Shown: piece by piece, positions 1 to 64,000 of the stretch
How positions within the stretch are numbered: position 1 is the first letter of the stretch
How the letters are laid out: every line of letters starts with the position of its first letter
Virus record (IMG/VR): IMGVR_UViG_3300011980_000002
Location: 159,033 to 223,032 of that record
Source: a virus
DNA: 64,000 bases
Reading direction: 5' to 3' (one strand)
Translations under genes and position numbers: made by a program
The notes under the pieces: model-generated
Told to the model about the DNA's origin: nothing
Database searches by the model: none
Seen by the model: only the letters and a program-made list of their open reading frames with translations

Positions 1-1497
1 AATGGTGATGAAGAAATTACTAAATTATTTACCGAGTTATATGATGAATTAGGATATCCTATTATAGATGTAGTAAAAGCTCCTGATGGAATTACTAAGA
101 AGAAGATTATAGATGGTTATCATTACGATCTGATACTTAAAGATGCTATTTATGTTAATAGTGATGATAGAAGTGCTACTTATAAGAATATGGATGTTAT
201 TATGATAGACCATAAAGTAAGTGCAGATATATTCAATCATATATTAATCCCTCTTAATAGTGAGTGTGCTTTTAATAATAGACATCTTTTAGTAATAGCA
301 CCATCTTATGATGATGTAGCTATGCTAAGAATGAGACAGTTATTATTAGACGAGTATAAACAGACTCACGATGTTAATATGGTTCTTACTGTAGCGAATA
401 TTAATTTTGCTAATAATAGAGATTGTTATGATGATTTAGCAATGCTACTTAATACTACTATATTAACAAGAACTATGGTAGCAGATATTATCAAATTTAC
501 CACAGAAAATGATGGTGTTAAAATATCTAATATAATAGATATCAATAATAGAAATATTAAAGACATATCTATTACAGTTAAGCATATTGATGATAATGAA
601 TATATTAATGATGATATGATTACTAAGACTATTGATAATGGGGAAATATCAGATGATGTAAGAATACCATTATTTGATGAATTTAATATTAGATGCGGAT
701 TTGTTGGTAATGTAAGAATTAGCATGGAAGAATCTGATGGTAGTGTTTTTAATGATTTGATATATGATAAAGAAATATATAATAGAACCATTAAAAATAT
801 CGAGGTAGATTTAGAAGAATCTATTAGAAAAAATGAAAACCTTGGTACTCTGGACTTCCACTCTGATAGAATAAGAACCAGATTATTTAAACTTAAAATG
901 AAGATTGGTAGTATAGAAGTTGGTGGAGTTTCTCAGTTATCTATCGACATGTTAAAAGACTCCGTTGATGATACAGTTAAAGCTACTTCAAGTGCATTTT
1001 ATAATGGTATTGTTAAAGGATGTAGTGTATCCACATTAAGAGCAATTAATTATGCAAGAAAGTCTGAAGGATTGAATGATTTAGAAAGATTGATTATTAA
1101 TTGTATATTTAATGGGTTTAAAAATCTTTATAAGTCATTACTTAATTCAAGATATCATTATATTGGAGATAAGGAATTAATACTTACAGAAAATACCACA
1201 TACCAAGGAATCTATAAAGTTATCGTAGATGATTATAAACTTAATTTAGGCGATGAGTATAATGTACTCCCATTAATATCAAGAGTTATTGAAGAAGATG
1301 GAAACGATATTACATCTATATACGAATTATTAATTTTTATGAGTATGCATAAAAATTCTGCAATAGATTTAACTAATGGTGAATTTAATCCAGATGTTAT
1401 TAATACAGCAAGAACTGATAAAGAAGTACTAATTGCATCAACAGATTTAATTGGATTATTAATAACAGGTAATCAATTAATCGTTATGGAAAAATAA
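1..1497 (+). CDS. GroEL-like chaperonin (Cpn60 family), 5' end cut by window edge
   Basis: Frame 1 is open from nt 1, with no stop before the first Met at 190. The C-terminal part aligns by eye with the GroEL equatorial domain. IEVGGVSQLSIDMLKDSVDDTVKATSSAFYNGIVKG matches [34 protein letters not shown], and DVINTARTDKEVLIASTDLIGLLITGNQLIV matches [30 protein letters not shown]. There is no GGM tail. Confidence 0.75.
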   Translation, partial: NGDEEITKLFTELYDELGYPIIDVVKAPDGITKKKIIDGYHYDLILKDAIYVNSDDRSATYKNMDVIMIDHKVSADIFNHILIPLNSECAFNNRHLLVIAPSYDDVAMLRMRQLLLDEYKQTHDVNMVLTVANINFANNRDCYDDLAMLLNTTILTRTMVADIIKFTTENDGVKISNIIDINNRNIKDISITVKHIDDNEYINDDMITKTIDNGEISDDVRIPLFDEFNIRCGFVGNVRISMEESDGSVFNDLIYDKEIYNRTIKNIEVDLEESIRKNENLGTLDFHSDRIRTRLFKLKMKIGSIEVGGVSQLSIDMLKDSVDDTVKATSSAFYNGIVKGCSVSTLRAINYARKSEGLNDLERLIINCIFNGFKNLYKSLLNSRYHYIGDKELILTENTTYQGIYKVIVDDYKLNLGDEYNVLPLISRVIEEDGNDITSIYELLIFMSMHKNSAIDLTNGEFNPDVINTARTDKEVLIASTDLIGLLITGNQLIVMEK

Positions 1498-1562
1498 TAC
1501 TCGATTTCTCCACATTACTATAATCAAGTTTATAATTATATGTAAAGGAAGATAATATAAAT

Positions 1563-1883
1563 ATGGATAGTAATAGGAAACAAGGATTAATATCCGCAAT
1601 AGTTACACTTGGAATTCTTGTAGGAGTTTTTTATACTGGATTTAGATTAGGATTTTATACTCAATATCATAGAAGATTCTATGATGGTATAAGAAGAAAA
1701 ATTGTTCAGTATAATGAGGATGGTACCATAATACACACATGGTACGGTGAAGATATAACTGTATTATCAGAATCTGAAAATGGTATATATTTTATAGATG
1801 ATGGTAAAAGGTATATTGCCAAAGGTGGTATCATCGTTGTAGAAGAATTGGAAGTGTCAAAGAATAATAGTTGGATGAAGTAA
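1563..1883 (+). CDS. Small N-terminally membrane-anchored protein, unknown function
   Basis: 106-aa ORF with AAAGGAAG upstream. Hydrophobic segment LISAIVTLGILVGVFYTGF. Followed by the terminator at 1907. Confidence 0.5.
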   Translation: MDSNRKQGLISAIVTLGILVGVFYTGFRLGFYTQYHRRFYDGIRRKIVQYNEDGTIIHTWYGEDITVLSESENGIYFIDDGKRYIAKGGIIVVEELEVSKNNSWMK

Positions 1884-1906
1884 TAATTTTTTATAATTTT
1901 CATTAA

Positions 1907-1968
1907 TATAAGAATGAATAGCTTAAGTTATATTATTAATTTAATGCTATTCATTCTTATATTTTTTT
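1907..1968 (+). terminator. Intrinsic terminator
   Basis: 16-bp arms TATAAGAATGAATAGC / GCTATTCATTCTTATA followed by a T7 run. Confidence 0.7.
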
Positions 1969-2007
1969 ACCATATTTTCTATTAATACAAAGAAAGGAAT
2001 TATAATT

Positions 2008-2841
2008 ATGGCTATTAAGAAACATAATTTCCAAACTTTACAAGATTTCTTACAAAAACCATTTGGTCAAATAAAACCAGATACATCTAAATTTGATGCT
2101 GCTTATGAATCTATGATGAGTAGTAAGAGTATCAAATGTGATAAGTATTGTAAAATTAATAACTCATATTTATTCTTAGTTCAAATACCATCTGAATCTA
2201 AACAAGGAGAATATTATGAGGTAGTAATCCAATTCTTTACTAAGAAAGATAATGCTAATGACCCAACTTTATCATTCTCATTAGAGCGTTATTATTTACA
2301 ATTTTATTCTAATAGTCCTAGTTTTATTTATAAATATTCTGCTATATATAAAACTACTGGATATTTAATAAATGTATTATATGATAGATTAGGAACCAAG
2401 TCTAATAGTATGCCAACTAAGACTAATCCAGATATGAATATGACATATGATAAATCTATCTATATTGCTTGTAAATACCTTTGGGATCATAGATTAAGGT
2501 TATTAAGTTTTAATGGAATGAGGATATTAAAGCAATTACCGGTTAAAGACTTTTTAAAAGAAGTAAGAGACTATGATACGGTAATGGATGATTTGGAATT
2601 ATTTAACTTAGAAAAAGGATTACAGAAAGAATTAGAGAAAGAGAAGAGACAGTTAAATGAAGAAAAATTATCTCGACCACATTTTAATATACTAGAGAAA
2701 TTAGGGTTTATCAAACCTAAGATAAAAGCTACTAATAGTACTTTACAAAATAAAGATATGAGTGCAATTAAAAAAGTACAAAAGAAAAGTGCTATTAAAC
2801 CACTAAAGAAAAAAACCAGTAAAAAATCTACTTACAAGTAG
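2008..2841 (+). CDS. Hypothetical protein with lysine-rich C-terminal tail
   Basis: 277-aa ORF after SD AAAGGAA. The C-terminus is KKVQKKSAIKPLKKKTSKKSTYK. No recognisable catalytic motif. Confidence 0.55.
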   Translation: MAIKKHNFQTLQDFLQKPFGQIKPDTSKFDAAYESMMSSKSIKCDKYCKINNSYLFLVQIPSESKQGEYYEVVIQFFTKKDNANDPTLSFSLERYYLQFYSNSPSFIYKYSAIYKTTGYLINVLYDRLGTKSNSMPTKTNPDMNMTYDKSIYIACKYLWDHRLRLLSFNGMRILKQLPVKDFLKEVRDYDTVMDDLELFNLEKGLQKELEKEKRQLNEEKLSRPHFNILEKLGFIKPKIKATNSTLQNKDMSAIKKVQKKSAIKPLKKKTSKKSTYK

Positions 2842-2844
2842 TAA

Positions 2845-2880
2845 ATATATATTATTAATTTAGATATGTAAAATATATTA
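2845..2880 (+). promoter_or_regulatory. Early-class promoter-like motif (variant)
   Basis: ATATATATTATTAATTTAGATATGTAAAATATATTA shares TATTAATTT and TATGTAAAATATAT with the family. Confidence 0.35.
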
Positions 2881-2908
2881 TAGGAAAGGAAGTTATACTA
2901 AAAGAATT

Positions 2909-4522
2909 ATGAGTAGTAAAAAAATGAAACCACCAATAGTTTTGTGGAAACCTAAGGAAGAAGAGAAGATAATTACATATGATGGTAAAATCTTTATATG
3001 TAATTTTGATAAGGTATTATCTCCGGAATTAGTACCTTATAGAAATTTTATGATTAATAAATCCAGTTATGAAAAACAACTGGACCAGATAGTAGCTTAT
3101 ATTAATTTCTTCTTAAATTTTTATGATAAAGAACATGAATTAATATTAGGGTATCTTAAGTTAAAATTTGTTATAGATAAAGAAAGATTATTCCAAGTTG
3201 ACCCTAGTATGGATAATGAAGAGAAGAATAAAACCATAAATGGATTTATATCATTAATGCATAATATACTATTTGAAGATACTTCTGTAGCTAAGAATAT
3301 TAGTAAATTAGTAGAAGATAATTACATTGATGATATAGAAGGTACTAATAGTAAAGGGGATAAGAAAGAATATTTAGAGTCATTAGAATTTACCAATGCT
3401 CATGTTATGTTAATACTTAAAGTATCGTTTGCAATGAAAATAATAGCCCCAATTATGTTCCATTATTTTTATATAAATGGAATTAAGTTGGAGAAGAATT
3501 CAGATTATATCTATAGATTTTATAAACCATTATTTGGAGATATATTTGAAACACATGGAATTAATCTATTTAATAAATTATTTGTGTATGTGAAATCAAG
3601 AGTATTTGAATCCGGTAAGATTAATGCTGCAATATTTGATAAGAGAGAGATTATGGGTATTGATATATACTTAGTGCTTAGTATGTTTATTAAGAAAGTC
3701 GTAATCTCTGATAATATGGTTAAATATTCATTTCCAGAAACTTGGGATGAGAAAAATCATAAGTATAAAGAGAATATTGTAGGATTTAATAAGACTATAC
3801 TTAAATTACAACTTAATTATTTCATTAAAGAAGTACATGGTAAAAATTTAACCGAAGTATCTAATACTAAGAATACTGAAGGTTTATCAGGTGCTGATAA
3901 GATGGAAATGAATATTAAGAAGATGGATGAAGGTATGGGATTATTTGCAGAATTAAATGCAGAGAAAACCGTAGAATATATTAAGAGAGTTATAGATATT
4001 CCTGTAAGTAAATATGAAGTAGACTATATGATGGATCACTTTAAACCTAATGACATACAGATTAAATTAATCTATAGCTATTATAGTAATTACTTTGGTA
4101 ATTATAGAGATACTGCATTAGTTACAGGAAGAAATTTCTATACATTAGCATTATTACTTAAGAAGAAATTGTTATTAGATTTTGCTCATGATATAAACAA
4201 AGATAATTACAACCTGACCTTACCATATGTACTGACAGGTAATGTTGAAGGTAGGTTAAATTCAAGAATAATAAGAAATAATAAATACTTAAGTAAATTA
4301 GAAAATGATGACTATTATCAGAAATTACTCAATAATGAATATAAATTATTATTAGAGATAAATCCTGATGAAATTAAGAATATCATTAGTACAATGCTTA
4401 ATTTACAATTCTCATATGTTACTCCAGAGAATCCAGATTTATTAGGAGAAATAATAGAGACAGATGAAAATAAATTAGGTGCAGAATTATTATACTTTTT
4501 ATTTCATATGGAAAGGAACTAA
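2909..4522 (+). CDS. Hypothetical protein
   Basis: 537-aa ORF with SD GGAAAGGAAG upstream. An early-like promoter variant lies at 2845. No motif recognised. Confidence 0.6.
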   Translation: MSSKKMKPPIVLWKPKEEEKIITYDGKIFICNFDKVLSPELVPYRNFMINKSSYEKQLDQIVAYINFFLNFYDKEHELILGYLKLKFVIDKERLFQVDPSMDNEEKNKTINGFISLMHNILFEDTSVAKNISKLVEDNYIDDIEGTNSKGDKKEYLESLEFTNAHVMLILKVSFAMKIIAPIMFHYFYINGIKLEKNSDYIYRFYKPLFGDIFETHGINLFNKLFVYVKSRVFESGKINAAIFDKREIMGIDIYLVLSMFIKKVVISDNMVKYSFPETWDEKNHKYKENIVGFNKTILKLQLNYFIKEVHGKNLTEVSNTKNTEGLSGADKMEMNIKKMDEGMGLFAELNAEKTVEYIKRVIDIPVSKYEVDYMMDHFKPNDIQIKLIYSYYSNYFGNYRDTALVTGRNFYTLALLLKKKLLLDFAHDINKDNYNLTLPYVLTGNVEGRLNSRIIRNNKYLSKLENDDYYQKLLNNEYKLLLEINPDEIKNIISTMLNLQFSYVTPENPDLLGEIIETDENKLGAELLYFLFHMERN

Positions 4523-4524
4523 TT

Positions 4525-4887
4525 ATGTTAGGTAAGAAAAGAATTCTGAGTAGTGATACAATAATTTTTATAAATCTATGCACAATTAATGTACTATCAA
4601 GTCGTGATACAGAACGAATAGTAAAACTGAGAAAAGAAATAGAAGAATTTATTGAATATAATACCAATTATTATCATGAGTTGGAAAATTCACAAATATC
4701 TAATAAAGAAGAATTATCCAAAGAGCTTTCTATTAACATTGATAAATTGAAGTGTGTACTACATATGATAGAAAGTTCAAGTGGGAAAGTTAAATGTGAG
4801 TATATCAATCCTGATTTGAAAGGTTTTAAAAGTGATATATTCACAATTGACCAATTCCTGACGGATAATAGTACTATTATAAAATAA
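4525..4887 (+). CDS. Hypothetical protein
   Basis: 120-aa ORF starting 2 nt after the previous stop. A strong terminator lies at 4902. Confidence 0.5.
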   Translation: MLGKKRILSSDTIIFINLCTINVLSSRDTERIVKLRKEIEEFIEYNTNYYHELENSQISNKEELSKELSINIDKLKCVLHMIESSSGKVKCEYINPDLKGFKSDIFTIDQFLTDNSTIIK

Positions 4888-4901
4888 ATAAAATCTCATT
4901 A

Positions 4902-4944
4902 ATATAACCTATATACGGATTATCGTATATAGGTTATATTTTTT
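4902..4944 (+). terminator. Intrinsic terminator
   Basis: 16-bp perfect stem ATATAACCTATATACG / CGTATATAGGTTATAT followed by T5. Confidence 0.75.
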
Positions 4945-4960
4945 ATAATATCGAATTATC

Positions 4961-4992
4961 TATATAATATTAATTTGTAATAAAATAATATT
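4961..4992 (+). promoter_or_regulatory. Early-class promoter-like motif (class 2)
   Basis: TATATAATATTAATTTGTAATAAAATAATATT, 22 nt before ATG 5014. Follows terminator 4902. Confidence 0.6.
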
Positions 4993-5013
4993 ATTTAAAG
5001 GAGAAAAAGAAAT

Positions 5014-5634
5014 ATGAAAAAATTTAATTATGGTTTTGAAGATTTTTCATTCAGTGAGGACAAAGCCAATCATCAATCAGAAATAGAATTATTGATTAAA
5101 AAGCTTCGTGGGTTTAAATATGTTACAGCATATTTAAACGTTGGTATTAATATGTTATATAGAATAACGATACTTGAGGGATATTTGCTAAGATTTCTAA
5201 TTTTTACAGATAAAGGTGATTTTTACGATAGTATACAATATGCAATAAAAATGTGTAGAGATATAGCTGAATTACTCGTTAATAATTCAAACGTGTATAC
5301 CTATCATGGTTTTTATAATAAGAATAAGAGAATAAGCGATATTCTCTTTGAGAAAGTAGAACTTATTGATAGAAAAACCATTACAGAAGCACAATCAATA
5401 TTAGATATAGATGATAGGGATATGAGAGATTTTATCAATAGATTTCAATCGAGAGCTTTCATCTATATAGAGAGAATTGATGAGGGTAAACATATTATAG
5501 TACTATTGGATTCATTTTATTCATATATGTATTTAATTGAAAATATGGATAAGAAAGAAATTAACAATAGTTCATTTTCATTAGAAACAGCCAATTCAAT
5601 ATCAGTAGAAAATGAGGATGAGAATGACGATTAA
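5014..5634 (+). CDS. Tandem paralog family protein, member 1
   Basis: 206-aa ORF behind early motif 4961 and the fixed SD AAAGGAGAAAAAGAAATATG. Homologous to 5687..6334: MCRDIAELLVNNSNVYTYHGFYNKNKRISDILFEK matches IACEIADTIIDSVKFDSYYEFYKTHKKISDLLIEN, and both end NSIS..(E/D)-rich..NDD. Confidence 0.6.
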   Translation: MKKFNYGFEDFSFSEDKANHQSEIELLIKKLRGFKYVTAYLNVGINMLYRITILEGYLLRFLIFTDKGDFYDSIQYAIKMCRDIAELLVNNSNVYTYHGFYNKNKRISDILFEKVELIDRKTITEAQSILDIDDRDMRDFINRFQSRAFIYIERIDEGKHIIVLLDSFYSYMYLIENMDKKEINNSSFSLETANSISVENEDENDD

Positions 5635-5671
5635 AGTTGAATTATTTTTTAATAAAAATAATATTATTTAA
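5624..5671 (+). pseudogene. Relic 5' end of a duplicated gene (homologous to the start of 6324..6977)
   Basis: 5611-5655 AATGAGGATGAGAATGACGATTAAAGTTGAATTATTTTTTAATAAAAAT matches 6311-6355 GATGAGGAAGGTAATGATGATTAAAGTTGATTTATTTAATTATAAAACC. The first copy reads MTIKVELFFNKNNII then a stop. Confidence 0.6.
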
Positions 5672-5686
5672 AGGAGAATAAGAAAT

Positions 5687-6334
5687 ATGAAATTTACAAA
5701 AGAGACAGTTGATAGCTTTTTAAACGAAATTAATGGTAATTTAAAGAATATGATACCAATAGCTAATACTATGTACGATAAGTTAGAATCATACCACTAT
5801 CTATGGTTACATGGTGGTTATAGAAACTATGATGATTTACCATTTATTGTGGATTTTGCTGAGAAAATTGGTAGTATGTATGAAGCAGAATGTATGAATC
5901 CCAAAAGCAATATATACATATATGGAAGTCTGGAAAATGACATACTAGCTATTATGAGTATAGCTTGTGAAATTGCGGATACGATTATTGATAGTGTTAA
6001 ATTTGATAGTTATTATGAGTTTTATAAAACTCATAAAAAAATATCGGATTTATTAATAGAAAATTGTAATATTTTCTCACACCTAATAGATACTGATATT
6101 AATTTTGTAGCCAGTAAGTTTCATATGGAAACTGACGAATTATTAGAATTATTAGCAGATTTTAAGGAATTGTGTATAGTCAATATACAACCACATGGTA
6201 AAAAAAGTAAAATCTATTTTAAGTTAGGTACTAATTTTTACAAGTACGCATATTACATAGGTTATAGAAATGGTGAATTGTTAGAAACCCCTAATTCTAT
6301 TAGTATTCAAGATGAGGAAGGTAATGATGATTAA
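5687..6334 (+). CDS. Tandem paralog family protein, member 2
   Basis: 215-aa ORF with SD AAAGGAGAATAAGAAATATG. Clear paralog of 5014..5634. Confidence 0.6.
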   Translation: MKFTKETVDSFLNEINGNLKNMIPIANTMYDKLESYHYLWLHGGYRNYDDLPFIVDFAEKIGSMYEAECMNPKSNIYIYGSLENDILAIMSIACEIADTIIDSVKFDSYYEFYKTHKKISDLLIENCNIFSHLIDTDINFVASKFHMETDELLELLADFKELCIVNIQPHGKKSKIYFKLGTNFYKYAYYIGYRNGELLETPNSISIQDEEGNDD

Positions 6335-6977
6335 AGTTGATTTATTTAATTATAAAACCCCATTTGATTATATGGGTAAGAACTGGGCTGAAGAGTTAAC
6401 AAAAGAATTTGTAATTAGTCATTTAGGCACTATACTCGATTTTATAAATAATCTTAATTCTGATTATATCAATATTGTAGAGACAGTTGAGAAATTAATT
6501 GCTTCTAATAATAAATCGGTTATATTTGACTGGTGTGAAAAGAACACTAGACCAGTTTATATTATAAAAAGAATCTATATTTTATTCAATGAATATCATA
6601 ATAGTACTAAAGGGTATAGTATAGATTTGGATACTGTGAATATGTTTAAGAGACTGGAGTTATTAGTTGCACCTTATGATATAATTGATGCTTCATATCG
6701 ATTACAAATAGAAGTTTCTAAAGCATACAATATGTATTCCACAGATATGTGTGTCAAAGATATCATGGATAAAATGTATAAGAATGGTGAAATGGATAAA
6801 GATATCTTATATAGTAAATTAAAAGATAAGTGGTACGTATCCAATATAGATAAGGCTTTAGACAAATTATTAAGAGAGAGTAAATTTATTTCCAATATAG
6901 ATAATAAATTATGGGTAACATATATTGGAAATATTATTTACGAGGCTGTTTTATTAAAGAATAAGTCTGTAATTTAA
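6324..6977 (+). CDS. Hypothetical protein of similar size to neighbours, possibly a distant family member
   Basis: The ORF track starts at 6312. ATG 6324 or 6327 fits SD GAGGAAGG (6314-6321) better. Overlaps the previous stop in an ATGATGATTAA arrangement. Confidence 0.55.
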   Translation: MMIKVDLFNYKTPFDYMGKNWAEELTKEFVISHLGTILDFINNLNSDYINIVETVEKLIASNNKSVIFDWCEKNTRPVYIIKRIYILFNEYHNSTKGYSIDLDTVNMFKRLELLVAPYDIIDASYRLQIEVSKAYNMYSTDMCVKDIMDKMYKNGEMDKDILYSKLKDKWYVSNIDKALDKLLRESKFISNIDNKLWVTYIGNIIYEAVLLKNKSVI

Positions 6978-6991
6978 AGGAGAAAAGAAAT

Positions 6992-7654
6992 ATGAGCAAA
7001 GATATTCATTTTCCAACAGTTCCAGTATTTAAAGGTGGAATTAAAACCGAAGAAGATTTTAAAGTATTTAAAGATTTCACTCGTAAATTAAGAATTAACA
7101 AATCTAAGTATATTGATACTATGATAGATAAATTTATGTCTATTGTGGATAAGAAGTCATATTATGATTTTATAAACTATTTCAGAAAAGATATTATTAA
7201 AATTATGGATATTATAGAACATATAAACTTCCCTATATCCGGAATTCAATATAATATGAAGTATGTTGAATGTGATTTACCAATATTAAACATGTTTGTT
7301 AGAAAGTATGTAACATTACAAGATTCATCCAATAGAGTATTAGCTGGAGTCATATATGATAAAGAGAAAGATAATATATTGAAAATATATACTCTTTTAG
7401 AAAAATACTATTCTATGGATTTATTCCCAACAGTATCATCTTTATCAAAACATAAAAAAATCAAAGATGTGGTTATTACTAAAGATGAGTTCAATTCATT
7501 AAATAAATTGCTATTTGATTATGGGGTATTGGAATTAGAATTTGATAGTATCAAGTATTCTATGAGTGCTATTGGATTAGCTTTTTATGATTACATAATA
7601 CCTATTATATTTAGAAAAGATAACTATTCAACTTTAATGTCTAAATATCTATAA
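6992..7654 (+). CDS. Hypothetical protein of similar size to neighbours, possibly a distant family member
   Basis: 220-aa ORF behind the fixed SD AAAGGAGAAAAGAAATATG. Its C-terminal third has the same helix-rich pattern as the three upstream genes; this similarity is weak. Confidence 0.55.
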   Translation: MSKDIHFPTVPVFKGGIKTEEDFKVFKDFTRKLRINKSKYIDTMIDKFMSIVDKKSYYDFINYFRKDIIKIMDIIEHINFPISGIQYNMKYVECDLPILNMFVRKYVTLQDSSNRVLAGVIYDKEKDNILKIYTLLEKYYSMDLFPTVSSLSKHKKIKDVVITKDEFNSLNKLLFDYGVLELEFDSIKYSMSAIGLAFYDYIIPIIFRKDNYSTLMSKYL

Positions 7655-7668
7655 ACTAATCTTTAATT

Positions 7669-8721
7669 ATGATAGAGAATGTACAAAACTTCAAAGAAAG
7701 ATTTATAGAATTATTTATGTTAAGAGATGTCTGGAAACAGAAAGTATCTGATTCACAATATCGGACTAGATGTGTATATTGTGGAGATAGTAAGAAAGAT
7801 TTCAATACCGGACATCTCTATATTAAGTGTAATAAAGACGATAGGTCACCTATTGTCTATAATTGTTTTAAATGCACAGCATCTGGTCTAGCAGATGCTG
7901 ATTTTTTTAAATTGTTAGATTTAGATGATTTAATCTCAGATAATTCCTTTGATAAATTAAAGAATAATTTTAGTAAAGTAAATAATTCTCATAGAGTACA
8001 AGATTTTATTTATGAAAATTATTCATGTTTTAACAGTAATAAATATCTTTATAAATTAGACTATATAGAAAAAAGAATAGGAGTTAAATTTAATAATGAA
8101 ATGGTTAATAAATGTAAAGTAATCACATCTATTAAGGAATTTCTTAAATATAATAAAATTAAAGATATTACTGTGGATAAATATATATTGGATATATTAG
8201 ACAGAGATTATATTGGATTTTTATCATATGGGAATACACATATATTCTTAAGAGATATAACTAATACTCATAAATTATCGTGGGTTAAATATAAGATATA
8301 TAATAGTAATACTTTAGTAGTTTATAATATCAGTAATAGTATTAATGTATTAACCACAGAAGATATTACTATAAATATAAGTGAAGGTATAATAGATATT
8401 TTATCAATTGCTTATAATCTTAATAATAATAGAGATAATGTAATTAATTTTGCTAATGGTAGTAAATCTTATTTTAACTTAATCAATCATATAATTAAAT
8501 TAGGTTTAGTAGGAAATAATGTAACTTTAAATATCTATAGTGATAATGATAAGAAATTCAATAATGATAGTAATTATTATGATACTACCATTAATTACTA
8601 TAAAAAGGTATTTAGGTATTACAAAATACTATTTAAAGAAATTAATGTATATTATAACATACTGAGAAAAGATTGTGGTGAACGTATAGAAAATATATCT
8701 TTAAGTAAGCATAAAATATAA
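7669..8721 (+). CDS. DNA primase-like protein (Zn-ribbon + Toprim)
   Basis: N-terminal Cys4 ribbon CVYCGDSKKDFNTGHLYIKCNKDDRSPIVYNCFKC. Toprim-like INISEGIIDILS (compare DnaG EGYMDV) and a downstream acidic LNIYSDNDKK (DxD). Confidence 0.55.
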   Translation: MIENVQNFKERFIELFMLRDVWKQKVSDSQYRTRCVYCGDSKKDFNTGHLYIKCNKDDRSPIVYNCFKCTASGLADADFFKLLDLDDLISDNSFDKLKNNFSKVNNSHRVQDFIYENYSCFNSNKYLYKLDYIEKRIGVKFNNEMVNKCKVITSIKEFLKYNKIKDITVDKYILDILDRDYIGFLSYGNTHIFLRDITNTHKLSWVKYKIYNSNTLVVYNISNSINVLTTEDITINISEGIIDILSIAYNLNNNRDNVINFANGSKSYFNLINHIIKLGLVGNNVTLNIYSDNDKKFNNDSNYYDTTINYYKKVFRYYKILFKEINVYYNILRKDCGERIENISLSKHKI

Positions 8722-8739
8722 CTCTGAAAGGATTAATTT

Positions 8740-9084
8740 ATGAAAAGAATTAATAGTAAAAATTATGACATTATGACCAATGTATTCTTTATACATAAGG
8801 GTGTCCCATATAACGGTCGTATTGTGAACAACAAAGTAGATTCGTATTATATCGTGCATAAAATTACCATGTTAGATAAAGCGGTGGATACCGGTAAGGA
8901 AACATATATGGTAGATAGAAATTTAGTAGATGACAAGTGCCCGTTCAATTTACCAAAATACCCAACTATGGAAGATTTAGAATATATTAAATCAGTATAT
9001 GATCAATGTCTAACTGATAAATATGATATGGATAGTCTGGATTTTGAAAAGTTCTATAAAATGGTTGGAAATCATTTTGATTAA
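8740..9084 (+). CDS. Hypothetical protein
   Basis: 114-aa ORF with SD GAAAGGA. Followed by the hairpin at 9090. Confidence 0.5.
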   Translation: MKRINSKNYDIMTNVFFIHKGVPYNGRIVNNKVDSYYIVHKITMLDKAVDTGKETYMVDRNLVDDKCPFNLPKYPTMEDLEYIKSVYDQCLTDKYDMDSLDFEKFYKMVGNHFD

Positions 9085-9089
9085 ATAAG

Positions 9090-9129
9090 ATAATAGAGTA
9101 TATAGAAATCAATCTATATACTCTATTAT
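9090..9129 (+). terminator. Cassette hairpin (terminator-like, no T-run)
   Basis: 16-bp stem ATAATAGAGTATATAG / CTATATACTCTATTAT. Confidence 0.5.
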
Positions 9130-9161
9130 CTATGGTCCGTATTTCATATATATATATAGTA

Positions 9162-9194
9162 ATATACTATTTATATGTAATAAAATAAATATAT
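9162..9194 (+). promoter_or_regulatory. Early-class promoter-like motif (class 1)
   Basis: ATATACTATTTATATGTAATAAAATAAATATAT, with GTCCGTATTTC box upstream. Confidence 0.65.
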
Positions 9195-9210
9195 TAAAGG
9201 AGATATCATC

Positions 9211-9456
9211 ATGATGTCATTAGCAGAGTTAAATAGAATAACCAGTAAGTTTGATTTAGAGGCTTGTATGGCTATAGCCTCTGGAAGAAAAGAAACTATT
9301 GATTCTATCAAGGAAGAAATCAATACTCAACTTATATCATTTAATAACATGAAATCTGAAGCTGTTGAAGCTACAGATATTCACAACTTAGAATCTGCAA
9401 TTTATAAATTGCAGATTACATTAAAGGATATAGAAGGCTTTGGAATGTTATTCTAA
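9211..9456 (+). CDS. Small early-cassette protein, unknown function
   Basis: 81-aa ORF directly behind early motif 9162 and SD AAAGGAG. Flanked by hairpins at 9090 and 9431/9480. Confidence 0.55.
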   Translation: MMSLAELNRITSKFDLEACMAIASGRKETIDSIKEEINTQLISFNNMKSEAVEATDIHNLESAIYKLQITLKDIEGFGMLF

Positions 9457-9479
9457 GCCTTCTATATATATATTAATAA

Positions 9480-9516
9480 AAATAAATCTTAATTAATTTT
9501 AGGATTTATTTTTTTT
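9480..9516. terminator. Terminator between convergent genes
   Basis: AAATAAATC / GATTTATTT stem flanked by A-rich and T-rich runs. Confidence 0.5.
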
Positions 9517-12319
9517 ATATTAATAAATTATCTAAATCCAGTTTTATTGTTACTACTGTATTATCATGGAATTTCTTCATGTTAAGGTTTGTTAGAGTAG
9601 TTGCAATTTTAGATGATGATAATCCAACATTCTCTATTCCTAACTTATAGAATAATTGTCCCATACATCTACTACATAATTTTTTTCCAATACACATCAT
9701 TGGAGATCTCATTTTAACAGTTTTACCCATATAAGAATCCATATTTTTTTCATCTAATAGTATATGCTTACCATTACTACCAATGATATATCTATACATT
9801 ACAGATTTAGCTGTTCCTTTATTAATCTCATATGGTATATATCCTTTAGTACCACAATCACTTTCTGGGTCAGGATTTAACATCTCTGTTTGCATTGCTG
9901 CAAGTAACTCTTTTGATAGATATCCTGTATCAGCAGTAGATACCGATTTAGAATATGCACCAATAACATTAGAGTTAGCTGAAGCAGGTATATCTTTCTT
10001 AGCCATTCCATCCATTAGCGAATTAGTAATTATATCATAATTACCGGTTGCTGGATTCTTAACGACTCCTCTATACATAGCAATATTCTTTAAGTTATTC
10101 TTAACAGAACCTCTTGCTCCTGAGTCATATAAGTCCATACCAACATCACCTTTAAAGATTTCTTTAGTTTTATTTATCAATGCTTTCTCTATCTCTTCAG
10201 ATATTTCAACATCACCTTTCTCTAATCTATCTTTATATTTCTCTACTAATTCATTTTTTAACTTAGATACTTCAGGTGGAGTTTTAATTGTTGGTAATGT
10301 ATAAGAAGATGTTACAGTAGCATGCATCTTTAATCCAAACCAATCTCTATAGTCTATCCATCTATACATATCAGTTACGGTAATTCTATCATCCATTAAA
10401 GCTTTAGCTATAGTATCTTCTATTTTACCTTGTTTACCCTCAGTTACAGGTTCATTAATATATCCAATTATATCAGCGTAGTTATTTAACCATCTCTTAT
10501 ATAAACCGGTATTAAGTACATATCTACCTACAGTAGTTTCTATAGCTGTTTTAGTAGGGGATTTAGCTGCCGGTAATGTAAATTTATCGGTAGGTTTAAA
10601 CTTAGGAATACCATTAAGTTTTCTTGTGTTATCATCTTTAAGATTTGCAAACATCATATTCATAATATCGGCATTAAAATAATCTGGTGATTTTTCTAAT
10701 AACCAATCTATATCTGTTTTAGAAGCTGTTTTATCATCAGATGAAGGATTCTTAGTTAATGAATAGAAAGTCTGTACTGGTTCACTACCAACAACTTTCA
10801 TATTCTTCCCATCCATATTAAGAATATACTTCTTACTATTAACATACTTTTCCAATTCAGCATTTGCTTCTTGTGTCCATAATAACTTAATTGTCATTTG
10901 ATCACCATCATAGTCTCCACCGAGTCCTAATAGATAAGATGGTGAGAACTGTTGTGAGTCTATAAACATAGTACCAATATGGTCCATATCCGCATCAAAG
11001 TCTACAACAGGATACCATTTGTAAATAGTATTATTAGTTCTCATTATCTGTGTTTTAGTAGTAGATATAACTCTTACTTTACACATGAAAGAACCATATT
11101 GGTCGTTAAGAGGATATCTTGTACACATGGCATACTTATCTCTTACTGAATCCTCACAAGCCATATATAATAAATCCGTTACAGTCATATATCTGTTTGA
11201 TATTGTAGAATCTTCTTGATTTACATTGTTAAGAGTACTTCCAACAAATGTCATATACATCTTATTAGGACCTTCTACTGGTATTTCTATCTTATTAAAT
11301 CTCGACTCTGGATTCTTAATATAATTATTAATCATTCCATCTATATACTTATCATCAAAATATGCTTCCGGAGATATTAACTTTACAGGTTCAAATTCAC
11401 CTTTACTATTAATAAAAGATTTACTGTCTTTATTCTCAAATACCTCTTTCTTAAAGAAATTTTTTACCCAGTTAAGAACAAATGGATATGCTAATACACA
11501 TATCTGTGATATAGGTAATCCACAATAACCTAGACTTATCATTTCGTCATCCGGATTATTACTATGGTAATTTTTAGATGTGATGACAGTTCTTGTAGAG
11601 TTACATACGGATTTACCCATTAGGTATTTTCTTATCATACCATTTTTCTTTTCTATCTTAGTCTTAAAATATTCATATATTTCCATAATAGAGTTTTGAA
11701 TTATTTTATTACTAGCATGGAATTGGAAATTAAATCCATCTTCTTCTTTTACAGTGGATACATGTCTTATAATTCCGCTATATAAAGTATTTAACTCATT
11801 AGTAGTTCCACCACCTTTACCATCAGAGATAACATCTCTATATGATACCGGTATTACTACTAATTTATTCATGAATAGTATTTTCTTAGGTATTTTTAAG
11901 AAGTCTAATCTTTCCTGTCTTATTCCAATCGTAACATCATTATCTTCGTCAGTATCCCATTTAATCTTTTCCCAATTATTATATAAAAACTCTATACCAG
12001 TATCGGCATCCATATCTTCACTTGGGACTAATTTACCACTTTTATCTATCTTATAATAAGCTGAACCATCTATAATCTTATCTACATTTCTGAATATAGA
12101 TTTAACTGCTTTATATGCATTTGGGTGAAAAAAGTGATTATGTAAATCTATATAAGCCATTCTATTTTTTCTATCATATAATGATATACCAAATATCTCA
12201 TTAGATAATAATCCATCACTGTGAGGAATTCCACCTCTTTGGAAAATTACCGGATTAGATACTTCTTGTAATCTATTAATTTTAACAAACTCATCTATAT
12301 CTAATAAATCTAGTTTCAT
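9515..12319 (-). CDS. Multisubunit RNA polymerase beta-prime-like subunit, set B (N-terminal and central part)
   Basis: GLLSNEIFG and RMAYIDLHNHFFHPNAY match beta-prime GLFCARIFGP and RMGHIELAAPVAHIW. Catalytic loop variant GGDYDGDQMTIK (NADFDGDQM). MRSPMMCIGKKLCSRCMG is near the C-terminus. The protein ends just after GLSSSKIATTLTNLNMKKFH (compare IGEPGTQLTMRTFH). The N-terminal Zn ribbon is absent. Confidence 0.85.
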   Translation of the reverse strand: MKLDLLDIDEFVKINRLQEVSNPVIFQRGGIPHSDGLLSNEIFGISLYDRKNRMAYIDLHNHFFHPNAYKAVKSIFRNVDKIIDGSAYYKIDKSGKLVPSEDMDADTGIEFLYNNWEKIKWDTDEDNDVTIGIRQERLDFLKIPKKILFMNKLVVIPVSYRDVISDGKGGGTTNELNTLYSGIIRHVSTVKEEDGFNFQFHASNKIIQNSIMEIYEYFKTKIEKKNGMIRKYLMGKSVCNSTRTVITSKNYHSNNPDDEMISLGYCGLPISQICVLAYPFVLNWVKNFFKKEVFENKDSKSFINSKGEFEPVKLISPEAYFDDKYIDGMINNYIKNPESRFNKIEIPVEGPNKMYMTFVGSTLNNVNQEDSTISNRYMTVTDLLYMACEDSVRDKYAMCTRYPLNDQYGSFMCKVRVISTTKTQIMRTNNTIYKWYPVVDFDADMDHIGTMFIDSQQFSPSYLLGLGGDYDGDQMTIKLLWTQEANAELEKYVNSKKYILNMDGKNMKVVGSEPVQTFYSLTKNPSSDDKTASKTDIDWLLEKSPDYFNADIMNMMFANLKDDNTRKLNGIPKFKPTDKFTLPAAKSPTKTAIETTVGRYVLNTGLYKRWLNNYADIIGYINEPVTEGKQGKIEDTIAKALMDDRITVTDMYRWIDYRDWFGLKMHATVTSSYTLPTIKTPPEVSKLKNELVEKYKDRLEKGDVEISEEIEKALINKTKEIFKGDVGMDLYDSGARGSVKNNLKNIAMYRGVVKNPATGNYDIITNSLMDGMAKKDIPASANSNVIGAYSKSVSTADTGYLSKELLAAMQTEMLNPDPESDCGTKGYIPYEINKGTAKSVMYRYIIGSNGKHILLDEKNMDSYMGKTVKMRSPMMCIGKKLCSRCMGQLFYKLGIENVGLSSSKIATTLTNLNMKKFHDNTVVTIKLDLDNLLI

Positions 12320-12373
12320 TTAATTTAGCCTGATTACTCCTTTCTAATTTTCTATTAAAAATCTATCTAAAGG

Positions 12374-12389
12374 TTAAGTCAATGTTTTT
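12374..12389 (-). promoter_or_regulatory. AACA-N6-TA late-type promoter candidate for the set B beta-prime gene
   Basis: The minus strand reads AAAAACATTGACTTAA, 67 nt upstream of ATG 12319. Confidence 0.5.
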
Positions 12390-12407
12390 AGCCCTAAAAA
12401 CCCTATG

Positions 12408-12423
12408 AAAAACATTGACCTAA
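12408..12423 (+). promoter_or_regulatory. AACA-N6-TA late-type promoter candidate
   Basis: AAAAACATTGACCTAA, 55 nt upstream of ATG 12465. Forms a 12-bp inverted repeat with 12378-12389. Confidence 0.5.
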
Positions 12424-12464
12424 ATTAAAACTAAGATAAAAATATTATACAGAAAGGATTTATT

Positions 12465-13709
12465 ATGGATATACAAGTTCCTGTATTTAGTAAATATGAT
12501 GATAATGATATGAGTGATTTACTATTTACTGAAGCCTCCGGTGCAACAACAATAGTAAAGACATATCTCGAACCATTCGTAACGAATACATTAAATGACC
12601 CAATTAAAGATAAAAAATTTAAAAAATTAATATCAGATTTTATTAATAGAAATATGACTGAGTTAAATAAATCTGGACCAATTAATCTTATTGCTGTTAC
12701 TGATATAGATAAGGATAATTTCTTTAATTTATTCGGTATTAATAAAAAAGAACTAATTTCTACCATAGCATCTGCTACAAGTAAAATTAATGATAAAGCT
12801 AATTGGAAACTTATACAACAAAATCCATTATTCTCATTATTATATATGGCTATAAGACATTATATAATTAAGAAAGATGAAAGTGGAATTAAAGCTGGAA
12901 TTACTATGTATGCATTAGCATCTTATCCATCAGTATTTTCTTTATTCTTTAAGCATGGAGCTAAGGAAGATGTTATGGCTTATACGATAGATAATTTAAC
13001 AGAGAAATTTACAATTAAGAAAGAAGGTACTATCTTTAAGACTTTAATATCTTCTATAACCGGTTCATTTGCTTTCTTAAAGAAAGAATTTATCGGAGCA
13101 GATGATGTGGAAATTGTAAGATGGGTTACGAGAATAAGAAATGACCAGAAATCATTAATTAAGAAAATTGCTAATCTTTATTATGAAAATGATAAAAAGG
13201 GATTAAGGATATTAACACAGACAGAAAACTTTGGTGATGGTAATATGATACAAGATACATTGAATAATAGTGGTATTGTTGAAAATATTACTAGAAAAGT
13301 AGCACAGGCTATGATTATCAATGGTGTTGATATGGTAAGGGCTAGTGCAGCCGCTAAATTTGCACAAATATCTATGTCAGATTTAAGAATATATCTTACC
13401 AATATGGTAATAGATAAGAAGGTTGGAGAAATATCTAAATTTATAGAATCTGTGTTATTCACATTTCTATATATAGACAACTATCAAGCTCATCAGATTA
13501 ATGACAGAGTATTTTTATCATTTGCCCTGAATTTATTCAGGAGAACTAATAGTAAAGATAACAATATTGTTACAATAAGGACTTTATTAGATAAGTGGTC
13601 TGATGATTTAGGAATACATGATAGATTTAAAAGAATAGCTTCCCAGATTAATTATAAGAAGGGATTATTTATGTATATCATATTATGTATACAATATCAC
13701 AATAATTAA
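12465..13709 (+). CDS. Hypothetical protein (late-type promoter)
   Basis: 414-aa ORF with SD AGAAAGGA. AACA-N6-TA motif at 12408. Divergent from the beta-prime gene. Confidence 0.6.
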   Translation: MDIQVPVFSKYDDNDMSDLLFTEASGATTIVKTYLEPFVTNTLNDPIKDKKFKKLISDFINRNMTELNKSGPINLIAVTDIDKDNFFNLFGINKKELISTIASATSKINDKANWKLIQQNPLFSLLYMAIRHYIIKKDESGIKAGITMYALASYPSVFSLFFKHGAKEDVMAYTIDNLTEKFTIKKEGTIFKTLISSITGSFAFLKKEFIGADDVEIVRWVTRIRNDQKSLIKKIANLYYENDKKGLRILTQTENFGDGNMIQDTLNNSGIVENITRKVAQAMIINGVDMVRASAAAKFAQISMSDLRIYLTNMVIDKKVGEISKFIESVLFTFLYIDNYQAHQINDRVFLSFALNLFRRTNSKDNNIVTIRTLLDKWSDDLGIHDRFKRIASQINYKKGLFMYIILCIQYHNN

Positions 13710-14330
13710 ATATAATTTATAAACTATTTATTAATCATATTTAGAATATTTGATTATGGGTTTTTCGATTATATAAACATTTTGCCAAATTGAAAAATCA
13801 TGAAAGAAATATTCTCCGTTAAAAAATGATTTTCTTATTATATAAAAATCTAAAAGTAAGTATTATATAAGGTCTTTGTTAATTTATGTATATTTTTGCT
13901 TAACATTGGTTCGTGGTTTTATGGTCGTAATTTATTACACATTTAAAAGATTCCCGCCTGTCTCAAAAATTTAAATGAAATATAATTGCGTCATATTTTG
14001 TTTTTAATAGAGACCATGATAATACACTATCAACACACTTTAAGATTATGATGAAAGAATTTCATTTTTTATTAAGTATTGTATACAGATACTTTAGACA
14101 TTATAGCCTGTTGTGTAAGCTCATGGGTTGAAACCTTCAAAAAATAGATAAGAAATAAATATAAATAAACGCTTGAGGCTACGCAAGTTAAAAGACTCTT
14201 ACGAAGAGATGAGATTATGTATTTAAATACATAATCAGTAGCAGATAAGAAACACGGTTCTTCTTTATTATTATTTTACGAAATTCCCAAGTCTATTAAA
14301 TAAATTCTAAATATGTTAAAATTAAGAAAT

Positions 14331-14359
14331 ACCAGAATATAGATAATCTATATTCTGGT
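14331..14359 (-). terminator. Intrinsic terminator of 14378..15649
   Basis: ACCAGAATATAG / CTATATTCTGGT stem, T-rich on the minus strand. Confidence 0.6.
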
Positions 14360-14377
14360 ATTCTTTGTAGGCGATTT

Positions 14378-15649
14378 TTATCCTTTGATATCAAATAAGG
14401 TTTTTACTAAAGTCTGTATATAGTTAAAATTAATACAGATATACATGGTATATGTATATAATCCATATTTATCATTATTAAACTTAATATTATAATTATC
14501 CCAATCTATTTTATAATCTTTATTTTCAAATAATAATACACCTTGTCTTCTTACTTTAATATCTATTAAATCAAATAATGGTAATCCATTCTTTAAGTGG
14601 TAATTAACCGCTTCTCTTATAGATGTATTAATAACTTCTCCAAAATCTACATCATCGTTTTTCTTCTCTAATCTAAATGATACATTTGTAAATAAATTCC
14701 AACCATTCTGAAGATTTAAATCTTCTTTTAACATTACATCTGTATATGTCGGTATAATAATATCTCTACTATCAAATTCTTTATTAATAGGAATATCTGG
14801 TATTTTCTTATTAGAGAATAGATAATATAATCCTGTAGTAAAGAATTCCATTCTTACAGAAAATGTAATCTGATAATCTGTAGTTGTATAACCTGATTTT
14901 TCCCCATCATTACTACTTAATGAACTTAATAAAGTATCTATTTTAACCGGATAATATCTATAGAATTCTTTTAATCTACTTCCACCTTGTAATTTATAAG
15001 TAATTGGGAATATGGAATGGGAATTCAAATAAGTTAAAAATCTTGCAGTAGTTCCATCTTCATCTACAATAGGAATACCTGTTATCTTACTAATTGTATC
15101 CATCATAGACGGAGAAAGATAAGACTCTAAAAATGTATTTACATCTTGTGGGTGATTAAATACAGTCTTATTTAGTAAATAATCCATAAAGTTCATTTGT
15201 TCCATTTTCGTAGATAGTATTATTATTACATCAGCATACATAATACTTCTGTTTAATTGGAATCTTATATCAAAACCATTACTATCATCTCTAAAGAATG
15301 GCATTAATGCTCCCATATCATGAGTAAAATGTAATCCTAATCTTGGTTCCAATAATGCTGTTCCCTCTAAAAATCTTGAGTCATCAAAATCTACTCTAGG
15401 AGAAATTGCAAATATAGGTCTTTCTTTTACTTTAAATGATTTAGGTGTGCTTATAATTTGTCTATGAGCAATTTTACTATTAACATGTATAGTCTTAAAG
15501 AAATTCTCCGGAAATAAATTAATTAACCAATTCTGTATAAAGGCTATTGCGTTACCATATGTGTGGGAAGATGAACACATAAATTCAGCCTGTTGGAATG
15601 GTTTTACCATATGATTTTCTATTATAAGATGGTCATCATGTTCTATCAT
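14378..15649 (-). CDS. Hypothetical protein
   Basis: 423-aa ORF with SD GGAAAGGA on the minus strand. Terminator hairpin at 14331-14359 downstream. Confidence 0.6.
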   Translation of the reverse strand: MIEHDDHLIIENHMVKPFQQAEFMCSSSHTYGNAIAFIQNWLINLFPENFFKTIHVNSKIAHRQIISTPKSFKVKERPIFAISPRVDFDDSRFLEGTALLEPRLGLHFTHDMGALMPFFRDDSNGFDIRFQLNRSIMYADVIIILSTKMEQMNFMDYLLNKTVFNHPQDVNTFLESYLSPSMMDTISKITGIPIVDEDGTTARFLTYLNSHSIFPITYKLQGGSRLKEFYRYYPVKIDTLLSSLSSNDGEKSGYTTTDYQITFSVRMEFFTTGLYYLFSNKKIPDIPINKEFDSRDIIIPTYTDVMLKEDLNLQNGWNLFTNVSFRLEKKNDDVDFGEVINTSIREAVNYHLKNGLPLFDLIDIKVRRQGVLLFENKDYKIDWDNYNIKFNNDKYGLYTYTMYICINFNYIQTLVKTLFDIKG

Positions 15650-15701
15650 CAGTTTTGTTTATGTCCTTTCCATTTATATTTTTTCTAATATATGAGATTT
15701 A

Positions 15702-15713
15702 TATATTTGTGTT
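15702..15713 (-). promoter_or_regulatory. Weaker AACA-N6-TA candidate
   Basis: The minus strand reads AACACAAATATA, 64 nt upstream of ATG 15649. It lacks the upstream A-run. Confidence 0.3.
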
Positions 15714-15787
15714 CTGATATAACTAATAGTAATTAATTGATATTAGCACAAAATAATAAAATCTATATATAGAAAGGAACTAAGATA

Positions 15788-16099
15788 ATGAAAATTTTTA
15801 TTAGTCAACCAATGAAAGGTTTGAGTAGACAAGAGATAGAGGATACTAGAAATAGTATTATCGCAGGATTGAAGAATGAGTATGGTGATGATGTTGAGAT
15901 ACTTGATACATTCTTTGTTAATCCTGAAGAATTTGGGCTTAGTAAATTATCTAAGCCAATAGAATTCTTTGCTAAGAGTATAGAATATTTAGCAAAAGCT
16001 GATAAGGCTTATTTTGCTGAAGGTTGGGCAAATACTAGAGGTTGTGCATTAGAATATCTCATATGTGAAAAGTACGATGTAGAAATAATTCATGATTAA
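15788..16099 (+). CDS. Small protein resembling DUF4406 / nucleoside 2-deoxyribosyltransferase-like fold
   Basis: 103 aa. Has N-terminal MKIFISQPMKG and C-terminal AEGWANTRGCALEYLICEKYDVEI. This pattern is recalled from DUF4406-type phage proteins and is not verified. Confidence 0.4.
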   Translation: MKIFISQPMKGLSRQEIEDTRNSIIAGLKNEYGDDVEILDTFFVNPEEFGLSKLSKPIEFFAKSIEYLAKADKAYFAEGWANTRGCALEYLICEKYDVEIIHD

Positions 16100-16130
16100 T
16101 TAGATTATAATTAAGAAAGGTTGTCAATAA

Positions 16131-17351
16131 ATGAGTACATTAGTCGCAAAGACTGGATTATTTACAATTAGAGCTAATTTTACTAATAACTTAGTAAAGA
16201 TATTGGAATATGCTTCAAGGACTTGTTATAATTCTTATGATAAGATAGATATTGATACTTGGAAAACTCATATTACATCAAGAATTAAAAGTAAGCATGA
16301 GTCTGTTATTGAGCATGGTAGATTTGCTGTTATAATAGATTATTCTGTGTTTGATATATTTCATTTCGATGTAGAAGATGTCTATAAAGAAGTTGAAGTT
16401 ATCAATAGGATAATGGCTGAAAGCAATTCTTTAATAAGATATGCTAAAGAAGATTATTACTTAATTAAATATCCTAAAGTACCTATAATATCTTTATCGG
16501 GTAATATGAAAATGTGGAGAGATTTAATTAAGTTTATATTTACTAATAAATCAGAATATCTATCCAGTACAATGAGATTTATCATAAAGATATTTGCTAT
16601 ATATGATAAAAAGTATAGTGATGTATTTGGATTAGATATACCTGAATTAATTAAATATAAACCAGTATCTCTTGAAGGTAATTTATTTAATATCCCTAAT
16701 GATAATATTATAGAAAATATTACTACAAGAGATAGATTAAATGATATAGAGAAGGATAAATTACCTAAGATATATGACAATAATGGAATTACTTCAAGAC
16801 TAATTAATTTAGACCATTTTGGTAGAGGATTGTTAATAGAACCAGATATTCCATCACATATATTAGAGTATTTAAGAGACCATGTGTTAGATATAAACTC
16901 TGTAACTTATGTAATAGACTTACCAAGAGCTATATCATTACAAGAAGCAAGACATAGAATAAATTCTATATCTCAAAGGTCTCAAAGATATGTTAATGAG
17001 TCAATAGAAGATTCTACATATTATATACCAGATTATATAGATAAGGATAAGAAGTATAAATTGGACAATGGTATAGAAATATCGTATGATGAATATTTTA
17101 AATTATCTTTATCTTTATATAATGAATTAATTAAAGATAAAATAAAGAAAGAAGATAGTAGGTTTGTATTACCTAGTGGAATGAATACTACTATGATAAT
17201 AACTAAACCACTACATACATTACCTCATTATTTCTTTGAAAGATGTGCTAAAGGAGCACAGAAAGAGATAAGAGAACCTGCTATAGCATTAAGAGATTTA
17301 TTAAATACATCATATAACTATGTAACTGGTGAAGATAATAAATTATTTTAA
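16131..17351 (+). CDS. thyX: Flavin-dependent thymidylate synthase ThyX with large internal insertion
   Basis: SKHESVIEH, the ThyX signature ARHRINSISQRSQRYV (RHRxxSxxxxSxR) and C-terminal AQKEIREPA are present. About 190 aa separate the first two motifs, where canonical ThyX has about 25-30. Confidence 0.8.
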   Translation: MSTLVAKTGLFTIRANFTNNLVKILEYASRTCYNSYDKIDIDTWKTHITSRIKSKHESVIEHGRFAVIIDYSVFDIFHFDVEDVYKEVEVINRIMAESNSLIRYAKEDYYLIKYPKVPIISLSGNMKMWRDLIKFIFTNKSEYLSSTMRFIIKIFAIYDKKYSDVFGLDIPELIKYKPVSLEGNLFNIPNDNIIENITTRDRLNDIEKDKLPKIYDNNGITSRLINLDHFGRGLLIEPDIPSHILEYLRDHVLDINSVTYVIDLPRAISLQEARHRINSISQRSQRYVNESIEDSTYYIPDYIDKDKKYKLDNGIEISYDEYFKLSLSLYNELIKDKIKKEDSRFVLPSGMNTTMIITKPLHTLPHYFFERCAKGAQKEIREPAIALRDLLNTSYNYVTGEDNKLF

Positions 17352-17358
17352 TTAAAGT

Positions 17359-17406
17359 GAAGAAGATAACCTTAGAAATTAATCTAGGTTATCTTCTTCT
17401 ATTTTT
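17359..17406 (+). terminator. Intrinsic terminator after thyX
   Basis: GAAGAAGATAACCTAG-type 16-bp stem followed by TATTTTT. Confidence 0.75.
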
Positions 17407-17594
17407 ATGTATTATGGTACAAAAATAAAAATTATAAGAATATAAATCATAAAGAGTAGTACGCACTTATTGTGCACAGAACTTAAAATAAATATCCAAA
17501 CTAATTTATTTTACAGGAAAGGAAATATATTAATTCTTTTTAAATCTTTATACCATTACCAAAATGTTTGTTTATGGCTCATGGGTGGAAAGTT

Positions 17595-17627
17595 TATATA
17601 CTATTAACTTGTAACTGAAATATTATT
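17595..17627 (+). promoter_or_regulatory. Early-class promoter-like motif (diverged class 1)
   Basis: TATATACTATTAACTTGTAACTGAAATATTATT lies ahead of the 17654 operon, which contains the set A beta-prime C-terminal gene. Confidence 0.5.
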
Positions 17628-17653
17628 ACTTATGGAAAAGGAGAAAAAGAAAT

Positions 17654-17971
17654 ATGAGTAAGGATTTTAATTTATCCTATGTATCACCAATAAAGGAAGA
17701 AGTTGATAATGATAAATCTAAAGTAAAAATTAAGAAAAAAGATTCTTATTATAGTTATGATAAGATGGAGAAAGATGCAGATTGTATAGAGGAGTATCTT
17801 AATATCTTAGAGAGATTTGCTATTATAACAAATCTTACTCCAGAGAAATATAAAAAGGCTATGAAAAAATCTAGGAAACTTGTTAAGTTGCTTAGAGAAG
17901 GGAAAGGAGAAAAAGTCTATGATAAAGATAGATATGATGAATATATGGCTAGGGTAGAAAATCATGAGTAA
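17654..17971 (+). CDS. Hypothetical early protein
   Basis: 105-aa ORF behind early motif 17595 and the fixed SD AAAAGGAGAAAAAGAAATATG. Confidence 0.5.
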   Translation: MSKDFNLSYVSPIKEEVDNDKSKVKIKKKDSYYSYDKMEKDADCIEEYLNILERFAIITNLTPEKYKKAMKKSRKLVKLLREGKGEKVYDKDRYDEYMARVENHE

Positions 17972-18443
17972 AAAGACCACTGTCTATATGTATTATCATA
18001 AAGATAGATTGTATGGATGGTCTACTAATAAAAAATTAAGTACTAATTTTGAATTACAGCGTAATATGGAAATTGTTAAGAGATTAGAGAAGAAGATGTC
18101 TATAGAAGAGTTAAATGCTATTAAGATTGCTTATAAAGATAATGAATTAATAGAAATTCCTTTAGACACTTCTTCTAATAGCTATACTATGATAATTGGT
18201 ACTTATTTAGAAGACCAGAAATTAAATCATGAGTATGAAAAATTCCTTATAGAGATAAGCAATATAAGTAAGATGTTAGATAGGTTATATATATCTGACG
18301 ATAATGATACTTTTATAAAATACTGTAGGGAATTAATTACATGTAATTACTTAGAAAAAGATACTACTTCTAACAAGTTACATAACCAATTTACTGGGGA
18401 TATGGTAAAAATGTTCTTTAATCTCTTTAAAGATACATTTTAA
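17964..18443 (+). CDS. Hypothetical protein
   Basis: 159-aa ORF whose ATG overlaps the previous stop (ATGAGTAA). Confidence 0.5.
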   Translation: MSKKTTVYMYYHKDRLYGWSTNKKLSTNFELQRNMEIVKRLEKKMSIEELNAIKIAYKDNELIEIPLDTSSNSYTMIIGTYLEDQKLNHEYEKFLIEISNISKMLDRLYISDDNDTFIKYCRELITCNYLEKDTTSNKLHNQFTGDMVKMFFNLFKDTF

Positions 18444-18490
18444 GATATTAACATAATAAAATTTATACACAGGAAAGGAAGATAAGAATT

Positions 18491-19048
18491 ATGTTAAAGA
18501 CAAATATATTACACGAGGAAATTGTTACTGATGAGAATAAGCAAGAAATTCTCAATTTGGAATTGATAGGATTATCTGATGCACCATCAGATGTTCACGA
18601 TGAGTACGATAATGGTGATATTATTGTAATATCAAAAGAAGATGATGCTTTACATATTAAAGCATTTGTAAACTATATTGGTATTGATAAGGTAACCGAT
18701 TCTACTATGGCTTTAATTGCTAATAAAGTATCTAAAGCAGTTAAAGCTTCTAATAAAGGTAAAGCTACTAAGATAAATAAAATAGTAGTTAGATGTAGTA
18801 ATAAGAATATATGTAGTAGTAAAGTTATCTGTATTAATTCATTCTCAAGATGGATAGAGTTATATACGGATATTAAATTAATGATACCAAATTATTTATA
18901 TGAAAAGATGTCAGCACCACAAACTACTGAAATAGAAATGGATCATCACTGTGGATGTGGTTGTCATCATGATAAAGATAAAAAGAAAGATAAGAAAAAG
19001 GATAAGAAGAAGAAAGATAAGAAAAAAGCAAAGAAGAGTAAGAAGTAA
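18491..19048 (+). CDS. Hypothetical protein with Cys/His cluster and poly-lysine tail
   Basis: 185-aa ORF with SD AGGAAAGGAAG. The C-terminus is HHCGCGCHHDKDKKKDKKKDKKKKDKKKAKKSKK. Confidence 0.55.
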   Translation: MLKTNILHEEIVTDENKQEILNLELIGLSDAPSDVHDEYDNGDIIVISKEDDALHIKAFVNYIGIDKVTDSTMALIANKVSKAVKASNKGKATKINKIVVRCSNKNICSSKVICINSFSRWIELYTDIKLMIPNYLYEKMSAPQTTEIEMDHHCGCGCHHDKDKKKDKKKDKKKKDKKKAKKSKK

Positions 19049-19080
19049 ATATTAAATTTATGAAAGGATAGTTAGTTATA

Positions 19081-21141
19081 ATGGAACCTATCATAAAGCA
19101 TATTTCCACAGAAGAAGAAATGAAGAAGCATATAAAACCATTATATGTAATTCATGATTATATGGATAATGATGAATCATACATAGATTTTCAAGAGTCT
19201 ATGTATGATTTGATTAAAGGATGTTTCGAATATCATAAACTGAGGACTTATCCGATTAATTTTAAATTCTATGAAAGTGATACAAAAGTTCATACATTAG
19301 AACTTAGATTTTTCGTAGTAAATTTATTTTATTGGTATCCTCTTATTAATTTAAACAAGTTTAAAGATGTTATAGATGAGAGTTTTATCATTACTAAATC
19401 TACCGATGTAATTCATATTAATAAGTGGATTGATAATTTAATGATAACCTTATCTGATTATCATGTTAAACCTGTTGTAATAAACAGATACATTTCTACA
19501 GCCTTATATAATATAAGAAGAGTCAATGCAGACTTTTCTGAAATTATGGGACTAAACTTTGATTTAGTAACTATATTTGAAATGTATTGTAATAATAAGA
19601 CGATACATGATTTGATGGAACTAAATATAGATGAGGAAATGCAACCTAATGAAATAGAGGAAATCTTATTAGACGCAGAAGAGAAATTAATTAATGAATT
19701 AATGTCTATTAAGAATAATCCTATCGGGACAATATTAAGAAGTGGAACTGGTATTAAACATAAGCAAGCTGTAGAGTTCTTTATATCTAAAGGACTAATG
19801 CCTACAATAGATGGAACTACTATACCATTACCAATAAAGAATTCTACTTTAATTGGTGGTATTAGTAAAGCTTCTGATTTATATATAGATGGTACAGGTT
19901 CACGAAAGTCATTAATAATGTCTCATACGGTAATGGGTAATGCCGGTCATTTTGGTAAGATGTTAGCCGAATTAGCCAGAACTTTATCATTATCTAAAAG
20001 AGTTGCAGATTGTGGTACTAAGCATAGAGTTAAATACTTTGTAGAAAGTAAGAAATTCTTAAAGAAATTAGATAATAGATATTTCTCATTAACTAAGAAC
20101 GGGGAATTGGAATTACTTAAGGCTAATAAGATGGAATATCTTATTAATAAAGAAATTTATGTAAGATCCCCAGCTACTTGTTGTTTAGAGAATGAAGTAT
20201 GTCCAAGATGTATGGGCAAAATAGCTACATTTAATTTCGATATTGCGGCAGGATTTTGTGCTTTCTTAATTAAAGAAGTTACTAAAGTATTAGAGCAGAA
20301 TATATTATCTACTAAGCATCTACTTACTACAACTTCAGAGAAGATTGAGTTTAATGAAACTTTCCATAAGTATTTCACATTATCATCTAATGAGGTTAAT
20401 ATTAATCTTAATGATAATGAAGAAATTGAATCTATTGAAGATTGGGTAATGATATTAAATAAAGATACTATAGAGAAAGAAGATGATATGGATATGGAAG
20501 AAGGTCTTAATACATATATATCTGATGGTAAATTTACTGTTAAGAATATAAAGACTAATCAGACATTTGAAATATCAGAACTTGGAAAGAAGAATCTTTA
20601 TTTATCAGATGAATTAATAGAATTATTTAAATCTAGTAGTACAATTAAATTCTCAGACTTGGATGAAAGTGCTCCACTATTTATTATTCAGATTTCTAAT
20701 AATGAATTAACAAGACCATTGTATGAAATTATGGATATAATCAATACTAAGAAGAAAACTGACTTTGAAAGAACTATAGATAATATGGCACAAAGATTCG
20801 TTCAGTTATTAATAGAGTCTAAGATTGCTGCTCCTGCGGTATCTGCTGAAGTTATTATTAACAGATTACTTAGACTTCCTGATGATATGTTTAATAGACC
20901 AGATTTCAATTCTGTCAAAATGCCAGATTATACTATTTCAACAAGTATGGCTTCTTTAGAGAGGAATAACTCAGCTAGTGTTGGTTTAGCTTTTCAGTTC
21001 TTAAATAGGCAGTTAACTAACTTAGAGTCTTTCACTAAAAAGAGTTCACCATCATACCTCGACCCGTTATTCAGAGAAGAGGTCTCAACTAAAAAGGTGA
21101 AGAAATTTATGAAATATATCAATAAAAAAGATAGGAAATAA
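19081..21141 (+). CDS. Multisubunit RNA polymerase beta-prime-like subunit, set A, C-terminal half
   Basis: VRSPATCCLENEVCPRCMG is followed by AAGFCAFLIKEVTKVLEQNILSTKHLLTT (compare G.AVG.IAAQSIGEPGTQLTMRTFH). There is no DFDGD loop, so this is only the C-terminal part. Confidence 0.8.
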   Translation: MEPIIKHISTEEEMKKHIKPLYVIHDYMDNDESYIDFQESMYDLIKGCFEYHKLRTYPINFKFYESDTKVHTLELRFFVVNLFYWYPLINLNKFKDVIDESFIITKSTDVIHINKWIDNLMITLSDYHVKPVVINRYISTALYNIRRVNADFSEIMGLNFDLVTIFEMYCNNKTIHDLMELNIDEEMQPNEIEEILLDAEEKLINELMSIKNNPIGTILRSGTGIKHKQAVEFFISKGLMPTIDGTTIPLPIKNSTLIGGISKASDLYIDGTGSRKSLIMSHTVMGNAGHFGKMLAELARTLSLSKRVADCGTKHRVKYFVESKKFLKKLDNRYFSLTKNGELELLKANKMEYLINKEIYVRSPATCCLENEVCPRCMGKIATFNFDIAAGFCAFLIKEVTKVLEQNILSTKHLLTTTSEKIEFNETFHKYFTLSSNEVNINLNDNEEIESIEDWVMILNKDTIEKEDDMDMEEGLNTYISDGKFTVKNIKTNQTFEISELGKKNLYLSDELIELFKSSSTIKFSDLDESAPLFIIQISNNELTRPLYEIMDIINTKKKTDFERTIDNMAQRFVQLLIESKIAAPAVSAEVIINRLLRLPDDMFNRPDFNSVKMPDYTISTSMASLERNNSASVGLAFQFLNRQLTNLESFTKKSSPSYLDPLFREEVSTKKVKKFMKYINKKDRK

Positions 21142-21143
21142 CT

Positions 21144-21668
21144 ATGTTACTTAAAGCGTTATACTCGAACGGACTAACACTATCTATTCAAAATAGTAAT
21201 AAATTTGAATTAGATAGTACCATGTATTTATACATGAATACAATGAGAGATATAATATCTGATATTAGTATCAAAACCAATGGTTTAATATCATTGGTTA
21301 AATTTACAATAAGTGAGGAAATTGGTATTAGTATCAGATATTCTCCAACTAAAAGATTTACTATAGTAATAGGAATAGATAATCTTAAAGAAATAAGTTC
21401 TATGGTTAAAATAGATATTGATTTAATCAATAAGTACTTTACCAATATAATAGATACTCTATTCTCTATAGTATCTCAGAATAAATGTAACGATATTATA
21501 CCAGATGATATGGAAGATGATGAATATACTCTTAAAATAGAAAATGCTATTAAAGAGATGGATAATACCAGTTTCATTATGGCAATGACATTGTTTGGTA
21601 TGATAGTTAATTTTAATAAAGCTATTATTAGTAGTAATGAATTATTAAATCAAAAACTTAAGAAATAA
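21144..21668 (+). CDS. Hypothetical protein
   Basis: 174-aa ORF starting 2 nt after the previous stop. Confidence 0.5.
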   Translation: MLLKALYSNGLTLSIQNSNKFELDSTMYLYMNTMRDIISDISIKTNGLISLVKFTISEEIGISIRYSPTKRFTIVIGIDNLKEISSMVKIDIDLINKYFTNIIDTLFSIVSQNKCNDIIPDDMEDDEYTLKIENAIKEMDNTSFIMAMTLFGMIVNFNKAIISSNELLNQKLKK

Positions 21669-21696
21669 AGATATTACAAGAAAGGAAATAAGAACT

Positions 21697-22275
21697 ATGA
21701 AGAATATAATGACAATGCAGGAAGTACTAGAAGCAATAAGAGCTAAAGCTAAACCTAATAAGGATGGTAGCGAAGGATTTACTTATAATAGATTTAACAA
21801 GAAAAGCTTTGAGAATCTATTAAGGGCAATGCTTAATGATACAGATGTAAAGATAGGTACCATTAAGGTTAAGAATAATGAAGTATCATCTAAAGAAGAT
21901 ATTATGGTTACACAAGAATTTCGTAAGTTCTTACAAAAGATTCTTAGAACTGCCGGAATAGATGCTGAAGACAGTAAAGCTATATTATCTAAAGATTTTA
22001 TAATAGATAATGTGGATGGATTATATGAATTCTTTACCACTGCTATGTATATATACATGGACAATGGTAATAAGTTTGATATGATACCAACTGAAAACTT
22101 CAAAGGAAGTCTGTACATAAATAATGTAGCAGAAACTAAGAAGACTCAGGATGCAAAAAATCCTAAGGACGGAAGTTCATTGGGTACATTTGAAACAACT
22201 AAGAAGACTCATAAGAAGTTATGTGTTAAGAGTAGTTGTCCAAGTTACTTGGTGAATAGAAAGAAGATAAAGTAG
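21697..22275 (+). CDS. Hypothetical protein with basic C-terminus
   Basis: 192-aa ORF with SD AGAAAGGAAA. Followed by the hairpin at 22298. Confidence 0.5.
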   Translation: MKNIMTMQEVLEAIRAKAKPNKDGSEGFTYNRFNKKSFENLLRAMLNDTDVKIGTIKVKNNEVSSKEDIMVTQEFRKFLQKILRTAGIDAEDSKAILSKDFIIDNVDGLYEFFTTAMYIYMDNGNKFDMIPTENFKGSLYINNVAETKKTQDAKNPKDGSSLGTFETTKKTHKKLCVKSSCPSYLVNRKKIK

Positions 22276-22297
22276 TTTTAGCTTTTACAAAATTAAG

Positions 22298-22339
22298 AAT
22301 AATAGATACTAGATTAATTTCTAGTATCTATTATTTTTT
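22298..22339 (+). terminator. Cassette terminator
   Basis: AATAATAGATACTAG / CTAGTATCTATTATT followed by a T-run. Confidence 0.75.
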
Positions 22340-22360
22340 ATCCGTAATTTCTCTTAATAT

Positions 22361-22393
22361 ATATATACTATTTACTTGTAAAATAAATATATT
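22361..22393 (+). promoter_or_regulatory. Early-class promoter-like motif (class 1)
   Basis: ATATATACTATTTACTTGTAAAATAAATATATT, with ATCCGTAATTTC box upstream. Confidence 0.65.
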
Positions 22394-22414
22394 CAATAAA
22401 GGAGAAAAAGAAAT

Positions 22415-22603
22415 ATGTCAGATATAGTAACTGTTATGAGAAAAAGAGAATTAGCAAAGGCTAGTGAGATTTTAAGAAGTTTGGATGAAAGAATTAGTAA
22501 GGACCTCGATGGTGGACATACACCTGAAAGGTATCATGAATGGCTCGATATTGTGGATTTGAAATATATCATAGAGAGTTTAGTAAAACTCGAAGAGTCA
22601 TAA
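22415..22603 (+). CDS. Small early-cassette protein, unknown function
   Basis: 62-aa ORF behind early motif 22361 and the fixed SD. Its own terminator lies at 22609. Confidence 0.55.
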   Translation: MSDIVTVMRKRELAKASEILRSLDERISKDLDGGHTPERYHEWLDIVDLKYIIESLVKLEES

Positions 22604-22608
22604 AAAAT

Positions 22609-22650
22609 AAAACCCTTATAGATATAATTTCTATAAGGGTTTTATTTTTT
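22609..22650. terminator. Bidirectional terminator
   Basis: AAAACCCTTATAG / CTATAAGGGTTTT with flanking A- and T-runs, between convergent genes. Confidence 0.75.
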
Positions 22651-23516
22651 TATTTAACTATAGAAAATATTGATAGGTCTGGGGTTTTTGTATTATATTC
22701 TTTTTTCCATTTACCATTACAATCTACAAAATAATATAAGTTATTATCTATTACAGACTGTATGTAAGCATTAGTAGCCATCTTTCCATCTTCTTTAAGA
22801 TAATATGTACCACTTGATAATTCTAACCATTGGGAAGATAACATATGGCAATTCTTATTATCCATATAATACCAATCATCACCACTCTTAAACCATCCGG
22901 TTATTGTGCATCCATCAGCATCAAATACATACCATAATCCATTTATTTTTTTCCAATTATCTTTAACGATATTTCCATCTTCATCATAGTATATCCACTT
23001 ATCACCAACTTTAGACCATTCTTGATTATGGTTTTCTATACTTGGTGGAGTTTGTAATATTTTATCATATTTTCTCAATTCATATTGGTTTATTATATCT
23101 AAATTCAGTTTAATATATTTACTATCTGTAGCATATCCAGCTTCTTTTAATATTTGTAAATATTCTTCTGGTGTAAATACATTTTTTAGTTTCCTATATC
23201 TTGGTAAGGATATAAAATCAAAATATCCTTTAATACCATCTTCTAAAGTTCTATAAACTCTAAAATTATCTTTAATCGTAGTTTTAACTCCTGGTGTATA
23301 CTCTTCTTTAGTCTTAAGATTAACAGAAGCTCCTGTCCATTTAGAACCAGTCTTCATACCGAAGTAATTATGATAAGAAGCAGCTAATTTGGTATTACCC
23401 CACCCACTCTCTAATATAGCTTGAGAAATAATAACACTTGCTACTTTAATACCATATTTCGGAGCATATATAATTACATATTTAGATATATTATCAATAA
23501 ATTCTTGTTTCGTCAT
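22650..23516 (-). CDS. Endolysin: GH73 N-acetylglucosaminidase domain + CW_binding_1-type cell-wall-binding repeats
   Basis: ISQAILESGWGNTKLAASYHNYFGMK matches the glucosaminidase motif AQAxLESGWG...NLFGIK. The C-terminal half has aromatic repeats (WIYYDEDGN, GLWYVFDADG, DDWYYMDNKN, GTYYLKEDG, NLYYFVDCNG). Confidence 0.85.
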   Translation of the reverse strand: MTKQEFIDNISKYVIIYAPKYGIKVASVIISQAILESGWGNTKLAASYHNYFGMKTGSKWTGASVNLKTKEEYTPGVKTTIKDNFRVYRTLEDGIKGYFDFISLPRYRKLKNVFTPEEYLQILKEAGYATDSKYIKLNLDIINQYELRKYDKILQTPPSIENHNQEWSKVGDKWIYYDEDGNIVKDNWKKINGLWYVFDADGCTITGWFKSGDDWYYMDNKNCHMLSSQWLELSSGTYYLKEDGKMATNAYIQSVIDNNLYYFVDCNGKWKKEYNTKTPDLSIFSIVK

Positions 23517-23600
23517 TACAATATAAATTTCCTTTCATTTTGTTTGATAATTTTTCTATTACTTATGTAAGTGTGATGAATCCCTTAAGAAAATTGACCC

Positions 23601-23617
23601 AAAAAACATATACCTAA
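23601..23617 (+). promoter_or_regulatory. AACA-N6-TA late-type promoter candidate for the giant gene
   Basis: AAAAAACATATACCTAA, 59 nt upstream of ATG 23663. Confidence 0.5.
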
Positions 23618-23662
23618 GCTTATGCTATATAAAATAAAGAAAGGGGGATATAAGAATATTTT

Positions 23663-26600
23663 ATGGCGAGAAATCGAAATGGATCTATATTAAAATCTTT
23701 TTCAAATAATATTCGTAGTAAGTCTAAACAGATATCTACACCATGGTTAAAAAATGCCATGAAAGGTATCGGAGCTGCTGCGAAGGATACGCTAAAAGAT
23801 ATTGCTCCTGTTTTATATGATGCATCTACTACTGCTGGTAAAGCTAGTAAAGATGCAATTACTTTATTGCGTGGTAATACAAATGCTACTGCAATGAATA
23901 AGTTAATATCTAAAAATATATATGTAAGAACTGCCAGAGACATGATCAAATGGACAATGGAAGATTTACGTTCAGGTAAATTATTTAATGAAGATCGTGT
24001 TACCGACATATTAATGGGTGGTGATGGAAGTGGTTCTGCAATGAGTGACCCAGACTCAATGTTTTCAGACTGGGACATGGACGATGATGGAAGTTCCGGT
24101 AATGTCATTATTAATAATAATTCTGATAGTAGTAATGCCGGATTTGCATTAGCAGTTAATGAAGGATTAAGAGAATCTACAATGGCACAACTCAAAGGTC
24201 AACAAGCAATGGTTGATACTATGGTTGCTATTAGTGGAAGTCAAATTCTTCAAAATCAAGAGATAGGTAATCAGATTATTACCCAATTAACTAATGTAAA
24301 TAATAATCTTATTGCTATAAATGAATTTAACAAAACTACTATGACAAGTTTTGTTACAACTGTTACCGCTTATATGGAAAAAATGGGTAAGAAAGCAGAT
24401 GAATATGATTCATCTGAAGAGAAATTTGACCCAGCATCTATATTTAGTGGTGGATTTAATTTAGGTAACTATGGTAAGCATATTAAAAAGAATGTAAAAA
24501 CAGCATTTGAGAATTCTGATATTGGATTTGTTCATAGTTTAGTTAGTGACCCAGAGACGCTTAAACTAATTACAGCTAATCCATTAGGTGCATTAACAAC
24601 TTTAACAATGAAAGCAATGACTCCTAAGTTAATGAAAAAGACTATGAGTCAGATAGATGAAGCTGTTGCGGGATTTATGCCATCGTTATTAATGAGAATA
24701 GGTGAGTTATCTGAATCCAGAGAACTTGGATGGAAAGGTAAACTTAAACGATGGATAGGTGATGTATTTGGATTACAAAATGTATCTAATACTGATAGAA
24801 ATAAATTAAATCCTACTAAAAATATCACTAAAGATGCAGCAGTATTTGATGGTATTACAAGACATACTATTGTAGAAATAATTCCTAAATACTTAAGTGA
24901 ATCTGTATCATATCTTAAAGAATTGGTTCATGTTAATGGTGGTAATGTTGGTAGGGCTATGGGAAGTCGAGAAATCTTCGACTTTAATAAAGGTAGATTT
25001 AGTACCGTAGCTAAATCAAGAAGAGACTTATATGAACAGATAAGAAGTTCAGGTACTGATGTAATTGCTAGTGGTAAATTAGGTAGACATATCGAATCTA
25101 ACAGTGGTGCTGCTTATACTGACAAAGATGGTAAATACGATAATAAAGCATTAGAGCAATGGAATGATATGGTAACCAAATTCTACGATCAATTAGAGCG
25201 TATGAATAAAATGATAGACATGACTAATTTCTCCGAAGATGGAGATATTATGAAAGCTATCAAGGGAACCGGATATGGTGGTAAGATGGCTGAGTTCTTA
25301 AAACAACTCATGATAGAAGCATCTAAAGATACATCTATTACAACTACCGCTAACTCAGATTTCCAAAGAGCAAGATACTCAAGAAAAGCTACCATTAAAG
25401 ATATGAATGAAAATCCGGATTATTATAATCTTAGTGCTGTAGCAAATCTTAGTGAAGATATTGATCAAACAATGGACAGAGTATTTGGTGGTGTATTTGG
25501 TAATCCAAATGAAATCAAACAATCCGGTTCAATGGTTAAAACTTTATCTGATATAAGATATATTCTTAATAGAGGAATTAATGTAAGAATTACTGGGCAT
25601 GGACCATATCAAACATTTACCGGTCAAGAAACTAATATTTCTAGTATCACTAGAGAAAACGCTCCTCAAAGAAATACATCTCCACAATCATCTCAAAATG
25701 ATGAAGACAAAGCTGGTCCAACTAAATTGGAAGAAATGTCTACTGAAGAGATGATAAATCATGTTGCTGAAAATGGTACTTTGTATAACGATGATACTAA
25801 GACTACTAAGAAAGTTAAAGATATAATGCACGCATTACTATTTGGAAATGCTTCAATGGCATTTAGTGGTGTTGCAGATATATTTATTAGTAAGATTAAT
25901 GGTGTTATCGATGTAATAGATAAAGACTTTTTCCAACCAATGAAAGCAAGTTTATTCGGTACTAAAGATGAACAAGGTTATTCTCGTAATGGTGTATTCT
26001 CTGGAATGCAGCAACAGTTTACAGATTACTATAGAAGTATTGTAAGACAGTTTAATGGTAAAGGATATACTGACTCTAAAGGTCAAAAACATGAGGATAT
26101 TACTGACCCAAGTAAATCTGTTGTAGGACAAATTAAAGCTACAGTATCGGATATAAAAGAAACTGTAGTAGATTATGTTTTAGGTCCTAAAGATAGCGAG
26201 ACTGGTAAAAGAGAAAAAGGTATGGGTCTTGTTAATATCTTTAGAGATGGAATTGAAGGATGGGGAAAAGCTATCTTTGGAGAAACTGAAGATGGTAAAC
26301 CTAAATTCGATGCAGAGAAATTTAAAAAAGAAGTAAGTGAAAGAATGCCTAGTGCTGTTACTGGAGCTTTAGGTGGTGCTGTTCTTGGTAGTATGACAAG
26401 TGGAAGTTTACTTGGTTGGTTAGTTGGTGGTCCTGTTACTGGTTCTATATTAGGATTAGCTACTGGATTTGCTTCTAAGAGTAAAAAGTTCCAACAATTC
26501 CTATTTGGTGAAAAAGACGAAGAAGGTAATATTGTCAGAGACAGTGGTATCATCAATAAGAAAATGCAAGACTGGTTCAAGAAGAATAAAGTTCCAATCA

Positions 26601-29600
26601 TAGGTGGAGCAGCAGTTGGAGCTGCGAAATCTGTATTACTTGGTAATGGATTTTTAACAGGAATGGTTGGAAACATCATAGGCGGACCATTAGCTGGAGC
26701 ATTACTTGGTTCTATTGGTGGAATAGCTTTAAGATCTGAAGCTTTTAAAACTTTCTTATTTGGTGATATGGATAAAGTGGATGCACACGGAAATCGTGGA
26801 TGGCATAAGGGAATAATCCCAATGTTTAAAGGTATCTTTAAGAAAAATGATGGTACGACAGATGAAGGTAAATCAATGCTTGGAATGGCTGGTATTGGTG
26901 CTGGAGTTGGTTATTTATCTGCGGCTGTTATTGGTAAGATGGGATTTTTAGGTGCCATGGCAACCCCATTTGGTCCGATTGGTGGTGCTATTGCAGGTTT
27001 AGCATTATCTATTAAAGCATCTCAAGGTGGATTTAGAGAATGGTTATTTGGTAAGGAAAATGAAGATGGAACAAAATCTGCTGGTATATTAGGAAGATTT
27101 GCTAATATGTTAAATGCAGAATTACTTACACCATTTAAACAAGGTGCAATGGAATTTGCATTAGATACTAGAGACTTCTTAATAGATAAGATTATGGCTC
27201 CTATTGAATTTGCTATAGAACCATTTGCAAATGCAATGAAAGACTTAGGTGATAAAATTAAGAAAACCTTTGAGAAAGTTGGTAATTTTATCGTTGATTC
27301 TATAAAAGAACACATGATAAAACCTATAACTGAAACTATTGGTAAGTACATATTATCACCTATAAGAAAAACATTCGGTATATTATTTAAATTAACTACA
27401 GGAATAATTAAATCTATCGTAGCTGCTCCATTTTCTGCTATAGGAATGATGGCTAATTACGGTGAATATAAAGAGCGTAAGCGTAGTAGAAGAATGGCTA
27501 TTGATGATGTCTATGAAGAACAAGGTTTACTTGGTGGATTAATTCATCAAGGTAAGGTTATGCTTAACTATGGTGGAGCTAGAGAAGCTGCTAACTATAA
27601 ACATCATAGATATTCTGACTGGGGTGAGCGTAAGAAACGTTATGAAGCTGATAGATTAAGAAGAGCTGAAGAAAGAAAAACCCAAAAAGAAGAGGGTAGA
27701 AGAAATGTCCGTAATAGGATATTAATGGCTCGTTATTCTGGTGGAGAATTATTAGAAGATAGTGAAGAAAATCGTGCTAGATTAGAGGAGATGCTAAAAA
27801 ATAGTCCTCGTAAGCGTAAACTATTTGGATTATTAGCTGATAAACCTAATTTCAAAGGTGCTGCTACTGAAGAAAATAGATCTACCAAATTAGATAATAG
27901 CAATATTATCAAAAATGCAGATAGTCCAGGTTCTCCAGTAGATGAAAGACAGTTGGGTACTCAGTTAAGTATCTTAGATTTACTTAGAAAGATATTTGGT
28001 CTAAATAAGGATAATAAGAAACTTAAAGGGTCAAGAAAATTTACTGGTGGAAGAAGAACTACAACAGAAGATGGTGAAAATCCAGAGTCTCAAACAGACG
28101 AAGAGGTTATTAACGATGAAGATGAAAATAGACCAGCTCATAAATCTTTATTCCAAAGATTAAGAGAATATAATTATGGTAATTTAAATCCATTCAAGAG
28201 ATTCTTCGGAGATAAAGCAGATAAAGGTGACAGACCTCGTATAAGATATTATGCCGAAGGTGGAGACCATAAAGAAGATGGAATGGCTGTAGTAGGAGAA
28301 GAAGGACCGGAGTTAGTAAGATTAGCTAGAGGTTCTAGGATATTTGGTGGTAGAAAACCATTGCCTGTTACAGTTGTTGATATGAATAGTAAAGCTGTTA
28401 GTAAGTTTAAAGTAGCCACTGCTCCTAAAATATCTGAAGAAGCTGGAGTTACAGTAACCAGAAGAAGTCTCATTGATAAACAGAGAGAAGAGGATAAATC
28501 AGATTACCAGAAACAAAAAGATGCTGGTAAACTTGAGAATATTGAGAAGAGAAAACTCGAAGAAGAAAAGCTTAATATGGAACGAGAAAATCATGACAAT
28601 ATTAAAGCTACAAGAGAAACTCAAGAGAAATTCTCATTAGGATGGGGTAAGATATTCTCTAAAAAAGGAATAATTACTGCTGGATTTATGATACTATTAC
28701 CACTATTAATCAAATGGTTAATGGGAAAAGGTGGTGATGGTGGTGGAATCAGTGGTCCAGATATCGGTAAACAAGTTTTAAACGATTTATCATTCGGACA
28801 AGACCATTTACAAGATGGAAAAAGTACTCCTGAAATGATAAAAGAAACCATGGATGATACTAAGCATCTTTTTAAAGGTGATATATGGAAATGGGTAACA
28901 TCTGATGGTGGATGGGATCATGAAAGCGGTGCTAAACTAAATGCATTAGGGCATATTCCAGTTGCTCTTGGTGGATTATTAAGACCTTTCCTAAAAACTG
29001 GTACTAAACAAAATAAAGCTGTGATGAATTTCATCAATGGTTTTAAGAATAGTAAATTCTTAGGATTTGGTAAAAGACAACTTGGAAGAGCTGGTAGTGC
29101 TATAGGTTCAGGTGCAGGTCGTTTTGGTACAAGAGCATTAGAATACATGGATGAAGCTGGAGCTGGTATTAATCTTGCAGTTAATATGAGAGCTGCTAAT
29201 CCAGGTTCAAGAATGAAAGATGTACTTAAAGATATGAAACTCATTAAACAAGGTGAGGGTTCATATAGAGAAGCATTAGAAACCATGAAAACATTCCAGA
29301 ATTCAGGATACGGAAGTATGGATGAAGCTCTTGGAATGATGGGATATGGTGGAGAAGGATATAAAGTACTTGGAAAAGGTAGTGGTGTCGGAGATGACAT
29401 AGTTAGAAATACAAGAAGAGTAATAGGTCCAAATGCTGCTAAAACCGGTGGTCTCCGTGAAACAATGATGCGTCAGAAAGAAATGGCTAGATTAGCTAAA
29501 AACGAAACTAGTGTTGGTAATAAATACTTGGCTAGTTTAGCTGATGATGGCGATGAACTTGCTAAATTATTAGGTGATACATCTGGAGCAACTAACTCTG

Positions 29601-32600
29601 AAATACTTAGAACCTTTAAGGGTGATAAAAACTTTGCAAGAACTATTGGACAAAAACAGTTAGCAAATGCTGGAGAAGAAACCGCAAATTCTTTCTGGAG
29701 AAAGAGCGTAGGTTTAGGAGACGATTTAGGTGAAGCTGGTGCTAAACTTGGACAAACATTCGGAGATGATGGTTTAGAGCTAGCCGCTAAAGCTGGTTCA
29801 TTCTCAGATGATGCTGCAAGAGCTGCCGGAAAAGCTGGTAAAGGATTTACTGATGATGCTTTAAGAGTTGCATCTAAATCTATAGGAAGTTTGATGGATG
29901 AATTCTGGAAAGTTGCAGCTAAAGTTGGTGGAAAGATTGGTAGTAAAATGCCATCTTTTGTAGATGACATACTTAGAGCAATTGGAAAGAAATTCGCATA
30001 CTTTACAGCTAAACTTGCTGCAATTATGGGTAAGACTGCTGCATTAGCAGCTACAGTTGTAGGTTATTTAGCAGACCAAACATTATGGATTACTGTTGGT
30101 GCAGTCGATGGTTTAACAGGTGCTGCTAGACTATTCCAGATAGATAGACCTGACTGGATAATGGTTGCATTATCTGGTGCTATAGGTGCATTTAAAGGAA
30201 GTACAGTTGGTTCTATACTTGACTTAATAAATGAAATAGTTCATAGTGTATTAGGGCTAGATATGTTCCATGAACTTGCTTCTTGGGTTTATGGATTTTT
30301 AGCAGGTAATGAGAAATACCAGAATTTACTAAGACAAAAAGAAGAGTTTAAAAATCAATTCTTAGAGGATGATGAGGCTTCTTTAAGAAAGCAATATGAA
30401 GCATATCTTGGAATTACTGGTACTAATGAAAATCAAGTATCATTTGAGAAATTCATGGAGCATGTTAATAAAGGTGATATCAAAGTTAAGACTGAATCTT
30501 TTGCAGATTACAATGAAAGAAAACATGCTTCAGTTTTAGGTCATTTAGGAAGAGGTACTGTTAATGCAATCAATGCTACGGGAAACTTCTTAGTAGGAAC
30601 AGATAGCCAATCATGGAGAGACCAAATGGGTAATACATGGGTGGTTAAAGATGATCGAAAAGGAATAGCTCAAGTTTACAGTAAAGATGGACAGATGCTC
30701 GGTGAGATGAGTGCTGAGAATATTGATAAAGAAAACTGGAAGTATAACGGTAAACAAGAAGGTAGAGGTGCTGTCGATGTTATTGGAGATGGTATTACTA
30801 CTGCTACGAACGCTATAGGAGATGCGTACAACACTGTAAGAGCTAATCCATTTGGACGAGCTTCTGTTGCTGCACTAACTATGGGCACAAGTGAACTCTG
30901 GGATTTTGCAAGTAACCCTGCTCAATATATGTCAGGTATGGGAAAAACCATGGGACAAGGAGCTGGTGCATTATGGGGCGGTATGAAAGCTGCTGGTAAA
31001 GGTATTTCTGATTTTGCAGGAGCGGCATGGAATGGTATAGGTGCCGCTGGTGATAAATTAGGTGAATTCTTTGCTCCTATAGGAAAGGGATTTAATAATG
31101 TACTTAAAAACTTATTCGCACCATTGATTGGAGAAGTAAAGCTATTTAGTAGTGATTTCTTAATGAGAAATGCTAAAGTTCCTGAAGCATATGCTAAAGC
31201 TGGTGACATTAGTGGTTTATGGTCAAGCTTAGATGCAGGTATGGAAGGTGGCTACAATCAAGATAGTGATGATGCATCTCTAATAAGAGGTGTTGGTGGA
31301 GCTGTTAGTAGAATTGCAGGATTTTTCTCAAGAATATATTACACATTTCCAGCAGCGTTTAGTGCTCTAGGAAATTGGTGGGATGATACTGTAACTAAAC
31401 CATTTAGAGAATTTTCAAGTAACGCTCAACCTAGAATAGATAGTATAAAAAGTCAGATAGACGCTGCTGCTGCTGCCGGTGATATTGCTAGTATAGCTAG
31501 TGGCGTTGGTGTTGGTCGTGGACCAACATTAGGTGGTTCAGGTATGCTTGAAGATTTGTATGTGAATGTTATGACATTTTTACCATATATTGGCGGTACA
31601 TTTAAAGCAGGATTTAATGCTGTTGGAAAATGGTGGAACGATAATGTTGCACAACCATTTATAAATTTTGGATTAGAATTACAACCACATTATGTTTCTA
31701 TCGCTGAGAAAATAACTGAAGCAGCTTCTAATGGTGATATAGGTGCAGTTTGGAGTGCTGAAGATACAGCCGAAGGTGAACTTAGTTCATTTCAATCAAC
31801 TGTACTCGGTGCAATGTCTATTGGACCAAAAATTGGTGGTACATTTGTAGCAGGATTTAATGCTGTTGGAAAATGGTGGAATAACGCTATAGTTAAACCA
31901 TTCAAAGAATTTGCTGATAATGCTCAACCTACTATAGATGAAGTTAATGATAAAATGTGGGCTGCCGCTGCTGCCGGTGATACAGAGGCTGTTGGCGAAG
32001 CTCAAAGAATTAATACTGGTAGCCCTTTAATGAATTTGTATGTCAGTGCAATGACAATGTTTCCATGGATGGGTGCAAGTATGAAAGCCGGAGTTGTTAA
32101 GATTGGTAATATATTCTCAGAGTTCTTTAACAATGAAGGTGAGTCTATTAAGAATATGGGTAACAGTATGGCTTCATACTGGAAGACCTTGAATGGGAAA
32201 TTTGACGGGGAAGGATATCAGAAAATATCTGTCGGTGAGTTATTTACATTTGGAAAGAATTCATCTATTTCAAATACTATAGTAGGAGCCTTAACCGGTA
32301 TATTTGGAACTGTTTGGTATGTTATTAGAGCTGCTGTTGAAGAAGTTGGTGGTTTTTTCAAAAATGCTTGGGATGTGATAACTGCACCATTTAAATGGAT
32401 TGGTGATAAAGTAAAAGAACTATCAAAAGATACAGAGACTACTAAGCAATCATGGAATGATATAGTTAATAACCAAAATGTATCATCATCAACTACAACA
32501 TCCAATTATAGTAAGCGTGAATCAGCATATCTTAATAGTAATATGTGGGCTAATATGACAGATGAACAAATACGAGCAAAGGTTAAAGAACTAAATAAGA

Positions 32601-35600
32601 CTATAGGATATGATTCATATAACGCAGATGAAATAATTGCTAGCCGAAATAAAAAGAAAGAGAATAACTACTCATCTTATAGTAATACAACTATCGGTGT
32701 AGATTCTAGTGGAAATATTACTACTAAACAATCTAACGGTGGTAAAGGTGGTGGAAAGGGTGGTAAAGATATTAGTTTACCATACTTCTCACAAAAAGAC
32801 CCAAGATGGGGTAATAAGAAATACGGTAATGAAAAAATGTCAGACGCTGGTTGTGGACCTAATGTTATGGCTTCTGTAGCATCTGGTTTAGGTGGTGCAA
32901 GAGGTGGTTCAGTATCACCGATGGAAATGGCAGATTACGCTAAGGAAAAAGGATATAGAGATAGTACTGGTACTAACTGGAACTTCGTAGATGGTGCTAT
33001 TAAGGATTATGGTTTAAGTGGAACCAAACAATGGAATCCTAATGCAAGATTTATCCATGACGAAGTTAAGAAAGGTAATCCCGTTGTACTTAGTGGATAT
33101 TCACAAGGACCTTTTGACCCATATACAAGAGAAGGACATTATGTTGTTGCTACTGGAGTAGATAATAAAGGTAGAGTTACAATTAATGACCCTAGAGGTA
33201 GAGAATACTCTGGTAAGTTTGACATAAATAATGTCGCAAACTCCACAGCAGTTGGTTGGGGAGTAAGACCTGGGGGTAAAGGTGGTGGTTACGGTAGAGG
33301 TAACTTTAAAAGAGGTAAAGACGGTAAGTTTGACTACAAAGTTACACAAACCGGTACAACCACAGGTTTACAATATAAATCAGTAAAAGAATCTGCTATT
33401 GGTATACATAAAGACACATGGTTAGATAATAAAACTAATAAAGAATTAAAGTATTCACCAAATAGTACATACCGTGCACTGAATGGTAGATTACCAAGAA
33501 GTATTGTAGGTAAAGGTGAAACATTCGATATCGACCAAAGTGTAATTGAGCAGGAGAAAAATCAAGCTCTTAAAAATAAACTACACTTGTCTGAAAGAGC
33601 AATGTATAGAAAAGCGAATGAAGCATATAAGAATGAAGCTGAAAGAAAACTTGGTGCACGAGAAGGTAGATTATTTGGTGGACCACTATATCAATTATAT
33701 GCGTTAGATGAGGCAAAATCTCAATATGCACTAAATCCCAAATTCCAAAGTGCTGCTAAGTTTAAACCTATAGACACGTCTGACCCAGGTTGGATGTTTA
33801 AGAAAGGTAGTGGTGCTGTATTAGGTGAGATGATAAACTCCTCTATGGGATTAAGTAGTAATAGTACATTATGGTCAAATGACAGTAATTCTTCAAGTAG
33901 TAGCGACTCATCAGGTGGTTCATACGATAGCTCCGGTGGAGACTGGGGTGGTGGAGATTACTCTGGTGGAAGTTACGATTCAGGCGGTTCATATGATTCC
34001 GGTGGTGTTTCAGATAGTGGTGGTGGAACTCCTACTATACAAGAAATATCAGTTACAAAAGGTGGTACTTGGTCATCTGATATAGAGACATATGCAAGAC
34101 AGGTTCTTTGTTCATCCATGTTACACTTACAAGGTAAATTAAGATATTCTCAAGGTGGAGATAGAAGTCAGGTTATGGATGGTTTCACCAAAGGACATGG
34201 AGTCGGAGACTGTTCATCTACAATATCTATACTTCATAAATATATATGTGGATTAAGTATTGGTGATTGGTCAGGTGCCATAAGATCTTCTAATGTAGGT
34301 TTAGTTGTTGATAGTAATACTGGTGGTGTTCCTGATGAATCTAAACTACTCCCTGGTGATGTTATATGTTATAACAACCATGTAGAGATGTATTTAGGTA
34401 ATGATCAATGTATCGGTCACGGTGCTGGTATGGGACCTAAACTTAAACAAATGAAGAGTTATACAGAATCAAGAAATGCTAGAGGTTCTGGAAAGAAATA
34501 TATATGTACTAAGAGATTCGTACATGATGGAAATGTTACACAAGTTAATGTACCACCTGGAGTTACTCCAGATGCTAAATATGCTGTACCTGGAACAAGT
34601 TCAGGTGGAAGTAATGGTAAATCTGGTGGAGTGGGTTCATCAGGTGGTGGATTATTTGGTAATATAATGCAGCAATTCTCTACATTCATTGGAGATATTG
34701 GAAATAATGCAATGGAATTTTTCCTCACTGGAAAATGGGGAGATAAGTATACATTTGGTGGCGGACCCGCAGACCAAAACTCTTCAGATAGTGCAAATTC
34801 ACCATCAATATCTGAAGGTAGTGGAACTCCAGATAATTATACTGGAGATGTCGACTATATAGGTAGATATATAAAACCATTTGAGTCAGGTAAGGAAGGT
34901 TCATCCAAGATATCATCTGGTAAGGGAGACTCAATTGGCGGTCCGTCATTTGGTACATTCCAATTCCCTTCATATTGGGAAACTACTGCTGGTAGTAAAG
35001 CTGGAAAGCTTAGAAAATTCTGGGAACCATATGCTTCTAAATACCCAGGAGTTCAACCTGGTAATAATGATGCATTCAAAAAAGCATGGAAAGAAGCATC
35101 TGTTAAAGAACAACCAGGCTTCTTAAAAAGAGAGGTTGAAGTAAATGGACAGATGACACTTGCCCCTAATCTAAATAAGATGAGGAGTGTTTTTGGTGAT
35201 ATTGATGTTGATAGAGCTTTACAGGAAGCTATATATTCATCAATCAATATATATGGTAGTGCTAGTAGAACTCTTGATTCATTTAATCAAGCAGGTGTAC
35301 CAAATTCATCCGTTTATAAACAAAATCCAAAAGAGGCTCTCAAGAAGTTCTACCAAGCTAAATATGATAGAATTCCTATAAACTTTAAATCATCTCCAGG
35401 TTCATGGAAAGGTATAAGAAATAGATTTAGTAAAGAGGAACCTGCTATAGTAATTCCTCTAGTTGGGCAAAAACCTTTACCTGCATGGGATAAAACTGTA
35501 CCAACTGGTGGTGGAAAAGGTGGTTCGGATGACCCATTCGTAGAATTAGGTAGACTCTCAGATGGAGCTGATATAACCAAACAAGATTTCAAAGTCAATA

Positions 35601-35989
35601 CTGGTGGTAAATACGCTAGAAAGATTGGTGGTGGAAGAGGTTATGAAAGAAGATATGCTTCTGTAAGAAGATCTATGAATAGTAAAGGTTATTTCACTAA
35701 ACCAGTTTCTGGTGGTGGAAGAGGTGGTTCTAATGATGCTATGTTAGAACTATTAGCTATCATGATAAATAGATTAACTGACATTGCTAATTCATCTGCA
35801 AGTTCAGATGCTAAGTTAACAATGCTTAAAGATTTACATGGTAATACTAATGTAGTTAGTACCAATATAAATGGTGCGGGTAATAATGGGAAAACTAATG
35901 TAATAGTTACTAAAGAAAATAGTCCACAATTATTACCAATACAATCAAGAGCATCTAAAACTGCTGAAAGAATTGCCAGAGGTTATTAA
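23663..35989 (+). CDS. Giant virion/tail protein (4108 aa): tape-measure-like core fused to three peptidoglycan-hydrolase-type domains
   Basis: Single uninterrupted ORF with SD AAAGGGGGA and an AACA-N6-TA motif at 23601. Contains Gly-zipper hydrophobic segments, charged coiled-coil stretches and the tape-measure-type motif VVGEEGPELV. It also has a C39-like domain, an NlpC/P60-like domain and a lysozyme-like domain (listed separately). Confidence 0.85.
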   Translation: MARNRNGSILKSFSNNIRSKSKQISTPWLKNAMKGIGAAAKDTLKDIAPVLYDASTTAGKASKDAITLLRGNTNATAMNKLISKNIYVRTARDMIKWTMEDLRSGKLFNEDRVTDILMGGDGSGSAMSDPDSMFSDWDMDDDGSSGNVIINNNSDSSNAGFALAVNEGLRESTMAQLKGQQAMVDTMVAISGSQILQNQEIGNQIITQLTNVNNNLIAINEFNKTTMTSFVTTVTAYMEKMGKKADEYDSSEEKFDPASIFSGGFNLGNYGKHIKKNVKTAFENSDIGFVHSLVSDPETLKLITANPLGALTTLTMKAMTPKLMKKTMSQIDEAVAGFMPSLLMRIGELSESRELGWKGKLKRWIGDVFGLQNVSNTDRNKLNPTKNITKDAAVFDGITRHTIVEIIPKYLSESVSYLKELVHVNGGNVGRAMGSREIFDFNKGRFSTVAKSRRDLYEQIRSSGTDVIASGKLGRHIESNSGAAYTDKDGKYDNKALEQWNDMVTKFYDQLERMNKMIDMTNFSEDGDIMKAIKGTGYGGKMAEFLKQLMIEASKDTSITTTANSDFQRARYSRKATIKDMNENPDYYNLSAVANLSEDIDQTMDRVFGGVFGNPNEIKQSGSMVKTLSDIRYILNRGINVRITGHGPYQTFTGQETNISSITRENAPQRNTSPQSSQNDEDKAGPTKLEEMSTEEMINHVAENGTLYNDDTKTTKKVKDIMHALLFGNASMAFSGVADIFISKINGVIDVIDKDFFQPMKASLFGTKDEQGYSRNGVFSGMQQQFTDYYRSIVRQFNGKGYTDSKGQKHEDITDPSKSVVGQIKATVSDIKETVVDYVLGPKDSETGKREKGMGLVNIFRDGIEGWGKAIFGETEDGKPKFDAEKFKKEVSERMPSAVTGALGGAVLGSMTSGSLLGWLVGGPVTGSILGLATGFASKSKKFQQFLFGEKDEEGNIVRDSGIINKKMQDWFKKNKVPIIGGAAVGAAKSVLLGNGFLTGMVGNIIGGPLAGALLGSIGGIALRSEAFKTFLFGDMDKVDAHGNRGWHKGIIPMFKGIFKKNDGTTDEGKSMLGMAGIGAGVGYLSAAVIGKMGFLGAMATPFGPIGGAIAGLALSIKASQGGFREWLFGKENEDGTKSAGILGRFANMLNAELLTPFKQGAMEFALDTRDFLIDKIMAPIEFAIEPFANAMKDLGDKIKKTFEKVGNFIVDSIKEHMIKPITETIGKYILSPIRKTFGILFKLTTGIIKSIVAAPFSAIGMMANYGEYKERKRSRRMAIDDVYEEQGLLGGLIHQGKVMLNYGGAREAANYKHHRYSDWGERKKRYEADRLRRAEERKTQKEEGRRNVRNRILMARYSGGELLEDSEENRARLEEMLKNSPRKRKLFGLLADKPNFKGAATEENRSTKLDNSNIIKNADSPGSPVDERQLGTQLSILDLLRKIFGLNKDNKKLKGSRKFTGGRRTTTEDGENPESQTDEEVINDEDENRPAHKSLFQRLREYNYGNLNPFKRFFGDKADKGDRPRIRYYAEGGDHKEDGMAVVGEEGPELVRLARGSRIFGGRKPLPVTVVDMNSKAVSKFKVATAPKISEEAGVTVTRRSLIDKQREEDKSDYQKQKDAGKLENIEKRKLEEEKLNMERENHDNIKATRETQEKFSLGWGKIFSKKGIITAGFMILLPLLIKWLMGKGGDGGGISGPDIGKQVLNDLSFGQDHLQDGKSTPEMIKETMDDTKHLFKGDIWKWVTSDGGWDHESGAKLNALGHIPVALGGLLRPFLKTGTKQNKAVMNFINGFKNSKFLGFGKRQLGRAGSAIGSGAGRFGTRALEYMDEAGAGINLAVNMRAANPGSRMKDVLKDMKLIKQGEGSYREALETMKTFQNSGYGSMDEALGMMGYGGEGYKVLGKGSGVGDDIVRNTRRVIGPNAAKTGGLRETMMRQKEMARLAKNETSVGNKYLASLADDGDELAKLLGDTSGATNSEILRTFKGDKNFARTIGQKQLANAGEETANSFWRKSVGLGDDLGEAGAKLGQTFGDDGLELAAKAGSFSDDAARAAGKAGKGFTDDALRVASKSIGSLMDEFWKVAAKVGGKIGSKMPSFVDDILRAIGKKFAYFTAKLAAIMGKTAALAATVVGYLADQTLWITVGAVDGLTGAARLFQIDRPDWIMVALSGAIGAFKGSTVGSILDLINEIVHSVLGLDMFHELASWVYGFLAGNEKYQNLLRQKEEFKNQFLEDDEASLRKQYEAYLGITGTNENQVSFEKFMEHVNKGDIKVKTESFADYNERKHASVLGHLGRGTVNAINATGNFLVGTDSQSWRDQMGNTWVVKDDRKGIAQVYSKDGQMLGEMSAENIDKENWKYNGKQEGRGAVDVIGDGITTATNAIGDAYNTVRANPFGRASVAALTMGTSELWDFASNPAQYMSGMGKTMGQGAGALWGGMKAAGKGISDFAGAAWNGIGAAGDKLGEFFAPIGKGFNNVLKNLFAPLIGEVKLFSSDFLMRNAKVPEAYAKAGDISGLWSSLDAGMEGGYNQDSDDASLIRGVGGAVSRIAGFFSRIYYTFPAAFSALGNWWDDTVTKPFREFSSNAQPRIDSIKSQIDAAAAAGDIASIASGVGVGRGPTLGGSGMLEDLYVNVMTFLPYIGGTFKAGFNAVGKWWNDNVAQPFINFGLELQPHYVSIAEKITEAASNGDIGAVWSAEDTAEGELSSFQSTVLGAMSIGPKIGGTFVAGFNAVGKWWNNAIVKPFKEFADNAQPTIDEVNDKMWAAAAAGDTEAVGEAQRINTGSPLMNLYVSAMTMFPWMGASMKAGVVKIGNIFSEFFNNEGESIKNMGNSMASYWKTLNGKFDGEGYQKISVGELFTFGKNSSISNTIVGALTGIFGTVWYVIRAAVEEVGGFFKNAWDVITAPFKWIGDKVKELSKDTETTKQSWNDIVNNQNVSSSTTTSNYSKRESAYLNSNMWANMTDEQIRAKVKELNKTIGYDSYNADEIIASRNKKKENNYSSYSNTTIGVDSSGNITTKQSNGGKGGGKGGKDISLPYFSQKDPRWGNKKYGNEKMSDAGCGPNVMASVASGLGGARGGSVSPMEMADYAKEKGYRDSTGTNWNFVDGAIKDYGLSGTKQWNPNARFIHDEVKKGNPVVLSGYSQGPFDPYTREGHYVVATGVDNKGRVTINDPRGREYSGKFDINNVANSTAVGWGVRPGGKGGGYGRGNFKRGKDGKFDYKVTQTGTTTGLQYKSVKESAIGIHKDTWLDNKTNKELKYSPNSTYRALNGRLPRSIVGKGETFDIDQSVIEQEKNQALKNKLHLSERAMYRKANEAYKNEAERKLGAREGRLFGGPLYQLYALDEAKSQYALNPKFQSAAKFKPIDTSDPGWMFKKGSGAVLGEMINSSMGLSSNSTLWSNDSNSSSSSDSSGGSYDSSGGDWGGGDYSGGSYDSGGSYDSGGVSDSGGGTPTIQEISVTKGGTWSSDIETYARQVLCSSMLHLQGKLRYSQGGDRSQVMDGFTKGHGVGDCSSTISILHKYICGLSIGDWSGAIRSSNVGLVVDSNTGGVPDESKLLPGDVICYNNHVEMYLGNDQCIGHGAGMGPKLKQMKSYTESRNARGSGKKYICTKRFVHDGNVTQVNVPPGVTPDAKYAVPGTSSGGSNGKSGGVGSSGGGLFGNIMQQFSTFIGDIGNNAMEFFLTGKWGDKYTFGGGPADQNSSDSANSPSISEGSGTPDNYTGDVDYIGRYIKPFESGKEGSSKISSGKGDSIGGPSFGTFQFPSYWETTAGSKAGKLRKFWEPYASKYPGVQPGNNDAFKKAWKEASVKEQPGFLKREVEVNGQMTLAPNLNKMRSVFGDIDVDRALQEAIYSSINIYGSASRTLDSFNQAGVPNSSVYKQNPKEALKKFYQAKYDRIPINFKSSPGSWKGIRNRFSKEEPAIVIPLVGQKPLPAWDKTVPTGGGKGGSDDPFVELGRLSDGADITKQDFKVNTGGKYARKIGGGRGYERRYASVRRSMNSKGYFTKPVSGGGRGGSNDAMLELLAIMINRLTDIANSSASSDAKLTMLKDLHGNTNVVSTNINGAGNNGKTNVIVTKENSPQLLPIQSRASKTAERIARGY
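28295..28312 (+). other. GEEGPE motif inside giant protein
   Basis: GEEGPELV resembles the G-E-x-G-P-E motif I recall as recurrent in phage tail tape-measure proteins. Confidence 0.5.
31346..32150 (+). repeat. In-frame tandem repeats (81-85 aa period) inside the giant gene
   Basis: FPAAFSALGNWWDDTVTKPFREFSSNAQPRIDSI..AAAAAGDI, GGTFKAGFNAVGKWWNDNVAQPFINFGLELQPHYVSI..AASNGDI and GGTFVAGFNAVGKWWNNAIVKPFKEFADNAQPTIDEV..AAAAGDT. The TGGTGG codons lie at 31376, 31631 and 31874. There is a 31-nt identical block GCAGGATTTAATGCTGTTGGAAAATGGTGGA in copies 2 and 3, plus a degenerate 4th copy. Confidence 0.8.
32775..33200 (+). other. Peptidase C39-like (papain-fold) domain of giant protein
   Basis: LPYFSQKDPRWGNKKYG...MSDAGCGPNVMASVAS ... 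GHYVVATGVDNKGRVTINDPRG shows a Q...CGP...H...D pattern. Confidence 0.6.
34100..34440 (+). other. NlpC/P60-type cysteine peptidase domain of giant protein
   Basis: GVGDCSSTISILHKY ... LLPGDVICYNNHVEMYLGNDQCIGHG matches the G.DCSG ... PGD...... HV.iY.G pattern. Confidence 0.7.
34850..35400 (+). other. Lysozyme / lytic-transglycosylase-like domain of giant protein
   Basis: YIKPFESGKEGSSKISSGKGDSIGGPSFGTFQF has a Glu-Ser ... G-x-x-Q-F arrangement reminiscent of SLT / phage tail lysozyme domains. This is a weaker call. Confidence 0.4.
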
Positions 35990-36007
35990 ATAAAAGAAAT
36001 AAATTAT

Positions 36008-36044
36008 ATAGTGTACTAGAATTAATTCTAGTACACTATTTTTT
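36008..36044 (+). terminator. Intrinsic terminator after the giant gene
   Basis: Perfect 32-nt palindrome ATAGTGTACTAGAATTAATTCTAGTACACTAT followed by T5. Confidence 0.8.
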
Positions 36045-36075
36045 AATTAAATTAAGAAAGGATTTGTGATTAAAT

Positions 36076-37938
36076 ATGGCATATAGTGGAAAAGTCACAA
36101 CTAGCTTAAATGTTAGAAATGGTGCTGGTACATCTAATGGTATTGTAAGAACTCTATCATATGGAAGTACCGTTACAATAACTGAAACACAAAATGTTGG
36201 TGGAGCACTGTGGGGAAAAATAGATGATGGATGGATATGCTTATCATCTGCTGGTGGAACTAAGTATGTACAATATAGTGAAATATCTGGTGAATCTGCA
36301 TCAGGTAATCCATTATTTAAGAAATTAGATACAGCTAATGAAACTAAATTACCATATGCAAAAGAAGCATATATTAGTACATTTAAGACTTTACTGGAAG
36401 GAGATACTAATAGAGGTTATGCTTTTAAAAAAAGTATGAGACTTTATGGATTACCTTACCAGTTTAGACCAGAGGTTGATGTTAGAGTTGATAAGGTGAG
36501 TAAAATAATCGGAAGAAAATTTATTAATAATATAATGAGTAATGCTCCTGTTGTTAGTATAATTCCAGGAATTCCTAAATATCTTCCTAATGCTAAAAGT
36601 AGAAATGATGCGATTGCTAAATCTCAAGCATTTATGAGTGCCGCAACAGGTGCATTTGAAGATTTACAAAATGTATTAACGGCACAAGAACGAGAAGGTG
36701 AACCTGTACAAAGGTATTATGACTTCCAACAAGATTATACTAATTATATGCAGTATGTAAATATTATGTGTAGGACTGCCGCAACATTCTTAGAGTTAAC
36801 TGATAAACTAGATGGTGATAGTTTACAAAGTTATGATTGGCGTAATTACAGATGGGGTTCCCAAAGTAATAAAGGTGCTGCATCTTGGGCTGTTAAACAA
36901 GGTGGAAAAATGGTTAAAGGAGTTATCAATGCAATAAGTGAAGGTGGAGAAGCTTTCGTTAATGCATTAACTGGTAACAAAGCTACAGGTAACTCGCAGC
37001 ATAAGTATAAACATACTACTACTACGAATACACAAGAAGCGGACAGTTTAGTAGACTCATTATTATCAAGAAGTGGATTTATACAATTCTATTGTGATCC
37101 TGATATGGGTGCTACTGAGAGTGCTAGTAATAGTACACAAGACTCAATGTTAAAAGGTGCATTCGATAATGCATCTCAAGGTATGAAAGAATTAGCATTT
37201 CTGATGAACTCTGGTGGTTTGAGTAGTGTGGATAACCTTAATGGACTCCAAGAAGGGGTATCAAAAGGTATTGATAAGATAGGCTCCTTTTTTGGTGGGG
37301 GTAATGGTATAAGTGAGATGTTAAAAAGAATAGCCGATGTAACCTCTAACGTAGTTAAAGGTGAAAATTTAATTATACCACAAATATACAGTGGTAGCTC
37401 ATATGATAGGCGTTATTCACTTACTGTACATCTTAAGTCAATTTACGGTAGTAAATTAGCGTACTATTTGGATGTTTTAGTACCATTATTCCATTTATTA
37501 GCATTAGCACTACCGAAACAAACTTCTGCTAATACATACGGTGCACCATTCTTAGTTAAAGTATTCTGTGATGGAATATTCACCACTAACTTAGGAATAG
37601 TAAGTTCAATATCAGTAAATAAGAATGTTGATCCTGAGGCATGGACAGTAGATGGATTTCCATCTGAAATAGATGTGTCATTAGAAATAACTGATTTATA
37701 TTCAGACTTAACAATGTCACCACAAACTAATATAGAGATGTTTTTAGCAAATTCATCACTAATAGATTATATCGGTACTACTTGTGGATTAAACTTCTTG
37801 GAGCCACAGATAGCTAATAAGATGAAGAATTTTATTACTACAATTAAAAATGCTTTTGGAGATATTCCAGAAAATATCGTGTCTGTATTAAATGATAAAG
37901 TTGATAACCTAGTAGCTCCATGGGTTAGTATATCGTAA
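36076..37938 (+). CDS. Virion-associated protein with N-terminal SH3b domain
   Basis: VTTSLNVRNGAGTSNGIVRTLSYGSTVTITETQNVGGALWGKIDDGWICLS is a typical bacterial SH3_3 pattern. The remaining roughly 550 aa are unrecognised. Lies directly downstream of the tape-measure-like gene. Confidence 0.6.
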   Translation: MAYSGKVTTSLNVRNGAGTSNGIVRTLSYGSTVTITETQNVGGALWGKIDDGWICLSSAGGTKYVQYSEISGESASGNPLFKKLDTANETKLPYAKEAYISTFKTLLEGDTNRGYAFKKSMRLYGLPYQFRPEVDVRVDKVSKIIGRKFINNIMSNAPVVSIIPGIPKYLPNAKSRNDAIAKSQAFMSAATGAFEDLQNVLTAQEREGEPVQRYYDFQQDYTNYMQYVNIMCRTAATFLELTDKLDGDSLQSYDWRNYRWGSQSNKGAASWAVKQGGKMVKGVINAISEGGEAFVNALTGNKATGNSQHKYKHTTTTNTQEADSLVDSLLSRSGFIQFYCDPDMGATESASNSTQDSMLKGAFDNASQGMKELAFLMNSGGLSSVDNLNGLQEGVSKGIDKIGSFFGGGNGISEMLKRIADVTSNVVKGENLIIPQIYSGSSYDRRYSLTVHLKSIYGSKLAYYLDVLVPLFHLLALALPKQTSANTYGAPFLVKVFCDGIFTTNLGIVSSISVNKNVDPEAWTVDGFPSEIDVSLEITDLYSDLTMSPQTNIEMFLANSSLIDYIGTTCGLNFLEPQIANKMKNFITTIKNAFGDIPENIVSVLNDKVDNLVAPWVSIS

Positions 37939-37954
37939 TAAACTATTAATTATT

Positions 37955-38557
37955 ATGATAAAGATAGAAAAAGATTATAAAGATAAATGGGGTAAAATCC
38001 CAAAAGATTTACATGGAAGATTAGAATTATTGCTATTATCATTAAAGAATAAGAAATCTAAAAAATCTATATCTAAATTAATAAAATCTATTAAAGATAT
38101 AGAATGGTTGTCTTATAAATTTACAATATATTTATTACCAAAAGCTACGCCAAGACCAAGATTACAAAGATTTGGTGGTACATTTTATGTATCAGGAGCT
38201 CATGATAATAAAAAAATATTTAAGAAGTATTTAAAAGATAATCCTCATGATATTATTCATACACCAATGATATTCCATTCTAAAGTATATTTACCAACTC
38301 CAGAATCTATGAGTATAGAAGATAAGTTATTAGCAGAAATGGGATATATTAGACCAATATCTAAACCTGATTTCGATAATGTCGCTAAAACATATGCAGA
38401 TATGATTCAAGATTCATTAATATTAGATGATGCTTTAATTATTACAGGTATTAGTGAGAAATACTATTCTATTAAACCAAGGATAGAGATTTCGATTAAA
38501 TATATGAAAGAATTCGATTCTTTATTTAATAAAAAGAAAATAGAGAAAAGAATATAG
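37955..38557 (+). CDS. RusA-like Holliday junction resolvase
   Basis: LLPKATPRPRLQRFGGTFYVSG ... SKPDFDNVAKTYADMIQDSLILDDALI ... KPRIEISIKY matches the RusA pattern (PD.DN..K...D.L...DD..I...K...I.I). Confidence 0.6.
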   Translation: MIKIEKDYKDKWGKIPKDLHGRLELLLLSLKNKKSKKSISKLIKSIKDIEWLSYKFTIYLLPKATPRPRLQRFGGTFYVSGAHDNKKIFKKYLKDNPHDIIHTPMIFHSKVYLPTPESMSIEDKLLAEMGYIRPISKPDFDNVAKTYADMIQDSLILDDALIITGISEKYYSIKPRIEISIKYMKEFDSLFNKKKIEKRI

Positions 38558-38621
38558 ATAATATTAATTACCTTTAAACTATAAAGGTAATTAAGAAAAA
38601 GAAAGGGTTAATATTGTATTT

Positions 38622-38954
38622 ATGAAAGTTACTAATACTAATAAAGCAATGATGATATTAATTTTACTGGTTGGATATGTCGGTATATCATATGTATATT
38701 ATAGGAGATTTATGAACCCATTATGGATAGCTTCTATAATATCATTAGTATTATGGATGTTTGGTGAATTGATAAATCATATGAATATATTTGTAAGAAT
38801 ATGTGGAATGATATTTGTAATATCATTTTTATGTTTAATGGGATTATTCATTTGGAAACTATTGACAGGATATAGTGATAGCTTAACTATATTTATATCA
38901 TTATACCTAATATGTTTAGGTTTAATAAATGATATAAGAAGAATAAAGAATTAG
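38622..38954 (+). CDS. Small integral membrane protein (3 predicted TM segments), holin-like size
   Basis: 110 aa with three hydrophobic stretches and a basic C-terminus (DIRRIKN). SD AAGAAAGGG. Lies between the resolvase and the SleB-like hydrolase. Confidence 0.5.
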   Translation: MKVTNTNKAMMILILLVGYVGISYVYYRRFMNPLWIASIISLVLWMFGELINHMNIFVRICGMIFVISFLCLMGLFIWKLLTGYSDSLTIFISLYLICLGLINDIRRIKN

Positions 38955-38957
38955 TTT

Positions 38958-38994
38958 ATTATGGATAGGGATTTATTCTCTATCCATAATTTTT
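38958..38994 (+). terminator. Intrinsic terminator
   Basis: ATTATGGATAG / CTATCCATAAT followed by TTTT. Confidence 0.65.
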
Positions 38995-39014
38995 ACCGTT
39001 TTTTGTTAATTGGT

Positions 39015-39043
39015 TATATAATATTGATTTGTGATAGTATATG
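39015..39043 (+). promoter_or_regulatory. Orphan early-class promoter-like motif (no ORF behind it)
   Basis: TATATAATATTGATTTGTGATAGTATATG follows terminator 38958 and a TTTTACCGTTTTTTG box. No ORF of 60 aa or more and no SD+ATG lie in the next roughly 340 nt. Confidence 0.4.
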
Positions 39044-39384
39044 TGATATACATTTTTAATAAGTATGCATCATTTATTAATTTAAAAGATGGAATACATG
39101 AAATGTAAAAAGTTCATAAAAGAAAGCCTATTTCTTTATAAACTAATTCACAAATTTAAATTAAAAAGAAAGGAGACAGTTCGAAACTATTTCTATTAAT
39201 ATTTTATGAGGATATTATAGAGATAATTTCAAAATGTATCAAACTTACTTAACTCACCTATTCTATATTGATATTTAATATAAGTATGGGAATATTCCAT
39301 TGGGTTTGGTAGTTAGTCAAGTAAACAAATAGAAAGGGGATTTGCCACATTTTTAATAAAAATATGACAATATAATTTCTATAA

Positions 39385-40407
39385 GTGGCAAAAACAACGA
39401 TTATGAATTTTCAAAGAAATATTAACGATCCTAATAGAGAGGTCTATAGGAATAGTAAAAGAGTTATTCTTAAACCAGTAAAGAAAAGAATTATTAATGG
39501 TAATATGATAATGAATATATTTGCACTTATGATATTACTATATGCAGTTATTTATGTATCATCAATTAAGTTAATGGATGTTAAAGCAGATGAAAATACT
39601 ATCACAAATACAAGTAGCGTTCAGTATGTTCCTATAGTAGAAACTAATGGTGTTCCTAAAGAAATACCATTAGTAATTCCAGTAACAGAAGTTCCATCTA
39701 CTGAAACTGTAGAAAGTACTGAAGCTACAAATAATAATGATAATGAACCAATTAGAGTATCTAAACACGATACATCTAATGAAGGTCCTATTGTAAAGAT
39801 ACGAGAAGAGGAAAGAGAATTATCTGACCTTGAAAAGTATGGTTATGATATGGAACAGTTCACAATCAAGTACGCAGCAACAGGTATACATATCAGAGAA
39901 CAGGCTAATGCTGATTCTAATGTAATCGATAGCGTTGAAAAGAATACTGAGCTTAAAGTATTAGGAGATGCTAAAGATAATAGTGATTGGTATGCTGTTA
40001 AGTATAATGACAATGTATATTATGTTGCAAAGAACTATGTATCAGATGAATACATAGAAAGAAACTATACAGATGAAGATTTAGATATCTTGGCTCATGT
40101 GATATGTGGTGAAGCACAAACATATGATGACCAGGAACAACAGTATATCGCATCTGTAGTATTAAACAGAGTTAAACACTCTGCTTACCCAAATACTATC
40201 AGAGGTGTAGTATTCCAAAGAGGACAGTATAGTTGTACTTGGGATGGAAACTATTATAGAACACCTACAGAAAGGAATTGGGCTAATGCAAAATACATTC
40301 TTGAGAATGGTAGTATATTACCAGATAATGTAGTATACCAATCTCAAGTTAGACAAGGTCGCGGAGTTTATGTGAAAACAAAATATCATTATTATTGTAT
40401 TAAGTAA
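39385..40407 (+). CDS. Membrane-anchored cell-wall hydrolase: TM anchor + SH3b + SleB/CwlJ (Hydrolase_2) domain
   Basis: EDLDILAHVICGEAQTYDDQEQQYIASVVLNRVKHSAYPNTIRGVVFQRGQYSCTWDG matches the SleB domain (LLArvV.aEArgE...AVAaVvLNRv....FP.Tv.gVi.Q.gQF). SH3b segment GIHIREQANADSNVIDSVEKNTELKVLG..WYAVKY. TM segment IMNIFALMILLYAVIYVS. The start is uncertain (GTG 39385 or ATG 39403) and neither has a good SD. Confidence 0.8.
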   Translation: MAKTTIMNFQRNINDPNREVYRNSKRVILKPVKKRIINGNMIMNIFALMILLYAVIYVSSIKLMDVKADENTITNTSSVQYVPIVETNGVPKEIPLVIPVTEVPSTETVESTEATNNNDNEPIRVSKHDTSNEGPIVKIREEERELSDLEKYGYDMEQFTIKYAATGIHIREQANADSNVIDSVEKNTELKVLGDAKDNSDWYAVKYNDNVYYVAKNYVSDEYIERNYTDEDLDILAHVICGEAQTYDDQEQQYIASVVLNRVKHSAYPNTIRGVVFQRGQYSCTWDGNYYRTPTERNWANAKYILENGSILPDNVVYQSQVRQGRGVYVKTKYHYYCIK

Positions 40408-40432
40408 TTAAAGTTACTTAATAAGAAGTAAG

Positions 40433-40474
40433 ATAAAGATACTGTATAATAAAAATACAGTATCTTTATTTTTT
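40433..40474 (+). terminator. Cassette terminator
   Basis: ATAAAGATACTGTAT / ATACAGTATCTTTAT followed by a T-run. Confidence 0.75.
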
Positions 40475-40496
40475 ATCCGTATTTCCTATATATACC

Positions 40497-40533
40497 GATA
40501 TACTATTTATGTGTAAGTAAAATAAATATATAT
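40497..40533 (+). promoter_or_regulatory. Early-class promoter-like motif (class 1)
   Basis: GATATACTATTTATGTGTAAGTAAAATAAATATATAT, with ATCCGTATTTCC box upstream. Confidence 0.65.
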
Positions 40534-40549
40534 AAAGGAGAAAAGAAAT

Positions 40550-40792
40550 ATGAAAAAGAATATTTATTCAATTTCTGGAACAATCCAGGAATCATATGAA
40601 GTCGCTTATGAGCTTGGCGACTTCGTCCAACTCGGAAGCTCAGATTACATAGTCGCTTCAGACTTCAGTGGCGACTATGCAGCAGCTGTTGCTTGGGGAA
40701 ACAGTTGCAACATCGGAGACCCCCAACCATGGGAGCTGGAGACCTTGAAAGAGGTCGACCCAGACTTCCACCAAAAATATATAGCCTCATAA
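40550..40792 (+). CDS. Small acidic early-cassette protein encoded in a GC-rich island
   Basis: 80-aa ORF behind early motif 40497 and the fixed SD, with its own terminator at 40779. About 53% G+C over 40611-40780 by hand count. The protein is strongly acidic. Confidence 0.55.
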   Translation: MKKNIYSISGTIQESYEVAYELGDFVQLGSSDYIVASDFSGDYAAAVAWGNSCNIGDPQPWELETLKEVDPDFHQKYIAS

Positions 40793-40811
40793 GGGGCTAT
40801 ATATTTTTTTG
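40779..40811 (+). terminator. Intrinsic terminator of the GC-island gene
   Basis: ATATAGCC / GGCTATAT followed by T7. Confidence 0.65.
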
Positions 40812-40876
40812 TAATAATCTCTTAAAGCACTTTATTATAACTAAACTATATGAAAGGAACATAGATAAATTTCATT

Positions 40877-41644
40877 ATGATTAAAACATATTCGATTATA
40901 AATGATAAATTATATAGATATGATGTTCTTCTTCCTGAGAAAGAAGCTACATTTTCTAATAAGAAAATTAATGATATCTATAGAGAAAGAAATGGTGGAA
41001 GATTGTCTGTTACTAATACAATTATTACAGATATTACTAAAACAAATATTGAAAAATATACAGAAGCTAAAACTACTATTACGGATAAAAAAATTAAAGG
41101 TTATGATATATTAGTAACTGGCTCATGTAAACTATTACTCAATATTACTTTCTTAGATAAAGATGGTAGTATTATAGAAGAAGGTATTAGAGTTCATAAT
41201 GTTGGATTAATAAGTATACCTGTTATGTATCTAGCTAAAGATAATGATTTAAAGTATACTATCTGTAATAAGGTTTATACTTGGTTACCAAGATTATTCA
41301 CAAGAGATACTGGATTAGGAATACATAAAGAATATGAGAAGATATCATCTATAAGAATTAATAGTATTACACTATTAGCAGATGTTAAAGATAGTAGTAG
41401 TAATAGTGATACTATTACTAAGATATCTCCTACTATTATAGATAAAACTTTAACCCCAGATTCTCATACTATAGAATTAGTAAAGAATAACAGAATTCAG
41501 TTATTTAATGATGAGAACGGTCATGTTATTAATGTAGCTGATAATGTAGATTATGTGGAGTATTTTATTAATATCACATTTGATAGTGGTTCATTTGTTA
41601 CTACCGATGATAGTATTGACGAATTACTAAAAGCTAATCATTAA
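40877..41644 (+). CDS. Hypothetical protein
   Basis: 255-aa ORF with SD GAAAGGAA upstream. Confidence 0.55.
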   Translation: MIKTYSIINDKLYRYDVLLPEKEATFSNKKINDIYRERNGGRLSVTNTIITDITKTNIEKYTEAKTTITDKKIKGYDILVTGSCKLLLNITFLDKDGSIIEEGIRVHNVGLISIPVMYLAKDNDLKYTICNKVYTWLPRLFTRDTGLGIHKEYEKISSIRINSITLLADVKDSSSNSDTITKISPTIIDKTLTPDSHTIELVKNNRIQLFNDENGHVINVADNVDYVEYFINITFDSGSFVTTDDSIDELLKANH

Positions 41645-41680
41645 ATTTTTTTACTTAATATTAGGCATTTTATTGGTAAT

Positions 41681-41697
41681 AAAAAACATTACCTTAA
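41681..41697 (+). promoter_or_regulatory. AACA-N6-TA late-type promoter candidate
   Basis: AAAAAACATTACCTTAA, 50 nt upstream of ATG 41734. Confidence 0.5.
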
Positions 41698-41733
41698 ATT
41701 TTAAATAAAAAGAAAGGGGTAAAAAAATTATCC

Positions 41734-43029
41734 ATGGGAATAGTTAATGACCTACAAAAAATAGCTAGAACCGGTGCTAATATTGCGGCTGCTAAAGAAA
41801 GCTTATTAAAAACCAGTATAGCTAAAAGAGCCAATGATTCAATATTCCAATTTCCATGTATAGTATCTAATACTATACCTATAGATATGGCATCTACTAT
41901 AACTAAACTACTTGATAGAAACTATGCTTCATTTGTACAGATAGTTTTATCACATATAGCAAATGTAGATTTATCTGTAAATAGAACTCCTAATCAATTC
42001 CTTAAATCAGTACATCAAAACATGAGATTGGAATCAGGTAATGATGATGATATCTATGAACAAGATTTATATAATGGGGAAAATATATTTGCTGTTAATG
42101 AAGAAAGTGGAATAGCTTTTGTTATGGAAGCTCATAAAGGTGGACATATTAAAAATCTTAGACAGTTGAATATTCATGAATGTAGAGAGTATTTATCAGA
42201 TTATGATATTAGACCATTTATGGAAGCTGATATGAACTTAGAGCCTGGCGATATTACAGTTTCTGGTTTATTAGCAAATAGTGCCAGAAATAATGCTTTG
42301 AAAAAAGAAATCGATATTACTAAGGTAAATGCTGAGATTTCTAAGAATCTTAAAGGTCCTCAATTAACGTATAATGATGTTAAAAAATTAAATGATTTAA
42401 CTCCATATGCAATAGAGGTTAAACTTAATGTAATTGATGAAGAAAATAGATTCGTTGAGTATTGGAATTTAGTAGTTGGTGTTAAGACAATACTACATTT
42501 AGTAGATTCTAATGAGATTATAGAGAATATCTCAAGAGCTATACAAAATAGAGGTTTCTTCTTAAAGTTAATAAAATGGACTACTGGAGAAATTAGTTTC
42601 TTTAAAGATATTATTTTAGGACTTGATGATATTAAGTTTGATAATCTTTCAAGAGATAAAGGCTATAGTAGATTTTTCCCAACCTTAAGAAGATTAAAAG
42701 AAAGAAAAGTAGCATTTAGAAATTTTAAACCAGATAAAATAGTTCCAAATGCATCTTTAATAATTTCTTCTTATGAGTTATTTGAAATTCAGAAGAGATT
42801 TAATATAAATCTTAAAGACCTTAAGATAGCCAGAAAGTTAATGAGTCAATTATTCTTAATGACATTTGTTATTATAGATGATTCTACTCAGACTGTAGAT
42901 ATTCTGTATGATGGAGATAATACCATTGGAACAGGTTTCCAGACTTATGCATTAGAGACTATTGAAAGAGAAATGAATCTTTCTTCTAATAGACTTGGTA
43001 AAGAGATTGGAAGAATGATATCAAGATAG
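41734..43029 (+). CDS. Hypothetical late protein (possible structural)
   Basis: 431-aa ORF with SD AGAAAGGGG. AACA-N6-TA motif at 41681. Confidence 0.6.
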   Translation: MGIVNDLQKIARTGANIAAAKESLLKTSIAKRANDSIFQFPCIVSNTIPIDMASTITKLLDRNYASFVQIVLSHIANVDLSVNRTPNQFLKSVHQNMRLESGNDDDIYEQDLYNGENIFAVNEESGIAFVMEAHKGGHIKNLRQLNIHECREYLSDYDIRPFMEADMNLEPGDITVSGLLANSARNNALKKEIDITKVNAEISKNLKGPQLTYNDVKKLNDLTPYAIEVKLNVIDEENRFVEYWNLVVGVKTILHLVDSNEIIENISRAIQNRGFFLKLIKWTTGEISFFKDIILGLDDIKFDNLSRDKGYSRFFPTLRRLKERKVAFRNFKPDKIVPNASLIISSYELFEIQKRFNINLKDLKIARKLMSQLFLMTFVIIDDSTQTVDILYDGDNTIGTGFQTYALETIEREMNLSSNRLGKEIGRMISR

Positions 43030-43082
43030 TTCTTTAATAATAAAAAATATTATGAAAGGAAAATTTTCAAAGTTCAAATATT

Positions 43083-44099
43083 ATGATTTATAAAGAGATA
43101 GAAACTCTTATGGAATCAGCTAACATACTTCGTGGTGATACGGTTAGTCTATTAAGAAATCATGAAATTTCTACTGTATTGGAAGATGTTAATTCTCCCA
43201 TAAGAAATAAGTTTAATGAGAAACTATTTGATTCAGTCATTGATAAGAAACATATTGACTTTGATAATATCCCTAATTCTAAAGGTGATATTGATAAGTA
43301 TGTTGGAACTAAACCGATGAAAGAAACATTGGTTGTATTGGCTGGATTACAATCTGATATGAAAAATATATCAGATGATTATATAAATACTATAAGTACT
43401 GCTATAAGTAATATAGCTAGGTATAAAGATTTATATAGTAATGGATTTAAGTTAAAGAATGATTTTGTTATGCTGGAGTATAATACTTTAGTATATACAT
43501 GTGTGGAAGCAACAACTTCTTTAATATATCAATTTGTAGATATATTTAAGAACCCTACTCAAGATACTAATACTTTAGTAATTAGGAATACTAAGTATAA
43601 AGCTAATTTATTCTACTTAGACCAATTAAGAAAGTATAACACAGTTATTAAGAAAATGGGTAATGACTATAGAAAATATCTTAATAATATGCTGGAAAAA
43701 GGTAATGAAAGTAATTTCATCGGTACTGCTACTATGGTAGGTGCAGCTACGGTTGGATTAGTAGCTTTGTCTATAATACCTATAACTAGAGAATTGGTTA
43801 ATCAGTATTATAATATAAGACATAAGTTATCATCTTCCTTAGCTTACCATGCTTATCTATTAGAGATGAATAAAGCTATAGTAGAAGGTAATAATACCTT
43901 TAATGCTAGTAAGAAAAAATCTATATTGGCTAAACAAGAAAGTATTAAAAATCAATTAATCAAATTGTCAGATTTACTTAGAGTATCTAATGTAAAGACC
44001 AGTGAAAAGAGAATAGCTAATATAGAAAAAGAAAATAAGACTATGACAATAGATTCTATTAAGCGTCAAGTTGATTCTTCTCCACTTGAATTATTGTAA
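43083..44099 (+). CDS. Hypothetical protein with one central TM-like segment
   Basis: 338-aa ORF with hydrophobic FIGTATMVGAATVGLVALSIIPI. Confidence 0.55.
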   Translation: MIYKEIETLMESANILRGDTVSLLRNHEISTVLEDVNSPIRNKFNEKLFDSVIDKKHIDFDNIPNSKGDIDKYVGTKPMKETLVVLAGLQSDMKNISDDYINTISTAISNIARYKDLYSNGFKLKNDFVMLEYNTLVYTCVEATTSLIYQFVDIFKNPTQDTNTLVIRNTKYKANLFYLDQLRKYNTVIKKMGNDYRKYLNNMLEKGNESNFIGTATMVGAATVGLVALSIIPITRELVNQYYNIRHKLSSSLAYHAYLLEMNKAIVEGNNTFNASKKKSILAKQESIKNQLIKLSDLLRVSNVKTSEKRIANIEKENKTMTIDSIKRQVDSSPLELL

Positions 44100-44142
44100 A
44101 TTTAAAATGATTATGGAAAGGATTAAAGGCTAAATTAAAGTC

Positions 44143-44865
44143 ATGGGAAAAGAGTACAATAACTATGTCAACACAACTATTGATTATCTTATTAGAAATA
44201 TAAATCGTTTTGATAATAATGGTATGGAGTTATGTGAAAATGAAGATTTATATATAGATGAAATGAGAAGATGTAAAGATATTATCTATCGTTTCTTCTA
44301 TAGAGAAAATGAAGGATCAATAGTTGAAGATATATATGAAAAAGTTAAAGACCCTAAATTAAAACTCATAAGAATTAATATTCCTACATATAATATAGAT
44401 GAATATCTTGATAAGTGTAGAAAATATTATGAAGGTTTATGCGAGTTTATTGATGATTTAAAAGATGAGGGAATTAATGATGAGGAAAAATTCATTGAAA
44501 AGATGAAATCTTATATAGAAAGGGATAGAGTATTTAGGACTAATTTACTATATGAAGTTAAAAAATCTGATAATAATATTAACTTAGTAGACTGGGTAAA
44601 TAATTTTAATAAGTTAATATCATTAAAAGATGATATAAATAAATTTATTAAATTCGCTAAGAATGAATTGGATAGAGTTTGTAGTAAGAGTGCTAAGTTT
44701 GATACTGTATGTTATCTGTATAAGAATTCTACATTAATTTTCATAATGAATGCAATACTTATGATAATTGAATCTTATAGAGAACTTGTTAGAGTGGTAT
44801 ATGAGAAAGAAACTATCAAAAGTGCTAATAACACATTAGATGATAATAAATTTGTTGTTTTATAA
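44143..44865 (+). CDS. Hypothetical protein
   Basis: 240-aa ORF with SD GGAAAGGA. Confidence 0.55.
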   Translation: MGKEYNNYVNTTIDYLIRNINRFDNNGMELCENEDLYIDEMRRCKDIIYRFFYRENEGSIVEDIYEKVKDPKLKLIRINIPTYNIDEYLDKCRKYYEGLCEFIDDLKDEGINDEEKFIEKMKSYIERDRVFRTNLLYEVKKSDNNINLVDWVNNFNKLISLKDDINKFIKFAKNELDRVCSKSAKFDTVCYLYKNSTLIFIMNAILMIIESYRELVRVVYEKETIKSANNTLDDNKFVVL

Positions 44866-44962
44866 GAAAGATCTACTTGAAAAGAATACATTACTAAATA
44901 TTACTCATAATCCCTAATGTGTATATTGCATAATTCAATAAAATAATAAAGGGACAGGTAGC

Positions 44963-45625
44963 ATGGTTATGAAAAGTACACAATCAAACTTATACGACTC
45001 AATAATAAATGAAGTTGAAAAAATATGTCGTTATGAAAATGAATTTAGTAAATTAACTGAAGAAGAACTTAAATTAATAGAAGATAGCGGAAGAGATTTA
45101 GACTTAATGAGTTTTATCTTTATTAAGAAAGATGAAATATTAGCTGATAAATTATTAAGAGCTTTTGTTAATTTTAAAGTGATTATAGATAGATTCTTTA
45201 GACTAAGCATATCAGCAGCATCTGATATTAAAGTGAGTCAAATTAAACATCATAAAATGATGTGGAATTATCTTTATAGGGATATGGAAAAAGTTAAACT
45301 TCTCAAACATAGTGGAAAGTTATACGACTTTGATAGTAATGCAGATATTGCTAAAACCAGCTTTTGTAATTATTTAGAGAGTATAGAAGAAAAGGTTTCT
45401 AAAATAATTGAAGTATCTGATATTCATGATAAGTCATATGTGGACTCAGATGAATTCATTTCACAATTTAAGAAAGCATATTATGAGATTACTTTATTTA
45501 TGAACTTACTAGAGGTTGAATTGGAACTCCATAATGATTTAAGGTCATCAAAGATAATAATTGCACATTTATTAGAGATGATGGTAATATTATCAATATC
45601 CGCAAGGACAATTGAAATATTCTAA
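44963..45625 (+). CDS. Hypothetical protein
   Basis: 220-aa ORF with SD AAAGGGA. ATG 44969 is an alternative start. A bidirectional terminator lies downstream. Confidence 0.5.
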   Translation: MVMKSTQSNLYDSIINEVEKICRYENEFSKLTEEELKLIEDSGRDLDLMSFIFIKKDEILADKLLRAFVNFKVIIDRFFRLSISAASDIKVSQIKHHKMMWNYLYRDMEKVKLLKHSGKLYDFDSNADIAKTSFCNYLESIEEKVSKIIEVSDIHDKSYVDSDEFISQFKKAYYEITLFMNLLEVELELHNDLRSSKIIIAHLLEMMVILSISARTIEIF

Positions 45626-45637
45626 AATACAAATAAT

Positions 45638-45690
45638 ATCCCCATATATACCTAGATAATATAAATAGGTATATATGGGGATAAAATTTT
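45638..45690. terminator. Bidirectional terminator
   Basis: ATCCCCATATATACCT / AGGTATATATGGGGAT between convergent genes. Confidence 0.75.
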
Positions 45691-45713
45691 TACTGGAGTT
45701 ACTACGTCACTAA

Positions 45714-47075
45714 CTAATTGGTATTAGTAGTAGTTGAAACAAATGGTTTACTAATTTGTTCATCATTTAAATCTGTAGTATGATTTTCTATTTCATCATT
45801 ACTATCTTCTATATCTTCTACAGTTTCTTCTTCTGTTTCTTTTATTTCTTCAGGTCTATTTAATTTTAAAAACTCATCTTTTATTGATTGCAATTTTTCT
45901 ATATTATCATTCTCATCATAATCAATATTAAAGGTATTACACCAATTCATTAATTCCAATACCTGAGTTTTCTCTGAGATAAAATCTTTAAGTATTATTA
46001 ATTTCTCATTATCACTAATACCCTGAGCCATTACTGGGATATCGAAATTATTATCCAAAATCCACTTATATGCATTAGCAATTGACTCTTTTGTTTTCTT
46101 CTCCATTAATGATTTTCTTTCAGGATGATCAGGAGACATTACATTCTTATCTATCAATAAATCTGAATAGTTTTCAAATATTAAATCTATAGATTTAATA
46201 AATTCTATCATCTTATCTTCATCTTCTTTAGAAGAGAATTTATGATAAATCAATTTAAACATATTAGAGATAGAGGTTCTTGCAAATGATACTTCTATAA
46301 CATCATTAACATCTGTATGAACTATCATTCTCATATTAATAAATAAAAATAGATTATTATACTTATAAAAGTCTTTACCACAGAATGTATATTCAATATC
46401 AGCTAGTTTAGATATAATATCTTCTTTATATCCCAGTTTAACTATCTTAGTGGTAAATCTTCTTGTAATATCTAAGAATCTTGATTTGGTAGTAAATGAG
46501 TCGATAATAGATTTTATTTCCTTATCTTTAAACTCGTTAATTCTATCTAATAGATATTCCATAGTCTTAGATTTATCATAAGCTTCTAATCTCTTAGATA
46601 TTTTAATCTTTTCTTTAGAGTCTTCAGTTTCTTCTAACTTCTTTCTAAGTTCCTCTAGTTTCTTATTCTCATTCTCTTTATACTCATCAGAATTAATGTA
46701 TTTATCATAATCTTCCATTGCTGAATTAATCTGATTATAAATCTCATCTCTATTCTTAATCAATGAGATTATATTATCTTCACCAAACTTCTTAATATTA
46801 ACAAGATTCTCTCTAAGAGCATTAACTCTTAATTCTAATTCTTCTGGAAACTCAATACTACTATCTGGATGTTTATAAGTATTATATAAAGAGATAACTG
46901 TACCAGATGAAAATAATTCTATCTGTTCTTTAGTGAACTTATCAAGTTCAATAACTATTTCCATCTTAACACCATATTTATCTTTTAAATCATCTCTAAA
47001 CATATCCAGTGCCATTTCAAGCTGTTCATCAGCACTCTTCTTTAATTCTAATAATGATCTTACATCGTCATTCAT
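45714..47075 (-). CDS. Hypothetical coiled-coil protein with acidic C-terminus
   Basis: 453-aa ORF on the minus strand with SD AGGAAAGGAAG. Rich in E/K heptad-like stretches. Confidence 0.6.
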   Translation of the reverse strand: MNDDVRSLLELKKSADEQLEMALDMFRDDLKDKYGVKMEIVIELDKFTKEQIELFSSGTVISLYNTYKHPDSSIEFPEELELRVNALRENLVNIKKFGEDNIISLIKNRDEIYNQINSAMEDYDKYINSDEYKENENKKLEELRKKLEETEDSKEKIKISKRLEAYDKSKTMEYLLDRINEFKDKEIKSIIDSFTTKSRFLDITRRFTTKIVKLGYKEDIISKLADIEYTFCGKDFYKYNNLFLFINMRMIVHTDVNDVIEVSFARTSISNMFKLIYHKFSSKEDEDKMIEFIKSIDLIFENYSDLLIDKNVMSPDHPERKSLMEKKTKESIANAYKWILDNNFDIPVMAQGISDNEKLIILKDFISEKTQVLELMNWCNTFNIDYDENDNIEKLQSIKDEFLKLNRPEEIKETEEETVEDIEDSNDEIENHTTDLNDEQISKPFVSTTTNTN

Positions 47076-47161
47076 TATAAAAAATCTTCCTTTCCTGTAT
47101 TATTAGTTAAAGACTTGTATATTTATTAGTAATAAATTAATAACGATATTATACCAATTAT

Positions 47162-47190
47162 TATATAATATTAATTTGTAATAAAATAAT
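47162..47190 (+). promoter_or_regulatory. Early-class promoter-like motif (class 2)
   Basis: TATATAATATTAATTTGTAATAAAATAAT is identical over 29 nt to the copy at 4961. Confidence 0.6.
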
Positions 47191-47210
47191 TTTAAAGGAG
47201 AAAAAGAAAT

Positions 47211-47597
47211 ATGATTAAATTTAAATTCGCTACATGGAAATTAGAAAAAGATGGTGATATGGTGGATGTACCTGTTATAGTTATATGTGAATTTCCATAT
47301 GATGCATATATCTATCATGACGCAGTCGATGAATTAGTTCACGATATTGATATTGCGTCAAGCAGGATAAAAATGACAACTAAAGATAAGTTAAATTTCA
47401 TAGATCAAATATTAAATATAGAATTTAACCACTTCGAAGAACCTTTTGAAATAAATGGCGTAAAATTTAATGGTACATTCAATATCCCAGATGCTAAGAT
47501 AGGTAAATCAAATATATCAATGGGTCCAGCTATACAAAGTATAAAAAAGATATACGATACACAGATTAAATTAAATATATCTGAGATAAAGGAGTAG
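47211..47597 (+). CDS. Hypothetical early protein
   Basis: 128-aa ORF behind early motif 47162 and the fixed SD. Confidence 0.55.
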   Translation: MIKFKFATWKLEKDGDMVDVPVIVICEFPYDAYIYHDAVDELVHDIDIASSRIKMTTKDKLNFIDQILNIEFNHFEEPFEINGVKFNGTFNIPDAKIGKSNISMGPAIQSIKKIYDTQIKLNISEIKE

Positions 47598-47599
47598 AT

Positions 47600-47992
47600 A
47601 TGAATATGGGAGAAAGAGCGTACCATATTAAATTAGACCCGTTATTAGTAGATTATGATATTAAGATACCAGATATATCTGAAGATTTATCTAAAGCTAT
47701 GATAGCATTAATACCTTGCCCAAAGACTTATTACCACAAACTGGTGAGAATTGATAAATGTATATATGACCCAAGTGTTGATATTAATACTTTAGCTGTA
47801 TCTATTGATACTTATAGAAAAATACAGGGAGTACTTAACGATTATGAATCAGTATGTACATTCAATTTCGTATTATGGGATAAAGATTTTCATATAATAT
47901 GTCAAGATATTGCAGTATTCATTGATAAGAATAAAGATATAAGTAAGAATAAAGGAGAAAAGAAATATGGAAAGAAAGTACGAAATAATTAA
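47600..47992 (+). CDS. Hypothetical early protein
   Basis: 130-aa ORF with SD AAGGAG 5 nt upstream. Confidence 0.55.
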   Translation: MNMGERAYHIKLDPLLVDYDIKIPDISEDLSKAMIALIPCPKTYYHKLVRIDKCIYDPSVDINTLAVSIDTYRKIQGVLNDYESVCTFNFVLWDKDFHIICQDIAVFIDKNKDISKNKGEKKYGKKVRNN

Positions 47993-48863
47993 GGATAAGA
48001 ACTTATCAATTGTACTTAACGGTTCTAAGTTATACCGTATAAAAGCATTAAGAAATTTTAATGATGTTCGTGAAGGTGATATTGGTGGTTATATAGAATC
48101 TGATAAGAATTTATCCCATGAGGGTGATTGCTGGATATATGATGATTCTAAAGCTTATGATAACGCTACTGTATCAGATAATGCTATTGTGAAGAATTCA
48201 AGTAGTGTTATAGATAATGCATATGTGGTATCTAATTCTATAATAGATGGTAGTTCTATTATATCTGCTAATAGTAAGATATTTGATAATTGCAAAGTAT
48301 CTGATAAATCTACCGTAACTGGAAATACTATATTGAAATCTAATGTATCTATAGAGAGTTCTATTATCAAAGATAATGTCATAATAGATGGTTTCTTTGA
48401 TATTAGATATGGGGTTATTATCGGTGGTAATGTATTTATCCATGGTGATGGCATTATTATTGGTAAAGATACTATAATAGAAACTTCTTCTTACTATAGG
48501 GATAATTTAGAAATTAACGGTAACTATATCTATATCGGTCCACAATCTAAAATAAATAATATTAACGATATTCATATAATTAAAATGACCAGTACTGAAA
48601 ATAGAGTTAATAATCTTAGTGGTGGATATTATAAGACGATTACAATGAGAAGTGTTACTATTACCAAGAATAATGATAACCAATATCAAGTAGTAGTAAA
48701 TATAGCAGATAGGGAATTCTTTGGTAATATATACGAATTTAGATATTTTATTAAAAATCATAGTACATTAGATGATAGGATTAAAAGGGATTATATAGAG
48801 CAGATAAACATCTTTATAGATACTATAGAGAATAGTGCTGATATAGTAATTCCTGAAGAATAG
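47967..48863 (+). CDS. YdcK-like protein with left-handed beta-helix (hexapeptide-type) repeats
   Basis: The N-terminus KYEII...[43 protein letters not shown] resembles E. coli YdcK (…[39 protein letters not shown]), recalled from memory. It is followed by imperfect hexad repeats ([51 protein letters not shown]). Confidence 0.5.
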   Translation: [298 protein letters not shown]

Positions 48864-48872
48864 ATTTAAATC

Positions 48873-48910
48873 AATAATAGATACTGGGTTAAATCTCAGT
48901 ATCTATTATT
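48873..48910 (+). terminator. Cassette hairpin
   Basis: AATAATAGATACTG.. / ..CAGTATCTATTATT. Same stem family as 22298 and 60024. Confidence 0.6.
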
Positions 48911-48936
48911 ATCCGTATTTCTTGTATATATATAGT

Positions 48937-48970
48937 AATATACTATTTATGTGTAATAAAATAAATATAT
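48937..48970 (+). promoter_or_regulatory. Early-class promoter-like motif (class 1)
   Basis: AATATACTATTTATGTGTAATAAAATAAATATAT, with ATCCGTATTTCT box upstream. Confidence 0.65.
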
Positions 48971-48990
48971 ATAATAAAGGAGTAAATATT

Positions 48991-49140
48991 ATGTTAAACT
49001 TATCAACTATATCAAAGTCAGACGCGAAGTATGCTGAGGTTAAACTTAATCTTTCAATTATGGAGTTAGAGAATTCCATAAGAAAGATTGAAAGGGCTAC
49101 CAAGGTGGTGAAGGCATTAAATCCTTCACTAAAGAAATAA
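48991..49140 (+). CDS. Small basic early-cassette protein
   Basis: The track ORF starts at 48922, inside the promoter motif. ATG 48991 sits behind SD AAAGGAG, giving 49 aa. Terminator at 49147. Confidence 0.45.
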   Translation: MLNLSTISKSDAKYAEVKLNLSIMELENSIRKIERATKVVKALNPSLKK

Positions 49141-49146
49141 CAAAAT

Positions 49147-49187
49147 AAAACCCTGTAAGTAATTTATACAGGGTTTTATTTTTTTTT
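49147..49187 (+). terminator. Intrinsic terminator
   Basis: AAAACCCTGTA / TACAGGGTTTT followed by a T-run. Same stem as 60543 with the loop inverted. Confidence 0.8.
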
Positions 49188-49203
49188 AATTTTTTTACAT
49201 AGT

Positions 49204-49234
49204 CTATATATTATTAATTTGATAGTAACTATTT
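49204..49234 (+). promoter_or_regulatory. Early-class promoter-like motif (variant) ahead of the set A beta-prime N-terminal gene
   Basis: CTATATATTATTAATTTGATAGTAACTATTT resembles class 2. Confidence 0.35.
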
Positions 49235-49276
49235 CTTATAATAATGAAGAAAGGAGTATTATAAAAGAATTAATTT

Positions 49277-50767
49277 ATGTCTAAGAAAAGAAAAGTTAAA
49301 CTGTATAGAAGAAACTGGGACATTGATTATATTGAATCTTTGATGACAGGACAAGGATTTACTATAACAGAAATGCCCACAGTTTCTTTAGATGGTGTTA
49401 AGAAGAAAAATCTCTATGGTCCTAGGTCAGAATTGTATGGAACTACTTATGGAGATGAACAAGAATTTGTTGAAAGATGCTCTTGTGATTGTGGTAAGAG
49501 TGTAGGATTAATTAAGAAAGGTGAGTATTGTCCTTTCTGTAATACTGTAGTAAAAGAAATCGGTGATAATATAAAATTCACCGGTTGGATATCATTAGGT
49601 AATGATAAAGTTATAAATCCTCAATATTTTAAATTGATTGGTAAAGCTATTGGTGTTACCGCTTTTAATGATATGATATCTGTAATAAAGAAGGTAGATA
49701 TTGATGGTAATATAACTACCTTAGAGAAAGATTCTCCGTTAGTAAAGAATTATACTTCTCCATTTATTGGAATTGGTGTAGATGGATTTAGAGAAAGATT
49801 CTATGAGATAATGGATTATTATGCTAAGAAGAAAAAGAATAAATCTGATTTAATAGATTTATTAAAGAGTGAAGTTAGGTCAGTATTTACTTCTCATATT
49901 CCGGTATATTCTACTAAGTTAAGACAAGAGTCTATAACAGAGGATACTTATTATTATGGTGGAATAGATAAAGAGATTAATTCTATGATACCAATAACTA
50001 AATTATTGGAAACTGCTACAGATATAGAAAGACCACATTACTTATTCAGAATACAAGAGAAAGTAAATAAAATGTGGGATATAAATTTCCAATTAATTAA
50101 TGGAAAAGAAGGTATAATAAGAGGACAGATTATGGGTGGTAGTTTAAACTACACCTCAAGAAATGTTATTATACCTGATTACGAATTACATGATGATGAA
50201 GTTGATGTATCATATTTTACAATGTTAGAATTAGCTAAAGAAACTATTGTGAGATATTTAATGAAGTCTGAAGATATTACCATTAATGAAGCCCATACCC
50301 AATGGAAATATGCTAAGATATCTTTTAGTGAGAAGATATATCAAATTATGTTATATATAATAGAGAAAGAACAACCGTGTATTGTACTTAATAGGAATCC
50401 TACTCTTAATTTCTATTCTCTATTATTTATGAAAATAAGACATGTTACAAGAAATCATAATCACTATACATTATCTGTACCAATCGCGATATTAACCGGA
50501 CTAAATGCAGACTTTGATGGTGATGTATTGAATATAATTCTAGTAACTCTTAAAGAACTTAAATATCTATTTAGGAAATTCAATCCTATAGAAAGAATGA
50601 TTGTCAGTAAAGATACCGGATTATTAAATGATTATTTCAGTATTACTAAAGGACAATTAATAGATTTATTCTATTTTCTTGAGATAGACTCTGATATATC
50701 AGAATTTACTCCTAGTAAAAATTCAGTTGGAAAGAGTCGTATGTTGGAAAAGATTAAACTTAGTTAA
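49277..50767 (+). CDS. Multisubunit RNA polymerase beta-prime-like subunit, set A, N-terminal half
   Basis: Zn ribbon RCSCDCGKSVGLIKKGEYCPFCN near the N-terminus. Catalytic loop LNADFDGDVLNI near the C-terminus. Confidence 0.85.
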   Translation: MSKKRKVKLYRRNWDIDYIESLMTGQGFTITEMPTVSLDGVKKKNLYGPRSELYGTTYGDEQEFVERCSCDCGKSVGLIKKGEYCPFCNTVVKEIGDNIKFTGWISLGNDKVINPQYFKLIGKAIGVTAFNDMISVIKKVDIDGNITTLEKDSPLVKNYTSPFIGIGVDGFRERFYEIMDYYAKKKKNKSDLIDLLKSEVRSVFTSHIPVYSTKLRQESITEDTYYYGGIDKEINSMIPITKLLETATDIERPHYLFRIQEKVNKMWDINFQLINGKEGIIRGQIMGGSLNYTSRNVIIPDYELHDDEVDVSYFTMLELAKETIVRYLMKSEDITINEAHTQWKYAKISFSEKIYQIMLYIIEKEQPCIVLNRNPTLNFYSLLFMKIRHVTRNHNHYTLSVPIAILTGLNADFDGDVLNIILVTLKELKYLFRKFNPIERMIVSKDTGLLNDYFSITKGQLIDLFYFLEIDSDISEFTPSKNSVGKSRMLEKIKLS

Positions 50768-50778
50768 AAATAAACAAA

Positions 50779-50819
50779 ATATAAGATATCTAATAGTCAT
50801 AGATATCTTATATTTTTTT
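50779..50819 (+). terminator. Cassette terminator
   Basis: ATATAAGATATCT / AGATATCTTATAT followed by T6. Confidence 0.75.
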
Positions 50820-50854
50820 ACCCGAAAAATCGTAATTTTCTCTATATGAATAAT

Positions 50855-50890
50855 GATATACTATTTAGGTGTAAATAGATAAATATTATT
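50855..50890 (+). promoter_or_regulatory. Early-class promoter-like motif (class 1)
   Basis: GATATACTATTTAGGTGTAAATAGATAAATATTATT, with CGTAATTTTC box upstream. Confidence 0.6.
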
Positions 50891-50911
50891 AGTTTAAAGG
50901 AGAAAAGAAAT

Positions 50912-51382
50912 ATGAATAACTACTATGATTATATCATTATAGGGATATATGTGTATTTCACATTAATGTGGTGTACACTTTCTGTATGTTCCATAATGAT
51001 GAAGAAAGATATTATGGAAGTAACAAGTAAACGATATAAGAAGGATAAACTCGTTAAGAACATATCCACAACTATATCAGCAATATTAGTCTTACTAGGA
51101 TTATTAGCATTTTATGAGAATACATCTCATGCAATATATCTAATCTATATAATAGTGATGATAATATCATTACTATTATTAGTAGTACCATTACCATATA
51201 CATTCATGTTGGTATATGTGTTACTAGATAGATATATGAAATATAAATCTGAAAAATACAAGGTGATGTATAATATACTTATATCAGCACCTGTATCATT
51301 TATATTATTTGGTACTGCCTCAGGATGGATTGGGTATTGTACCATGTCACCATTGATAATGTATATGGTGAATAATTATTAA
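50912..51382 (+). CDS. Polytopic small membrane protein (early)
   Basis: 156 aa with 4-5 hydrophobic segments. Lies behind early motif 50855 and the fixed SD. Confidence 0.6.
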   Translation: MNNYYDYIIIGIYVYFTLMWCTLSVCSIMMKKDIMEVTSKRYKKDKLVKNISTTISAILVLLGLLAFYENTSHAIYLIYIIVMIISLLLLVVPLPYTFMLVYVLLDRYMKYKSEKYKVMYNILISAPVSFILFGTASGWIGYCTMSPLIMYMVNNY

Positions 51383-51448
51383 AATAAATCCATTTTAGAA
51401 TAGATAATTTAAAAAAATATATAGTCAAATAAAAAGGAGAAAAGAAAT

Positions 51449-51613
51449 ATGTTAAATTTCATCGTGATAATAGTGTCAATGATTTTAGGAAACAAACTCG
51501 TTAAAGCTTTTACAAGGAATATGATAATGACAGGATATATGTATTTTATGTTCAATGTCTTTGGAATGGCATTGGTATATGTAGTTATTGGAAGTATTCT
51601 GGGATTAGTATAG
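51449..51613 (+). CDS. Unlisted 54-aa membrane protein
   Basis: Not in the ORF track (<60 aa). Sequence MLNFIVIIVSMILGNKLVKAFTRNMIMTGYMYFMFNVFGMALVYVVIGSILGLV. Preceded by the exact fixed SD AAAAGGAGAAAAGAAATATG. Confidence 0.5.
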   Translation: MLNFIVIIVSMILGNKLVKAFTRNMIMTGYMYFMFNVFGMALVYVVIGSILGLV

Positions 51614-51635
51614 TAAAGGTTTAGAGGTGATTAAT

Positions 51636-51935
51636 ATGAAATTAGAAAACTTTATAGTTGGAAATAGAAGTAGTATAAGTAATCTAATAGCAACAGCAGT
51701 AACTGGTGCAGTAGTTACTGCTATAACCGGAGCGGCAACAATATTATTTGATTTATCTGATTTCAGGTCAGTGAGAATTATTAAAGAACCTGATACAGAT
51801 GACCCAACAAGATATATGATGGAAGAGATGACGACAACAAATATACTGAGAGACGCATATCAGGCTAAAAGAGAAGCCAAAATGAGAGAAGATGATGGAA
51901 AGAAAAAGAAGAAAAAGAAACATCATCATGATTAA
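51636..51935 (+). CDS. Small membrane protein with KKKKKKKHHHD tail
   Basis: The track start is GTG 51627. ATG 51636 has GAGG 8 nt upstream. TM segment LIATAVTGAVVTAITGAATILF, then a charged tail ending GKKKKKKKHHHD. Confidence 0.5.
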   Translation: MKLENFIVGNRSSISNLIATAVTGAVVTAITGAATILFDLSDFRSVRIIKEPDTDDPTRYMMEEMTTTNILRDAYQAKREAKMREDDGKKKKKKKHHHD

Positions 51936-51943
51936 GAAAGAAG

Positions 51944-52150
51944 GTGTTTATAATGAATAATAGAAGTGGCGTTATGGACGCCTTAATACGAATAAGTGTA
52001 TCTGTAGTGGCAGCAGGTGTAGGTTCCTTGCTGTCAGATGCTGCTACTAATAAATTCAACGCGTATGCAGATAAATGCGAAGCAAAGATAAAAATACAAC
52101 AGAAGAAAGAGAATAACATATTCAGAAAATTATTCTCTAAGAAGAAATAA
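51944..52150 (+). CDS. Small membrane protein with basic tail
   Basis: 68 aa with SD GAAGGTG. TM segment ALIRISVSVVAAGVGSLL. Lys-rich C-terminus. Confidence 0.5.
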   Translation: MFIMNNRSGVMDALIRISVSVVAAGVGSLLSDAATNKFNAYADKCEAKIKIQQKKENNIFRKLFSKKK

Positions 52151-52156
52151 TGAAAG

Positions 52157-52209
52157 AAAAATAATAGATATAATTAGGACTGATCACCCTGATATATCTA
52201 TTATTTTTT
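52157..52209 (+). terminator. Cassette terminator
   Basis: AAAATAATAGATATA / TATATCTATTATTTT with a 20-nt loop. Confidence 0.6.
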
Positions 52210-52235
52210 ATATTCGTATTTTACCCATTATTATA

Positions 52236-52270
52236 AATATACTATTTATCTGTAAATAAAATAAATATAT
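52236..52270 (+). promoter_or_regulatory. Early-class promoter-like motif (class 1)
   Basis: AATATACTATTTATCTGTAAATAAAATAAATATAT, with ATTCGTATTTTA box upstream. Confidence 0.65.
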
Positions 52271-52273
52271 TGA

Positions 52274-52309
52274 AGGGTGGAGATGACATCAAGAGCCCAA
52301 GGAGTTAAT
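52274..52309 (+). promoter_or_regulatory. Conserved 5' leader element, copy A
   Basis: AGGGTGGAGATGACATCAAGAGCCCAAGGAGTTAAT lies between the early motif and ATG 52310. Confidence 0.45.
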
Positions 52310-52429
52310 ATGAAGAAAAGAAATAATAACATAGTTAAAGCACTAGTTAGTGGAGTAATTTTTGGAACGTTTGCGTTCCTCGTCTCTATTGTGAATAATA
52401 GAGACGATAAAAAGAAAGGGGGTGAATAA
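52310..52429 (+). CDS. Unlisted 39-aa membrane peptide (early cassette)
   Basis: MKKRNNNIVKALVSGVIFGTFAFLVSIVNNRDDKKKGGE. Lies behind early motif 52236, the conserved leader 52274-52309 and SD AAGGAG. Confidence 0.4.
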   Translation: MKKRNNNIVKALVSGVIFGTFAFLVSIVNNRDDKKKGGE

Positions 52430-52539
52430 TCCTCTTGAAAATTTATGGAAGGGGAAATTTCTTCCATTATATTACATCAAAGAAAGGGGGTGTAATATAA
52501 TGGAAGAAACTGCCCTCATGTTATAATTCTGTAATAAAT

Positions 52540-52577
52540 AAAAGGGTATGATTCTAAAATACCCTTTTATTTTTTTG
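52540..52577 (+). terminator. Intrinsic terminator
   Basis: AAAAGGGTAT / ATACCCTTTT followed by T7. Confidence 0.75.
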
Positions 52578-52596
52578 ATTTATTTTAACTTACTTA

Positions 52597-52625
52597 TTGA
52601 CAATTATGTAAGTTAAATTTATAAT
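52597..52625 (+). promoter_or_regulatory. Perfect sigma-A/sigma-70 consensus promoter
   Basis: TTGACA (52597-52602), an exact 17-nt spacer, then TATAAT (52620-52625), 23 nt before ATG 52648. The inverted repeat TAACTTAC/GTAAGTTA (52586-52593 / 52608-52615) straddles the -35 element. Confidence 0.6.
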
Positions 52626-52647
52626 AAGAAAGGAGACTCTTTAAATA

Positions 52648-52917
52648 ATGGATGCAAAATTTTTTTGTTTATCTAAAGAAGATTCACAAAACCCAGAGAA
52701 GTCTGGATTAAAGTATGCAATGTCTAAAAAGGGTGAATGGAAACCATGTCCGATTTCTGATATGCTTGCACAGATAAATCAATATCAATCTGCTACATCT
52801 TATATTGTCATTGATAATGTCGCTTATACGATATTTAAAGATTATATAATATTATCAGAAAATACAAGACTGTATATATTAAAAGATAGAAACTTAGATA
52901 CTGATAGATTAAGTTAG
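52648..52917 (+). CDS. Hypothetical protein
   Basis: 89-aa ORF with SD AAAGGAG. Downstream of the perfect sigma-A-type promoter at 52597. Confidence 0.5.
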   Translation: MDAKFFCLSKEDSQNPEKSGLKYAMSKKGEWKPCPISDMLAQINQYQSATSYIVIDNVAYTIFKDYIILSENTRLYILKDRNLDTDRLS

Positions 52918-52945
52918 GTAACTTAAAAAAATCTTTATATGTGAA

Positions 52946-53260
52946 ATGGAAAGGATTAAAAAAATATCAATGTATACTAATAACAATGAAGAGTTTGAGA
53001 TATGGGTAAATCGTAATACACATGTGTTGGAGAATATAATGAGTATGGTTAGAGATTTATTGGATAAAGAGAAAATAGATTATTTGGTAAATAATCTATC
53101 TACAGAGATAATTATAGATAAAACTGATTATGATTTAGATTCAATAGAAACTGTATTAGATAAACTTGATATTCCATATGAATTCAAAAGAAGGGTAATA
53201 TCAGTATATACTACTAAGAGTAATATCTTTATTAGACAGCGAATACGAAGTAGTAGTTAG
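52946..53260 (+). CDS. Hypothetical protein
   Basis: 104-aa ORF in the same operon. Confidence 0.5.
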   Translation: MERIKKISMYTNNNEEFEIWVNRNTHVLENIMSMVRDLLDKEKIDYLVNNLSTEIIIDKTDYDLDSIETVLDKLDIPYEFKRRVISVYTTKSNIFIRQRIRSSS

Positions 53261-53285
53261 TTAGAGTTAGAAGGAGAGAGAAATA

Positions 53286-53747
53286 ATGACATCAGTAGGA
53301 TTTGATGAAAACACGATTATTAAATATTTGATTTATGATAAGGAATATACAACCAATGCATTAAAGTTATGGGATAACTTATCTAATACTTGTGGAGTTA
53401 ATTTAGATATTTCATTATATACATATTTTATTAACTTAACAAATGTTAAGATATATAATAATAAGGTTGGTATATATAAATCATTAATGAAGCTTACAAA
53501 AGAGATTTGTAAAGAGTGGTGTAAAGTAACCTTTGATGATAATTCAGCAATCCATGTTGGGTTAGATACAGAATTTATTATTGGACATAGACCATTTATA
53601 ATAGATGATATAGATATTGGTAGTAAAATTACTAATAGATATATTATGTCTAATAATAAAGGTATTATAGATAAAGAAGTAAAAAGTATAGAAAGATATA
53701 CAGAAGCTAAATATGCTTACGACATAATTGTAGATAATAGATTCTAA
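53286..53747 (+). CDS. Hypothetical protein
   Basis: 153-aa ORF with SD GAAGGAGAGAG. Bidirectional terminator at 53764. Confidence 0.5.
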   Translation: MTSVGFDENTIIKYLIYDKEYTTNALKLWDNLSNTCGVNLDISLYTYFINLTNVKIYNNKVGIYKSLMKLTKEICKEWCKVTFDDNSAIHVGLDTEFIIGHRPFIIDDIDIGSKITNRYIMSNNKGIIDKEVKSIERYTEAKYAYDIIVDNRF

Positions 53748-53763
53748 AGAAATAATAATTAAA

Positions 53764-53810
53764 ATACTACTATAGGAATTTAATATTTCCTATAGTAGTA
53801 TATTTTTTTT
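53764..53810. terminator. Bidirectional terminator
   Basis: ATACTACTATAGGA / TCCTATAGTAGTAT followed by T8, between convergent genes. Confidence 0.8.
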
Positions 53811-53814
53811 GTAT

Positions 53815-54444
53815 CTATAATATATTTTCTAATATATGTTTAATTGCTGCACTTAAGCATTCATTATAATTATTATTTTGTATATTATATACAACCGGAC
53901 AGTCACATTTAGTAATTATCTTATTAATATTAATTCTCTCATATACTTCTTTATCCGCTAGATATCTTCTACATATTTCATCATATCTTGGAAGTACATT
54001 TAACGATTCTCTATTAACAGATCTTATTAACAAATCATTATCTTTAACATCTAAATATATACCAATAAATTTATACCCAAATTCAAAATCTGGATATTTC
54101 TTCATCGTATTATCATATATTAACTCTAGCATATCTGGAGTTATTATAGCTAATCCATAATTAAAAGTATTATCATATAATTCATTTTCTAATGTATAAT
54201 AATGCTTATCCCCAGTTACAGTAGGATATGTTCTTAATTCTATAATATCATTATTATCCATATACTTATCTAATGTATCTTCACTATCAAAATAATAATC
54301 TACTCTATCAACTTCCCCATATCTTCTATCTCTGGTAGTATGACAAAGTATTTTCTTAAATGATTTAAAGTATATACCTAAATCTGTAAATAGTTTACTT
54401 TTACCAGAACCAGATTTACCCATTATAAAAAATATCTTATCCAT
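53815..54444 (-). CDS. Guanylate kinase-like nucleotide kinase
   Basis: P-loop FFIMGKSGSGKSKL followed by LCHTTRDRRYGEVDRVDYYF. Compare Gmk SAPSGAGKSSL ... SHTTRQPRPGEVHGEHYFF. Confidence 0.7.
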   Translation of the reverse strand: MDKIFFIMGKSGSGKSKLFTDLGIYFKSFKKILCHTTRDRRYGEVDRVDYYFDSEDTLDKYMDNNDIIELRTYPTVTGDKHYYTLENELYDNTFNYGLAIITPDMLELIYDNTMKKYPDFEFGYKFIGIYLDVKDNDLLIRSVNRESLNVLPRYDEICRRYLADKEVYERININKIITKCDCPVVYNIQNNNYNECLSAAIKHILENIL

Positions 54445-54507
54445 AAAATAAAACTTCCTTTCTTTATTAGTATCTTATTGTAAAAGTACCAATGATAATT
54501 ATACCCT

Positions 54508-54524
54508 AAAAAACTTTAATCTAA
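54508..54524 (+). promoter_or_regulatory. Degenerate late-type candidate (AACT instead of AACA)
   Basis: AAAAAACTTTAATCTAA, about 60 nt upstream of ATG 54571. Confidence 0.25.
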
Positions 54525-54570
54525 TGAAATACATAAGAAAAAATATAAAGAAAGGTTAATAAAGTGAATT

Positions 54571-55827
54571 ATGATACGAGGGAAATTTACTGAAGAGTCT
54601 CTTGTTGAGTTAGATCAAATATTTTCTAAAATAATCAGTAGTAAAATATTTAATAATGAAATTGGTCATATAGAAGATATTCTTAAAAAAGAGATTGGTA
54701 ATACATATAATATTAGACTAATGGACTATGATAAAAATACAATGCTAAGGTACATGAATATTACACCAGATAAAAGTGGTATAGATAAAATTATAGAAGG
54801 TATAGTGTCTAACTATAGAAGAAAAGAGATATATGGTATATGGAAGAATATTAAGACTTGGTATATTAATATTGATAGTAGAATATTAGATGGTAAGTTC
54901 TTTACTCCAAGACAATTAACTGCTATGTTATTACATGAGATTGGTCATAGTTTAGAAACTAATACATTTGTAGTTGATAGAGTTATAGATAATGTCCAAT
55001 GGCAATTAGCTCAAAAGAATATTGGTATTAAAGCAGTATTTAATGAAACTATGATGAAGTATATGTTAAGAATACCTGTATTAAGAGCTATAAAAGCTTC
55101 TAAATTATCTAAGCAAGATTATATTAATGAAATTGGAGCAGACTATGTAGCAGTAGTTAATGGATATGCTAAAGAATTAAAAGAGGTATTTGATATTATT
55201 GTAAATCAGAAAATTACAGTATATCAAGCTATGAAGAACAGAATGAAAGAATATGATAAAGTAGATGATTTGCATCATTATGATGGCATTATCGATGCAT
55301 TAAGAAAAAGAAGGTCTAATATAGCTAGGCAACAACTTAAATTAATGATAATAGATAAACCTGTGGATTATTTAAATGAATTATATAATGATACTTATGA
55401 TAGATTATTTAAAACTAATCCAATGAAATCTGAATCAGCTAATTTTGATAATTTAATGGAGTCTGTAATTAATGCTTACGATAATGCTTATTTTACTGAA
55501 GCTTTTTCTATCTTCAAGAAAAAACTCAAAAAAATAGATAAGTTTACCCCAGATTATATAAGAATAAGAATGGGTGATATGAAAACTAATGATGATAAAT
55601 TATTATTAGTATCTTATATACATAGTAAAATAGACTTAATAGATTTTTACTTAGATATATTAAAAGACCCAGAATTGTCTAAGAAGTATATTATACCTAA
55701 TTCTACTAATGAATTAATTAATATGAGAAAAGATTTAGAAAGGTCAAGAGAATTAATTCTTAAACAAAAGATAGAACCTATTAGATATGGTTTAGATATA
55801 ATATATCCTAAAGGATATGAAGGGTAG
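54571..55827 (+). CDS. Putative zinc metallopeptidase (HExxH)
   Basis: 418-aa ORF with LTAMLLHEIGHSLE. There is no other diagnostic motif, so the family is unknown. Confidence 0.4.
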   Translation: MIRGKFTEESLVELDQIFSKIISSKIFNNEIGHIEDILKKEIGNTYNIRLMDYDKNTMLRYMNITPDKSGIDKIIEGIVSNYRRKEIYGIWKNIKTWYINIDSRILDGKFFTPRQLTAMLLHEIGHSLETNTFVVDRVIDNVQWQLAQKNIGIKAVFNETMMKYMLRIPVLRAIKASKLSKQDYINEIGADYVAVVNGYAKELKEVFDIIVNQKITVYQAMKNRMKEYDKVDDLHHYDGIIDALRKRRSNIARQQLKLMIIDKPVDYLNELYNDTYDRLFKTNPMKSESANFDNLMESVINAYDNAYFTEAFSIFKKKLKKIDKFTPDYIRIRMGDMKTNDDKLLLVSYIHSKIDLIDFYLDILKDPELSKKYIIPNSTNELINMRKDLERSRELILKQKIEPIRYGLDIIYPKGYEG

Positions 55828-55861
55828 AAAATATTGCATAGAAAGGAAATGGGGTAAATCT

Positions 55862-56581
55862 ATGGGTATATTTATAGAGAAGGATAACTTTGTTTATCTC
55901 GATACTAATTACTGTGAATTCTATATACCTGAATATTACTTTGATAATAAATGGGCAACTTATCAAAAAGACTCTATTAATTGTCTTGGAGTATTTGAAG
56001 TAGGAATTGGTGACAGTAATGGTAATATTAAAGAAAGAAAGACATTAAATGTCCCAGTTATCACAGACTTCTATTATAATGATACAGATGAAACTGATAT
56101 AACTGGTTCAGATGGTACTGTGGAAAAATGTATTGTACTTAAGTATACTAAAGGAGATAAAGTAATGAATTCTTATGTAGTTAAGGATTCAGTTAATGCT
56201 GCTCTATTCTTAAGTATGATTACTAAAGGTAAATTACCTAAGACTATTAAGTATACAGATTTAATTACAGTATTTAATAAAAATAAAGCTCTATCTGGAG
56301 TTAACTTTGGAGTTCCATCTTCTATAGAGGAAATGGTACTTGGAGTCTCTTATAGAGATAAGAATGATATAACAAGAAAGTTTGCTACAGTAATAGGAGC
56401 TGGTAAAGCTGGAGAATATGATTATACTACTACAAGTATAAGAAAGATTTGTCAATATGCTTCTACATTTAGTGCTATGACATTTGAGGATATTAACTCT
56501 ATGATTATAACTTCAGTTAATAGAACTAGACATAAGAAGAATGAAATGGATTCTCCTGTAGAAAAAATTCTTAAGTACTAA
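55862..56581 (+). CDS. Hypothetical protein
   Basis: The track start 55817 has AAAGGA immediately abutting the ATG. The in-frame ATG 55862 behind GAAAGGAAATGGGG is preferred. Terminator at 56588. Confidence 0.5.
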   Translation: MGIFIEKDNFVYLDTNYCEFYIPEYYFDNKWATYQKDSINCLGVFEVGIGDSNGNIKERKTLNVPVITDFYYNDTDETDITGSDGTVEKCIVLKYTKGDKVMNSYVVKDSVNAALFLSMITKGKLPKTIKYTDLITVFNKNKALSGVNFGVPSSIEEMVLGVSYRDKNDITRKFATVIGAGKAGEYDYTTTSIRKICQYASTFSAMTFEDINSMIITSVNRTRHKKNEMDSPVEKILKY

Positions 56582-56587
56582 ATTAAT

Positions 56588-56645
56588 AAAGAAGATAATA
56601 ATTCATCACTTATTTAAGTATAATTATTATCTTCTTTATATTTTA
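56588..56645 (+). terminator. Intrinsic terminator
   Basis: AAAGAAGATAATAATT / AATTATTATCTTCTTT, 16-bp stem. Confidence 0.65.
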
Positions 56646-56661
56646 ATTTGAAAGGGTTATT

Positions 56662-59007
56662 ATGATTGAAAAGAAAAGAGTTAATCCTTTACAGGGAGTA
56701 TATGTAAGTTATGAGGATATTATTAAAGGTACAGAAATAAAGTATATGTATTTAGCAATTAAAGATGAGGATTTAGAAACTCGTAAATATGTAGATGCTT
56801 ATACAGATGCATATTATAAGAAAGATGTATTTGAGAATTATTCTTATGATAAAGAAGATTATGACCAAGTTGGAGTTACTGATAACGAAGTTATTAGAGG
56901 TTATATACAAGATAAAAGGTCAGTACCACCTCATATACAAGAATTATTATTAAAAAGAAAAAGAGAAGGAGTAGTCAATACTTATATTGAAAGAAATGAC
57001 TACTACAGAATGTTAAATGGTTTACCTAATAAAAATGATAATGATATTATCGTTTTAGATCCTCAAATCTGTACAGAGTATAATATTACACCAACTACTC
57101 GAGTACATGATATAAGAAGAATTTATGGGGATAATATTATAAGTCAATTAGAAGAAGCTAAGGTATTTGATAAGTTATATGAAGAAAATCCAGATAAGAA
57201 ATATTTAAGATTTCTTGGTAAGAGAAGGGTTGATGTATTAAGTGCAAGAAGAGCCAGAAATTTTGATTTATTATATTTATCATATGATATTCCTACTGAA
57301 ATGAGGGATAGATTTACTGTGTTATATAATCAGTGTAGAGATTATTATATGGAAAGACTCTATATGTATGAATATAGTAAAATTATAGATTACTATGATA
57401 GATTTATTGCGATGTGTATTATGATAATGGCATTACAGCAACTTACTGTAAGGATAGTACAAAAAACTATAGATAGGGAATTCTTAGACTTATATCAAGT
57501 ACAATGTCTGTATGAAACTTACGATATCCCATTTTATAGATTGATAGATGAAAAAACTCAAAAGGATATTTGTAAGAACTTAAATAACTTGATAAGAAAT
57601 AAAGGTACTAATAGAGTTATTGTAGATATTGCTAAGTTATTGGGATTTACAAATATTAATATCTATAAGTATTTCTTATTTAAAGAGCATAAATTAGATA
57701 TAGATGGAAATCCTATATTTAAAAAGAAAACTGTATTTAATCAAGATACTGGTAAAGAAGAAGAAGTCTATGATACAAAAGCTATGTTTGATGTATATTT
57801 CCAGAAGATAGAAGTTGGTAATTATGACTTTTATGAAGCATTAGATGAAAGAGGTAATAAAGTTCATTATGACGCTATTACTACCGGAGATAAGTATTGG
57901 ATAGAGGATTCTCAATTATTAAGTAATTTATACGATGAAGAATATAACTATAAAGAGTCTAAATATCTAGGATTAGCTTTATCTTATAGATTAACAGATA
58001 TATTGTATGAGTTTATCTTATTAATGAGATTATTCTTTAGTAAAAAAGAAGATGTTAATAGTATTAAGATAAAATTACCTATGGTAAATCCAACTGATGA
58101 ATTTGGTTTATTTGATATAGCTGTATTCTTATGTGCTTTATTAGCTAAGAAATTTAATATTAAAGGAGAAGTCGTATCTAAAGCTTCTCAAGTATTAGCA
58201 GTATTAAAAGAGTTAGAATATGAGAGTAATATGTATGATGGATTAAATGACTCATATGGATTTAATTTCGATTTCTTTAAGTCTACATTATTTAATGATA
58301 GAAAAGATAAGTTATACAAATTACTTACAGAAAAAGAAAGACAAGAGTTTGAATCTTATATATCTATACTAACAGTTACTGGTACGGATAATAAAGAAAA
58401 GATAAATACTCTAAATAAGATGTATAGTAATATTAAAAATTTATCTGAGTTTTTATTAAATTTATTATCTGAAGTAAAACATATTGAAGATTACCATACA
58501 GTTAGAGATTTCTATCAAACTTGTTTTTATGTAAAAGAAACTGCTAAATATTTTAGTACTGATAATAATCCTATACCTGCAAAAACTTTTATAGACTATT
58601 TATATAGAGCTAATTATGAATTATATAATTTTGTAAGAAAAGCAGATAAAGTTAATATCTATACAGATATAGAAAATGTAATTACTGCTTTAGATGTATT
58701 AATACCGGATATAAATAAACTCTATATAATAAATAACTCTACAGCAAAAATACAAGATATATTAATAGATTTTATTAAGTTCTTTAAATCATATACTACA
58801 GATATGGTTGGACTTAATATAAGTTATACGATAGATTTTAAACTAGATAATTTATTTAGATTATTTAATGAATTTCATAGAGTTCATAAGAAGTTATTAT
58901 ATGAAGAGGATTTAAACTTATCTTATTCGGATGCAATACATAAGAGTATTATTACTTATCATATGGATAATAATCTTTTATTAAGAGATGAGATAACAAG
59001 GCTTTAA
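56662..59007 (+). CDS. Hypothetical large protein (possible morphogenesis gene)
   Basis: 781-aa ORF with SD GAAAGGG. Lies in the cluster with the prohead protease. Confidence 0.6.
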   Translation: MIEKKRVNPLQGVYVSYEDIIKGTEIKYMYLAIKDEDLETRKYVDAYTDAYYKKDVFENYSYDKEDYDQVGVTDNEVIRGYIQDKRSVPPHIQELLLKRKREGVVNTYIERNDYYRMLNGLPNKNDNDIIVLDPQICTEYNITPTTRVHDIRRIYGDNIISQLEEAKVFDKLYEENPDKKYLRFLGKRRVDVLSARRARNFDLLYLSYDIPTEMRDRFTVLYNQCRDYYMERLYMYEYSKIIDYYDRFIAMCIMIMALQQLTVRIVQKTIDREFLDLYQVQCLYETYDIPFYRLIDEKTQKDICKNLNNLIRNKGTNRVIVDIAKLLGFTNINIYKYFLFKEHKLDIDGNPIFKKKTVFNQDTGKEEEVYDTKAMFDVYFQKIEVGNYDFYEALDERGNKVHYDAITTGDKYWIEDSQLLSNLYDEEYNYKESKYLGLALSYRLTDILYEFILLMRLFFSKKEDVNSIKIKLPMVNPTDEFGLFDIAVFLCALLAKKFNIKGEVVSKASQVLAVLKELEYESNMYDGLNDSYGFNFDFFKSTLFNDRKDKLYKLLTEKERQEFESYISILTVTGTDNKEKINTLNKMYSNIKNLSEFLLNLLSEVKHIEDYHTVRDFYQTCFYVKETAKYFSTDNNPIPAKTFIDYLYRANYELYNFVRKADKVNIYTDIENVITALDVLIPDINKLYIINNSTAKIQDILIDFIKFFKSYTTDMVGLNISYTIDFKLDNLFRLFNEFHRVHKKLLYEEDLNLSYSDAIHKSIITYHMDNNLLLRDEITRL

Positions 59008-59017
59008 AATTCTCTAT

Positions 59018-59033
59018 GAAAACAGAAATTTAA
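59018..59033 (+). promoter_or_regulatory. AACA-N6-TA late-type promoter candidate
   Basis: GAAAACAGAAATTTAA, 47 nt upstream of ATG 59068. Confidence 0.45.
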
Positions 59034-59067
59034 TACTTATAATGAAAGGAAATGAATATCAACTACA

Positions 59068-60012
59068 ATGGCTAATAAAAGAATAATAAATGATAATATG
59101 ATGTTTATTGATAGTGCCAATGAGTCTACAAGTAAACATCAGAATACATTTTGGAATGGAACATCTATATCAGCTTATCATGGATATAGATATAATAAAA
59201 GAACCGGTAAATCTGAATGGGATGAAGTTATATTTGAAGACGCTCATAATATTGTAACTATATCAGGTGTACAATTTGCAATGGAGAAATTATTCGGTAT
59301 TTCTGGCACTATTAATGTACCATCGCTACATTCAGAATTACAAATTGGTGCTGTTGAGGATACTGTTGCTTCTAAAGTAATACAAACACCAGCAGGAACT
59401 AAAACATCTCCATATAGTGCATCTGATGAAATATGTTTATTTGCAATCGGATTAACTGGTACAGGTGAAAGCTCTATTGTAAAGTACCCTGTTAATTACA
59501 GAGAGAAGTCTATAGAATTAGCTAAACTTGCTGAAGATAATACTAACTTAAATGGTATTATAATACCATTCAGATATACTCAACAAACTTTAACCGCAGC
59601 AGAACAGAAAATATATTTTGGTAAGAAGACTGTCGATGGTTATAATGCATATTATTTAAAGAAGTTTGATGCTGAACCTACAATAAGACATATATGGAAA
59701 ATAGATAGTGATGATGAAACAGAAACAGATATATCTGCATCAGAAGTATGGGATATAACAAGAAACACACCTGCAAGGTCATATACAGAAATGATACTTA
59801 CTATATCCAGTAAAGATGTAAAAGAGTGGGTTAGTGTTACTGGTAAAATTGGTGAACCGATATTTAATACCATAAGTTTATATCATGGTGAATATAATCA
59901 AGTTGGTGGAGACTATATGAATGTAAAGATGTTTAGTAAAGCTTATATACCAACAGAGAACTTATCTTTATCTAAGGATATCCAATTTGTATATAGAACT
60001 TACGGAGCATAG
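59068..60012 (+). CDS. Hypothetical late protein (possible structural)
   Basis: 314-aa ORF with SD GAAAGGAAA. AACA-N6-TA motif at 59018. Confidence 0.6.
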   Translation: MANKRIINDNMMFIDSANESTSKHQNTFWNGTSISAYHGYRYNKRTGKSEWDEVIFEDAHNIVTISGVQFAMEKLFGISGTINVPSLHSELQIGAVEDTVASKVIQTPAGTKTSPYSASDEICLFAIGLTGTGESSIVKYPVNYREKSIELAKLAEDNTNLNGIIIPFRYTQQTLTAAEQKIYFGKKTVDGYNAYYLKKFDAEPTIRHIWKIDSDDETETDISASEVWDITRNTPARSYTEMILTISSKDVKEWVSVTGKIGEPIFNTISLYHGEYNQVGGDYMNVKMFSKAYIPTENLSLSKDIQFVYRTYGA

Positions 60013-60023
60013 AAATTTAAATT

Positions 60024-60064
60024 AATAATAGATACTGGGTTAATTCCTAGTATCTATTATTTTT
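60024..60064 (+). terminator. Cassette terminator
   Basis: AATAATAGATACT / AGTATCTATTATT followed by TTT. Confidence 0.7.
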
Positions 60065-60090
60065 ATCCGTATTTCATATATATATATATT

Positions 60091-60122
60091 GATATACTAT
60101 TTATGTGTAAAATAAATATATT
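60091..60122 (+). promoter_or_regulatory. Early-class promoter-like motif (class 1)
   Basis: GATATACTATTTATGTGTAAAATAAATATATT, with ATCCGTATTTCA box upstream. Confidence 0.65.
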
Positions 60123-60139
60123 TATGCTCATATATGAGC

Positions 60140-60177
60140 AGGGTGGAGATAACGTCAAGAGCCCAGAAGGAGTTTAT
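60140..60177 (+). promoter_or_regulatory. Conserved 5' leader element, copy B
   Basis: AGGGTGGAGATAACGTCAAGAGCCCAGAAGGAGTTTAT lies between the early motif and ATG 60178. Preceded by the hairpin TGCTCATATATGAGCA. Confidence 0.45.
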
Positions 60178-60537
60178 ATGTTAATAGGAAGAACTACATT
60201 TGCAACAGAGTTATTTGATACTATCTGTGAGAAGTATTTCGAGATAATTGAGGGTATTAAAGATGACCTCAACATCGAGAAGTCATCCAGAGATGTATCA
60301 GCGGAATTTACATTCCTGTATAGACCTTTAGATAAGACACTGGCATATATGCCAGTAAACGAGGATGGGATGTTTACAGAGTATATGTATTTCTACTACC
60401 CATCAATATCAGATACCTGTAGTCCATATATAGTATTTAAATTAGATATAGGTGGATTGGTTAGATTGTACATGATGAACTATGAGGAGTTCAAGAAAGG
60501 AGTTATACATGTAAATAGGCTTGATACTGATTTTTAA
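60178..60537 (+). CDS. Early-cassette protein, unknown function
   Basis: The track ORF begins at 60103, inside the promoter motif. ATG 60178 follows SD AAGGAG, giving 119 aa. The conserved leader 60140-60177 is in frame upstream, so a longer form cannot be excluded. Confidence 0.55.
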   Translation: MLIGRTTFATELFDTICEKYFEIIEGIKDDLNIEKSSRDVSAEFTFLYRPLDKTLAYMPVNEDGMFTEYMYFYYPSISDTCSPYIVFKLDIGGLVRLYMMNYEEFKKGVIHVNRLDTDF

Positions 60538-60542
60538 AAAAT

Positions 60543-60584
60543 AAAACCCTGTATAATTTACTTACAGGGTTTTATTTTTTTTTT
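60543..60584 (+). terminator. Intrinsic terminator
   Basis: AAAACCCTGTA / TACAGGGTTTT followed by a long T-run. Confidence 0.8.
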
Positions 60585-60597
60585 GTATATGCCCAGT

Positions 60598-60614
60598 AAA
60601 AAACATATCTTTAA
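60598..60614 (+). promoter_or_regulatory. AACA-N6-TA late-type promoter candidate for the prohead protease gene
   Basis: AAAAAACATATCTTTAA, 51 nt upstream of ATG 60652. Confidence 0.5.
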
Positions 60615-60651
60615 TTAAAATATAAAGAAAGGTGAGTAATTTACTATAGTT

Positions 60652-61548
60652 ATGGATAGAGAAAATATAGCATTATTATACCTCGCCGAACAAACCAGTC
60701 CAGAAAATTATGAAATGAAGAATTTGAATATAATGGAAAGTATAGGTGCGTTTTTCGTTGAGTTTGAAGCTGTTCTTCATTCATTTGATGTTCTTAATAT
60801 AAATAAAAGAATTTATCAATTATTGAATGTTGAAGAGTGTTATAACAAATCTGATGAAATTCAATCCTATATAAGAAAGAATGGTTGGTTTGGTGAAATG
60901 GATCATCCTGGACAAGACTTTGAGAATATGCAATTAACTGCACAAAGAGTACAGAAGATATACATGCCAAATAGATCTCATAAGATTATGAATCCACTAT
61001 TTAATAGATCTACTAATCTAATGACTGCTAAGATACAAACTGCAAGTGGTACTGATGCAGGAGTTGGAATGGCAAGAGAGATTGTACAAGGATTAATACC
61101 TTCATTTAGTTGTAGGTCAGTTGCAAGAATGAATGTCCAGAATGGTAAACCTTTAGTATCTATGAGAAAGCTTATTACTTATGACTGGGTATTATATCCG
61201 TCTCATAAAGAAGCTACTATGATAGGTAAACCTACATTAAGAGTAGGACAAAAAGAAAAGCTATTATTAGAGTCAGCTAATACCATGTTAGGAAATGAAC
61301 CAATATTCAGAAAGAGATCTAAAGATGTTTGTATTGATATGAGTCAATTCCCAGACTTTACTGAATTCATAAGTGAGTTTGACCCTAATACTAATATCGT
61401 ACTAGAGAGTGTAGGATGTAGTTATAAGGATATTACTACATTTGATACCAACGGGAACATAGTAATTAGTACTGAAGGTAATAAGATATTTGTAAATACT
61501 AATATGGATACAAAAAAGAAAATAGAAGATTTTCTATCATCATTCTAA
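60652..61548 (+). CDS. Prohead core protease, T4 gp21-like
   Basis: NINKRIY...WFGEMDHPG and GLIPSFSCRSVA parallel T4 gp21 NRNKRLYP...ALGELNHP and GWIPGVSSRGLG, recalled from memory. AACA-N6-TA motif at 60598. Confidence 0.6.
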   Translation: MDRENIALLYLAEQTSPENYEMKNLNIMESIGAFFVEFEAVLHSFDVLNINKRIYQLLNVEECYNKSDEIQSYIRKNGWFGEMDHPGQDFENMQLTAQRVQKIYMPNRSHKIMNPLFNRSTNLMTAKIQTASGTDAGVGMAREIVQGLIPSFSCRSVARMNVQNGKPLVSMRKLITYDWVLYPSHKEATMIGKPTLRVGQKEKLLLESANTMLGNEPIFRKRSKDVCIDMSQFPDFTEFISEFDPNTNIVLESVGCSYKDITTFDTNGNIVISTEGNKIFVNTNMDTKKKIEDFLSSF

Positions 61549-61560
61549 GAAAAATTAATT

Positions 61561-61600
61561 AATAGAGTATACTCGTAATTGAGTATACTCTATTATTATT
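61561..61600. terminator. Bidirectional terminator
   Basis: AATAGAGTATACTC / GAGTATACTCTATT between convergent genes. Confidence 0.7.
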
Positions 61601-61606
61601 TGTAAA

Positions 61607-61798
61607 TTATAAATGCAATATATATATATATAATACATATAAAAGTATTGAAAATATAAGTGTTGAAAATATACATAGTGTTGTAAATGATTTATCAGTA
61701 TCATCATACTCAACTTCTAATATTATGATCGATAGTGATAGTATTGGTATTACAATAAATGGTATAATAATAAATGCTATAATATTAAGTATTATCAT
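61607..61798 (-). CDS. Small 2-TM membrane protein
   Basis: 63-aa hydrophobic ORF with SD AAAGGAG on the minus strand. Second gene of a two-gene minus-strand unit. Confidence 0.45.
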   Translation of the reverse strand: MIILNIIAFIIIPFIVIPILSLSIIILEVEYDDTDKSFTTLCIFSTLIFSILLYVLYIYILHL

Positions 61799-61819
61799 AT
61801 TTTTTATTTACTCCTTTCT

Positions 61820-61978
61820 TTATACACCTACTAATAATATTACCACTATTAATAGTATTATAGATATCAAACCAAGCATTGATGTAAATATCCTATTAAT
61901 ACCGATTACTATATCTAATAATATAGATACTAGTAGGATAAATATTAGTACTAACTTTATTAGTATCATAAAAATCAT
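61820..61978 (-). CDS. Unlisted 52-aa membrane protein
   Basis: MIFMILIKLVLIFILLVSILLDIVIGINRIFTSMLGLISIILLIVVILLVGV. Preceded on the minus strand by AAAGGAGAAAAAGAAGTATG and by early motif 62001-62030. Confidence 0.45.
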   Translation of the reverse strand: MIFMILIKLVLIFILLVSILLDIVIGINRIFTSMLGLISIILLIVVILLVGV

Positions 61979-62000
61979 ACTTCTTTTTCTCCTTTATTAA

Positions 62001-62030
62001 TATATTTTAATTACAAGTGAATATTATATA
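62001..62030 (-). promoter_or_regulatory. Early-class promoter-like motif (class 2) on the minus strand
   Basis: The minus strand reads TATATAATATTCACTTGTAATTAAAATATA. It is followed by AAAGGAGAAAAAGAAGTATG of the 52-aa ORF. Confidence 0.5.
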
Positions 62031-62089
62031 AATCTACACATAATTACTTTATATTAAACTATGTAAAGAAAAATGTGAGGATATCTATT

Positions 62090-62251
62090 ATGAATAATGA
62101 AGAAAGTAAAGATGAGGTTTTAGACTGTAAGCATGGTTATAAGACTAAATCAGAAATAGATAATAAATTCAATTGTGATAGTATTTGTGAAACTTGTAAA
62201 CATCTAAGGTATAATAAGGGTGTTTTAAGTTGTGAATACTCACAAGTTTAA
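62090..62251 (+). CDS. Unlisted 53-aa Cys-rich protein
   Basis: MNNEESKDEVLDCKHGYKTKSEIDNKFNCDSICETCKHLRYNKGVLSCEYSQV. It has 5 Cys including CxxxCxxC, with GAGG 9 nt upstream. Confidence 0.4.
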   Translation: MNNEESKDEVLDCKHGYKTKSEIDNKFNCDSICETCKHLRYNKGVLSCEYSQV

Positions 62252-62275
62252 TTTTTTATACAGGAAAGGAAATAA

Positions 62276-63448
62276 GTGGTTATGGTAATAAAAGAAATTT
62301 ATATGGATAATTTAATTACGGTATTTAATAATATACTGGATTTAAATAGAAATAGGAAAAGAGATAGTGAAAATATTGTATTGACGGATAAATCTGATGA
62401 ATATCTTTCTTCAGTATCTGTAGTTTTTACAATGGAAGATTTAACATATTTTGATTTACTATTTATATCTAAGATATCATATTCTATTAATAATATCAAA
62501 TTTACTAATTTAGATTTAAATATCTTTGGTAATAATAGTAGAGATATTAGAAATAGTGATGATAAGATTGATAGTTATATTAACGAATATAGAAATATTA
62601 TTGAAGATGTAATTAATAAGACTAAAGATCATGATGAAGAAAATAAGAAATTAGTATTGAGTAAGATTAATCAAATAACTCCTATTGGAGCTTATAAGTT
62701 TTCTGCAAATGTAGTATTTAGCGGAATTACAATAAAGGGATTATTTAAAGGATTCTTAGAAAAAACTCTATATGGTATTTGTGATAATGATTTCTTAGGT
62801 AAACCACAAAAAGAAAAGTTATTACAAACGATATATCTTAACTTTATAGAACTATATAATTCATCTTTCTATAAATATACTAATAAAAAAGGTATTATAG
62901 AAGATTTCCTAATGGAGAATAAATACTTTAGTTTTATAGAAAGATATAGTACTACAGCTACAGTATCAAGAATAGAGTATCTTAACGATTCTGTTAATTT
63001 CTTTAATACAACTCCAGATAAACTTAAGGATTCAATAGCATTAATTAATACAAATAGTAATATTGATCATTCATCTATGTATACATATTACGCTTGTTCA
63101 TCCGATATAAAAACATTCTTAGATATATTAACAATAGATAAAAAAGTAGAAGTTATCTATTACGAATCATTTAATAGATTATATTACGATAAAGAAATGA
63201 AGATAAATATATCTAATACAATATTAGACAGATTTGAAGTTACAATCAATAAGAATATAGATCATAATTTAGAATTAAGAGATGTTGTAAAGAATATAGA
63301 GTATACAGCTTTATATAATATGATATTACAAAGTCAGTATATAAAATTCCTGATTAAAACTCCGATTGATAAAATCATAGATGGAGATAATGAAATTTAT
63401 AATTTAATCAATAAACTCAATAAGGTATTAATTAATAAATTTAAATAG
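62276..63448 (+). CDS. Hypothetical protein
   Basis: 390-aa ORF with a GTG start 5 nt after AAAGGA. ATG 62282 is an alternative start. Hairpins lie downstream. Confidence 0.55.
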   Translation: MVMVIKEIYMDNLITVFNNILDLNRNRKRDSENIVLTDKSDEYLSSVSVVFTMEDLTYFDLLFISKISYSINNIKFTNLDLNIFGNNSRDIRNSDDKIDSYINEYRNIIEDVINKTKDHDEENKKLVLSKINQITPIGAYKFSANVVFSGITIKGLFKGFLEKTLYGICDNDFLGKPQKEKLLQTIYLNFIELYNSSFYKYTNKKGIIEDFLMENKYFSFIERYSTTATVSRIEYLNDSVNFFNTTPDKLKDSIALINTNSNIDHSSMYTYYACSSDIKTFLDILTIDKKVEVIYYESFNRLYYDKEMKINISNTILDRFEVTINKNIDHNLELRDVVKNIEYTALYNMILQSQYIKFLIKTPIDKIIDGDNEIYNLINKLNKVLINKFK

Positions 63449-63464
63449 AGTAAATAACAAATTT

Positions 63465-63511
63465 TTCCAATTTCCAGATTTTCTTGAGTAAAGAATTTTT
63501 GGAAATTGGAA
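63465..63511 (+). terminator. Hairpin downstream of 62276..63448
   Basis: TTCCAATTTCCA / TGGAAATTGGAA 12-bp arms with a 23-nt loop. Confidence 0.5.
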
Positions 63512-63527
63512 TTATTTGATCAAAAAA

Positions 63528-63608
63528 TTCAGTAGATAGTAAAAATCAATTTCGTATATATTATTTTTATAAAAATAATATAGTGAATTGAAATTACTAT
63601 CTACTGAA
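63528..63608. repeat. 81-nt long imperfect palindrome with nested perfect palindrome
   Basis: Outer arms TTCAGTAGATAGTAA / TTACTATCTACTGAA. The inner perfect palindrome is TATATTATTTTT-AT-AAAAATAATATA (63557-63582). Confidence 0.7.
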
Positions 63609-63658
63609 AATTTATTTTTTTACAAATTTCATTATTTCAAATAATTTCTCAAAAAATA

Positions 63659-63746
63659 GGGAATTCCCGAAGGGGTTTATTCCCGCCGCGGCAAAATCCG
63701 ATAAAAATCGGGCAAAAATTTCCAATACTAGATATTCTAGTATTGG
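63659..63746 (-). terminator. Three consecutive hairpins that read as terminators on the minus strand
   Basis: GGGAAT..ATTCCC (63659-63684), CCGAT..ATCGG (63698-63711) and CCAATACTAG..CTAGTATTGG (63722-63746). Each is followed by a T-rich run on the minus strand. Confidence 0.45.
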
Positions 63747-63825
63747 TTAACTCAAAATTTGGAATATAAAAATTATAACTGATTAAAATGCGTATTCTCA
63801 TGTTTAATTTTTTTATACCATTTTT

Positions 63826-63949
63826 ATCTCTTTCTCTCTTTTCAATCTCTTTTTTATTTCTCTCTCTCTTTCTTTTTCTTTCCCTTTCTTCGCTCTTTCT
63901 CTCTTTTTTATCACCCCCGAGCTTCTCCACTCCCCCTCTATTACTTATA
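63826..63949 (+). repeat. ~120-nt polypyrimidine (CT-rich) tract
   Basis: By hand count only about a dozen purines in roughly 124 nt: CTCTTTCTCTCTTTTCAATCTCTTTTTTATTTCTCTCTCTCTTTCTTTTTCTTTCCCTTTCTTCGCTCTTTCTCTC... Confidence 0.8.
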
Positions 63950-64000
63950 TAGTATAATACAAAATAAAAAATAATTTATATTATATTACTCGGTAAAAAA

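Follow-up and report, generated by a model that had tools for sequence, protein, structure and literature searches.

The most likely reading of the AT-rich motif that recurs in the window (a 64,000-nt stretch from an uncultivated jumbo phage of ~26% GC, related to Bacillus phage AR9) is that it is the early promoter of the virion RNA polymerase of an AR9-like phage, and that the repeated modules in which it sits are sites where small genes are gained, lost, duplicated or swapped. We give this reading a probability of about three in four.

The transcription apparatus of the window phage is of the AR9/PBS1 type. As in AR9/PBS1 and the phiKZ-related jumbo phages (PMC5312081; PMC7598289), there are two multisubunit RNA polymerases built from split β/β' homologues, one packaged in the virion (vRNAP) and one non-virion (nvRNAP). 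Pfam, PHROG and tblastn identified the nvRNAP β' N-terminal gene (49277-50767), the nvRNAP β' C-terminal gene (19081-21141), a homologue of the AR9 nvRNAP subunit gp226 (2909-4522) and a vRNAP subunit gene (9515-12319, minus strand), bearing out the claim of a preliminary description of this DNA that the phage encodes its own polymerases. The RNAP subunits are 27–37% identical to those of AR9.

That description had also reported at least 10 copies of the motif. Searching the window with the 18-nt core, TATAnTATTnATnTGTAA, gave 12 matches at ≤1 mismatch, where 100 dinucleotide shuffles gave an expectation of 0.33 ± 0.60, so that both the recurrence and the enrichment over a shuffled background were confirmed; two weaker variants contain TATATTAT itself. 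Exact 30-mers had 2 occurrences each with ≤3 mismatches allowed. Every copy listed previously exists, although the coordinates were off by 1–3 nt (Table 1). All copies are intergenic, oriented with the next ORF and pointing to its start codon, with 33–58 nt between core position 15 (G in 13/14 copies) and the ATG. The two motif classes proposed earlier are real: TATACT copies nearly always carry a box, (A)TCCGTATTTC, and an upstream (TA)n tract, and TATAAT copies have neither.

The early promoters of AR9, with the consensus AAATATATATTAT-N6-G(+1), were mapped by dRNA-seq and found to be independent of protein synthesis (Lavysh et al., 2017, PMC5312081), and they are transcribed without host RNAP (Lavysh et al., 2017, PMC5312081; review PMC7598289). 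The window core agrees with them in sequence and in register and spacing, sharing the AT-rich TATA(T)TAT at −14..−7 and the G at +1 six nt on. AR9 has the gene order GroEL, g227, annotated early promoter, g226; in the window the order is GroEL-like gene, 2008-2841, AAATATATATTAT, gp226 homologue, and the AR9 13-mer at this orthologous site, identical to the mapped g226 early promoter, is also kept in relatives B and E. As in AR9, where early promoters precede nvRNAP and other early genes, early motifs were found upstream of 3/3 nvRNAP genes, and not of vRNAP or structural genes. Several late-type genes, namely those for the vRNAP subunit, the giant virion protein, another virion protein and the protease, as well as the 59068 gene, are instead preceded by AAAACAnnnnnnTAA, which fits the late companion motif of AR9, AACA-N6-TA. 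No σ70-type −35 element was found upstream of the motif copies. The AR9-like sequence and spacing, the gp226 site, the nvRNAP partition and the lack of a −35 element support, by homology, the earlier proposal of an early promoter for a virion-delivered RNAP. By analogy with AR9, TATAnTAT would lie at −14..−7 and the injected vRNAP would start 6 nt further on, at the G conserved in TGTAA, giving a transcribed leader of ~33–58 nt that would close with a standard ribosome-binding unit.

The likeness to AR9 is not complete. In most window copies position −10 is C or A, not T, the A-rich −19..−15 part is absent, and −6..+4 (TnATnTGTAA) and the leader are conserved in addition. Most window promoters have the box, at variable (TA)n spacing rather than the fixed spacing of AR9, and they sit inside repeated terminator–promoter–ribosome-site modules. 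The start sites of AR9 were mapped, whereas the start site and polymerase of the window motif are assigned by analogy.

Seven modules of about 100 bp had been described previously, and all their elements were found, in the order hairpin, T-run, box, (TA)n, core, A-rich leader and AAAGGAG, at 9163, 22364, 40499, 48939, 50857, 52238 and 60093. At two of these, 50857 and 52238, the box is degenerate. Ten of the 12 cores have a strong hairpin upstream (ΔG −17 to −25 kcal/mol, z −7 to −10), and 22364, 48939 and 60093 share one and the same stem, AATAATAGATACT. The fixed ribosome site, AAGGAGAAAA(A)GAAATATG, is 18–19 nt long; its 11 copies all belong to motif-driven operons. Six small ORFs, each with its own terminator, had been claimed; all six single-ORF units exist, and five have a clear hairpin-plus-T-run terminator, but the hairpin 3' of the 52310 ORF is without a T-run. 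The upstream hairpin and T-run would be the terminator of the preceding transcription unit and the second standard hairpin the end of the cargo unit. With terminator hairpins on both sides of the cargo, each small ORF would be an insulated early gene.

In the TATACT subclass the box would be an extra upstream element, CCGTATT(TC), at about −35 to −40 and linked to the core via the variable-length (TA)n. Box and core are 11, 13, 15, 17 or 19 nt apart (TA steps) in the window and its relatives, a range of up to 8 nt that is unusual in a rigid two-part promoter, and relative B has three loci at which the box stands without a core. Given this variation and these core-less boxes, the box could sit with the terminator or be a separate factor site. 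CGTAT(T/C) also occurs at −38..−33 in 9/39 mapped AR9 early promoters (Table S2) and is otherwise rare in 100 kb of AR9, which argues for an old, functional promoter part or factor site. Listeria phage LPJP1, sampled over 41 kb, had AR9-type cores, and the box was not found in that sample. The CCGTATTTC box is an ancestral promoter-associated element common to AR9, not peculiar to the window phage.

Table 1. Motif copies, modules and cargo units in the window, with their state in relatives B and F.
Feature	Position	Strand	Remarks
Core copies	4963, 9163, 17597, 22364, 39017, 40499, 47164, 48939, 50857, 52238, 60093	+	≤1 mismatch
Core copy	62028..62011	−	≤1 mismatch
Two weaker core variants	2848, 49207	+	Outside ≤1-mismatch set
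AR9-type early promoter variant AAATATATATTAT-TAATTT-A(G)	2843..2865	+	Upstream of gp226-like gene 2909-4522; 13-mer as in AR9 g226 promoter
Box-less TATAAT core	4963..4980	+	Drives operon 5014-9084 incl. primase; hairpin 4901-4940 upstream
Variable first gene of operon 5014-9084, 206 aa	5014..5634	+	Absent in B; flanked by ~40-nt direct repeat of leader and ribosome site (about 4980 and 5650)
Class-1 module	9079..9180	+	Hairpin 9088-9131, box 9136-9145, (TA)n, core 9163-9180
Cargo ORF, 81 aa (9211-9456), and terminator 9474-9517	9211..9517	+	9129-9511 missing from B
TATACT core without box or hairpin	17597..17614	+	Drives 17654-22275 incl. nvRNAP β' C-terminal gene; kept in B within poorly conserved spacer
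Class-1 module	22295..22381	+	Hairpin 22295-22338, box 22341-22351, core 22364-22381
Cargo ORF, 62 aa (22415..22603), and terminator 22602-22650	22415..22650	+	22339-22642 missing from B; break exactly 3' of upstream hairpin's T-run
Core 39017-39034, then ~350 nt without conserved ORF	39017..39384	+	Candidate early non-coding RNA or long leader; region's best-conserved segment (96% identical to F); 36-aa ORF frameshifted in B
Class-1 module	40432..40516	+	Hairpin 40432-40470, box 40476-40485, core 40499-40516
Cargo ORF, 80 aa (40550..40792), and terminator 40773-40808	40550..40808	+	45% GC vs 27 ± 3% in other genes; deleted in B (box and terminator remnant left), kept in F
Box-less core	47164..47181	+	Variable gene number downstream
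Class-1 module	48873..48956	+	Hairpin 48873-48910, box 48912-48921, core 48939-48956
Cargo ORF, 49 aa (48991..49140), and terminator 49142-49182	48991..49182	+	
AR9-type variant TATATATTAT-TAATTT-G	49202..49224	+	Upstream of nvRNAP β' N-terminal gene
Degenerate-box module	50776..50874	+	Hairpin 50776-50816, CGTAATTTTC 50831-50840, core 50857-50874; drives 50912-52150
Class-1 module	52156..52255	+	Hairpin 52156-52209, TTCGTATTTTAC about 52213-52224, core 52238-52255; kept in B
Leader element GGGTGGAGATGACATCAAGAGCCC, then 39-aa cargo ORF (52310-52429)	52272..52429	+	52270-52447 missing from B
Class-1 module	60024..60110	+	Hairpin 60024-60061, box 60066-60075, (TA)n, core 60093-60110
Structured leader (hairpin and GGGTGGAGATAACGTCAAGAGCCC), 119-aa cargo ORF (60178-60537), terminator 60536-60580	60111..60580	+	
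Box-less core	62011..62028	−	Drives 52-aa membrane-protein ORF (61978..61820); kept in B

The window phage (A) was compared with B, an 80%-identical phage, over about 59 kb of alignment. All indels of ≥100 bp (8/8) lay at motif or module sites, and all other gaps were ≤31 bp. B keeps hairpin-plus-box and terminator remnants at deletion sites, and carries a near-identical second copy of a 54-aa membrane-protein gene between the 48939 module and the 49-aa ORF. Downstream of 47164 the window phage has two genes (47211-47597 and 47600-47992), relative C one, lacking the first, and B none. Three states were seen at 60093: one cargo in A and F (the F allele being 71% identical), a different 67-aa gene in C, a 91–95% relative, which is one clean replacement, and an empty site in B. 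A and F share 77–83% identity in cargo DNA and 94–98% in the flanks. These data show that gene content differs among related phages exactly at the repeated units, namely the ~100-bp module, an 18–40-nt leader/ribosome-site unit and the terminators, each recurrent at many loci.

Comparison with related phages, which the preliminary description had proposed, thus found cargo that differs (60093 in C vs A) or is absent between conserved modules; its suggestion that the modules act as recombination handles gains support from the eight large indels, the replacement and the intragenomic cargo duplication. Its view of the cassettes as inserts fared less well: they are not recent here, as 91%-identity relatives keep them at the same loci and B shows deletion remnants, the polarity of loss vs gain being based on four lineages. 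From these end states we infer that recombination or slippage among the repeats may delete, duplicate and exchange the genes between them, by the same logic as in T4-type PeSL cassettes. Several of the junctions have only short TA- or T-rich microhomology, with no long module homology.

Other explanations of the motif were considered. The conserved sequence could mainly be an operator for a phage regulator, a repressor shutting off early genes or an activator, with the true promoter a shorter element inside it and the box and conserved +1..+15 leader as regulator sites. We regard this as unlikely, even though conservation does run into the transcribed leader (GTAATAAAATAAATATAT), the upstream box is separate and flexibly spaced, and core-less boxes persist in B: a candidate regulator was not identified, the AR9 box spacing of −38..−33 fits contact with the polymerase or an initiation factor at least equally well, and an operator would be compatible with the vRNAP promoter, adding only a layer to it. 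That host RNAP reads the motif as a strong promoter of its own σA/σ70 type, as it does with T4-like early genes, with TATAAT or TATACT as −10, is very unlikely. Core positions 1–6 do have these sequences, through which host RNAP may make weak use of the motif, and strong Shine-Dalgarno sites precede the genes downstream. However, a conserved TTGACA-like hexamer at 16–18 nt is lacking (best matches mostly 1–3/6), as is a TG extension, conservation reaches 12 nt past the TATAAT or TATACT hexamer to TGTAA, and in sequence, spacing and genomic position alike the motif has its homologues in AR9 promoters that are active without host RNAP or protein synthesis.

Least credible to us is the view of the ~100-bp modules as selfish miniature mobile repeats that spread by themselves, with incidental promoter activity. 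Near-identical stems at non-orthologous loci, which terminator function does not need, and the coincidence of modules with indels would fit such repeats. They would not account for the constant orientation of the modules and their constant distance to the start codon, the core and box common to AR9 promoters with mapped start sites, or the box-less copies and AR9-type variants that serve essential nvRNAP genes; nor were terminal inverted repeats or target-site duplications found at the junctions, or transposase or homing-endonuclease genes among the cargo. Searches found no recognisable homologues of the cargo proteins, which are lineage-restricted ORFans, diverging faster than their flanks.

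Read as vRNAP promoter cassettes, the modules closely resemble the T4-type PeSL (Arbiol et al., 2010, PMC2839356; Comeau et al., 2014, PMC4122927), which are also intergenic composites of ~100 bp, made of a stem-loop terminator, an early promoter, a Shine-Dalgarno site and a start codon, upstream of small ORFans; there too, indels and replacements between close relatives fall at the cassettes, and degraded remnants (stem-loop and upstream promoter element only) adjoin deletions. The window differs in that the promoter is of the phage vRNAP type, not σ70-like, the carrier is an AR9-like and not a T4-like phage, the stem-loop lies entirely upstream of the promoter, and a second standard 3' terminator and the repeated 18–40-nt leader/ribosome-site unit also serve as junctions. 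The morons of lambdoid phages, which lie as promoter–gene–terminator units among conserved genes, are likewise autonomous, with their own promoter and terminator, variable presence between relatives and atypical composition (in the window, one cargo at 45% GC). Unlike the window units, they use host promoters, are typically prophage-expressed and are without a shared standardised flanking module, the window flanks being standard and virus-specific. The arrangement in the window is a combination of two known things, the virion-RNAP early promoters of jumbo phages and shuffling cassettes of the T4 PeSL type, and we conjecture that the cargo proteins may serve in host takeover or counter-defence.

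Alignment of all the sites at which the preliminary description had placed a recurring AT-rich motif ahead of start codons gave a shared 18-nt core, TATAnTATTnATnTGTAA. This core has seven perfect copies in the window and 12 at ≤1 mismatch, compared to 0.33 ± 0.60 in shuffled sequence, which bore out both the motif and its enrichment over a shuffled background; a lack of enrichment had been named as refuting. All the listed sites exist, but their coordinates needed small corrections, and the two 30-mers by which the motif had been defined recur only twice each at ≤3 mismatches. Two weaker core variants, at 2848 and 49207, bring the total to 14 copies, each of which lies between genes in the orientation of the next ORF; core position 15, which lies 33–58 nt ahead of the ATG, is a G in 13 of them.

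Relatives of A, the phage of the window, were recovered by pattern and protein searches, and parts of relatives B (a 210-kb contig with ~80% identity to the window), C (fragments, 91–95% identity) and F (contigs, 91% identity) were compared; relatives D and E are more distant. Complete relatives include the 210-kb contig IMGVR_UViG_3300008575_000010 (= ODJA01000004.1), the ERZ21615831 NODE_12 contig (217 kb), a 223-kb contig encoding a protein identical to the cargo at 60178-60537, and the 233-kb contig _000008. Metagenome and viral pattern scans returned >200 single matches, mostly chance occurrences in unrelated contigs, and BLAST-similar contigs alone were used. The core at 17597 was kept between A and B although the surrounding spacer aligns poorly.

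Four RNA polymerase genes were identified in the window using Pfam, PHROGs and tblastn (table), confirming that the phage has RNA polymerases of its own. A encodes both virion (vRNAP) and non-virion (nvRNAP) multisubunit polymerases from split β/β' homologues, together with a gp226/gp68-like subunit. The subunits share 25–37% identity with those of known phages, and no match was found at near-identity DNA level in the reference phage collection. A is a new lineage within the AR9/phiR1-37/Staphylococcus-jumbo group. This lineage is uncultivated and known from metagenomes alone. GC content in the window is 23–38% per 2-kb stretch (~26% across most of it) and the plus strand carries most of the genes, which besides the polymerases encode virion proteins, a head protease, an endolysin, a primase and numerous ORFs without assigned function. 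A tRNA scan of the window found none, and Rfam gave no match for the whole window at gathering thresholds.

Some features of gene organization were observed alongside. The vRNAP subunit of A is a single 934-aa fusion; in AR9, Listeria and Staphylococcus jumbo phages the matches to its two halves lie apart, and the Fusobacterium phages JD-Fnp have a subunit fused in the same way (28% identity, full length). A 4108-aa ORF at 23663-35989, with C39-like peptidase and VgrG3-C (lysozyme-like) domains, has a GC content of 33–38% against ~26% elsewhere and a late-type motif upstream, and is probably a giant virion or ejection protein. In relative E (L163 5479-8587) the gp226 homologue is seemingly spread over three ORFs, perhaps because of an intron or frameshifts. 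The primase gene lies closely behind gp226 in both E and the Bacillus jumbo phage AR9; in the window five extra genes and a promoter intervene. Between convergent genes at 13709-14378 there are 670 bp without an ORF ≥35 aa, and the alignment of A with B fails at 14003-14305.

In AR9, 41 early starts were mapped by dRNA-seq and primer extension behind AAATATATATTAT-(6N)-G+1, and early transcription, which needs no new protein synthesis, was attributed to the injected virion RNAP (PMC5312081). According to a review (PMC7598289), jumbo phages that encode RNAPs each have an AT-rich early motif of their own, centred near −10. Transcripts from promoters of this class arise right after infection and require neither host RNAP nor new protein synthesis. 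When the conserved G of TGTAA is taken as +1, TATAnTAT of the window falls at −14 to −7, where AR9 has TATATTAT, with an equal 6-nt gap. The arrangement TATAnTAT-N6-G is found in 13 of the 14 copies, corresponding in sequence and spacing to an AT-rich element near −10 with a start 6 nt downstream, and the variants at 2848 and 49207 have TATATTAT exactly. Gene context also agrees. AR9 has the order GroEL (g228), g227, an annotated early promoter, g226 and primase, and the window has a GroEL-like gene (190-1497), an ORF at 2008-2841, AAATATATATTAT-TAATTT-A at 2843 and then the gp226 homologue, whose promoter is orthologous to the annotated AR9 promoter and is kept in B and in the more distant E. 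Across the window, a motif copy precedes all three nvRNAP genes and none precedes virion or vRNAP genes. On these criteria of sequence and context, the window promoter groups among the early promoters that AR9-like jumbo phages have for their virion RNAPs, and we infer by homology that the virion RNAP reads the motif sites in A, initiating at the conserved G. The original proposal of an early promoter class read by a virion-delivered RNAP is in this way supported by the AR9 sequence, its register and the orthologous gp226 site.

We weighed other types of promoter against this reading. No conserved σ70-type −35 hexamer was found at the core copies; a σ70 consensus scan of the window gave 179 sites against 178 expected, and is uninformative in such AT-rich DNA. 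Hairpins with ΔG of −17 to −25 kcal/mol (z −7 to −10) occur upstream of 10 of the 12 strong cores and are absent at 17597 and 47164. Their stems, of 13–21 bp, run into T-runs and are separated from the predicted start by ≥45 nt. In promoters of the N4 virion RNAP a 5–7 bp hairpin with a 3-nt loop is itself the promoter, and the start lies just downstream. N4-like hairpin promoters were rejected on the length of the stems, their distance from the start and their absence at two cores, and because the RNAP of A is multisubunit and not T7-like.

Genes of the late type carry a different motif. AAAACAnnnnnnTAA lies 50–67 nt ahead of the starts of the vRNAP, giant virion protein, virion protein and protease genes (table) and fits the AR9 late consensus AACA-(6N)-TA. 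This pattern occurs seven times in the window compared to 3.07 expected, with six of the seven upstream of late-type genes. The ribosome sites differ as well, being GAAAGGA for late-motif genes versus AAAGGAGAAAAAGAAATATG for early genes. A ribosome-site unit of 18–19 nt, AAGGAGAAAA(A)GAAATATG (n = 11), belonged to a motif-driven operon every time.

Upstream of the core, a box was surveyed in 38 distinct motif copies from the window and relatives. Copies with TATACT (22) were nearly always preceded by (A)TCCGTATTTC, even without a hairpin, and copies with TATAAT (15) had no box. An ungapped profile of the box was blurred by its variable spacer, which direct measurement resolved as 11, 13, 15 (eight copies), 17 (four copies) or 19 nt to the core; steps of two inside a (TA)n tract are as expected from slippage. 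CGTAT begins at −35 to −40 in the window, and CGTAT(T/C) lies at exactly −38 to −33 in nine of the 39 AR9 early promoters listed in Table S2 of PMC5312081 (g047, g048, g069, g108, g120, g169, g190, g234 and g253; mostly ACCGTATT). Several of these are among the stronger AR9 promoters by read height. CCGTATT is rare in AR9, with eight occurrences on the two strands of 100 kb, two of them at −38 to −33. The main text of the AR9 paper (PMC5312081) does not mention an upstream element, and a literature search with the string and AR9 found nothing relevant. The box persists beside the hairpin after core loss at three loci of relative B; it was not found in a 41-kb sample of Listeria phage LPJP1, where AR9-type cores are present. 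As the box is also found at mapped AR9 promoters, it is an old feature of a subclass of early promoters, and could be a polymerase contact or factor site. The AR9 authors noted that it would be without precedent if β/β'-like vRNAP subunits recognised specific promoters on their own, with no σ-like factor (PMC5312081); for work on vRNAP promoter recognition, the conserved element at about −38 to −33 in the window and in the nine AR9 promoters is a concrete, mutable target.

The modules, of ~100 bp from hairpin to ribosome site, share further parts around their cargo ORFs. It had been proposed that each single cargo ORF has its own terminator, and this stood for five of the six, which are followed by a similar hairpin and T-run, but not for the sixth, which lacks a T-run. 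Downstream of the 39-aa cargo, 52458-52509 forms a 21-bp perfect stem, without a T-run, around an ATG and a GGGGG tract resembling a Shine-Dalgarno site; instead of ending transcription, this hairpin could control translation. A near-identical terminator family, AAAATAAAACCCTGTA…TACAGGGTTTTATTTTTT, closes unrelated cargo ORFs at 22602-22650, 49142-49182 and 60536-60580, and may be bidirectional, having A-tracts at one end and T-tracts at the opposite end. Directly before the Shine-Dalgarno site of unrelated cargo ORFs is a leader element, GGGTGGAGAT..AAGAGCCC, with consensus GG(G/C)(T)GGAGATrAyrTCAAGAGCCyA (table). A hairpin of covarying sequence lies upstream of it in three copies (GCTCATATATGAGC, GCTACAAATTGTAGC and GCTATATTAAATATAGC). 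The consensus fold of the element itself has seven weak pairs with one compensatory change, and we claim no structure for it; the leader at 60060-60200 gave no Rfam match at E ≤ 10. The segment 39017-39384 comprises ~350 nt downstream of a core without a conserved ORF, a 36-aa ORF being frameshifted in B. It is the best-conserved segment of its region (96% identity to F) and may give rise to a non-coding RNA made early, or serve as a long leader with a regulatory role. Upstream of the core, A and B cannot be aligned.

The modules were associated with gene turnover between relatives. The alignment of the window with B covers around 59 kb, and in it all eight net indels ≥100 bp begin at a motif copy (table), the next-largest gap being 31 bp. 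At 22364 the two breaks directly follow T-runs, that of the upstream hairpin and that of the cargo terminator. At 40499, 60093 and 9163, B retained a hairpin, box and terminator remnant, which points to deletion between TA-rich tracts. The leader and ribosome-site unit is directly repeated on either side of the genes at 5014-5634 and 47211-47992. The 60093 module of C has hairpin, box and core in common with A, with a different leader, a different 67-aa ORF and a terminator of the 49142 type. Behind the 48939 module of B, a 54-aa membrane-protein gene occurs for a second time; this copy differs at four residues from the first, which is at the site orthologous to window 51449. Relative F retains the 40550 and 60178 cargos in place, with cargo DNA 83% and 77% identical compared to 94–98% for the flanks; the 40550 cargo has a GC content of 45%, against 27.2 ± 3.3% for other genes. 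No cargo ORF had a significant Pfam or PHROG family, and two cargos searched against a large protein collection gave only a handful of matches, all to proteins of related phage contigs. This turnover would be driven by recombination, either homologous or through microhomology, at the repeats that make up modules, leaders and terminators; the polarity of gain and loss events is based on four lineages. The suggestion that modules act as handles for swapping cargo, for which a comparison of relatives had been advised, is supported by the eight indels, one cargo replacement and one duplication.

Coordinates of polymerase genes, indels relative to B, leader elements and late-type motifs (window positions unless a sequence-locus handle, L-number, is given)
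Feature	Position	Strand	Remark
nvRNAP β' N-terminal piece	49277-50767		match to Staphylococcus jumbo phage and AR9 pieces annotated non-virion RNAP
nvRNAP β' C-terminal piece	19081-21141		match to Staphylococcus jumbo phage and AR9 pieces annotated non-virion RNAP
gp226 homologue (AR9/PBS1 promoter-specificity subunit of nvRNAP)	2909-4522		sole match AR9/PBS1 gp226
Virion-RNAP subunit	9515-12319	−	match to virion-RNAP subunits
Indel	5019-5641		absent in B
Indel	9129-9511		absent in B
Indel	22339-22642		absent in B
Indel	40484-40774		absent in B
Indel	47203-47941		absent in B
Indel	48998		162 bp extra in B
Indel	52270-52447		absent in B
Indel	60087-60588		absent in B
Leader element	52272-52300		
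Leader element	60138-60166		
Leader element	L005 3888		
Leader element	L005 5890		
Leader element	L037 5718		
Leader element	L242 ~5960		
Late-type motif	12374-12388	−	upstream of vRNAP gene
Late-type motif	12409-12423		upstream of 12465 gene
Late-type motif	23603-23617		upstream of giant ORF
Late-type motif	41683-41697		upstream of virion protein gene
Late-type motif	59019-59033		upstream of 59068 gene
Late-type motif	60600-60614		upstream of protease gene

The closest known counterparts are the promoter-early stem-loop cassettes (PeSLs) of T4-type phages, ~100-bp composites of stem-loop, early promoter and Shine-Dalgarno site that adjoin ORFans, are found where close relatives differ by indels and leave degraded remnants behind, and for which recombination between flanking cassettes yields excised mini-circles (PMC2839356, PMC4122927). 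Like PeSLs, the window modules combine a stable stem-loop and a promoter in a ~100-bp intergenic composite ending in Shine-Dalgarno site and ATG, and adjoin ORFans and the indels, replacement and duplication seen between relatives. Unlike PeSLs, they have no σ70-like early promoter (−35, 17 nt, −10), the window promoter being of the AR9 vRNAP type. The window cassettes work like PeSLs yet are not members of that family, since they lack the defining σ70-like promoter and are carried by an unrelated phage. In the literature searched we found no PeSLs outside T4-like phages; a jumbo-phage review merely cites the PeSL paper. A broader reading, which we hold tentatively and consider rather doubtful, is that the CCGTATT box is a second, −35-like element for the virion RNAP or a co-delivered factor and marks an ancient immediate-early subclass common to AR9 and A. 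Under the same reading, (TA)n slippage would tune promoter strength, and box modules, ribosome-site unit and terminators would together form a virus-specific plug-and-play system that moves accessory genes around a jumbo-phage genome and from one such genome to another.

Temporal gene classes in this lineage can be predicted from the core, the late AACA-N6-TA motif and the ribosome-site unit specific to early genes. The cassettes of the window extend the PeSL principle, that regulatory cassettes are recombination handles, beyond T4-like phages and beyond host-type promoters. This helps to explain the turnover of the small early ORFans of jumbo phages, which are the usual hunting ground for anti-defence and host-takeover genes.

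Follow-up and report, generated by a model that had tools for sequence, protein, structure and literature searches.

Occurrence and placement of the AAAACA-N6-TAA motif

Several virion genes of an uncultivated jumbo phage are preceded by the same short A-rich sequence, raising the questions of whether this sequence is a promoter and, if so, which RNA polymerase reads it. We addressed these questions in a 64,000-nt stretch of the phage DNA, called here the window (IMG/VR record IMGVR_UViG_3300011980_000002, positions 159,033-223,032). A first-pass annotation had described six sites with the pattern AACA-N6-TA following a run of A residues. All six were present in the sequence as described, except that the one placed at 59018 begins one position later (59019-59033), and in each the AACA lies 47-67 nt before the ATG, as had been reported. 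The list was also complete: the perfect sequence AAAACA-N6-TAA occurs seven times in the window, and the six listed copies are intergenic and oriented toward the next gene, with 36-56 nt between the predicted start site and the ATG. The seventh, at 6938-6952 (-), lies antisense within a gene; it is a chance occurrence, and in a close relative the corresponding AAAACA is AAAATA. Two further copies that had been called weaker were indeed found to depart from the consensus, that at 54510-54524 (+) by AACT in place of AACA and that at 15699-15713 (-) by one core mismatch (Table 1).

Table 1. Predicted promoters in the window and genes for RNA polymerase subunits
Feature	Position	Strand	Predicted start	Remarks
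Predicted late promoter AAAACATTGACTTAA	12374..12388	-	A 12375	virion RNA polymerase beta' gene; start 56 nt from ATG
Predicted late promoter AAAACATTGACCTAA	12409..12423	+	A 12422	gene 12465-13709 (AR9 g052 orthologue); start 43 nt from ATG
Predicted late promoter AAAACATATACCTAA	23603..23617	+	A 23616	4108-aa gene 23663-35989
Predicted late promoter AAAACATTACCTTAA	41683..41697	+	A 41696	virion protein gene 41734-43029
Predicted late promoter AAAACAGAAATTTAA	59019..59033	+	A 59032	gene 59068-60012
Predicted late promoter AAAACATATCTTTAA	60600..60614	+	A 60613	prohead protease gene 60652-61548
Variant AAAACT-N6-TAA, mismatch at -8; probable variant late promoter	54510..54524	+		before 54571-55827 and following virion genes
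Weak candidate promoter	15699..15713	-		before gene 14378-15649; two possible registers
gp226 homologue, sigma-like promoter-specificity subunit	2909..4522	+		BLASTP and profile
Virion RNA polymerase beta', one fused 934-aa gene	9515..12319	-		matches AR9 g145 and g264
Non-virion RNA polymerase beta' C-terminal subunit (AR9 g154 orthologue)	19081..21141	+		operon behind early-type motif
Non-virion RNA polymerase beta' N-terminal subunit (AR9 g270 orthologue)	49277..50767	+		early-type motif upstream at 48944

A short A-rich motif noticed after the fact in a genome of 26% GC might reflect nothing but chance, and the totals are compatible with this explanation. The seven perfect matches compare with 3.07 expected, about twice chance, and seven were reached in 2 of 100 shuffles; when the flanks were included in a position weight matrix, its hits were no more numerous than those predicted by a Markov model; and the bare pattern AACA-N6-TA, as first annotated, occurs 44 times, mostly (35/44) within coding sequence. 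The raw number alone is weak evidence. The placement of the extended motif, in contrast, is non-random. Six of its seven matches fall within the 2.4% of window positions that qualify as upstream intergenic, defined as intergenic and 15-100 nt before a start codon on the same strand (binomial P = 1.4e-9), and all six are directed at the downstream gene. When the spacer was changed, upstream matches dropped to 0/6 for N5 and 0/3 for N7. The same was true of 12 non-redundant distantly related phage loci (162.8 kb): for AAACA-N6-TAA, one A shorter, 37/44 matches were upstream intergenic, versus 0/11 for N5 and 1/7 for N7, and for AAAACA-N6-TAA the number was 34/38, the other 4/38 lying in coding sequence. 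Together with the conservation described below, these spacing controls effectively refute the chance explanation, whose probability we regard as close to nil.

Conservation in close and distant relatives

All eight sites, including the two weaker ones, are kept in a close relative with ~80% nucleotide identity. The 23603 site forms an island of conservation there; at 59019 the core is kept, with one N6 base changed and the flanks diverged; at 60600 the motif persists though the upstream DNA has been replaced; and the 54510 site is perfectly kept though the upstream DNA differs. Among more distant phages 13 distinct orthologues of the gene for virion RNA polymerase beta' were compared, and 12 have the motif, 32-67 nt before the start; the relatives' proteins are only 36-47% identical, and the N6 bases vary freely. 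In the one relative L010 the motif was not found upstream of beta'. Clade-wide, AACA precedes the start codon by 32-63 nt, with a median of 44. The L012 orthologue of gene 12465-13709 has the motif 45 nt upstream, and the orthologues of gene 14378-15649 in L011 and L012 have a perfect AAAACA-N6-TAA 41-45 nt upstream.

Two of the sites, 12374..12388 (-) and 12409..12423 (+), stand back to back, and between them they contain the 12-bp inverted repeat GTCAATGTTTTT (12378-12389) / AAAAACATTGAC (12408-12419). The first-pass annotation had reported this repeat and doubted that it was an operator. As the repeat is perfect and the N6 sequences of its two arms agree at 5/6 positions, it could in principle be a palindromic operator bound by a repressor or activator. 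Dyad symmetry, however, was found only at this pair; the other sites are single, non-palindromic, and each directed at its gene. Moreover, divergent pairs also occur in the distant relatives L005 and L017, where the arms share only the promoter core, and Bacillus phage AR9 has mapped start sites that are likewise back to back, 34-52 bp apart, that of g052 among them. The doubt was thus well placed: the evidence supports the conclusion that the repeat is simply two divergent promoters, and we consider an operator very improbable.

Instead of marking transcription starts, the motif might be a processing site or a 5' leader element in longer RNAs. The fairly constant distance between motif and start codon is compatible with such a role, as is the 59019 site, which lies 12 nt past the preceding stop codon with no terminator between. 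Against it, the distance to the ATG does range from 32 to 67 nt, and no obvious transcript would enter the divergent pairs from upstream. The 60600 site lies ~16 nt downstream of a strong terminator hairpin with a T10 run (60536-60584; -20.5 kcal/mol, z = -5.85 by folding), so that a new transcript must begin there. In addition, AR9 has the identical core, and there it directs genuine initiation, as both primer extension and transcription in vitro have demonstrated (PMC5312081; PMC5449584). A role at the RNA level is therefore very improbable.

Comparison with AR9 late promoters

The mapped late promoter of AR9 is A(-11)ACA-N6-T-A/G(+1) (PMC5312081; PMC7598289), with TW given elsewhere for the last two positions (bioRxiv 10.1101/2020.12.14.422802), and it is read by the non-virion RNA polymerase with gp226 (PMC5312081, PMC5449584, PMC9209446). 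The form AACA-N6-TW given in the first-pass annotation was close to this. As a positive control, the placement analysis was applied to AR9 itself, where AACA-N6-T[AG] was upstream intergenic in 73/412 cases versus 5/469 for N5 and 9/455 for N7; 304/412 matches lay within genes.

All six perfect sites have AACA, exactly six spacer nucleotides, T at -1, and A, one of the alternatives A/G, at +1, and all six lie upstream of and oriented to a gene with a short leader. The resemblance to AR9 thus includes the core, the exact spacer, and the T-A at the predicted start, and it extends to leaders of 20-60 nt (those of primary AR9 transcripts are mostly 17-70 nt), to the back-to-back pairs, and to the virion and morphogenesis genes served, some of which are orthologous. 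Four of the motif-bearing window genes are orthologues of AR9 g145/g264, g052, g204, and g214, the g204 homologue being the 4108-aa gene, whose AR9 counterpart encodes the tape-measure protein, and the g214 orthologue being gene 41734-43029. Late promoters have been mapped in AR9 for the beta' counterparts g145 and g264, for g052 (standing back to back with the g051 promoter), for g204 (more than one), for g214 (with a 53-nt leader), and for the protease gene g114; expression of g145/g264, g052, g204, and g214 rises from <2 FPKM at 5 min to 211-1427 at 40 min. Judged by orthology and function only, the window genes would therefore be late genes as well. For gene 59068-60012 we found no family match. 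Variants of the AACT type, as at 54510, have been mapped in AR9 at g057, g198, g202, and g246.

There are also differences. The residues A-13, A-12, and A+2 are nearly invariant in the present motif, whereas in AR9 they are at background (A-13 and A-12 in 42/94 and 44/94; +2 = T36/A35/G19/C1), and a weak C near -17 accompanies the present motif. Unlike the AR9 core, the extended motif is almost missing from coding sequence. The virion genes at 36076, 55817, and 56662 in the window lack the motif, whereas their AR9 orthologues (g205, g125, and g260, respectively) each have a late promoter of their own; for these genes operon read-through must be assumed. From the core, spacing, conservation, orthology, and the gp226 homologue described below, we conclude that the six AAAACA-N6-TAA sites, probably together with the AACT variant at 54510-54524, are in all likelihood late promoters of the AR9 type, as had been proposed, and that AAAACA-N6-TAA is very probably a longer, clade-specific form of the AR9 late promoter.

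Relationship to other promoter classes

The late promoters of phiKZ, T(-3)ATG(+1), are read by a non-virion polymerase with gp68 (PMC7598289). They resemble the present sites in being short and, presumably, in serving late virion genes and in the homologous five-subunit phage polymerase that reads them, but AACA is missing at -11 and the motif at the start site is another one. A phiKZ-type promoter was rejected, as the sites conserve AAAACA and TAA but not TATG. With the sigma-70 -10 element (TATAAT) the motif shares its location ~10 nt before the predicted start and its presumed recognition, once the strands have opened, by a sigma-like subunit; the sequence differs, however, AR9 reads the template rather than the non-template strand, and a -35 partner was not seen at the window sites. 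Sigma-70-like sites in the window were not above chance (110 observed versus 124.9 expected).

A second motif, the long AT-rich repeat ATATACTATTTA..TGTAA.TAAAATAA, was found at 11 intergenic sites in the window. It is analogous to AAATATATATTAT-N6-G(+1), the early promoter that the virion polymerase reads in AR9-like phages, and differs from AAAACA-N6-TAA both in sequence and in the genes it precedes, which are small ORFs and the non-virion polymerase operons, not the genes with the late motif. A separate AT-rich early class is thus another feature common to the two phages, and in both the non-virion polymerase operons lie behind it. These observations bear on whether AAAACA-N6-TAA might instead be read by the virion or host polymerase, or be a middle rather than a late promoter. 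Timing and polymerase identity are both inferred here, AR9 does have continuously expressed genes, and in phiKZ a middle class depends on an unknown form of the non-virion polymerase (PMC7598289). On the other hand, the early-type motif, with its likeness to virion polymerase promoters, is distinct and stands at other genes, sigma-70-like sites are not enriched, and the AR9 orthologues of the downstream virion genes are absent at 5 min. We consider another promoter class unlikely, and late promoters of the AR9 type the better explanation.

The putative reading enzyme and the possible role of uracil

The phage encodes a non-virion polymerase including a gp226-like subunit. The product of 2909..4522 is 27% identical to AR9 gp226 over 373 aa (BLASTP, E = 2e-19); a family profile built without AR9 gave PDB 7S01_A (gp226) as its sole match, over nearly the full length (E = 4.9e-27); and the gene order GroEL, g227, g226, primase is common to the window and AR9. 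Split polymerase subunits are likewise encoded in both, and in the window the genes for these subunits and for the gp226 homologue lie behind the early-type motif, not the late one. By analogy with AR9, we propose that the promoters are read by a non-virion multisubunit enzyme in which both beta and beta' are split. Two of its subunits are encoded in the window, and the 2909..4522 product would be the reader of the motif. Transcription would begin at the first A of TAA. The role of a -10-like element would fall to AACA (-11 to -8), with recognition on the template strand, where the sequence is 3'-TTGT-5' or 3'-UUGU-5'. The promoters would serve the genes for virion RNA polymerase beta', a g214-like virion protein, and the prohead protease, the g052-like gene, and the tape-measure-like giant gene, together with the operons behind them, expressed late as are the AR9 orthologues.

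AR9 promoters are read on the template strand and need deoxyuridine at -11 and -10, a requirement associated with the V206 pocket of gp226. Neither V206 nor Y210, both of them promoter-contacting in AR9, is conserved here: V206 corresponds to A241 in the window homologue and is variable in 23 clade homologues (K/P/A/T/M/L/R/N/V), and the Y210 position is K or Q, so recognition may differ in detail. The phage also differs from AR9, which has no ThyX, in encoding this enzyme, with an intact RHRxxSxxxxSxR motif. The residue changes and the ThyX gene may speak against a need for uracil. A possible reading, which we offer tentatively and with some doubt, is that the clade uses an AR9-style promoter with template-strand AACA on thymine rather than uracil DNA. 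This would fit the lack of conservation of the valine by which AR9 gp226 rejects thymine, the presence of a ThyX that by sequence appears functional, the additional fixed residues A-13, A-12, and A+2, and the near purging of the consensus from coding sequence. If this is true, the longer consensus could substitute for uracil in preventing spurious initiation, and the uracil dependence of AR9 would be a lineage-specific addition, not a built-in property of this promoter type.

Implications for AR9-like phages

The late promoters that jumbo phages read with their own RNA polymerases have been stated to be unpredictable from sequence (PMC7598289; bioRxiv 10.1101/2020.12.14.422802). In the present clade they could be predicted by combining spacing controls with comparison of orthologous upstream regions. 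In Fusobacterium phage JD-Fnp1 and in Listeria phage LPJP1, AACA-N6-T(A/G) likewise gave a signal in the spacing test, and a weaker one was seen in Yersinia phage phiR1-37, for which a late consensus had not been reported before. By these sequence comparisons, the non-virion polymerase appears to have kept its promoter specificity throughout a broad AR9-like lineage, which counts many uncultivated phages among its members. This provides a direct route to annotating late operons in AR9-like genomes, and the present clade lends itself to testing whether uracil DNA is required for a promoter to be read on the template strand.

Placement of the motif in the window

The first-pass annotation had reported the motif AACA-N6-TA before six late or structural genes. 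All six sites exist as it described them, apart from one coordinate mended from 59018 to 59019, and when the A-run and the third base are counted they share the pattern AAAACA-N6-TAA (see the table). Its worry that so short a motif might mean little in an AT-rich genome was justified for the count: GC content in the window is 26%, the extended pattern occurred 7 times relative to 3.07 expected from shuffles (7 or more being reached in 2 of 100 shuffles), and the majority of the 44 matches to bare AACA-N6-TA lie within genes. The background check it had called for nevertheless revealed non-random placement. Six of the seven extended matches are intergenic and oriented toward the next gene, with AACA 47-67 nt before the ATG as originally claimed; they fall in an upstream-intergenic fraction comprising 2.4% of strand-specific positions (P = 1.4e-9). 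With the spacer shifted to five or seven bases, 0/6 and 0/3 matches, respectively, were upstream. The seventh match lies antisense within a gene and its invariant C is a T in the close relative IMGVR_UViG_3300008575_000010; we therefore consider it a chance hit. A one-mismatch scan of the intergenic DNA added only two weak sites, both already on the first-pass list, which was thus complete. A weight matrix made from 12 orthologous sites with 8-nt flanks ranked an intragenic site first and gave total matches not above a Markov model; the matrix was noisy, and we adopted fixed-pattern tests with spacing controls. A weak C-rich position precedes the A-run, with CCC or GGGC at five of the eight window sites.

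Several virion genes lack a motif of their own, and their transcription would have to run in from promoters farther upstream. Two of the virion genes, 36076 and 56662, are preceded by terminator-like hairpins, and no promoter motif separates hairpin and gene; their AR9 orthologues, g205 and g260, have their own late promoters.

Positions of motif sites, genes and other features in the window
Feature	Position	Strand	Remark
Late-type motif	12374-12388	-	perfect
Late-type motif	12409-12423	+	perfect
Late-type motif	23603-23617	+	perfect
Late-type motif	41683-41697	+	perfect
Late-type motif	59019-59033	+	perfect
Late-type motif	60600-60614	+	perfect
Late-type motif	54510-54524	+	weak, AACT variant
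Late-type motif	15699-15713	-	weak, one core mismatch
Seventh match	6938-6952		antisense within gene
Early-type repeat	4968, 9168, 17602, 22369, 40504, 47169, 48944, 50862, 52243, 60098	+	
Early-type repeat	62023	-	
gp226 homologue	2909-4522		
Virion polymerase beta'	9515-12319	-	AR9 g145 + g264; long gap
Gene	12465-13709		AR9 g052
Gene	14378-15649	-	long gap
ThyX	16131-17351	+	
Non-virion polymerase beta' half	19081-21141		AR9 g154
Tape-measure homologue	23663-35989	+	AR9 g204; long gap
Gene	41734-43029		AR9 g214; long gap
Non-virion polymerase beta' half	49277-50767		AR9 g270
Genes	54571, 59068, 60652		long gap
Terminator-like hairpins	36000-36075, 56582-56661		
Perfect sigma-70 consensus	52597-52625	+	~20 nt before gene 52648-52917

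Conservation in related genomes

No GenBank phage gave a nucleotide match to the window by megablast, and its relatives were found by protein search only. Scanning viral contigs with the beta' protein yielded 17 loci, 13 of them distinct, with beta' identities of 36-89% and GC contents of 25-41%. In 12 of the 13, the beta' start is preceded at 32-67 nt by (A)AAACA-N6-TAA, with L010 as the one locus that has no motif there; the six spacer bases vary freely among genomes at these sites. In 12 non-redundant distant loci (162.8 kb), where the upstream-intergenic class makes up 2.7% of positions, it contained 37 of 44 AAACA-N6-TAA matches, relative to 0/11 for the N5 control and 1/7 for N7, and 34 of 38 AAAACA-N6-TAA matches. 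The logo of these sites reads (A/G)AAAACA-N6-TAA.

The close relative, 80% identical, has kept all eight window sites, several as conserved islands amid diverged or replaced intergenic DNA; at site 59019 one spacer base is altered and the core is intact. Perfect motifs also lie 41-45 nt upstream of the L012 orthologue of gene 12465 and of the L011 and L012 orthologues of gene 14378. Separate searches of viral contigs with the g214-like protein, the protease and the product of the giant gene reached nothing beyond the 80-90% relative, so for distant phages the comparison of orthologues was confined to three genes: beta', the g052-like gene and gene 14378.

Comparison with mapped AR9 late promoters

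The AR9 late promoter, A(-11)ACA-N6-T-A/G(+1), was defined by dRNA-seq and primer extension, with 94 promoters fitting the consensus (PMC5312081, Table S3). The enzyme that reads it is the holoenzyme of the non-virion polymerase, in which subunit gp226 recognises 3'-UUGU-5' in the template strand (PMC5449584; PMC9209446). As a positive control we scanned AR9 itself, in which 73 of 412 AACA-N6-T[AG] matches were upstream intergenic, relative to 5/469 for N5 and 9/455 for N7. Window genes were then matched to AR9 genes by local tblastn. The AR9 counterparts g145, g264, g052, g204 and g214 all have mapped late promoters with leaders of 22-61 nt, and their expression rose from 0-1.7 FPKM at 5 min to 211-1427 at 40 min; the AR9 protease gene, g114, is also late with a mapped promoter.

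The AR9 likeness proposed in the first-pass annotation is thus supported in core, spacing and N6-specific enrichment, and we consider it very probable that the six sites represent late promoters of the AR9 type, with a longer consensus, in a distant uncultivated clade. By analogy with AR9, their start sites, timing and responsible polymerase would be the same. The two forms do differ: the window clade hardly varies at A-13, A-12 and A+2, which are at background level in AR9; the extended motif lies in coding sequence in only 4 of 38 clade cases, whereas AR9 core matches are mostly in genes; and a C six bases before AACA, near -17, is weakly present in the clade (18 of 38 sites in L003-L017, P = 9e-6) and absent from AR9 promoters.

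The genes themselves show other differences. The 934-aa window beta', 32-37% identical to g145 and g264, has a best identity of 28% over its full length in Fusobacterium phages. It is a single fused gene, as in those phages, unlike the two AR9 halves of virion beta', g145 and g264, which are split and carry introns and homing endonucleases. The 4108-aa tape-measure homologue has a GC content of 33-38%, relative to ~26% elsewhere in the window.

The inverted repeat at 12374-12423 could be read as a palindromic operator. In AR9, however, the promoters of g051 and g052 stand back to back, the window g052 orthologue likewise belonging to a divergent pair; four such AR9 pairs have start sites 34-52 bp apart, relative to 47 bp between the predicted starts here, and similar pairs occur in L005 and L017. 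Because of these pairs we rejected the operator, which the first-pass annotation had already doubted, and regard the repeat as a by-product of two divergent promoters. A strong terminator hairpin (-20.5 kcal/mol, z = -5.85) with a T10 run precedes site 60600 by ~16 nt, which favours new initiation at this site over RNA processing. Recognition by host sigma-70 was also rejected, since sigma-70-like sites in the window were not above chance; one perfect TTGACA-17-TATAAT does occur (see the table).

Breadth across other phages

Late promoters of jumbo phages with their own RNA polymerases have been stated to be unpredictable from sequence (PMC7598289; bioRxiv 10.1101/2020.12.14.422802), and for Yersinia phage phiR1-37 no late promoter consensus has been reported. 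We found N6-specific upstream enrichment in three further phages, using AACA-Nx-T[AG] for Fusobacterium phage JD-Fnp1 and phiR1-37 and AACA-Nx-TA for Listeria phage LPJP1. Upstream matches for N6, N5 and N7 were 10/13, 0/23 and 1/12 in JD-Fnp1 (L023, 1-37610); 8/49, 0 and 0 in LPJP1; and 6/41, 0/56 and 2/70 in phiR1-37 (L025, 102027-143331). Enrichment was absent (1/36) from a 41-kb region of Staphylococcus phage UFV_DC4, which may contain mostly early genes.

Specificity subunit and early-type repeat

The 537-aa product of gene 2909-4522 is homologous to gp226 (E = 2e-19, with 27% identity across 373 aa). Alone it gave no match to PDB sequences by phmmer; a profile of 24 clade members without AR9 gave a single PDB match, gp226 itself (7S01_A, E = 4.9e-27, residues 16-461). 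The gene order GroEL, g227, g226, primase is the same in the window and AR9.

A long AT-rich repeat, (G/A)ATATACTATTTAyNTGTAAnTAAAATAAATATAT, occupies 11 intergenic sites, in most cases with the ribosome-binding region AAAGGAGAAAAAGAAATATG next to it on the downstream side. Often a terminator hairpin directly precedes the repeat and the target ORFs begin 38-52 nt beyond it. Behind it lie many small ORFs and operons with non-virion polymerase subunits. The repeat has the appearance of an early promoter class, read by the virion polymerase of this phage; the window would then match the AR9 logic, in which early promoters serve the non-virion polymerase and late promoters serve the virion polymerase and other virion components.

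The gap from Shine-Dalgarno AAGG to ATG was unusually long, 15-19 nt, in seven of eight late-type-motif genes (marked in the table) and 6-12 nt in early-type genes. For the beta' and protease genes, in-frame stop codons exclude a start farther upstream.

Uracil and thymine DNA

In AR9 gp226 a valine excludes thymine at -10; this residue has been described as strictly invariant among uracil-DNA phages (PMC9209446). It aligns with Ala241 in the window homologue, in an alignment only ~23-27% identical, and in 23 clade homologues the position is K, P, A, T, M, L, R, N or V; AR9 Y210 aligns with K or Q in the clade. The window also encodes a 406-aa ThyX (PF02511, E = 1e-35) that has a large extra insert and in which the RHRxxSxxxxSxR motif (residues 274-286) is intact, suggesting that the phage makes dTMP. 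No ThyX homologue from the uracil-DNA phages AR9, PBS1, S6 and phiR1-37 or from Staphylococcus jumbo phages was found among the matches listed, and AR9 has no annotated thymidylate synthase. Of the loci compared, the window and its close relative were the only two with ThyX, so the inference of thymine does not extend to the clade. For this phage the conserved A-13, A-12 and A+2, the few motifs in coding sequence, the alanine in place of the valine and the presence of ThyX suggest, although they do not prove, that the genome contains thymine and that the promoter is independent of uracil.

Follow-up and report, generated by a model that had tools for sequence, protein, structure and literature searches.

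The 64,000-nucleotide stretch of viral DNA analyzed here (the window) belongs to a 223-kb AR9/PBS1-like jumbo phage. One gene within it (23663..35989, plus strand) encodes a protein of 4108 amino acids (445 kDa; pI 9.0) that is probably the tail tape-measure protein of this uncultivated, contractile-tailed phage, fused to a C-terminal tail-lysin cassette. Judged by sequence, the protein is the counterpart of AR9 gp204, which is a "tail tape measure" by annotation alone, and it carries three different predicted wall hydrolases, each with intact catalytic residues. It is most likely not a one-off but one member of a large metagenomic family that is apparently undescribed.

The gene and its genomic context

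Translation of the window gives a stop-free run of 4108 codons at 23663..35989 (plus strand), and this is one genuine gene rather than an assembly fusion. About 7% of random codons are stops at ∼35% GC, which excludes a random origin; by our estimate, the probability of a chance ORF of this length is ∼1e-130. The whole gene is served by one ribosome-binding site, a Shine-Dalgarno-like AAAGGGGGA 5′ of the ORF start, and by one terminator, a terminator-like 14-bp hairpin with a T-run (36008..36039, plus strand) directly 3′ of the stop codon. The same protein is also called on ENA contig ERZ27279295:k119_143363 (223 kb), and unbroken versions of 4262 and 3475 amino acids are found on two IMG/VR phage contigs. 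The single uninterrupted 12.3-kb ORF of the preliminary description is therefore real and is kept intact on three independent contigs of 210 to 223 kb.

That description had named an assembly artifact or multigene fusion as one case that would overturn it. A chimeric assembly, or a fusion of several genes masked by frameshifts, is conceivable insofar as the Staphylococcus jumbo phages DC4 and MarsHill have two adjacent large tape-measure-like/tail-lysozyme genes (PMC10638138; bioRxiv 10.1101/2020.12.14.422802), whose products of ∼1960 to 1990 amino acids could be the parts of such a fusion. The three contigs, the single ribosome-binding site, and the single terminator argue against it, as do the lengths of most of the best 150 family representatives (out of 866 clusters), at 2900 to 5500 amino acids, and AR9 gp204, in which one 1925-amino-acid chain already joins the N-terminal region to the glycosidase. 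Because the long ORF is common to three contigs and to the whole family, we regard this explanation as essentially refuted and have dropped it.

Alongside ThyX and virion proteins, the window has genes for a multisubunit RNA polymerase. The neighbors of the gene are an endolysin and RNA polymerase subunit genes upstream and an SH3 virion protein and RusA downstream. The three nearby proteins noted previously were all confirmed: a GH73 (Glucosaminidase) endolysin with choline-binding repeats (22650-23516, minus strand), an SH3_3 virion protein (36076-37938), and a SleB-type Hydrolase_2 protein with SH3_3 (39385-40407). The gene does not lie between a tail chaperone (frameshift) gene and tail-tip or baseplate genes, and the AR9 locus has an equally nonmodular layout. 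No tRNAs or Rfam families were found in the window, and megablast against phage and plasmid collections gave no match.

The proposal that these enzymes are directed at a spore-type wall was not supported. Its evidence begins and ends with the nearby SleB-family domain, and a spore cortex-lytic enzyme is also encoded by the relative vB_BpuM-BpSp, which infects vegetative Bacillus pumilus cells (PMC4870245). The spore-wall link was consequently rejected. A conjugation-type (PrgK-like) multihydrolase was likewise rejected, the context being clearly that of a jumbo phage.

Protein architecture and the metagenomic family

The family-defining N-terminal region (amino acids 28 to 671; 23744..25675, plus strand) is colinear with amino acids 9 to 613 of AR9 gp204 (22% identity; BLASTP E value, 5e-15), and tblastn with this region matched AR9/PBS1-like Bacillus phages only. 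The AF2 model of amino acids 1 to 1200 consists mostly of helices, at a pLDDT of 47, a low confidence that makes it too uncertain for a fold search. A hydropathy scan and self-comparison located three ∼90-amino-acid Gly-zipper hydrophobic repeats (amino acids 887 to 1145; 26321..27097, plus strand) that match one another at E values of 1e-8 to 1e-12. These repeats are the best-conserved block across the family, with nearly invariant G/P columns, and are candidate membrane-inserting segments. A charged Arg/Lys/Glu stretch follows (amino acids ∼1290 to 1520; 27530..28222, plus strand); in the composition table, amino acids 1301 to 1400 contain 27% K+R and 17% D+E.

The motif GEEGPELV (amino acids 1545 to 1552; nucleotides 28295-28318) lies in a tape-measure-type region (amino acids 1523 to 1592; 28229..28438, plus strand). 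A query of the 60 amino acids around it matched 319 phage records (best E value, 4e-6), of which those with annotation are nearly all tape measures, and 77 of 154 family members contain the motif according to our own HMM. Further along, a strongly hydrophobic helix, IFSKKGIITAGFMILLPLLIKWLM (amino acids 1664 to 1687; 28652..28723, plus strand; hydropathy peak, 1.97), overlapping the segment IITAGFMILLPLLIKWLMG at amino acids 1670 to 1688, is kept in the family members L005 and L004 and in the family consensus. A conserved middle block with a hydrophobic hairpin (GAARLFQ...; amino acids 2032 to 2292; 29756..30538, plus strand) matches L004 at an E value of 6e-18 and is present in 114 of the 154 members. 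Four tandem Ala/Gly-rich repeats of ∼85 amino acids each (amino acids 2505 to 2845; 31175..32197, plus strand; self-comparison E values, 1e-8 to 1e-17) align to L005 out of register and constitute a lineage-specific length expansion. The Gly-zipper segments, charged coiled-coil-like stretches (by composition), tape-measure motif, additional hydrophobic segment, and Ala/Gly-rich repeats listed in the preliminary description were thus all recovered. Among cultured phages, tblastn with amino acids 1501 to 3000 found no match; a word-index protein search returned nothing for amino acids 1 to 1300, its index apparently being swamped by low-complexity words.

The first hydrolase of the cassette is a Peptidase_C39_2 papain-fold cysteine peptidase (amino acids 3039 to 3177; 32777..33193, plus strand; Cys3064, His3159, and Asp3176), which scores well above the Pfam cutoff (PF13529, clan CA; E value, 7.5e-13; 49.7 bits versus 24). 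Family-wide, the alignment columns of the triad show little or no variation, AF2 models the domain at a pLDDT of >90, and Foldseek places it closest to the peptidase domains of ComA, PCAT1, and LahT (target-normalized TM scores, 0.67 to 0.77). True Peptidase_C39 (PF03412) was not matched in Pfam by the window protein and was matched by 3 of 15 relatives, at E values down to 1e-13.

A Ser/Gly/Asp low-complexity linker, read from the translation, occupies 33893..34027 (plus strand), beginning where it had been reported, and precedes an NlpC/P60 cysteine endopeptidase domain (amino acids 3467 to 3628; 34061..34546, plus strand; Cys3517, His3573, and His3586). In Pfam (PF00877), this domain reaches 19.0 bits, under the cutoff of 23; the L005 orthologue, which shares 73% identity with the window protein across the region, reaches 24.5 bits. 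A word-index protein search with the NlpC region found no homologues, and a single-sequence PDB search gave Gly-linker noise only, so that a family profile was needed; this matched Acd24020 and CwlO at an E value of 3e-10, aligned over Cys and His. Across the aligned family members, the motifs DCSS, HVEMY, and GHG do not vary, and the predicted fold (AF2 pLDDT, >90) resembles MepS, Acd24020, and CwlO in Foldseek (TM scores, 0.66 to 0.80).

The third enzyme is a T6SS_VgrG3-like_C glycosidase of the lysozyme/chitosanase fold (amino acids 3734 to 3926; 34862..35440, plus strand; Glu3741 and Asp3756). It matches PF21277 at an E value of 3.7e-20 (73.1 bits versus a cutoff of 27) and aligns to Vibrio cholerae VgrG3 (4NOO), with FESG and GDxxGG kept in L005, L004, and AR9; its AF2 model is of low confidence, and the assignment is sequence based. 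A lysozyme-type glycosidase had been proposed at this position and stands, as VgrG3-C/chitosanase-like; the accompanying SLT label was dropped, since no SLT model matched in the Pfam scan at E values of ≤0.1 and PF21277 did. Domain mapping and AF2 were among the checks proposed in the preliminary description; domain mapping upholds all three hydrolase assignments, and AF2 gives confident models of the two peptidases.

The chain ends in a conserved segment of ∼95 amino acids (…LLAIMINRLTDIANS…AERIARGY; 35699..35986, plus strand), which our own HMM places at the C terminus of 125 of 154 family members, including the fragments P0001 and P0002, and which is probably the end that anchors the protein at the tail tip. 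A word-index protein search with the C terminus found only two fragments.

The family was revealed by an exhaustive search of representatives, having been missed by the word-index search: the N-terminal 1200 amino acids match at least 866 protein clusters (clustered at 50% identity). A common plan of N terminus, motif, lysin cassette, and conserved C terminus runs through these clusters, and most of the best 150 carry multilysin cassettes. The C39-like domain is near universal (136 of 154 proteins, in up to four copies), while the other lysins vary; the glycosidase of most members is Phage_lysozyme2, matching the φ29 tail lysin gp13 at an E value of 8e-19. Compared with the PDB, the full-length family profile found the φ29 gp13 lysozyme only and no solved tape measure. 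The earlier view that three lytic modules on one tail protein are unusual is accordingly correct among cultured phages but not within this family, where multilysin cassettes are common. A recent review of jumbo phages contains no mention of tape measures.

Proposed role in the virion

We favor the tape-measure reading because the GEEGPELV region matches the tape measures of many phages, because the AR9 counterpart is annotated as one, and because the protein contains Gly-zipper and other hydrophobic segments. On the model of T5 Pb2 and other tape measures, the protein would be located in the virion, where its first ∼3000 residues, a long and presumably mostly helical stretch, would lie inside the tail tube and help to set its length, with the lysin cassette and C-terminal ∼95 residues at the tail tip. 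Upon sheath contraction, the protein would leave the tube C terminus first. The two cysteine peptidases would then cut peptide stems or cross-links of the peptidoglycan and the VgrG3-type muramidase would cut the glycan, the three enzymes jointly breaching a thick Gram-positive wall at one spot. Insertion of the hydrophobic and Gly-zipper helices into the membrane would follow, providing the channel through which DNA and the virion RNA polymerase would pass.

Curated tape-measure models gave no match in Pfam (E values of ≤0.1) or in NCBIfam (E values of ≤1), the latter yielding zero matches. Several observations sit less easily with a tape measure. The gene is outside the chaperone-to-tail-tip order, and the AF2 pLDDT of the N-terminal 1200 amino acids is only 47. 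With a rise of 0.15 nm per residue, the ∼3000 residues before the cassette, if all in an extended helix, would imply a tail of ∼450 nm, about twice our rough estimate for AR9. In addition, a tail tube would have little room for the folded domains, which amount to ∼1100 residues per chain.

An unlikely alternative places the product among internal head or ejection proteins of the kind exemplified by T7 gp16 and the φKZ inner-body proteins; it would then be packaged in the capsid, ejected via the tail, and assembled into an envelope-crossing channel without setting tail length. The wall-lytic and membrane-active features are those expected of ejection proteins, and the size looks excessive for a ruler. 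The gene is also outside any tail gene module and lies among virion RNA polymerase subunit genes and RusA, homologues of which form part of the virion in the relative BpSp (PMC4870245). The motif region, however, matches tape measures specifically, and the AR9 annotators named the counterpart as a tape measure. The conserved extreme C terminus, with lysin domains before it, follows the tape-measure layout, in which the C terminus is at the tail tip. Contractile tails need a tape measure, and no other scanned ORF of the window resembles one.

Compatible with the tape-measure explanation, and a refinement of it, is the tentative idea of a polyprotein that processes itself. Five GG[K/R]G motifs (amino acids 3026, 3204, 3950, 3990, and 4018; 32738..35728, plus strand) stand at domain borders and could be linkers or self-processing sites; the C39-like peptidase would cut at those bordering the C-terminal modules, leaving separate lysins and a shorter tape-measure core in the mature virion or at the infection site. 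Family-wide, the motif density is 2.28 per 1000 amino acids in the cassette versus 0.118 upstream, a ∼19-fold enrichment despite similar overall Gly contents. The positions are conserved in L005, L004, P0001, and P0002, and the motifs keep the same domain borders in relatives that are only ∼40% identical. Of the catalytic domains, only the C39-like one, with its conserved triad, is near universal, and its absence coincides with few motifs: C39-less members, including AR9 gp204, have a mean of 0.6 GG[K/R/F]G motifs, versus 3.1 to 4.3 in members with C39, although only 10 proteins lack the domain, several of them perhaps truncated, and the association is confounded by shared ancestry. The fold matches to ComA, PCAT1, and LahT and the three relatives with true Peptidase_C39 point the same way, and a precedent exists in TP901-1 Tal, in which a Gly-rich junction before the catalytic domain is proteolytically processed (PMC11409707). 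On the other hand, the residues flanking GG[K/R]G are unconserved and lack a leader-like helix, the window's own domain falls short of the Peptidase_C39 model, and Gly-rich basic stretches could be mere flexible linkers; moreover, the C39-like domains of mycobacteriophage lysin A act as plain peptidoglycan peptidases (PMC3314691). Extended to the whole metagenomic family, as tape-measure polyproteins that dismantle themselves at assembly or infection to free lysins and a trimmed ruler, the proposal is more doubtful still; if true, double-glycine processing would have a new use, in a virus particle.

Tape measures with one lytic domain are already well known, and the principle therefore has precedent. 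The novelty lies in the scale, a family of 3000- to 5500-amino-acid proteins in uncultivated AR9-like jumbo phages that couples a conserved ruler/membrane core with two to five wall hydrolases in an exchangeable cassette. The family predicts very long tails or a nonruler use of the extra length. It also represents a natural collection of virion-associated lysins directed at low-GC Gram-positive bacteria, and the C39-like peptidase and the Gly-Gly border motifs provide a testable link.

Comparison with known systems

One of the nearest known proteins is AR9 gp204/PBS1 gp95 (1925 amino acids), annotated as "tail tape measure protein"/"lysis domain protein." Both phages are jumbo phages with multisubunit RNA polymerase genes, and in both loci a g205-like virion protein and then RusA lie downstream. 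The two proteins share the colinear N-terminal ∼640 amino acids, Gly-rich hydrophobic segments, and a PF21277 VgrG3-like_C glycosidase near the C terminus. The window protein is, however, 2.1 times longer and only ∼22% identical, and its C39-like and NlpC/P60 peptidases were not detected by models in gp204; nor were its four ∼85-amino-acid repeats, GG[K/R]G border motifs, and family C-terminal segment.

The T5 tape measure Pb2, described as having fusogenic and muralytic activities (PMC5380687, citing Boulanger 2008), similarly unites a ruler, membrane-active hydrophobic segments, and a C-terminal tail-tip wall hydrolase in one chain. It differs in size (∼1100 amino acids), noncontractile tail, Gram-negative host, and single muralytic domain, and no sequence similarity between it and the window protein was found. 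Pseudomonas phage φKZ gp181, a 246-kDa virion peptidoglycan hydrolase/glycosidase believed to be part of the tail or cell-puncturing device (PMC5380687), is likewise a very large jumbo-myophage structural protein with a C-terminal glycosidase. Its single lytic domain is from a different family, its host is Gram-negative, and our searches detected no homology.

Multidomain tail-tip lysins are also found in φ29 gp13 (lysozyme plus M23) and TP901-1 Tal, but these are separate proteins of 300 to 900 amino acids that are not fused to a tape measure. Most family members share the lysozyme domain type of gp13, whereas the window protein uses a VgrG3-type glycosidase instead. For the C39-like domain, the nearest solved folds are the double-glycine C39 peptidases of the ABC exporters ComA, PCAT1, and LahT, in which the Cys/His/Asp triad is identically placed. 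Unlike these, the window's domain matches Peptidase_C39_2 only, not Peptidase_C39, and belongs to a phage structural protein without a transporter; its substrate may be peptidoglycan.

A single giant gene

The open reading frame (ORF) at 23663..35989 (+) translates into 4108 codons with no internal stop, giving a protein of 445 kDa and pI 9.0. By our own estimate, stops are expected at ~7% of random codons given the base composition of this ORF, and its length is therefore not attainable by chance. It is preceded by a Shine-Dalgarno-like AAAGGGGGA and followed, directly past its stop codon, by a 14-bp hairpin with a T-run (36008-36039). Its GC content of 33 to 38%, versus 25 to 28% in the flanks, is consistent with its Gly/Ala-rich composition. 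An identical protein is called on the ENA metagenome contig ERZ27279295:k119_143363 (223,074 bp), and unbroken versions occur on two IMG/VR contigs of ~210 kb, one of 4262 aa that is 54 to 74% identical (L005:5414-18202) and one of 3475 aa that is 23 to 42% identical in five blocks (L004:1943-12370). The preliminary description's treatment of the ORF as one gene is thereby upheld, and an artefactual origin has practically no likelihood.

Three Gly-zipper units of ~90 aa each span aa 887-1145. They are followed by a charged region (aa ~1290-1520), the GEEGPELV motif (nt 28295, aa ~1545), a hydrophobic helix (aa 1670-1688), sequence rich in Ala and Gly, within which four repeats of ~85 aa occupy aa 2505-2845, and an S/G/D linker (from nt 33893), all located as previously described. 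A middle block (nt 29756-30538, aa 2032-2292), comprising a hydrophobic hairpin (…GAVDGLTGAARLFQ…) and a FADYN motif downstream, is strongly conserved but matched no known family; 114 of the 154 family proteins have it. Cysteines are absent from aa 1-3020 (nt 23663-32722); all seven, both catalytic ones included, are confined to the C-terminal lysin cassette (nt 32723-35989).

Three hydrolase domains and their borders

The C39-like papain-fold domain noted earlier is well supported: Peptidase_C39_2 matches aa 3039-3177 at 49.7 bits (Pfam cut-off, 24), the family shows little or no variation at Cys3064, His3159, and Asp3176, and Foldseek places ComA, PCAT1, and LahT, all double-glycine peptidases, among the neighbours of the AF2 model (pLDDT >90; target-normalised TM, 0.67 to 0.77). 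The NlpC/P60 domain scores 19 bits, under the Pfam cut-off of 23, but its assignment holds: the L005 orthologue, 73% identical over this region, clears the cut-off, a 12-sequence family profile matches Clostridioides difficile Acd24020 and CwlO (E 3e-10) with catalytic Cys and His aligned, and the confident predicted model matches MepS, Acd24020, and CwlO (TM, 0.66 to 0.80). The more distant L004 protein has a CHAP domain at this place. The last domain, described as lysozyme/SLT-like, is a predicted lysozyme/chitosanase-type glycosidase and not an SLT. It matches T6SS_VgrG3-like_C (73 bits, Pfam), and Vibrio cholerae VgrG3 (4NOO) aligns with it at the FESG (Glu) and GDxxGG (Asp) motifs.

GG[K/R]G motifs (aa 3026, 3204, 3950, 3990, and 4018) are confined to the final 1100 aa, where each falls at a border between domains, and the same borders are occupied in relatives ~40% identical. 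Family-wide, their density per 1000 aa is 2.28 in the cassette versus 0.118 upstream, at similar Gly content; no conservation was seen in the flanking residues. The mean number of GG[K/R/F]G motifs is 0.6 in proteins without a C39-like domain, among them AR9 gp204, and 3.1 to 4.3 in those with one or two copies.

Function of the protein

The most likely reading, which we hold with reasonable confidence, is a tape measure to which a tail-lysin cassette is fused. When the 60 aa surrounding GEEGPELV were used as a query, 319 phage records matched (best E, 4e-6), of which the annotated ones were almost always tape measures. AF2 modeling of aa 1-1200 (28-sequence alignment) gave mostly helices, though at a pLDDT of only 47. 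No curated tape-measure model in Pfam or NCBIfam matched the protein, and the gene had no placement within a tail module; membership of this functional class is therefore supported but not proven. A capsid-borne ejection protein is the improbable alternative; as a tape measure, the protein would presumably occupy the tail lumen. By analogy with T5 Pb2 and phiKZ gp181 (PMC5380687), its C-terminal end would be located at the tail tip and ejected after contraction, two peptidases and one muramidase would digest the wall locally, and the Gly-zipper segments may insert into the membrane.

The fusion could also be a self-processing polyprotein, which would refine rather than replace the preferred reading. 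C39 peptidases cleave after Gly-Gly. This specificity, the motif density at conserved domain borders, and the association with C39-like domains, together with the Gly-rich junction that is a known processing site in TP901-1 Tal (PMC11409707), make self-processing a live hypothesis. Nevertheless, the motifs could be mere linkers, and the C39-like domains of mycobacteriophage lysin A are ordinary peptidases acting on peptidoglycan (PMC3314691); we consider self-processing possible but doubtful.

A metagenomic family and its AR9 counterpart

Exhaustive HMMER searching with aa 1-1200 recovered 866 cluster representatives at E≤1e-3 (364 at E≤1e-30), which make up a large and apparently undescribed family from metagenomes. 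Among the best 150, length reaches 5477 aa, with a median of 3434 aa. Our own domain models, applied to these 150 and four reference proteins, detected the C39-like domain in 136/154 (up to four copies per protein) and a conserved segment of ~95 aa at the C terminus in 125; CHAP was present in 30, NlpC/P60 in 23, and VgrG3C in only 7. Among 15 members searched with Pfam, C39_2 and Phage_lysozyme2 were each present in 13, the latter domain matching the phi29 tail lysin gp13 (E 8e-19), while NlpC/P60, CHAP, M23, and Glucosaminidase were variable. Multi-lysin cassettes are therefore the rule in this lineage, and the window protein is an ordinary member retaining a putative AR9-type glycosidase. 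The preliminary description was confirmed in its observation and largely right in interpretation, but its view that three lytic modules on one tail protein are unusual does not hold. The largest member found (5477 aa; L007, ENA ERZ27291659:k119_320921, 6001-22434) has Phage_lysozyme2 and four C39-like domains arranged in two pairs. The tape-measure motif is at aa ~3170-3260 in this member versus ~1545 in the window protein, so its added length sits upstream of the motif.

The window is part of an AR9/PBS1-kind jumbo phage. Multisubunit RNA polymerase genes (9515-12319 [-], 19081-21141 [+], and 49277-50767 [+]) mark the phage as AR9/phiKZ-like; of the at least three subunit genes, the 934-aa one combines two PHROG "beta subunit" families in a single chain. 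Virion structural proteins, RusA, and ThyX (Thy1) are also encoded, the last by a 406-aa ORF (16131-17351 [+]) matched mainly at aa 243-391, with no family assigned to its first ~240 aa. The three neighbouring wall-associated proteins reported earlier were recovered: an SH3_3 virion protein (36076-37938), a GH73 (Glucosaminidase) endolysin with choline-binding repeats (22650-23516 [-]), and a second lysin-like protein, SleB/CwlJ-type Hydrolase_2 with SH3_3 (39385-40407 [+]). The relative vB_BpuM-BpSp likewise has a "spore cortex-lytic enzyme" gene (PMC4870245). The endolysin's domain composition may point to a host wall of the clostridial or streptococcal type; window GC outside the giant gene is only ~25 to 28%. 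Upstream of the endolysin, AT-rich long hairpins with T-runs (22603-22649, 20 pairs; 22298-22335, 16 pairs) in the gap between converging genes are probably bidirectional terminators. The SH3_3 virion-protein gene is a single continuous ORF; its AR9 counterpart g205 (16968-19303 in AR9, L001) is annotated as three joined pieces with small ORFs between.

Among cultured phages, the N-terminal 1500 aa matched only AR9, PBS1, and their relatives, where the protein is annotated as "tail tape measure protein" (AR9) or "lysis domain protein" (PBS1). Window aa 28-671 are colinear with AR9 gp204 aa 9-613 from the N terminus (E 5e-15), T6SS_VgrG3-like_C lies near the C terminus of both proteins, and the next genes downstream in both phages encode a g205-like virion protein and, after it, RusA. 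AR9 gp204 (1925 aa) thus has its counterpart in the window protein, which is expanded about two-fold relative to it.
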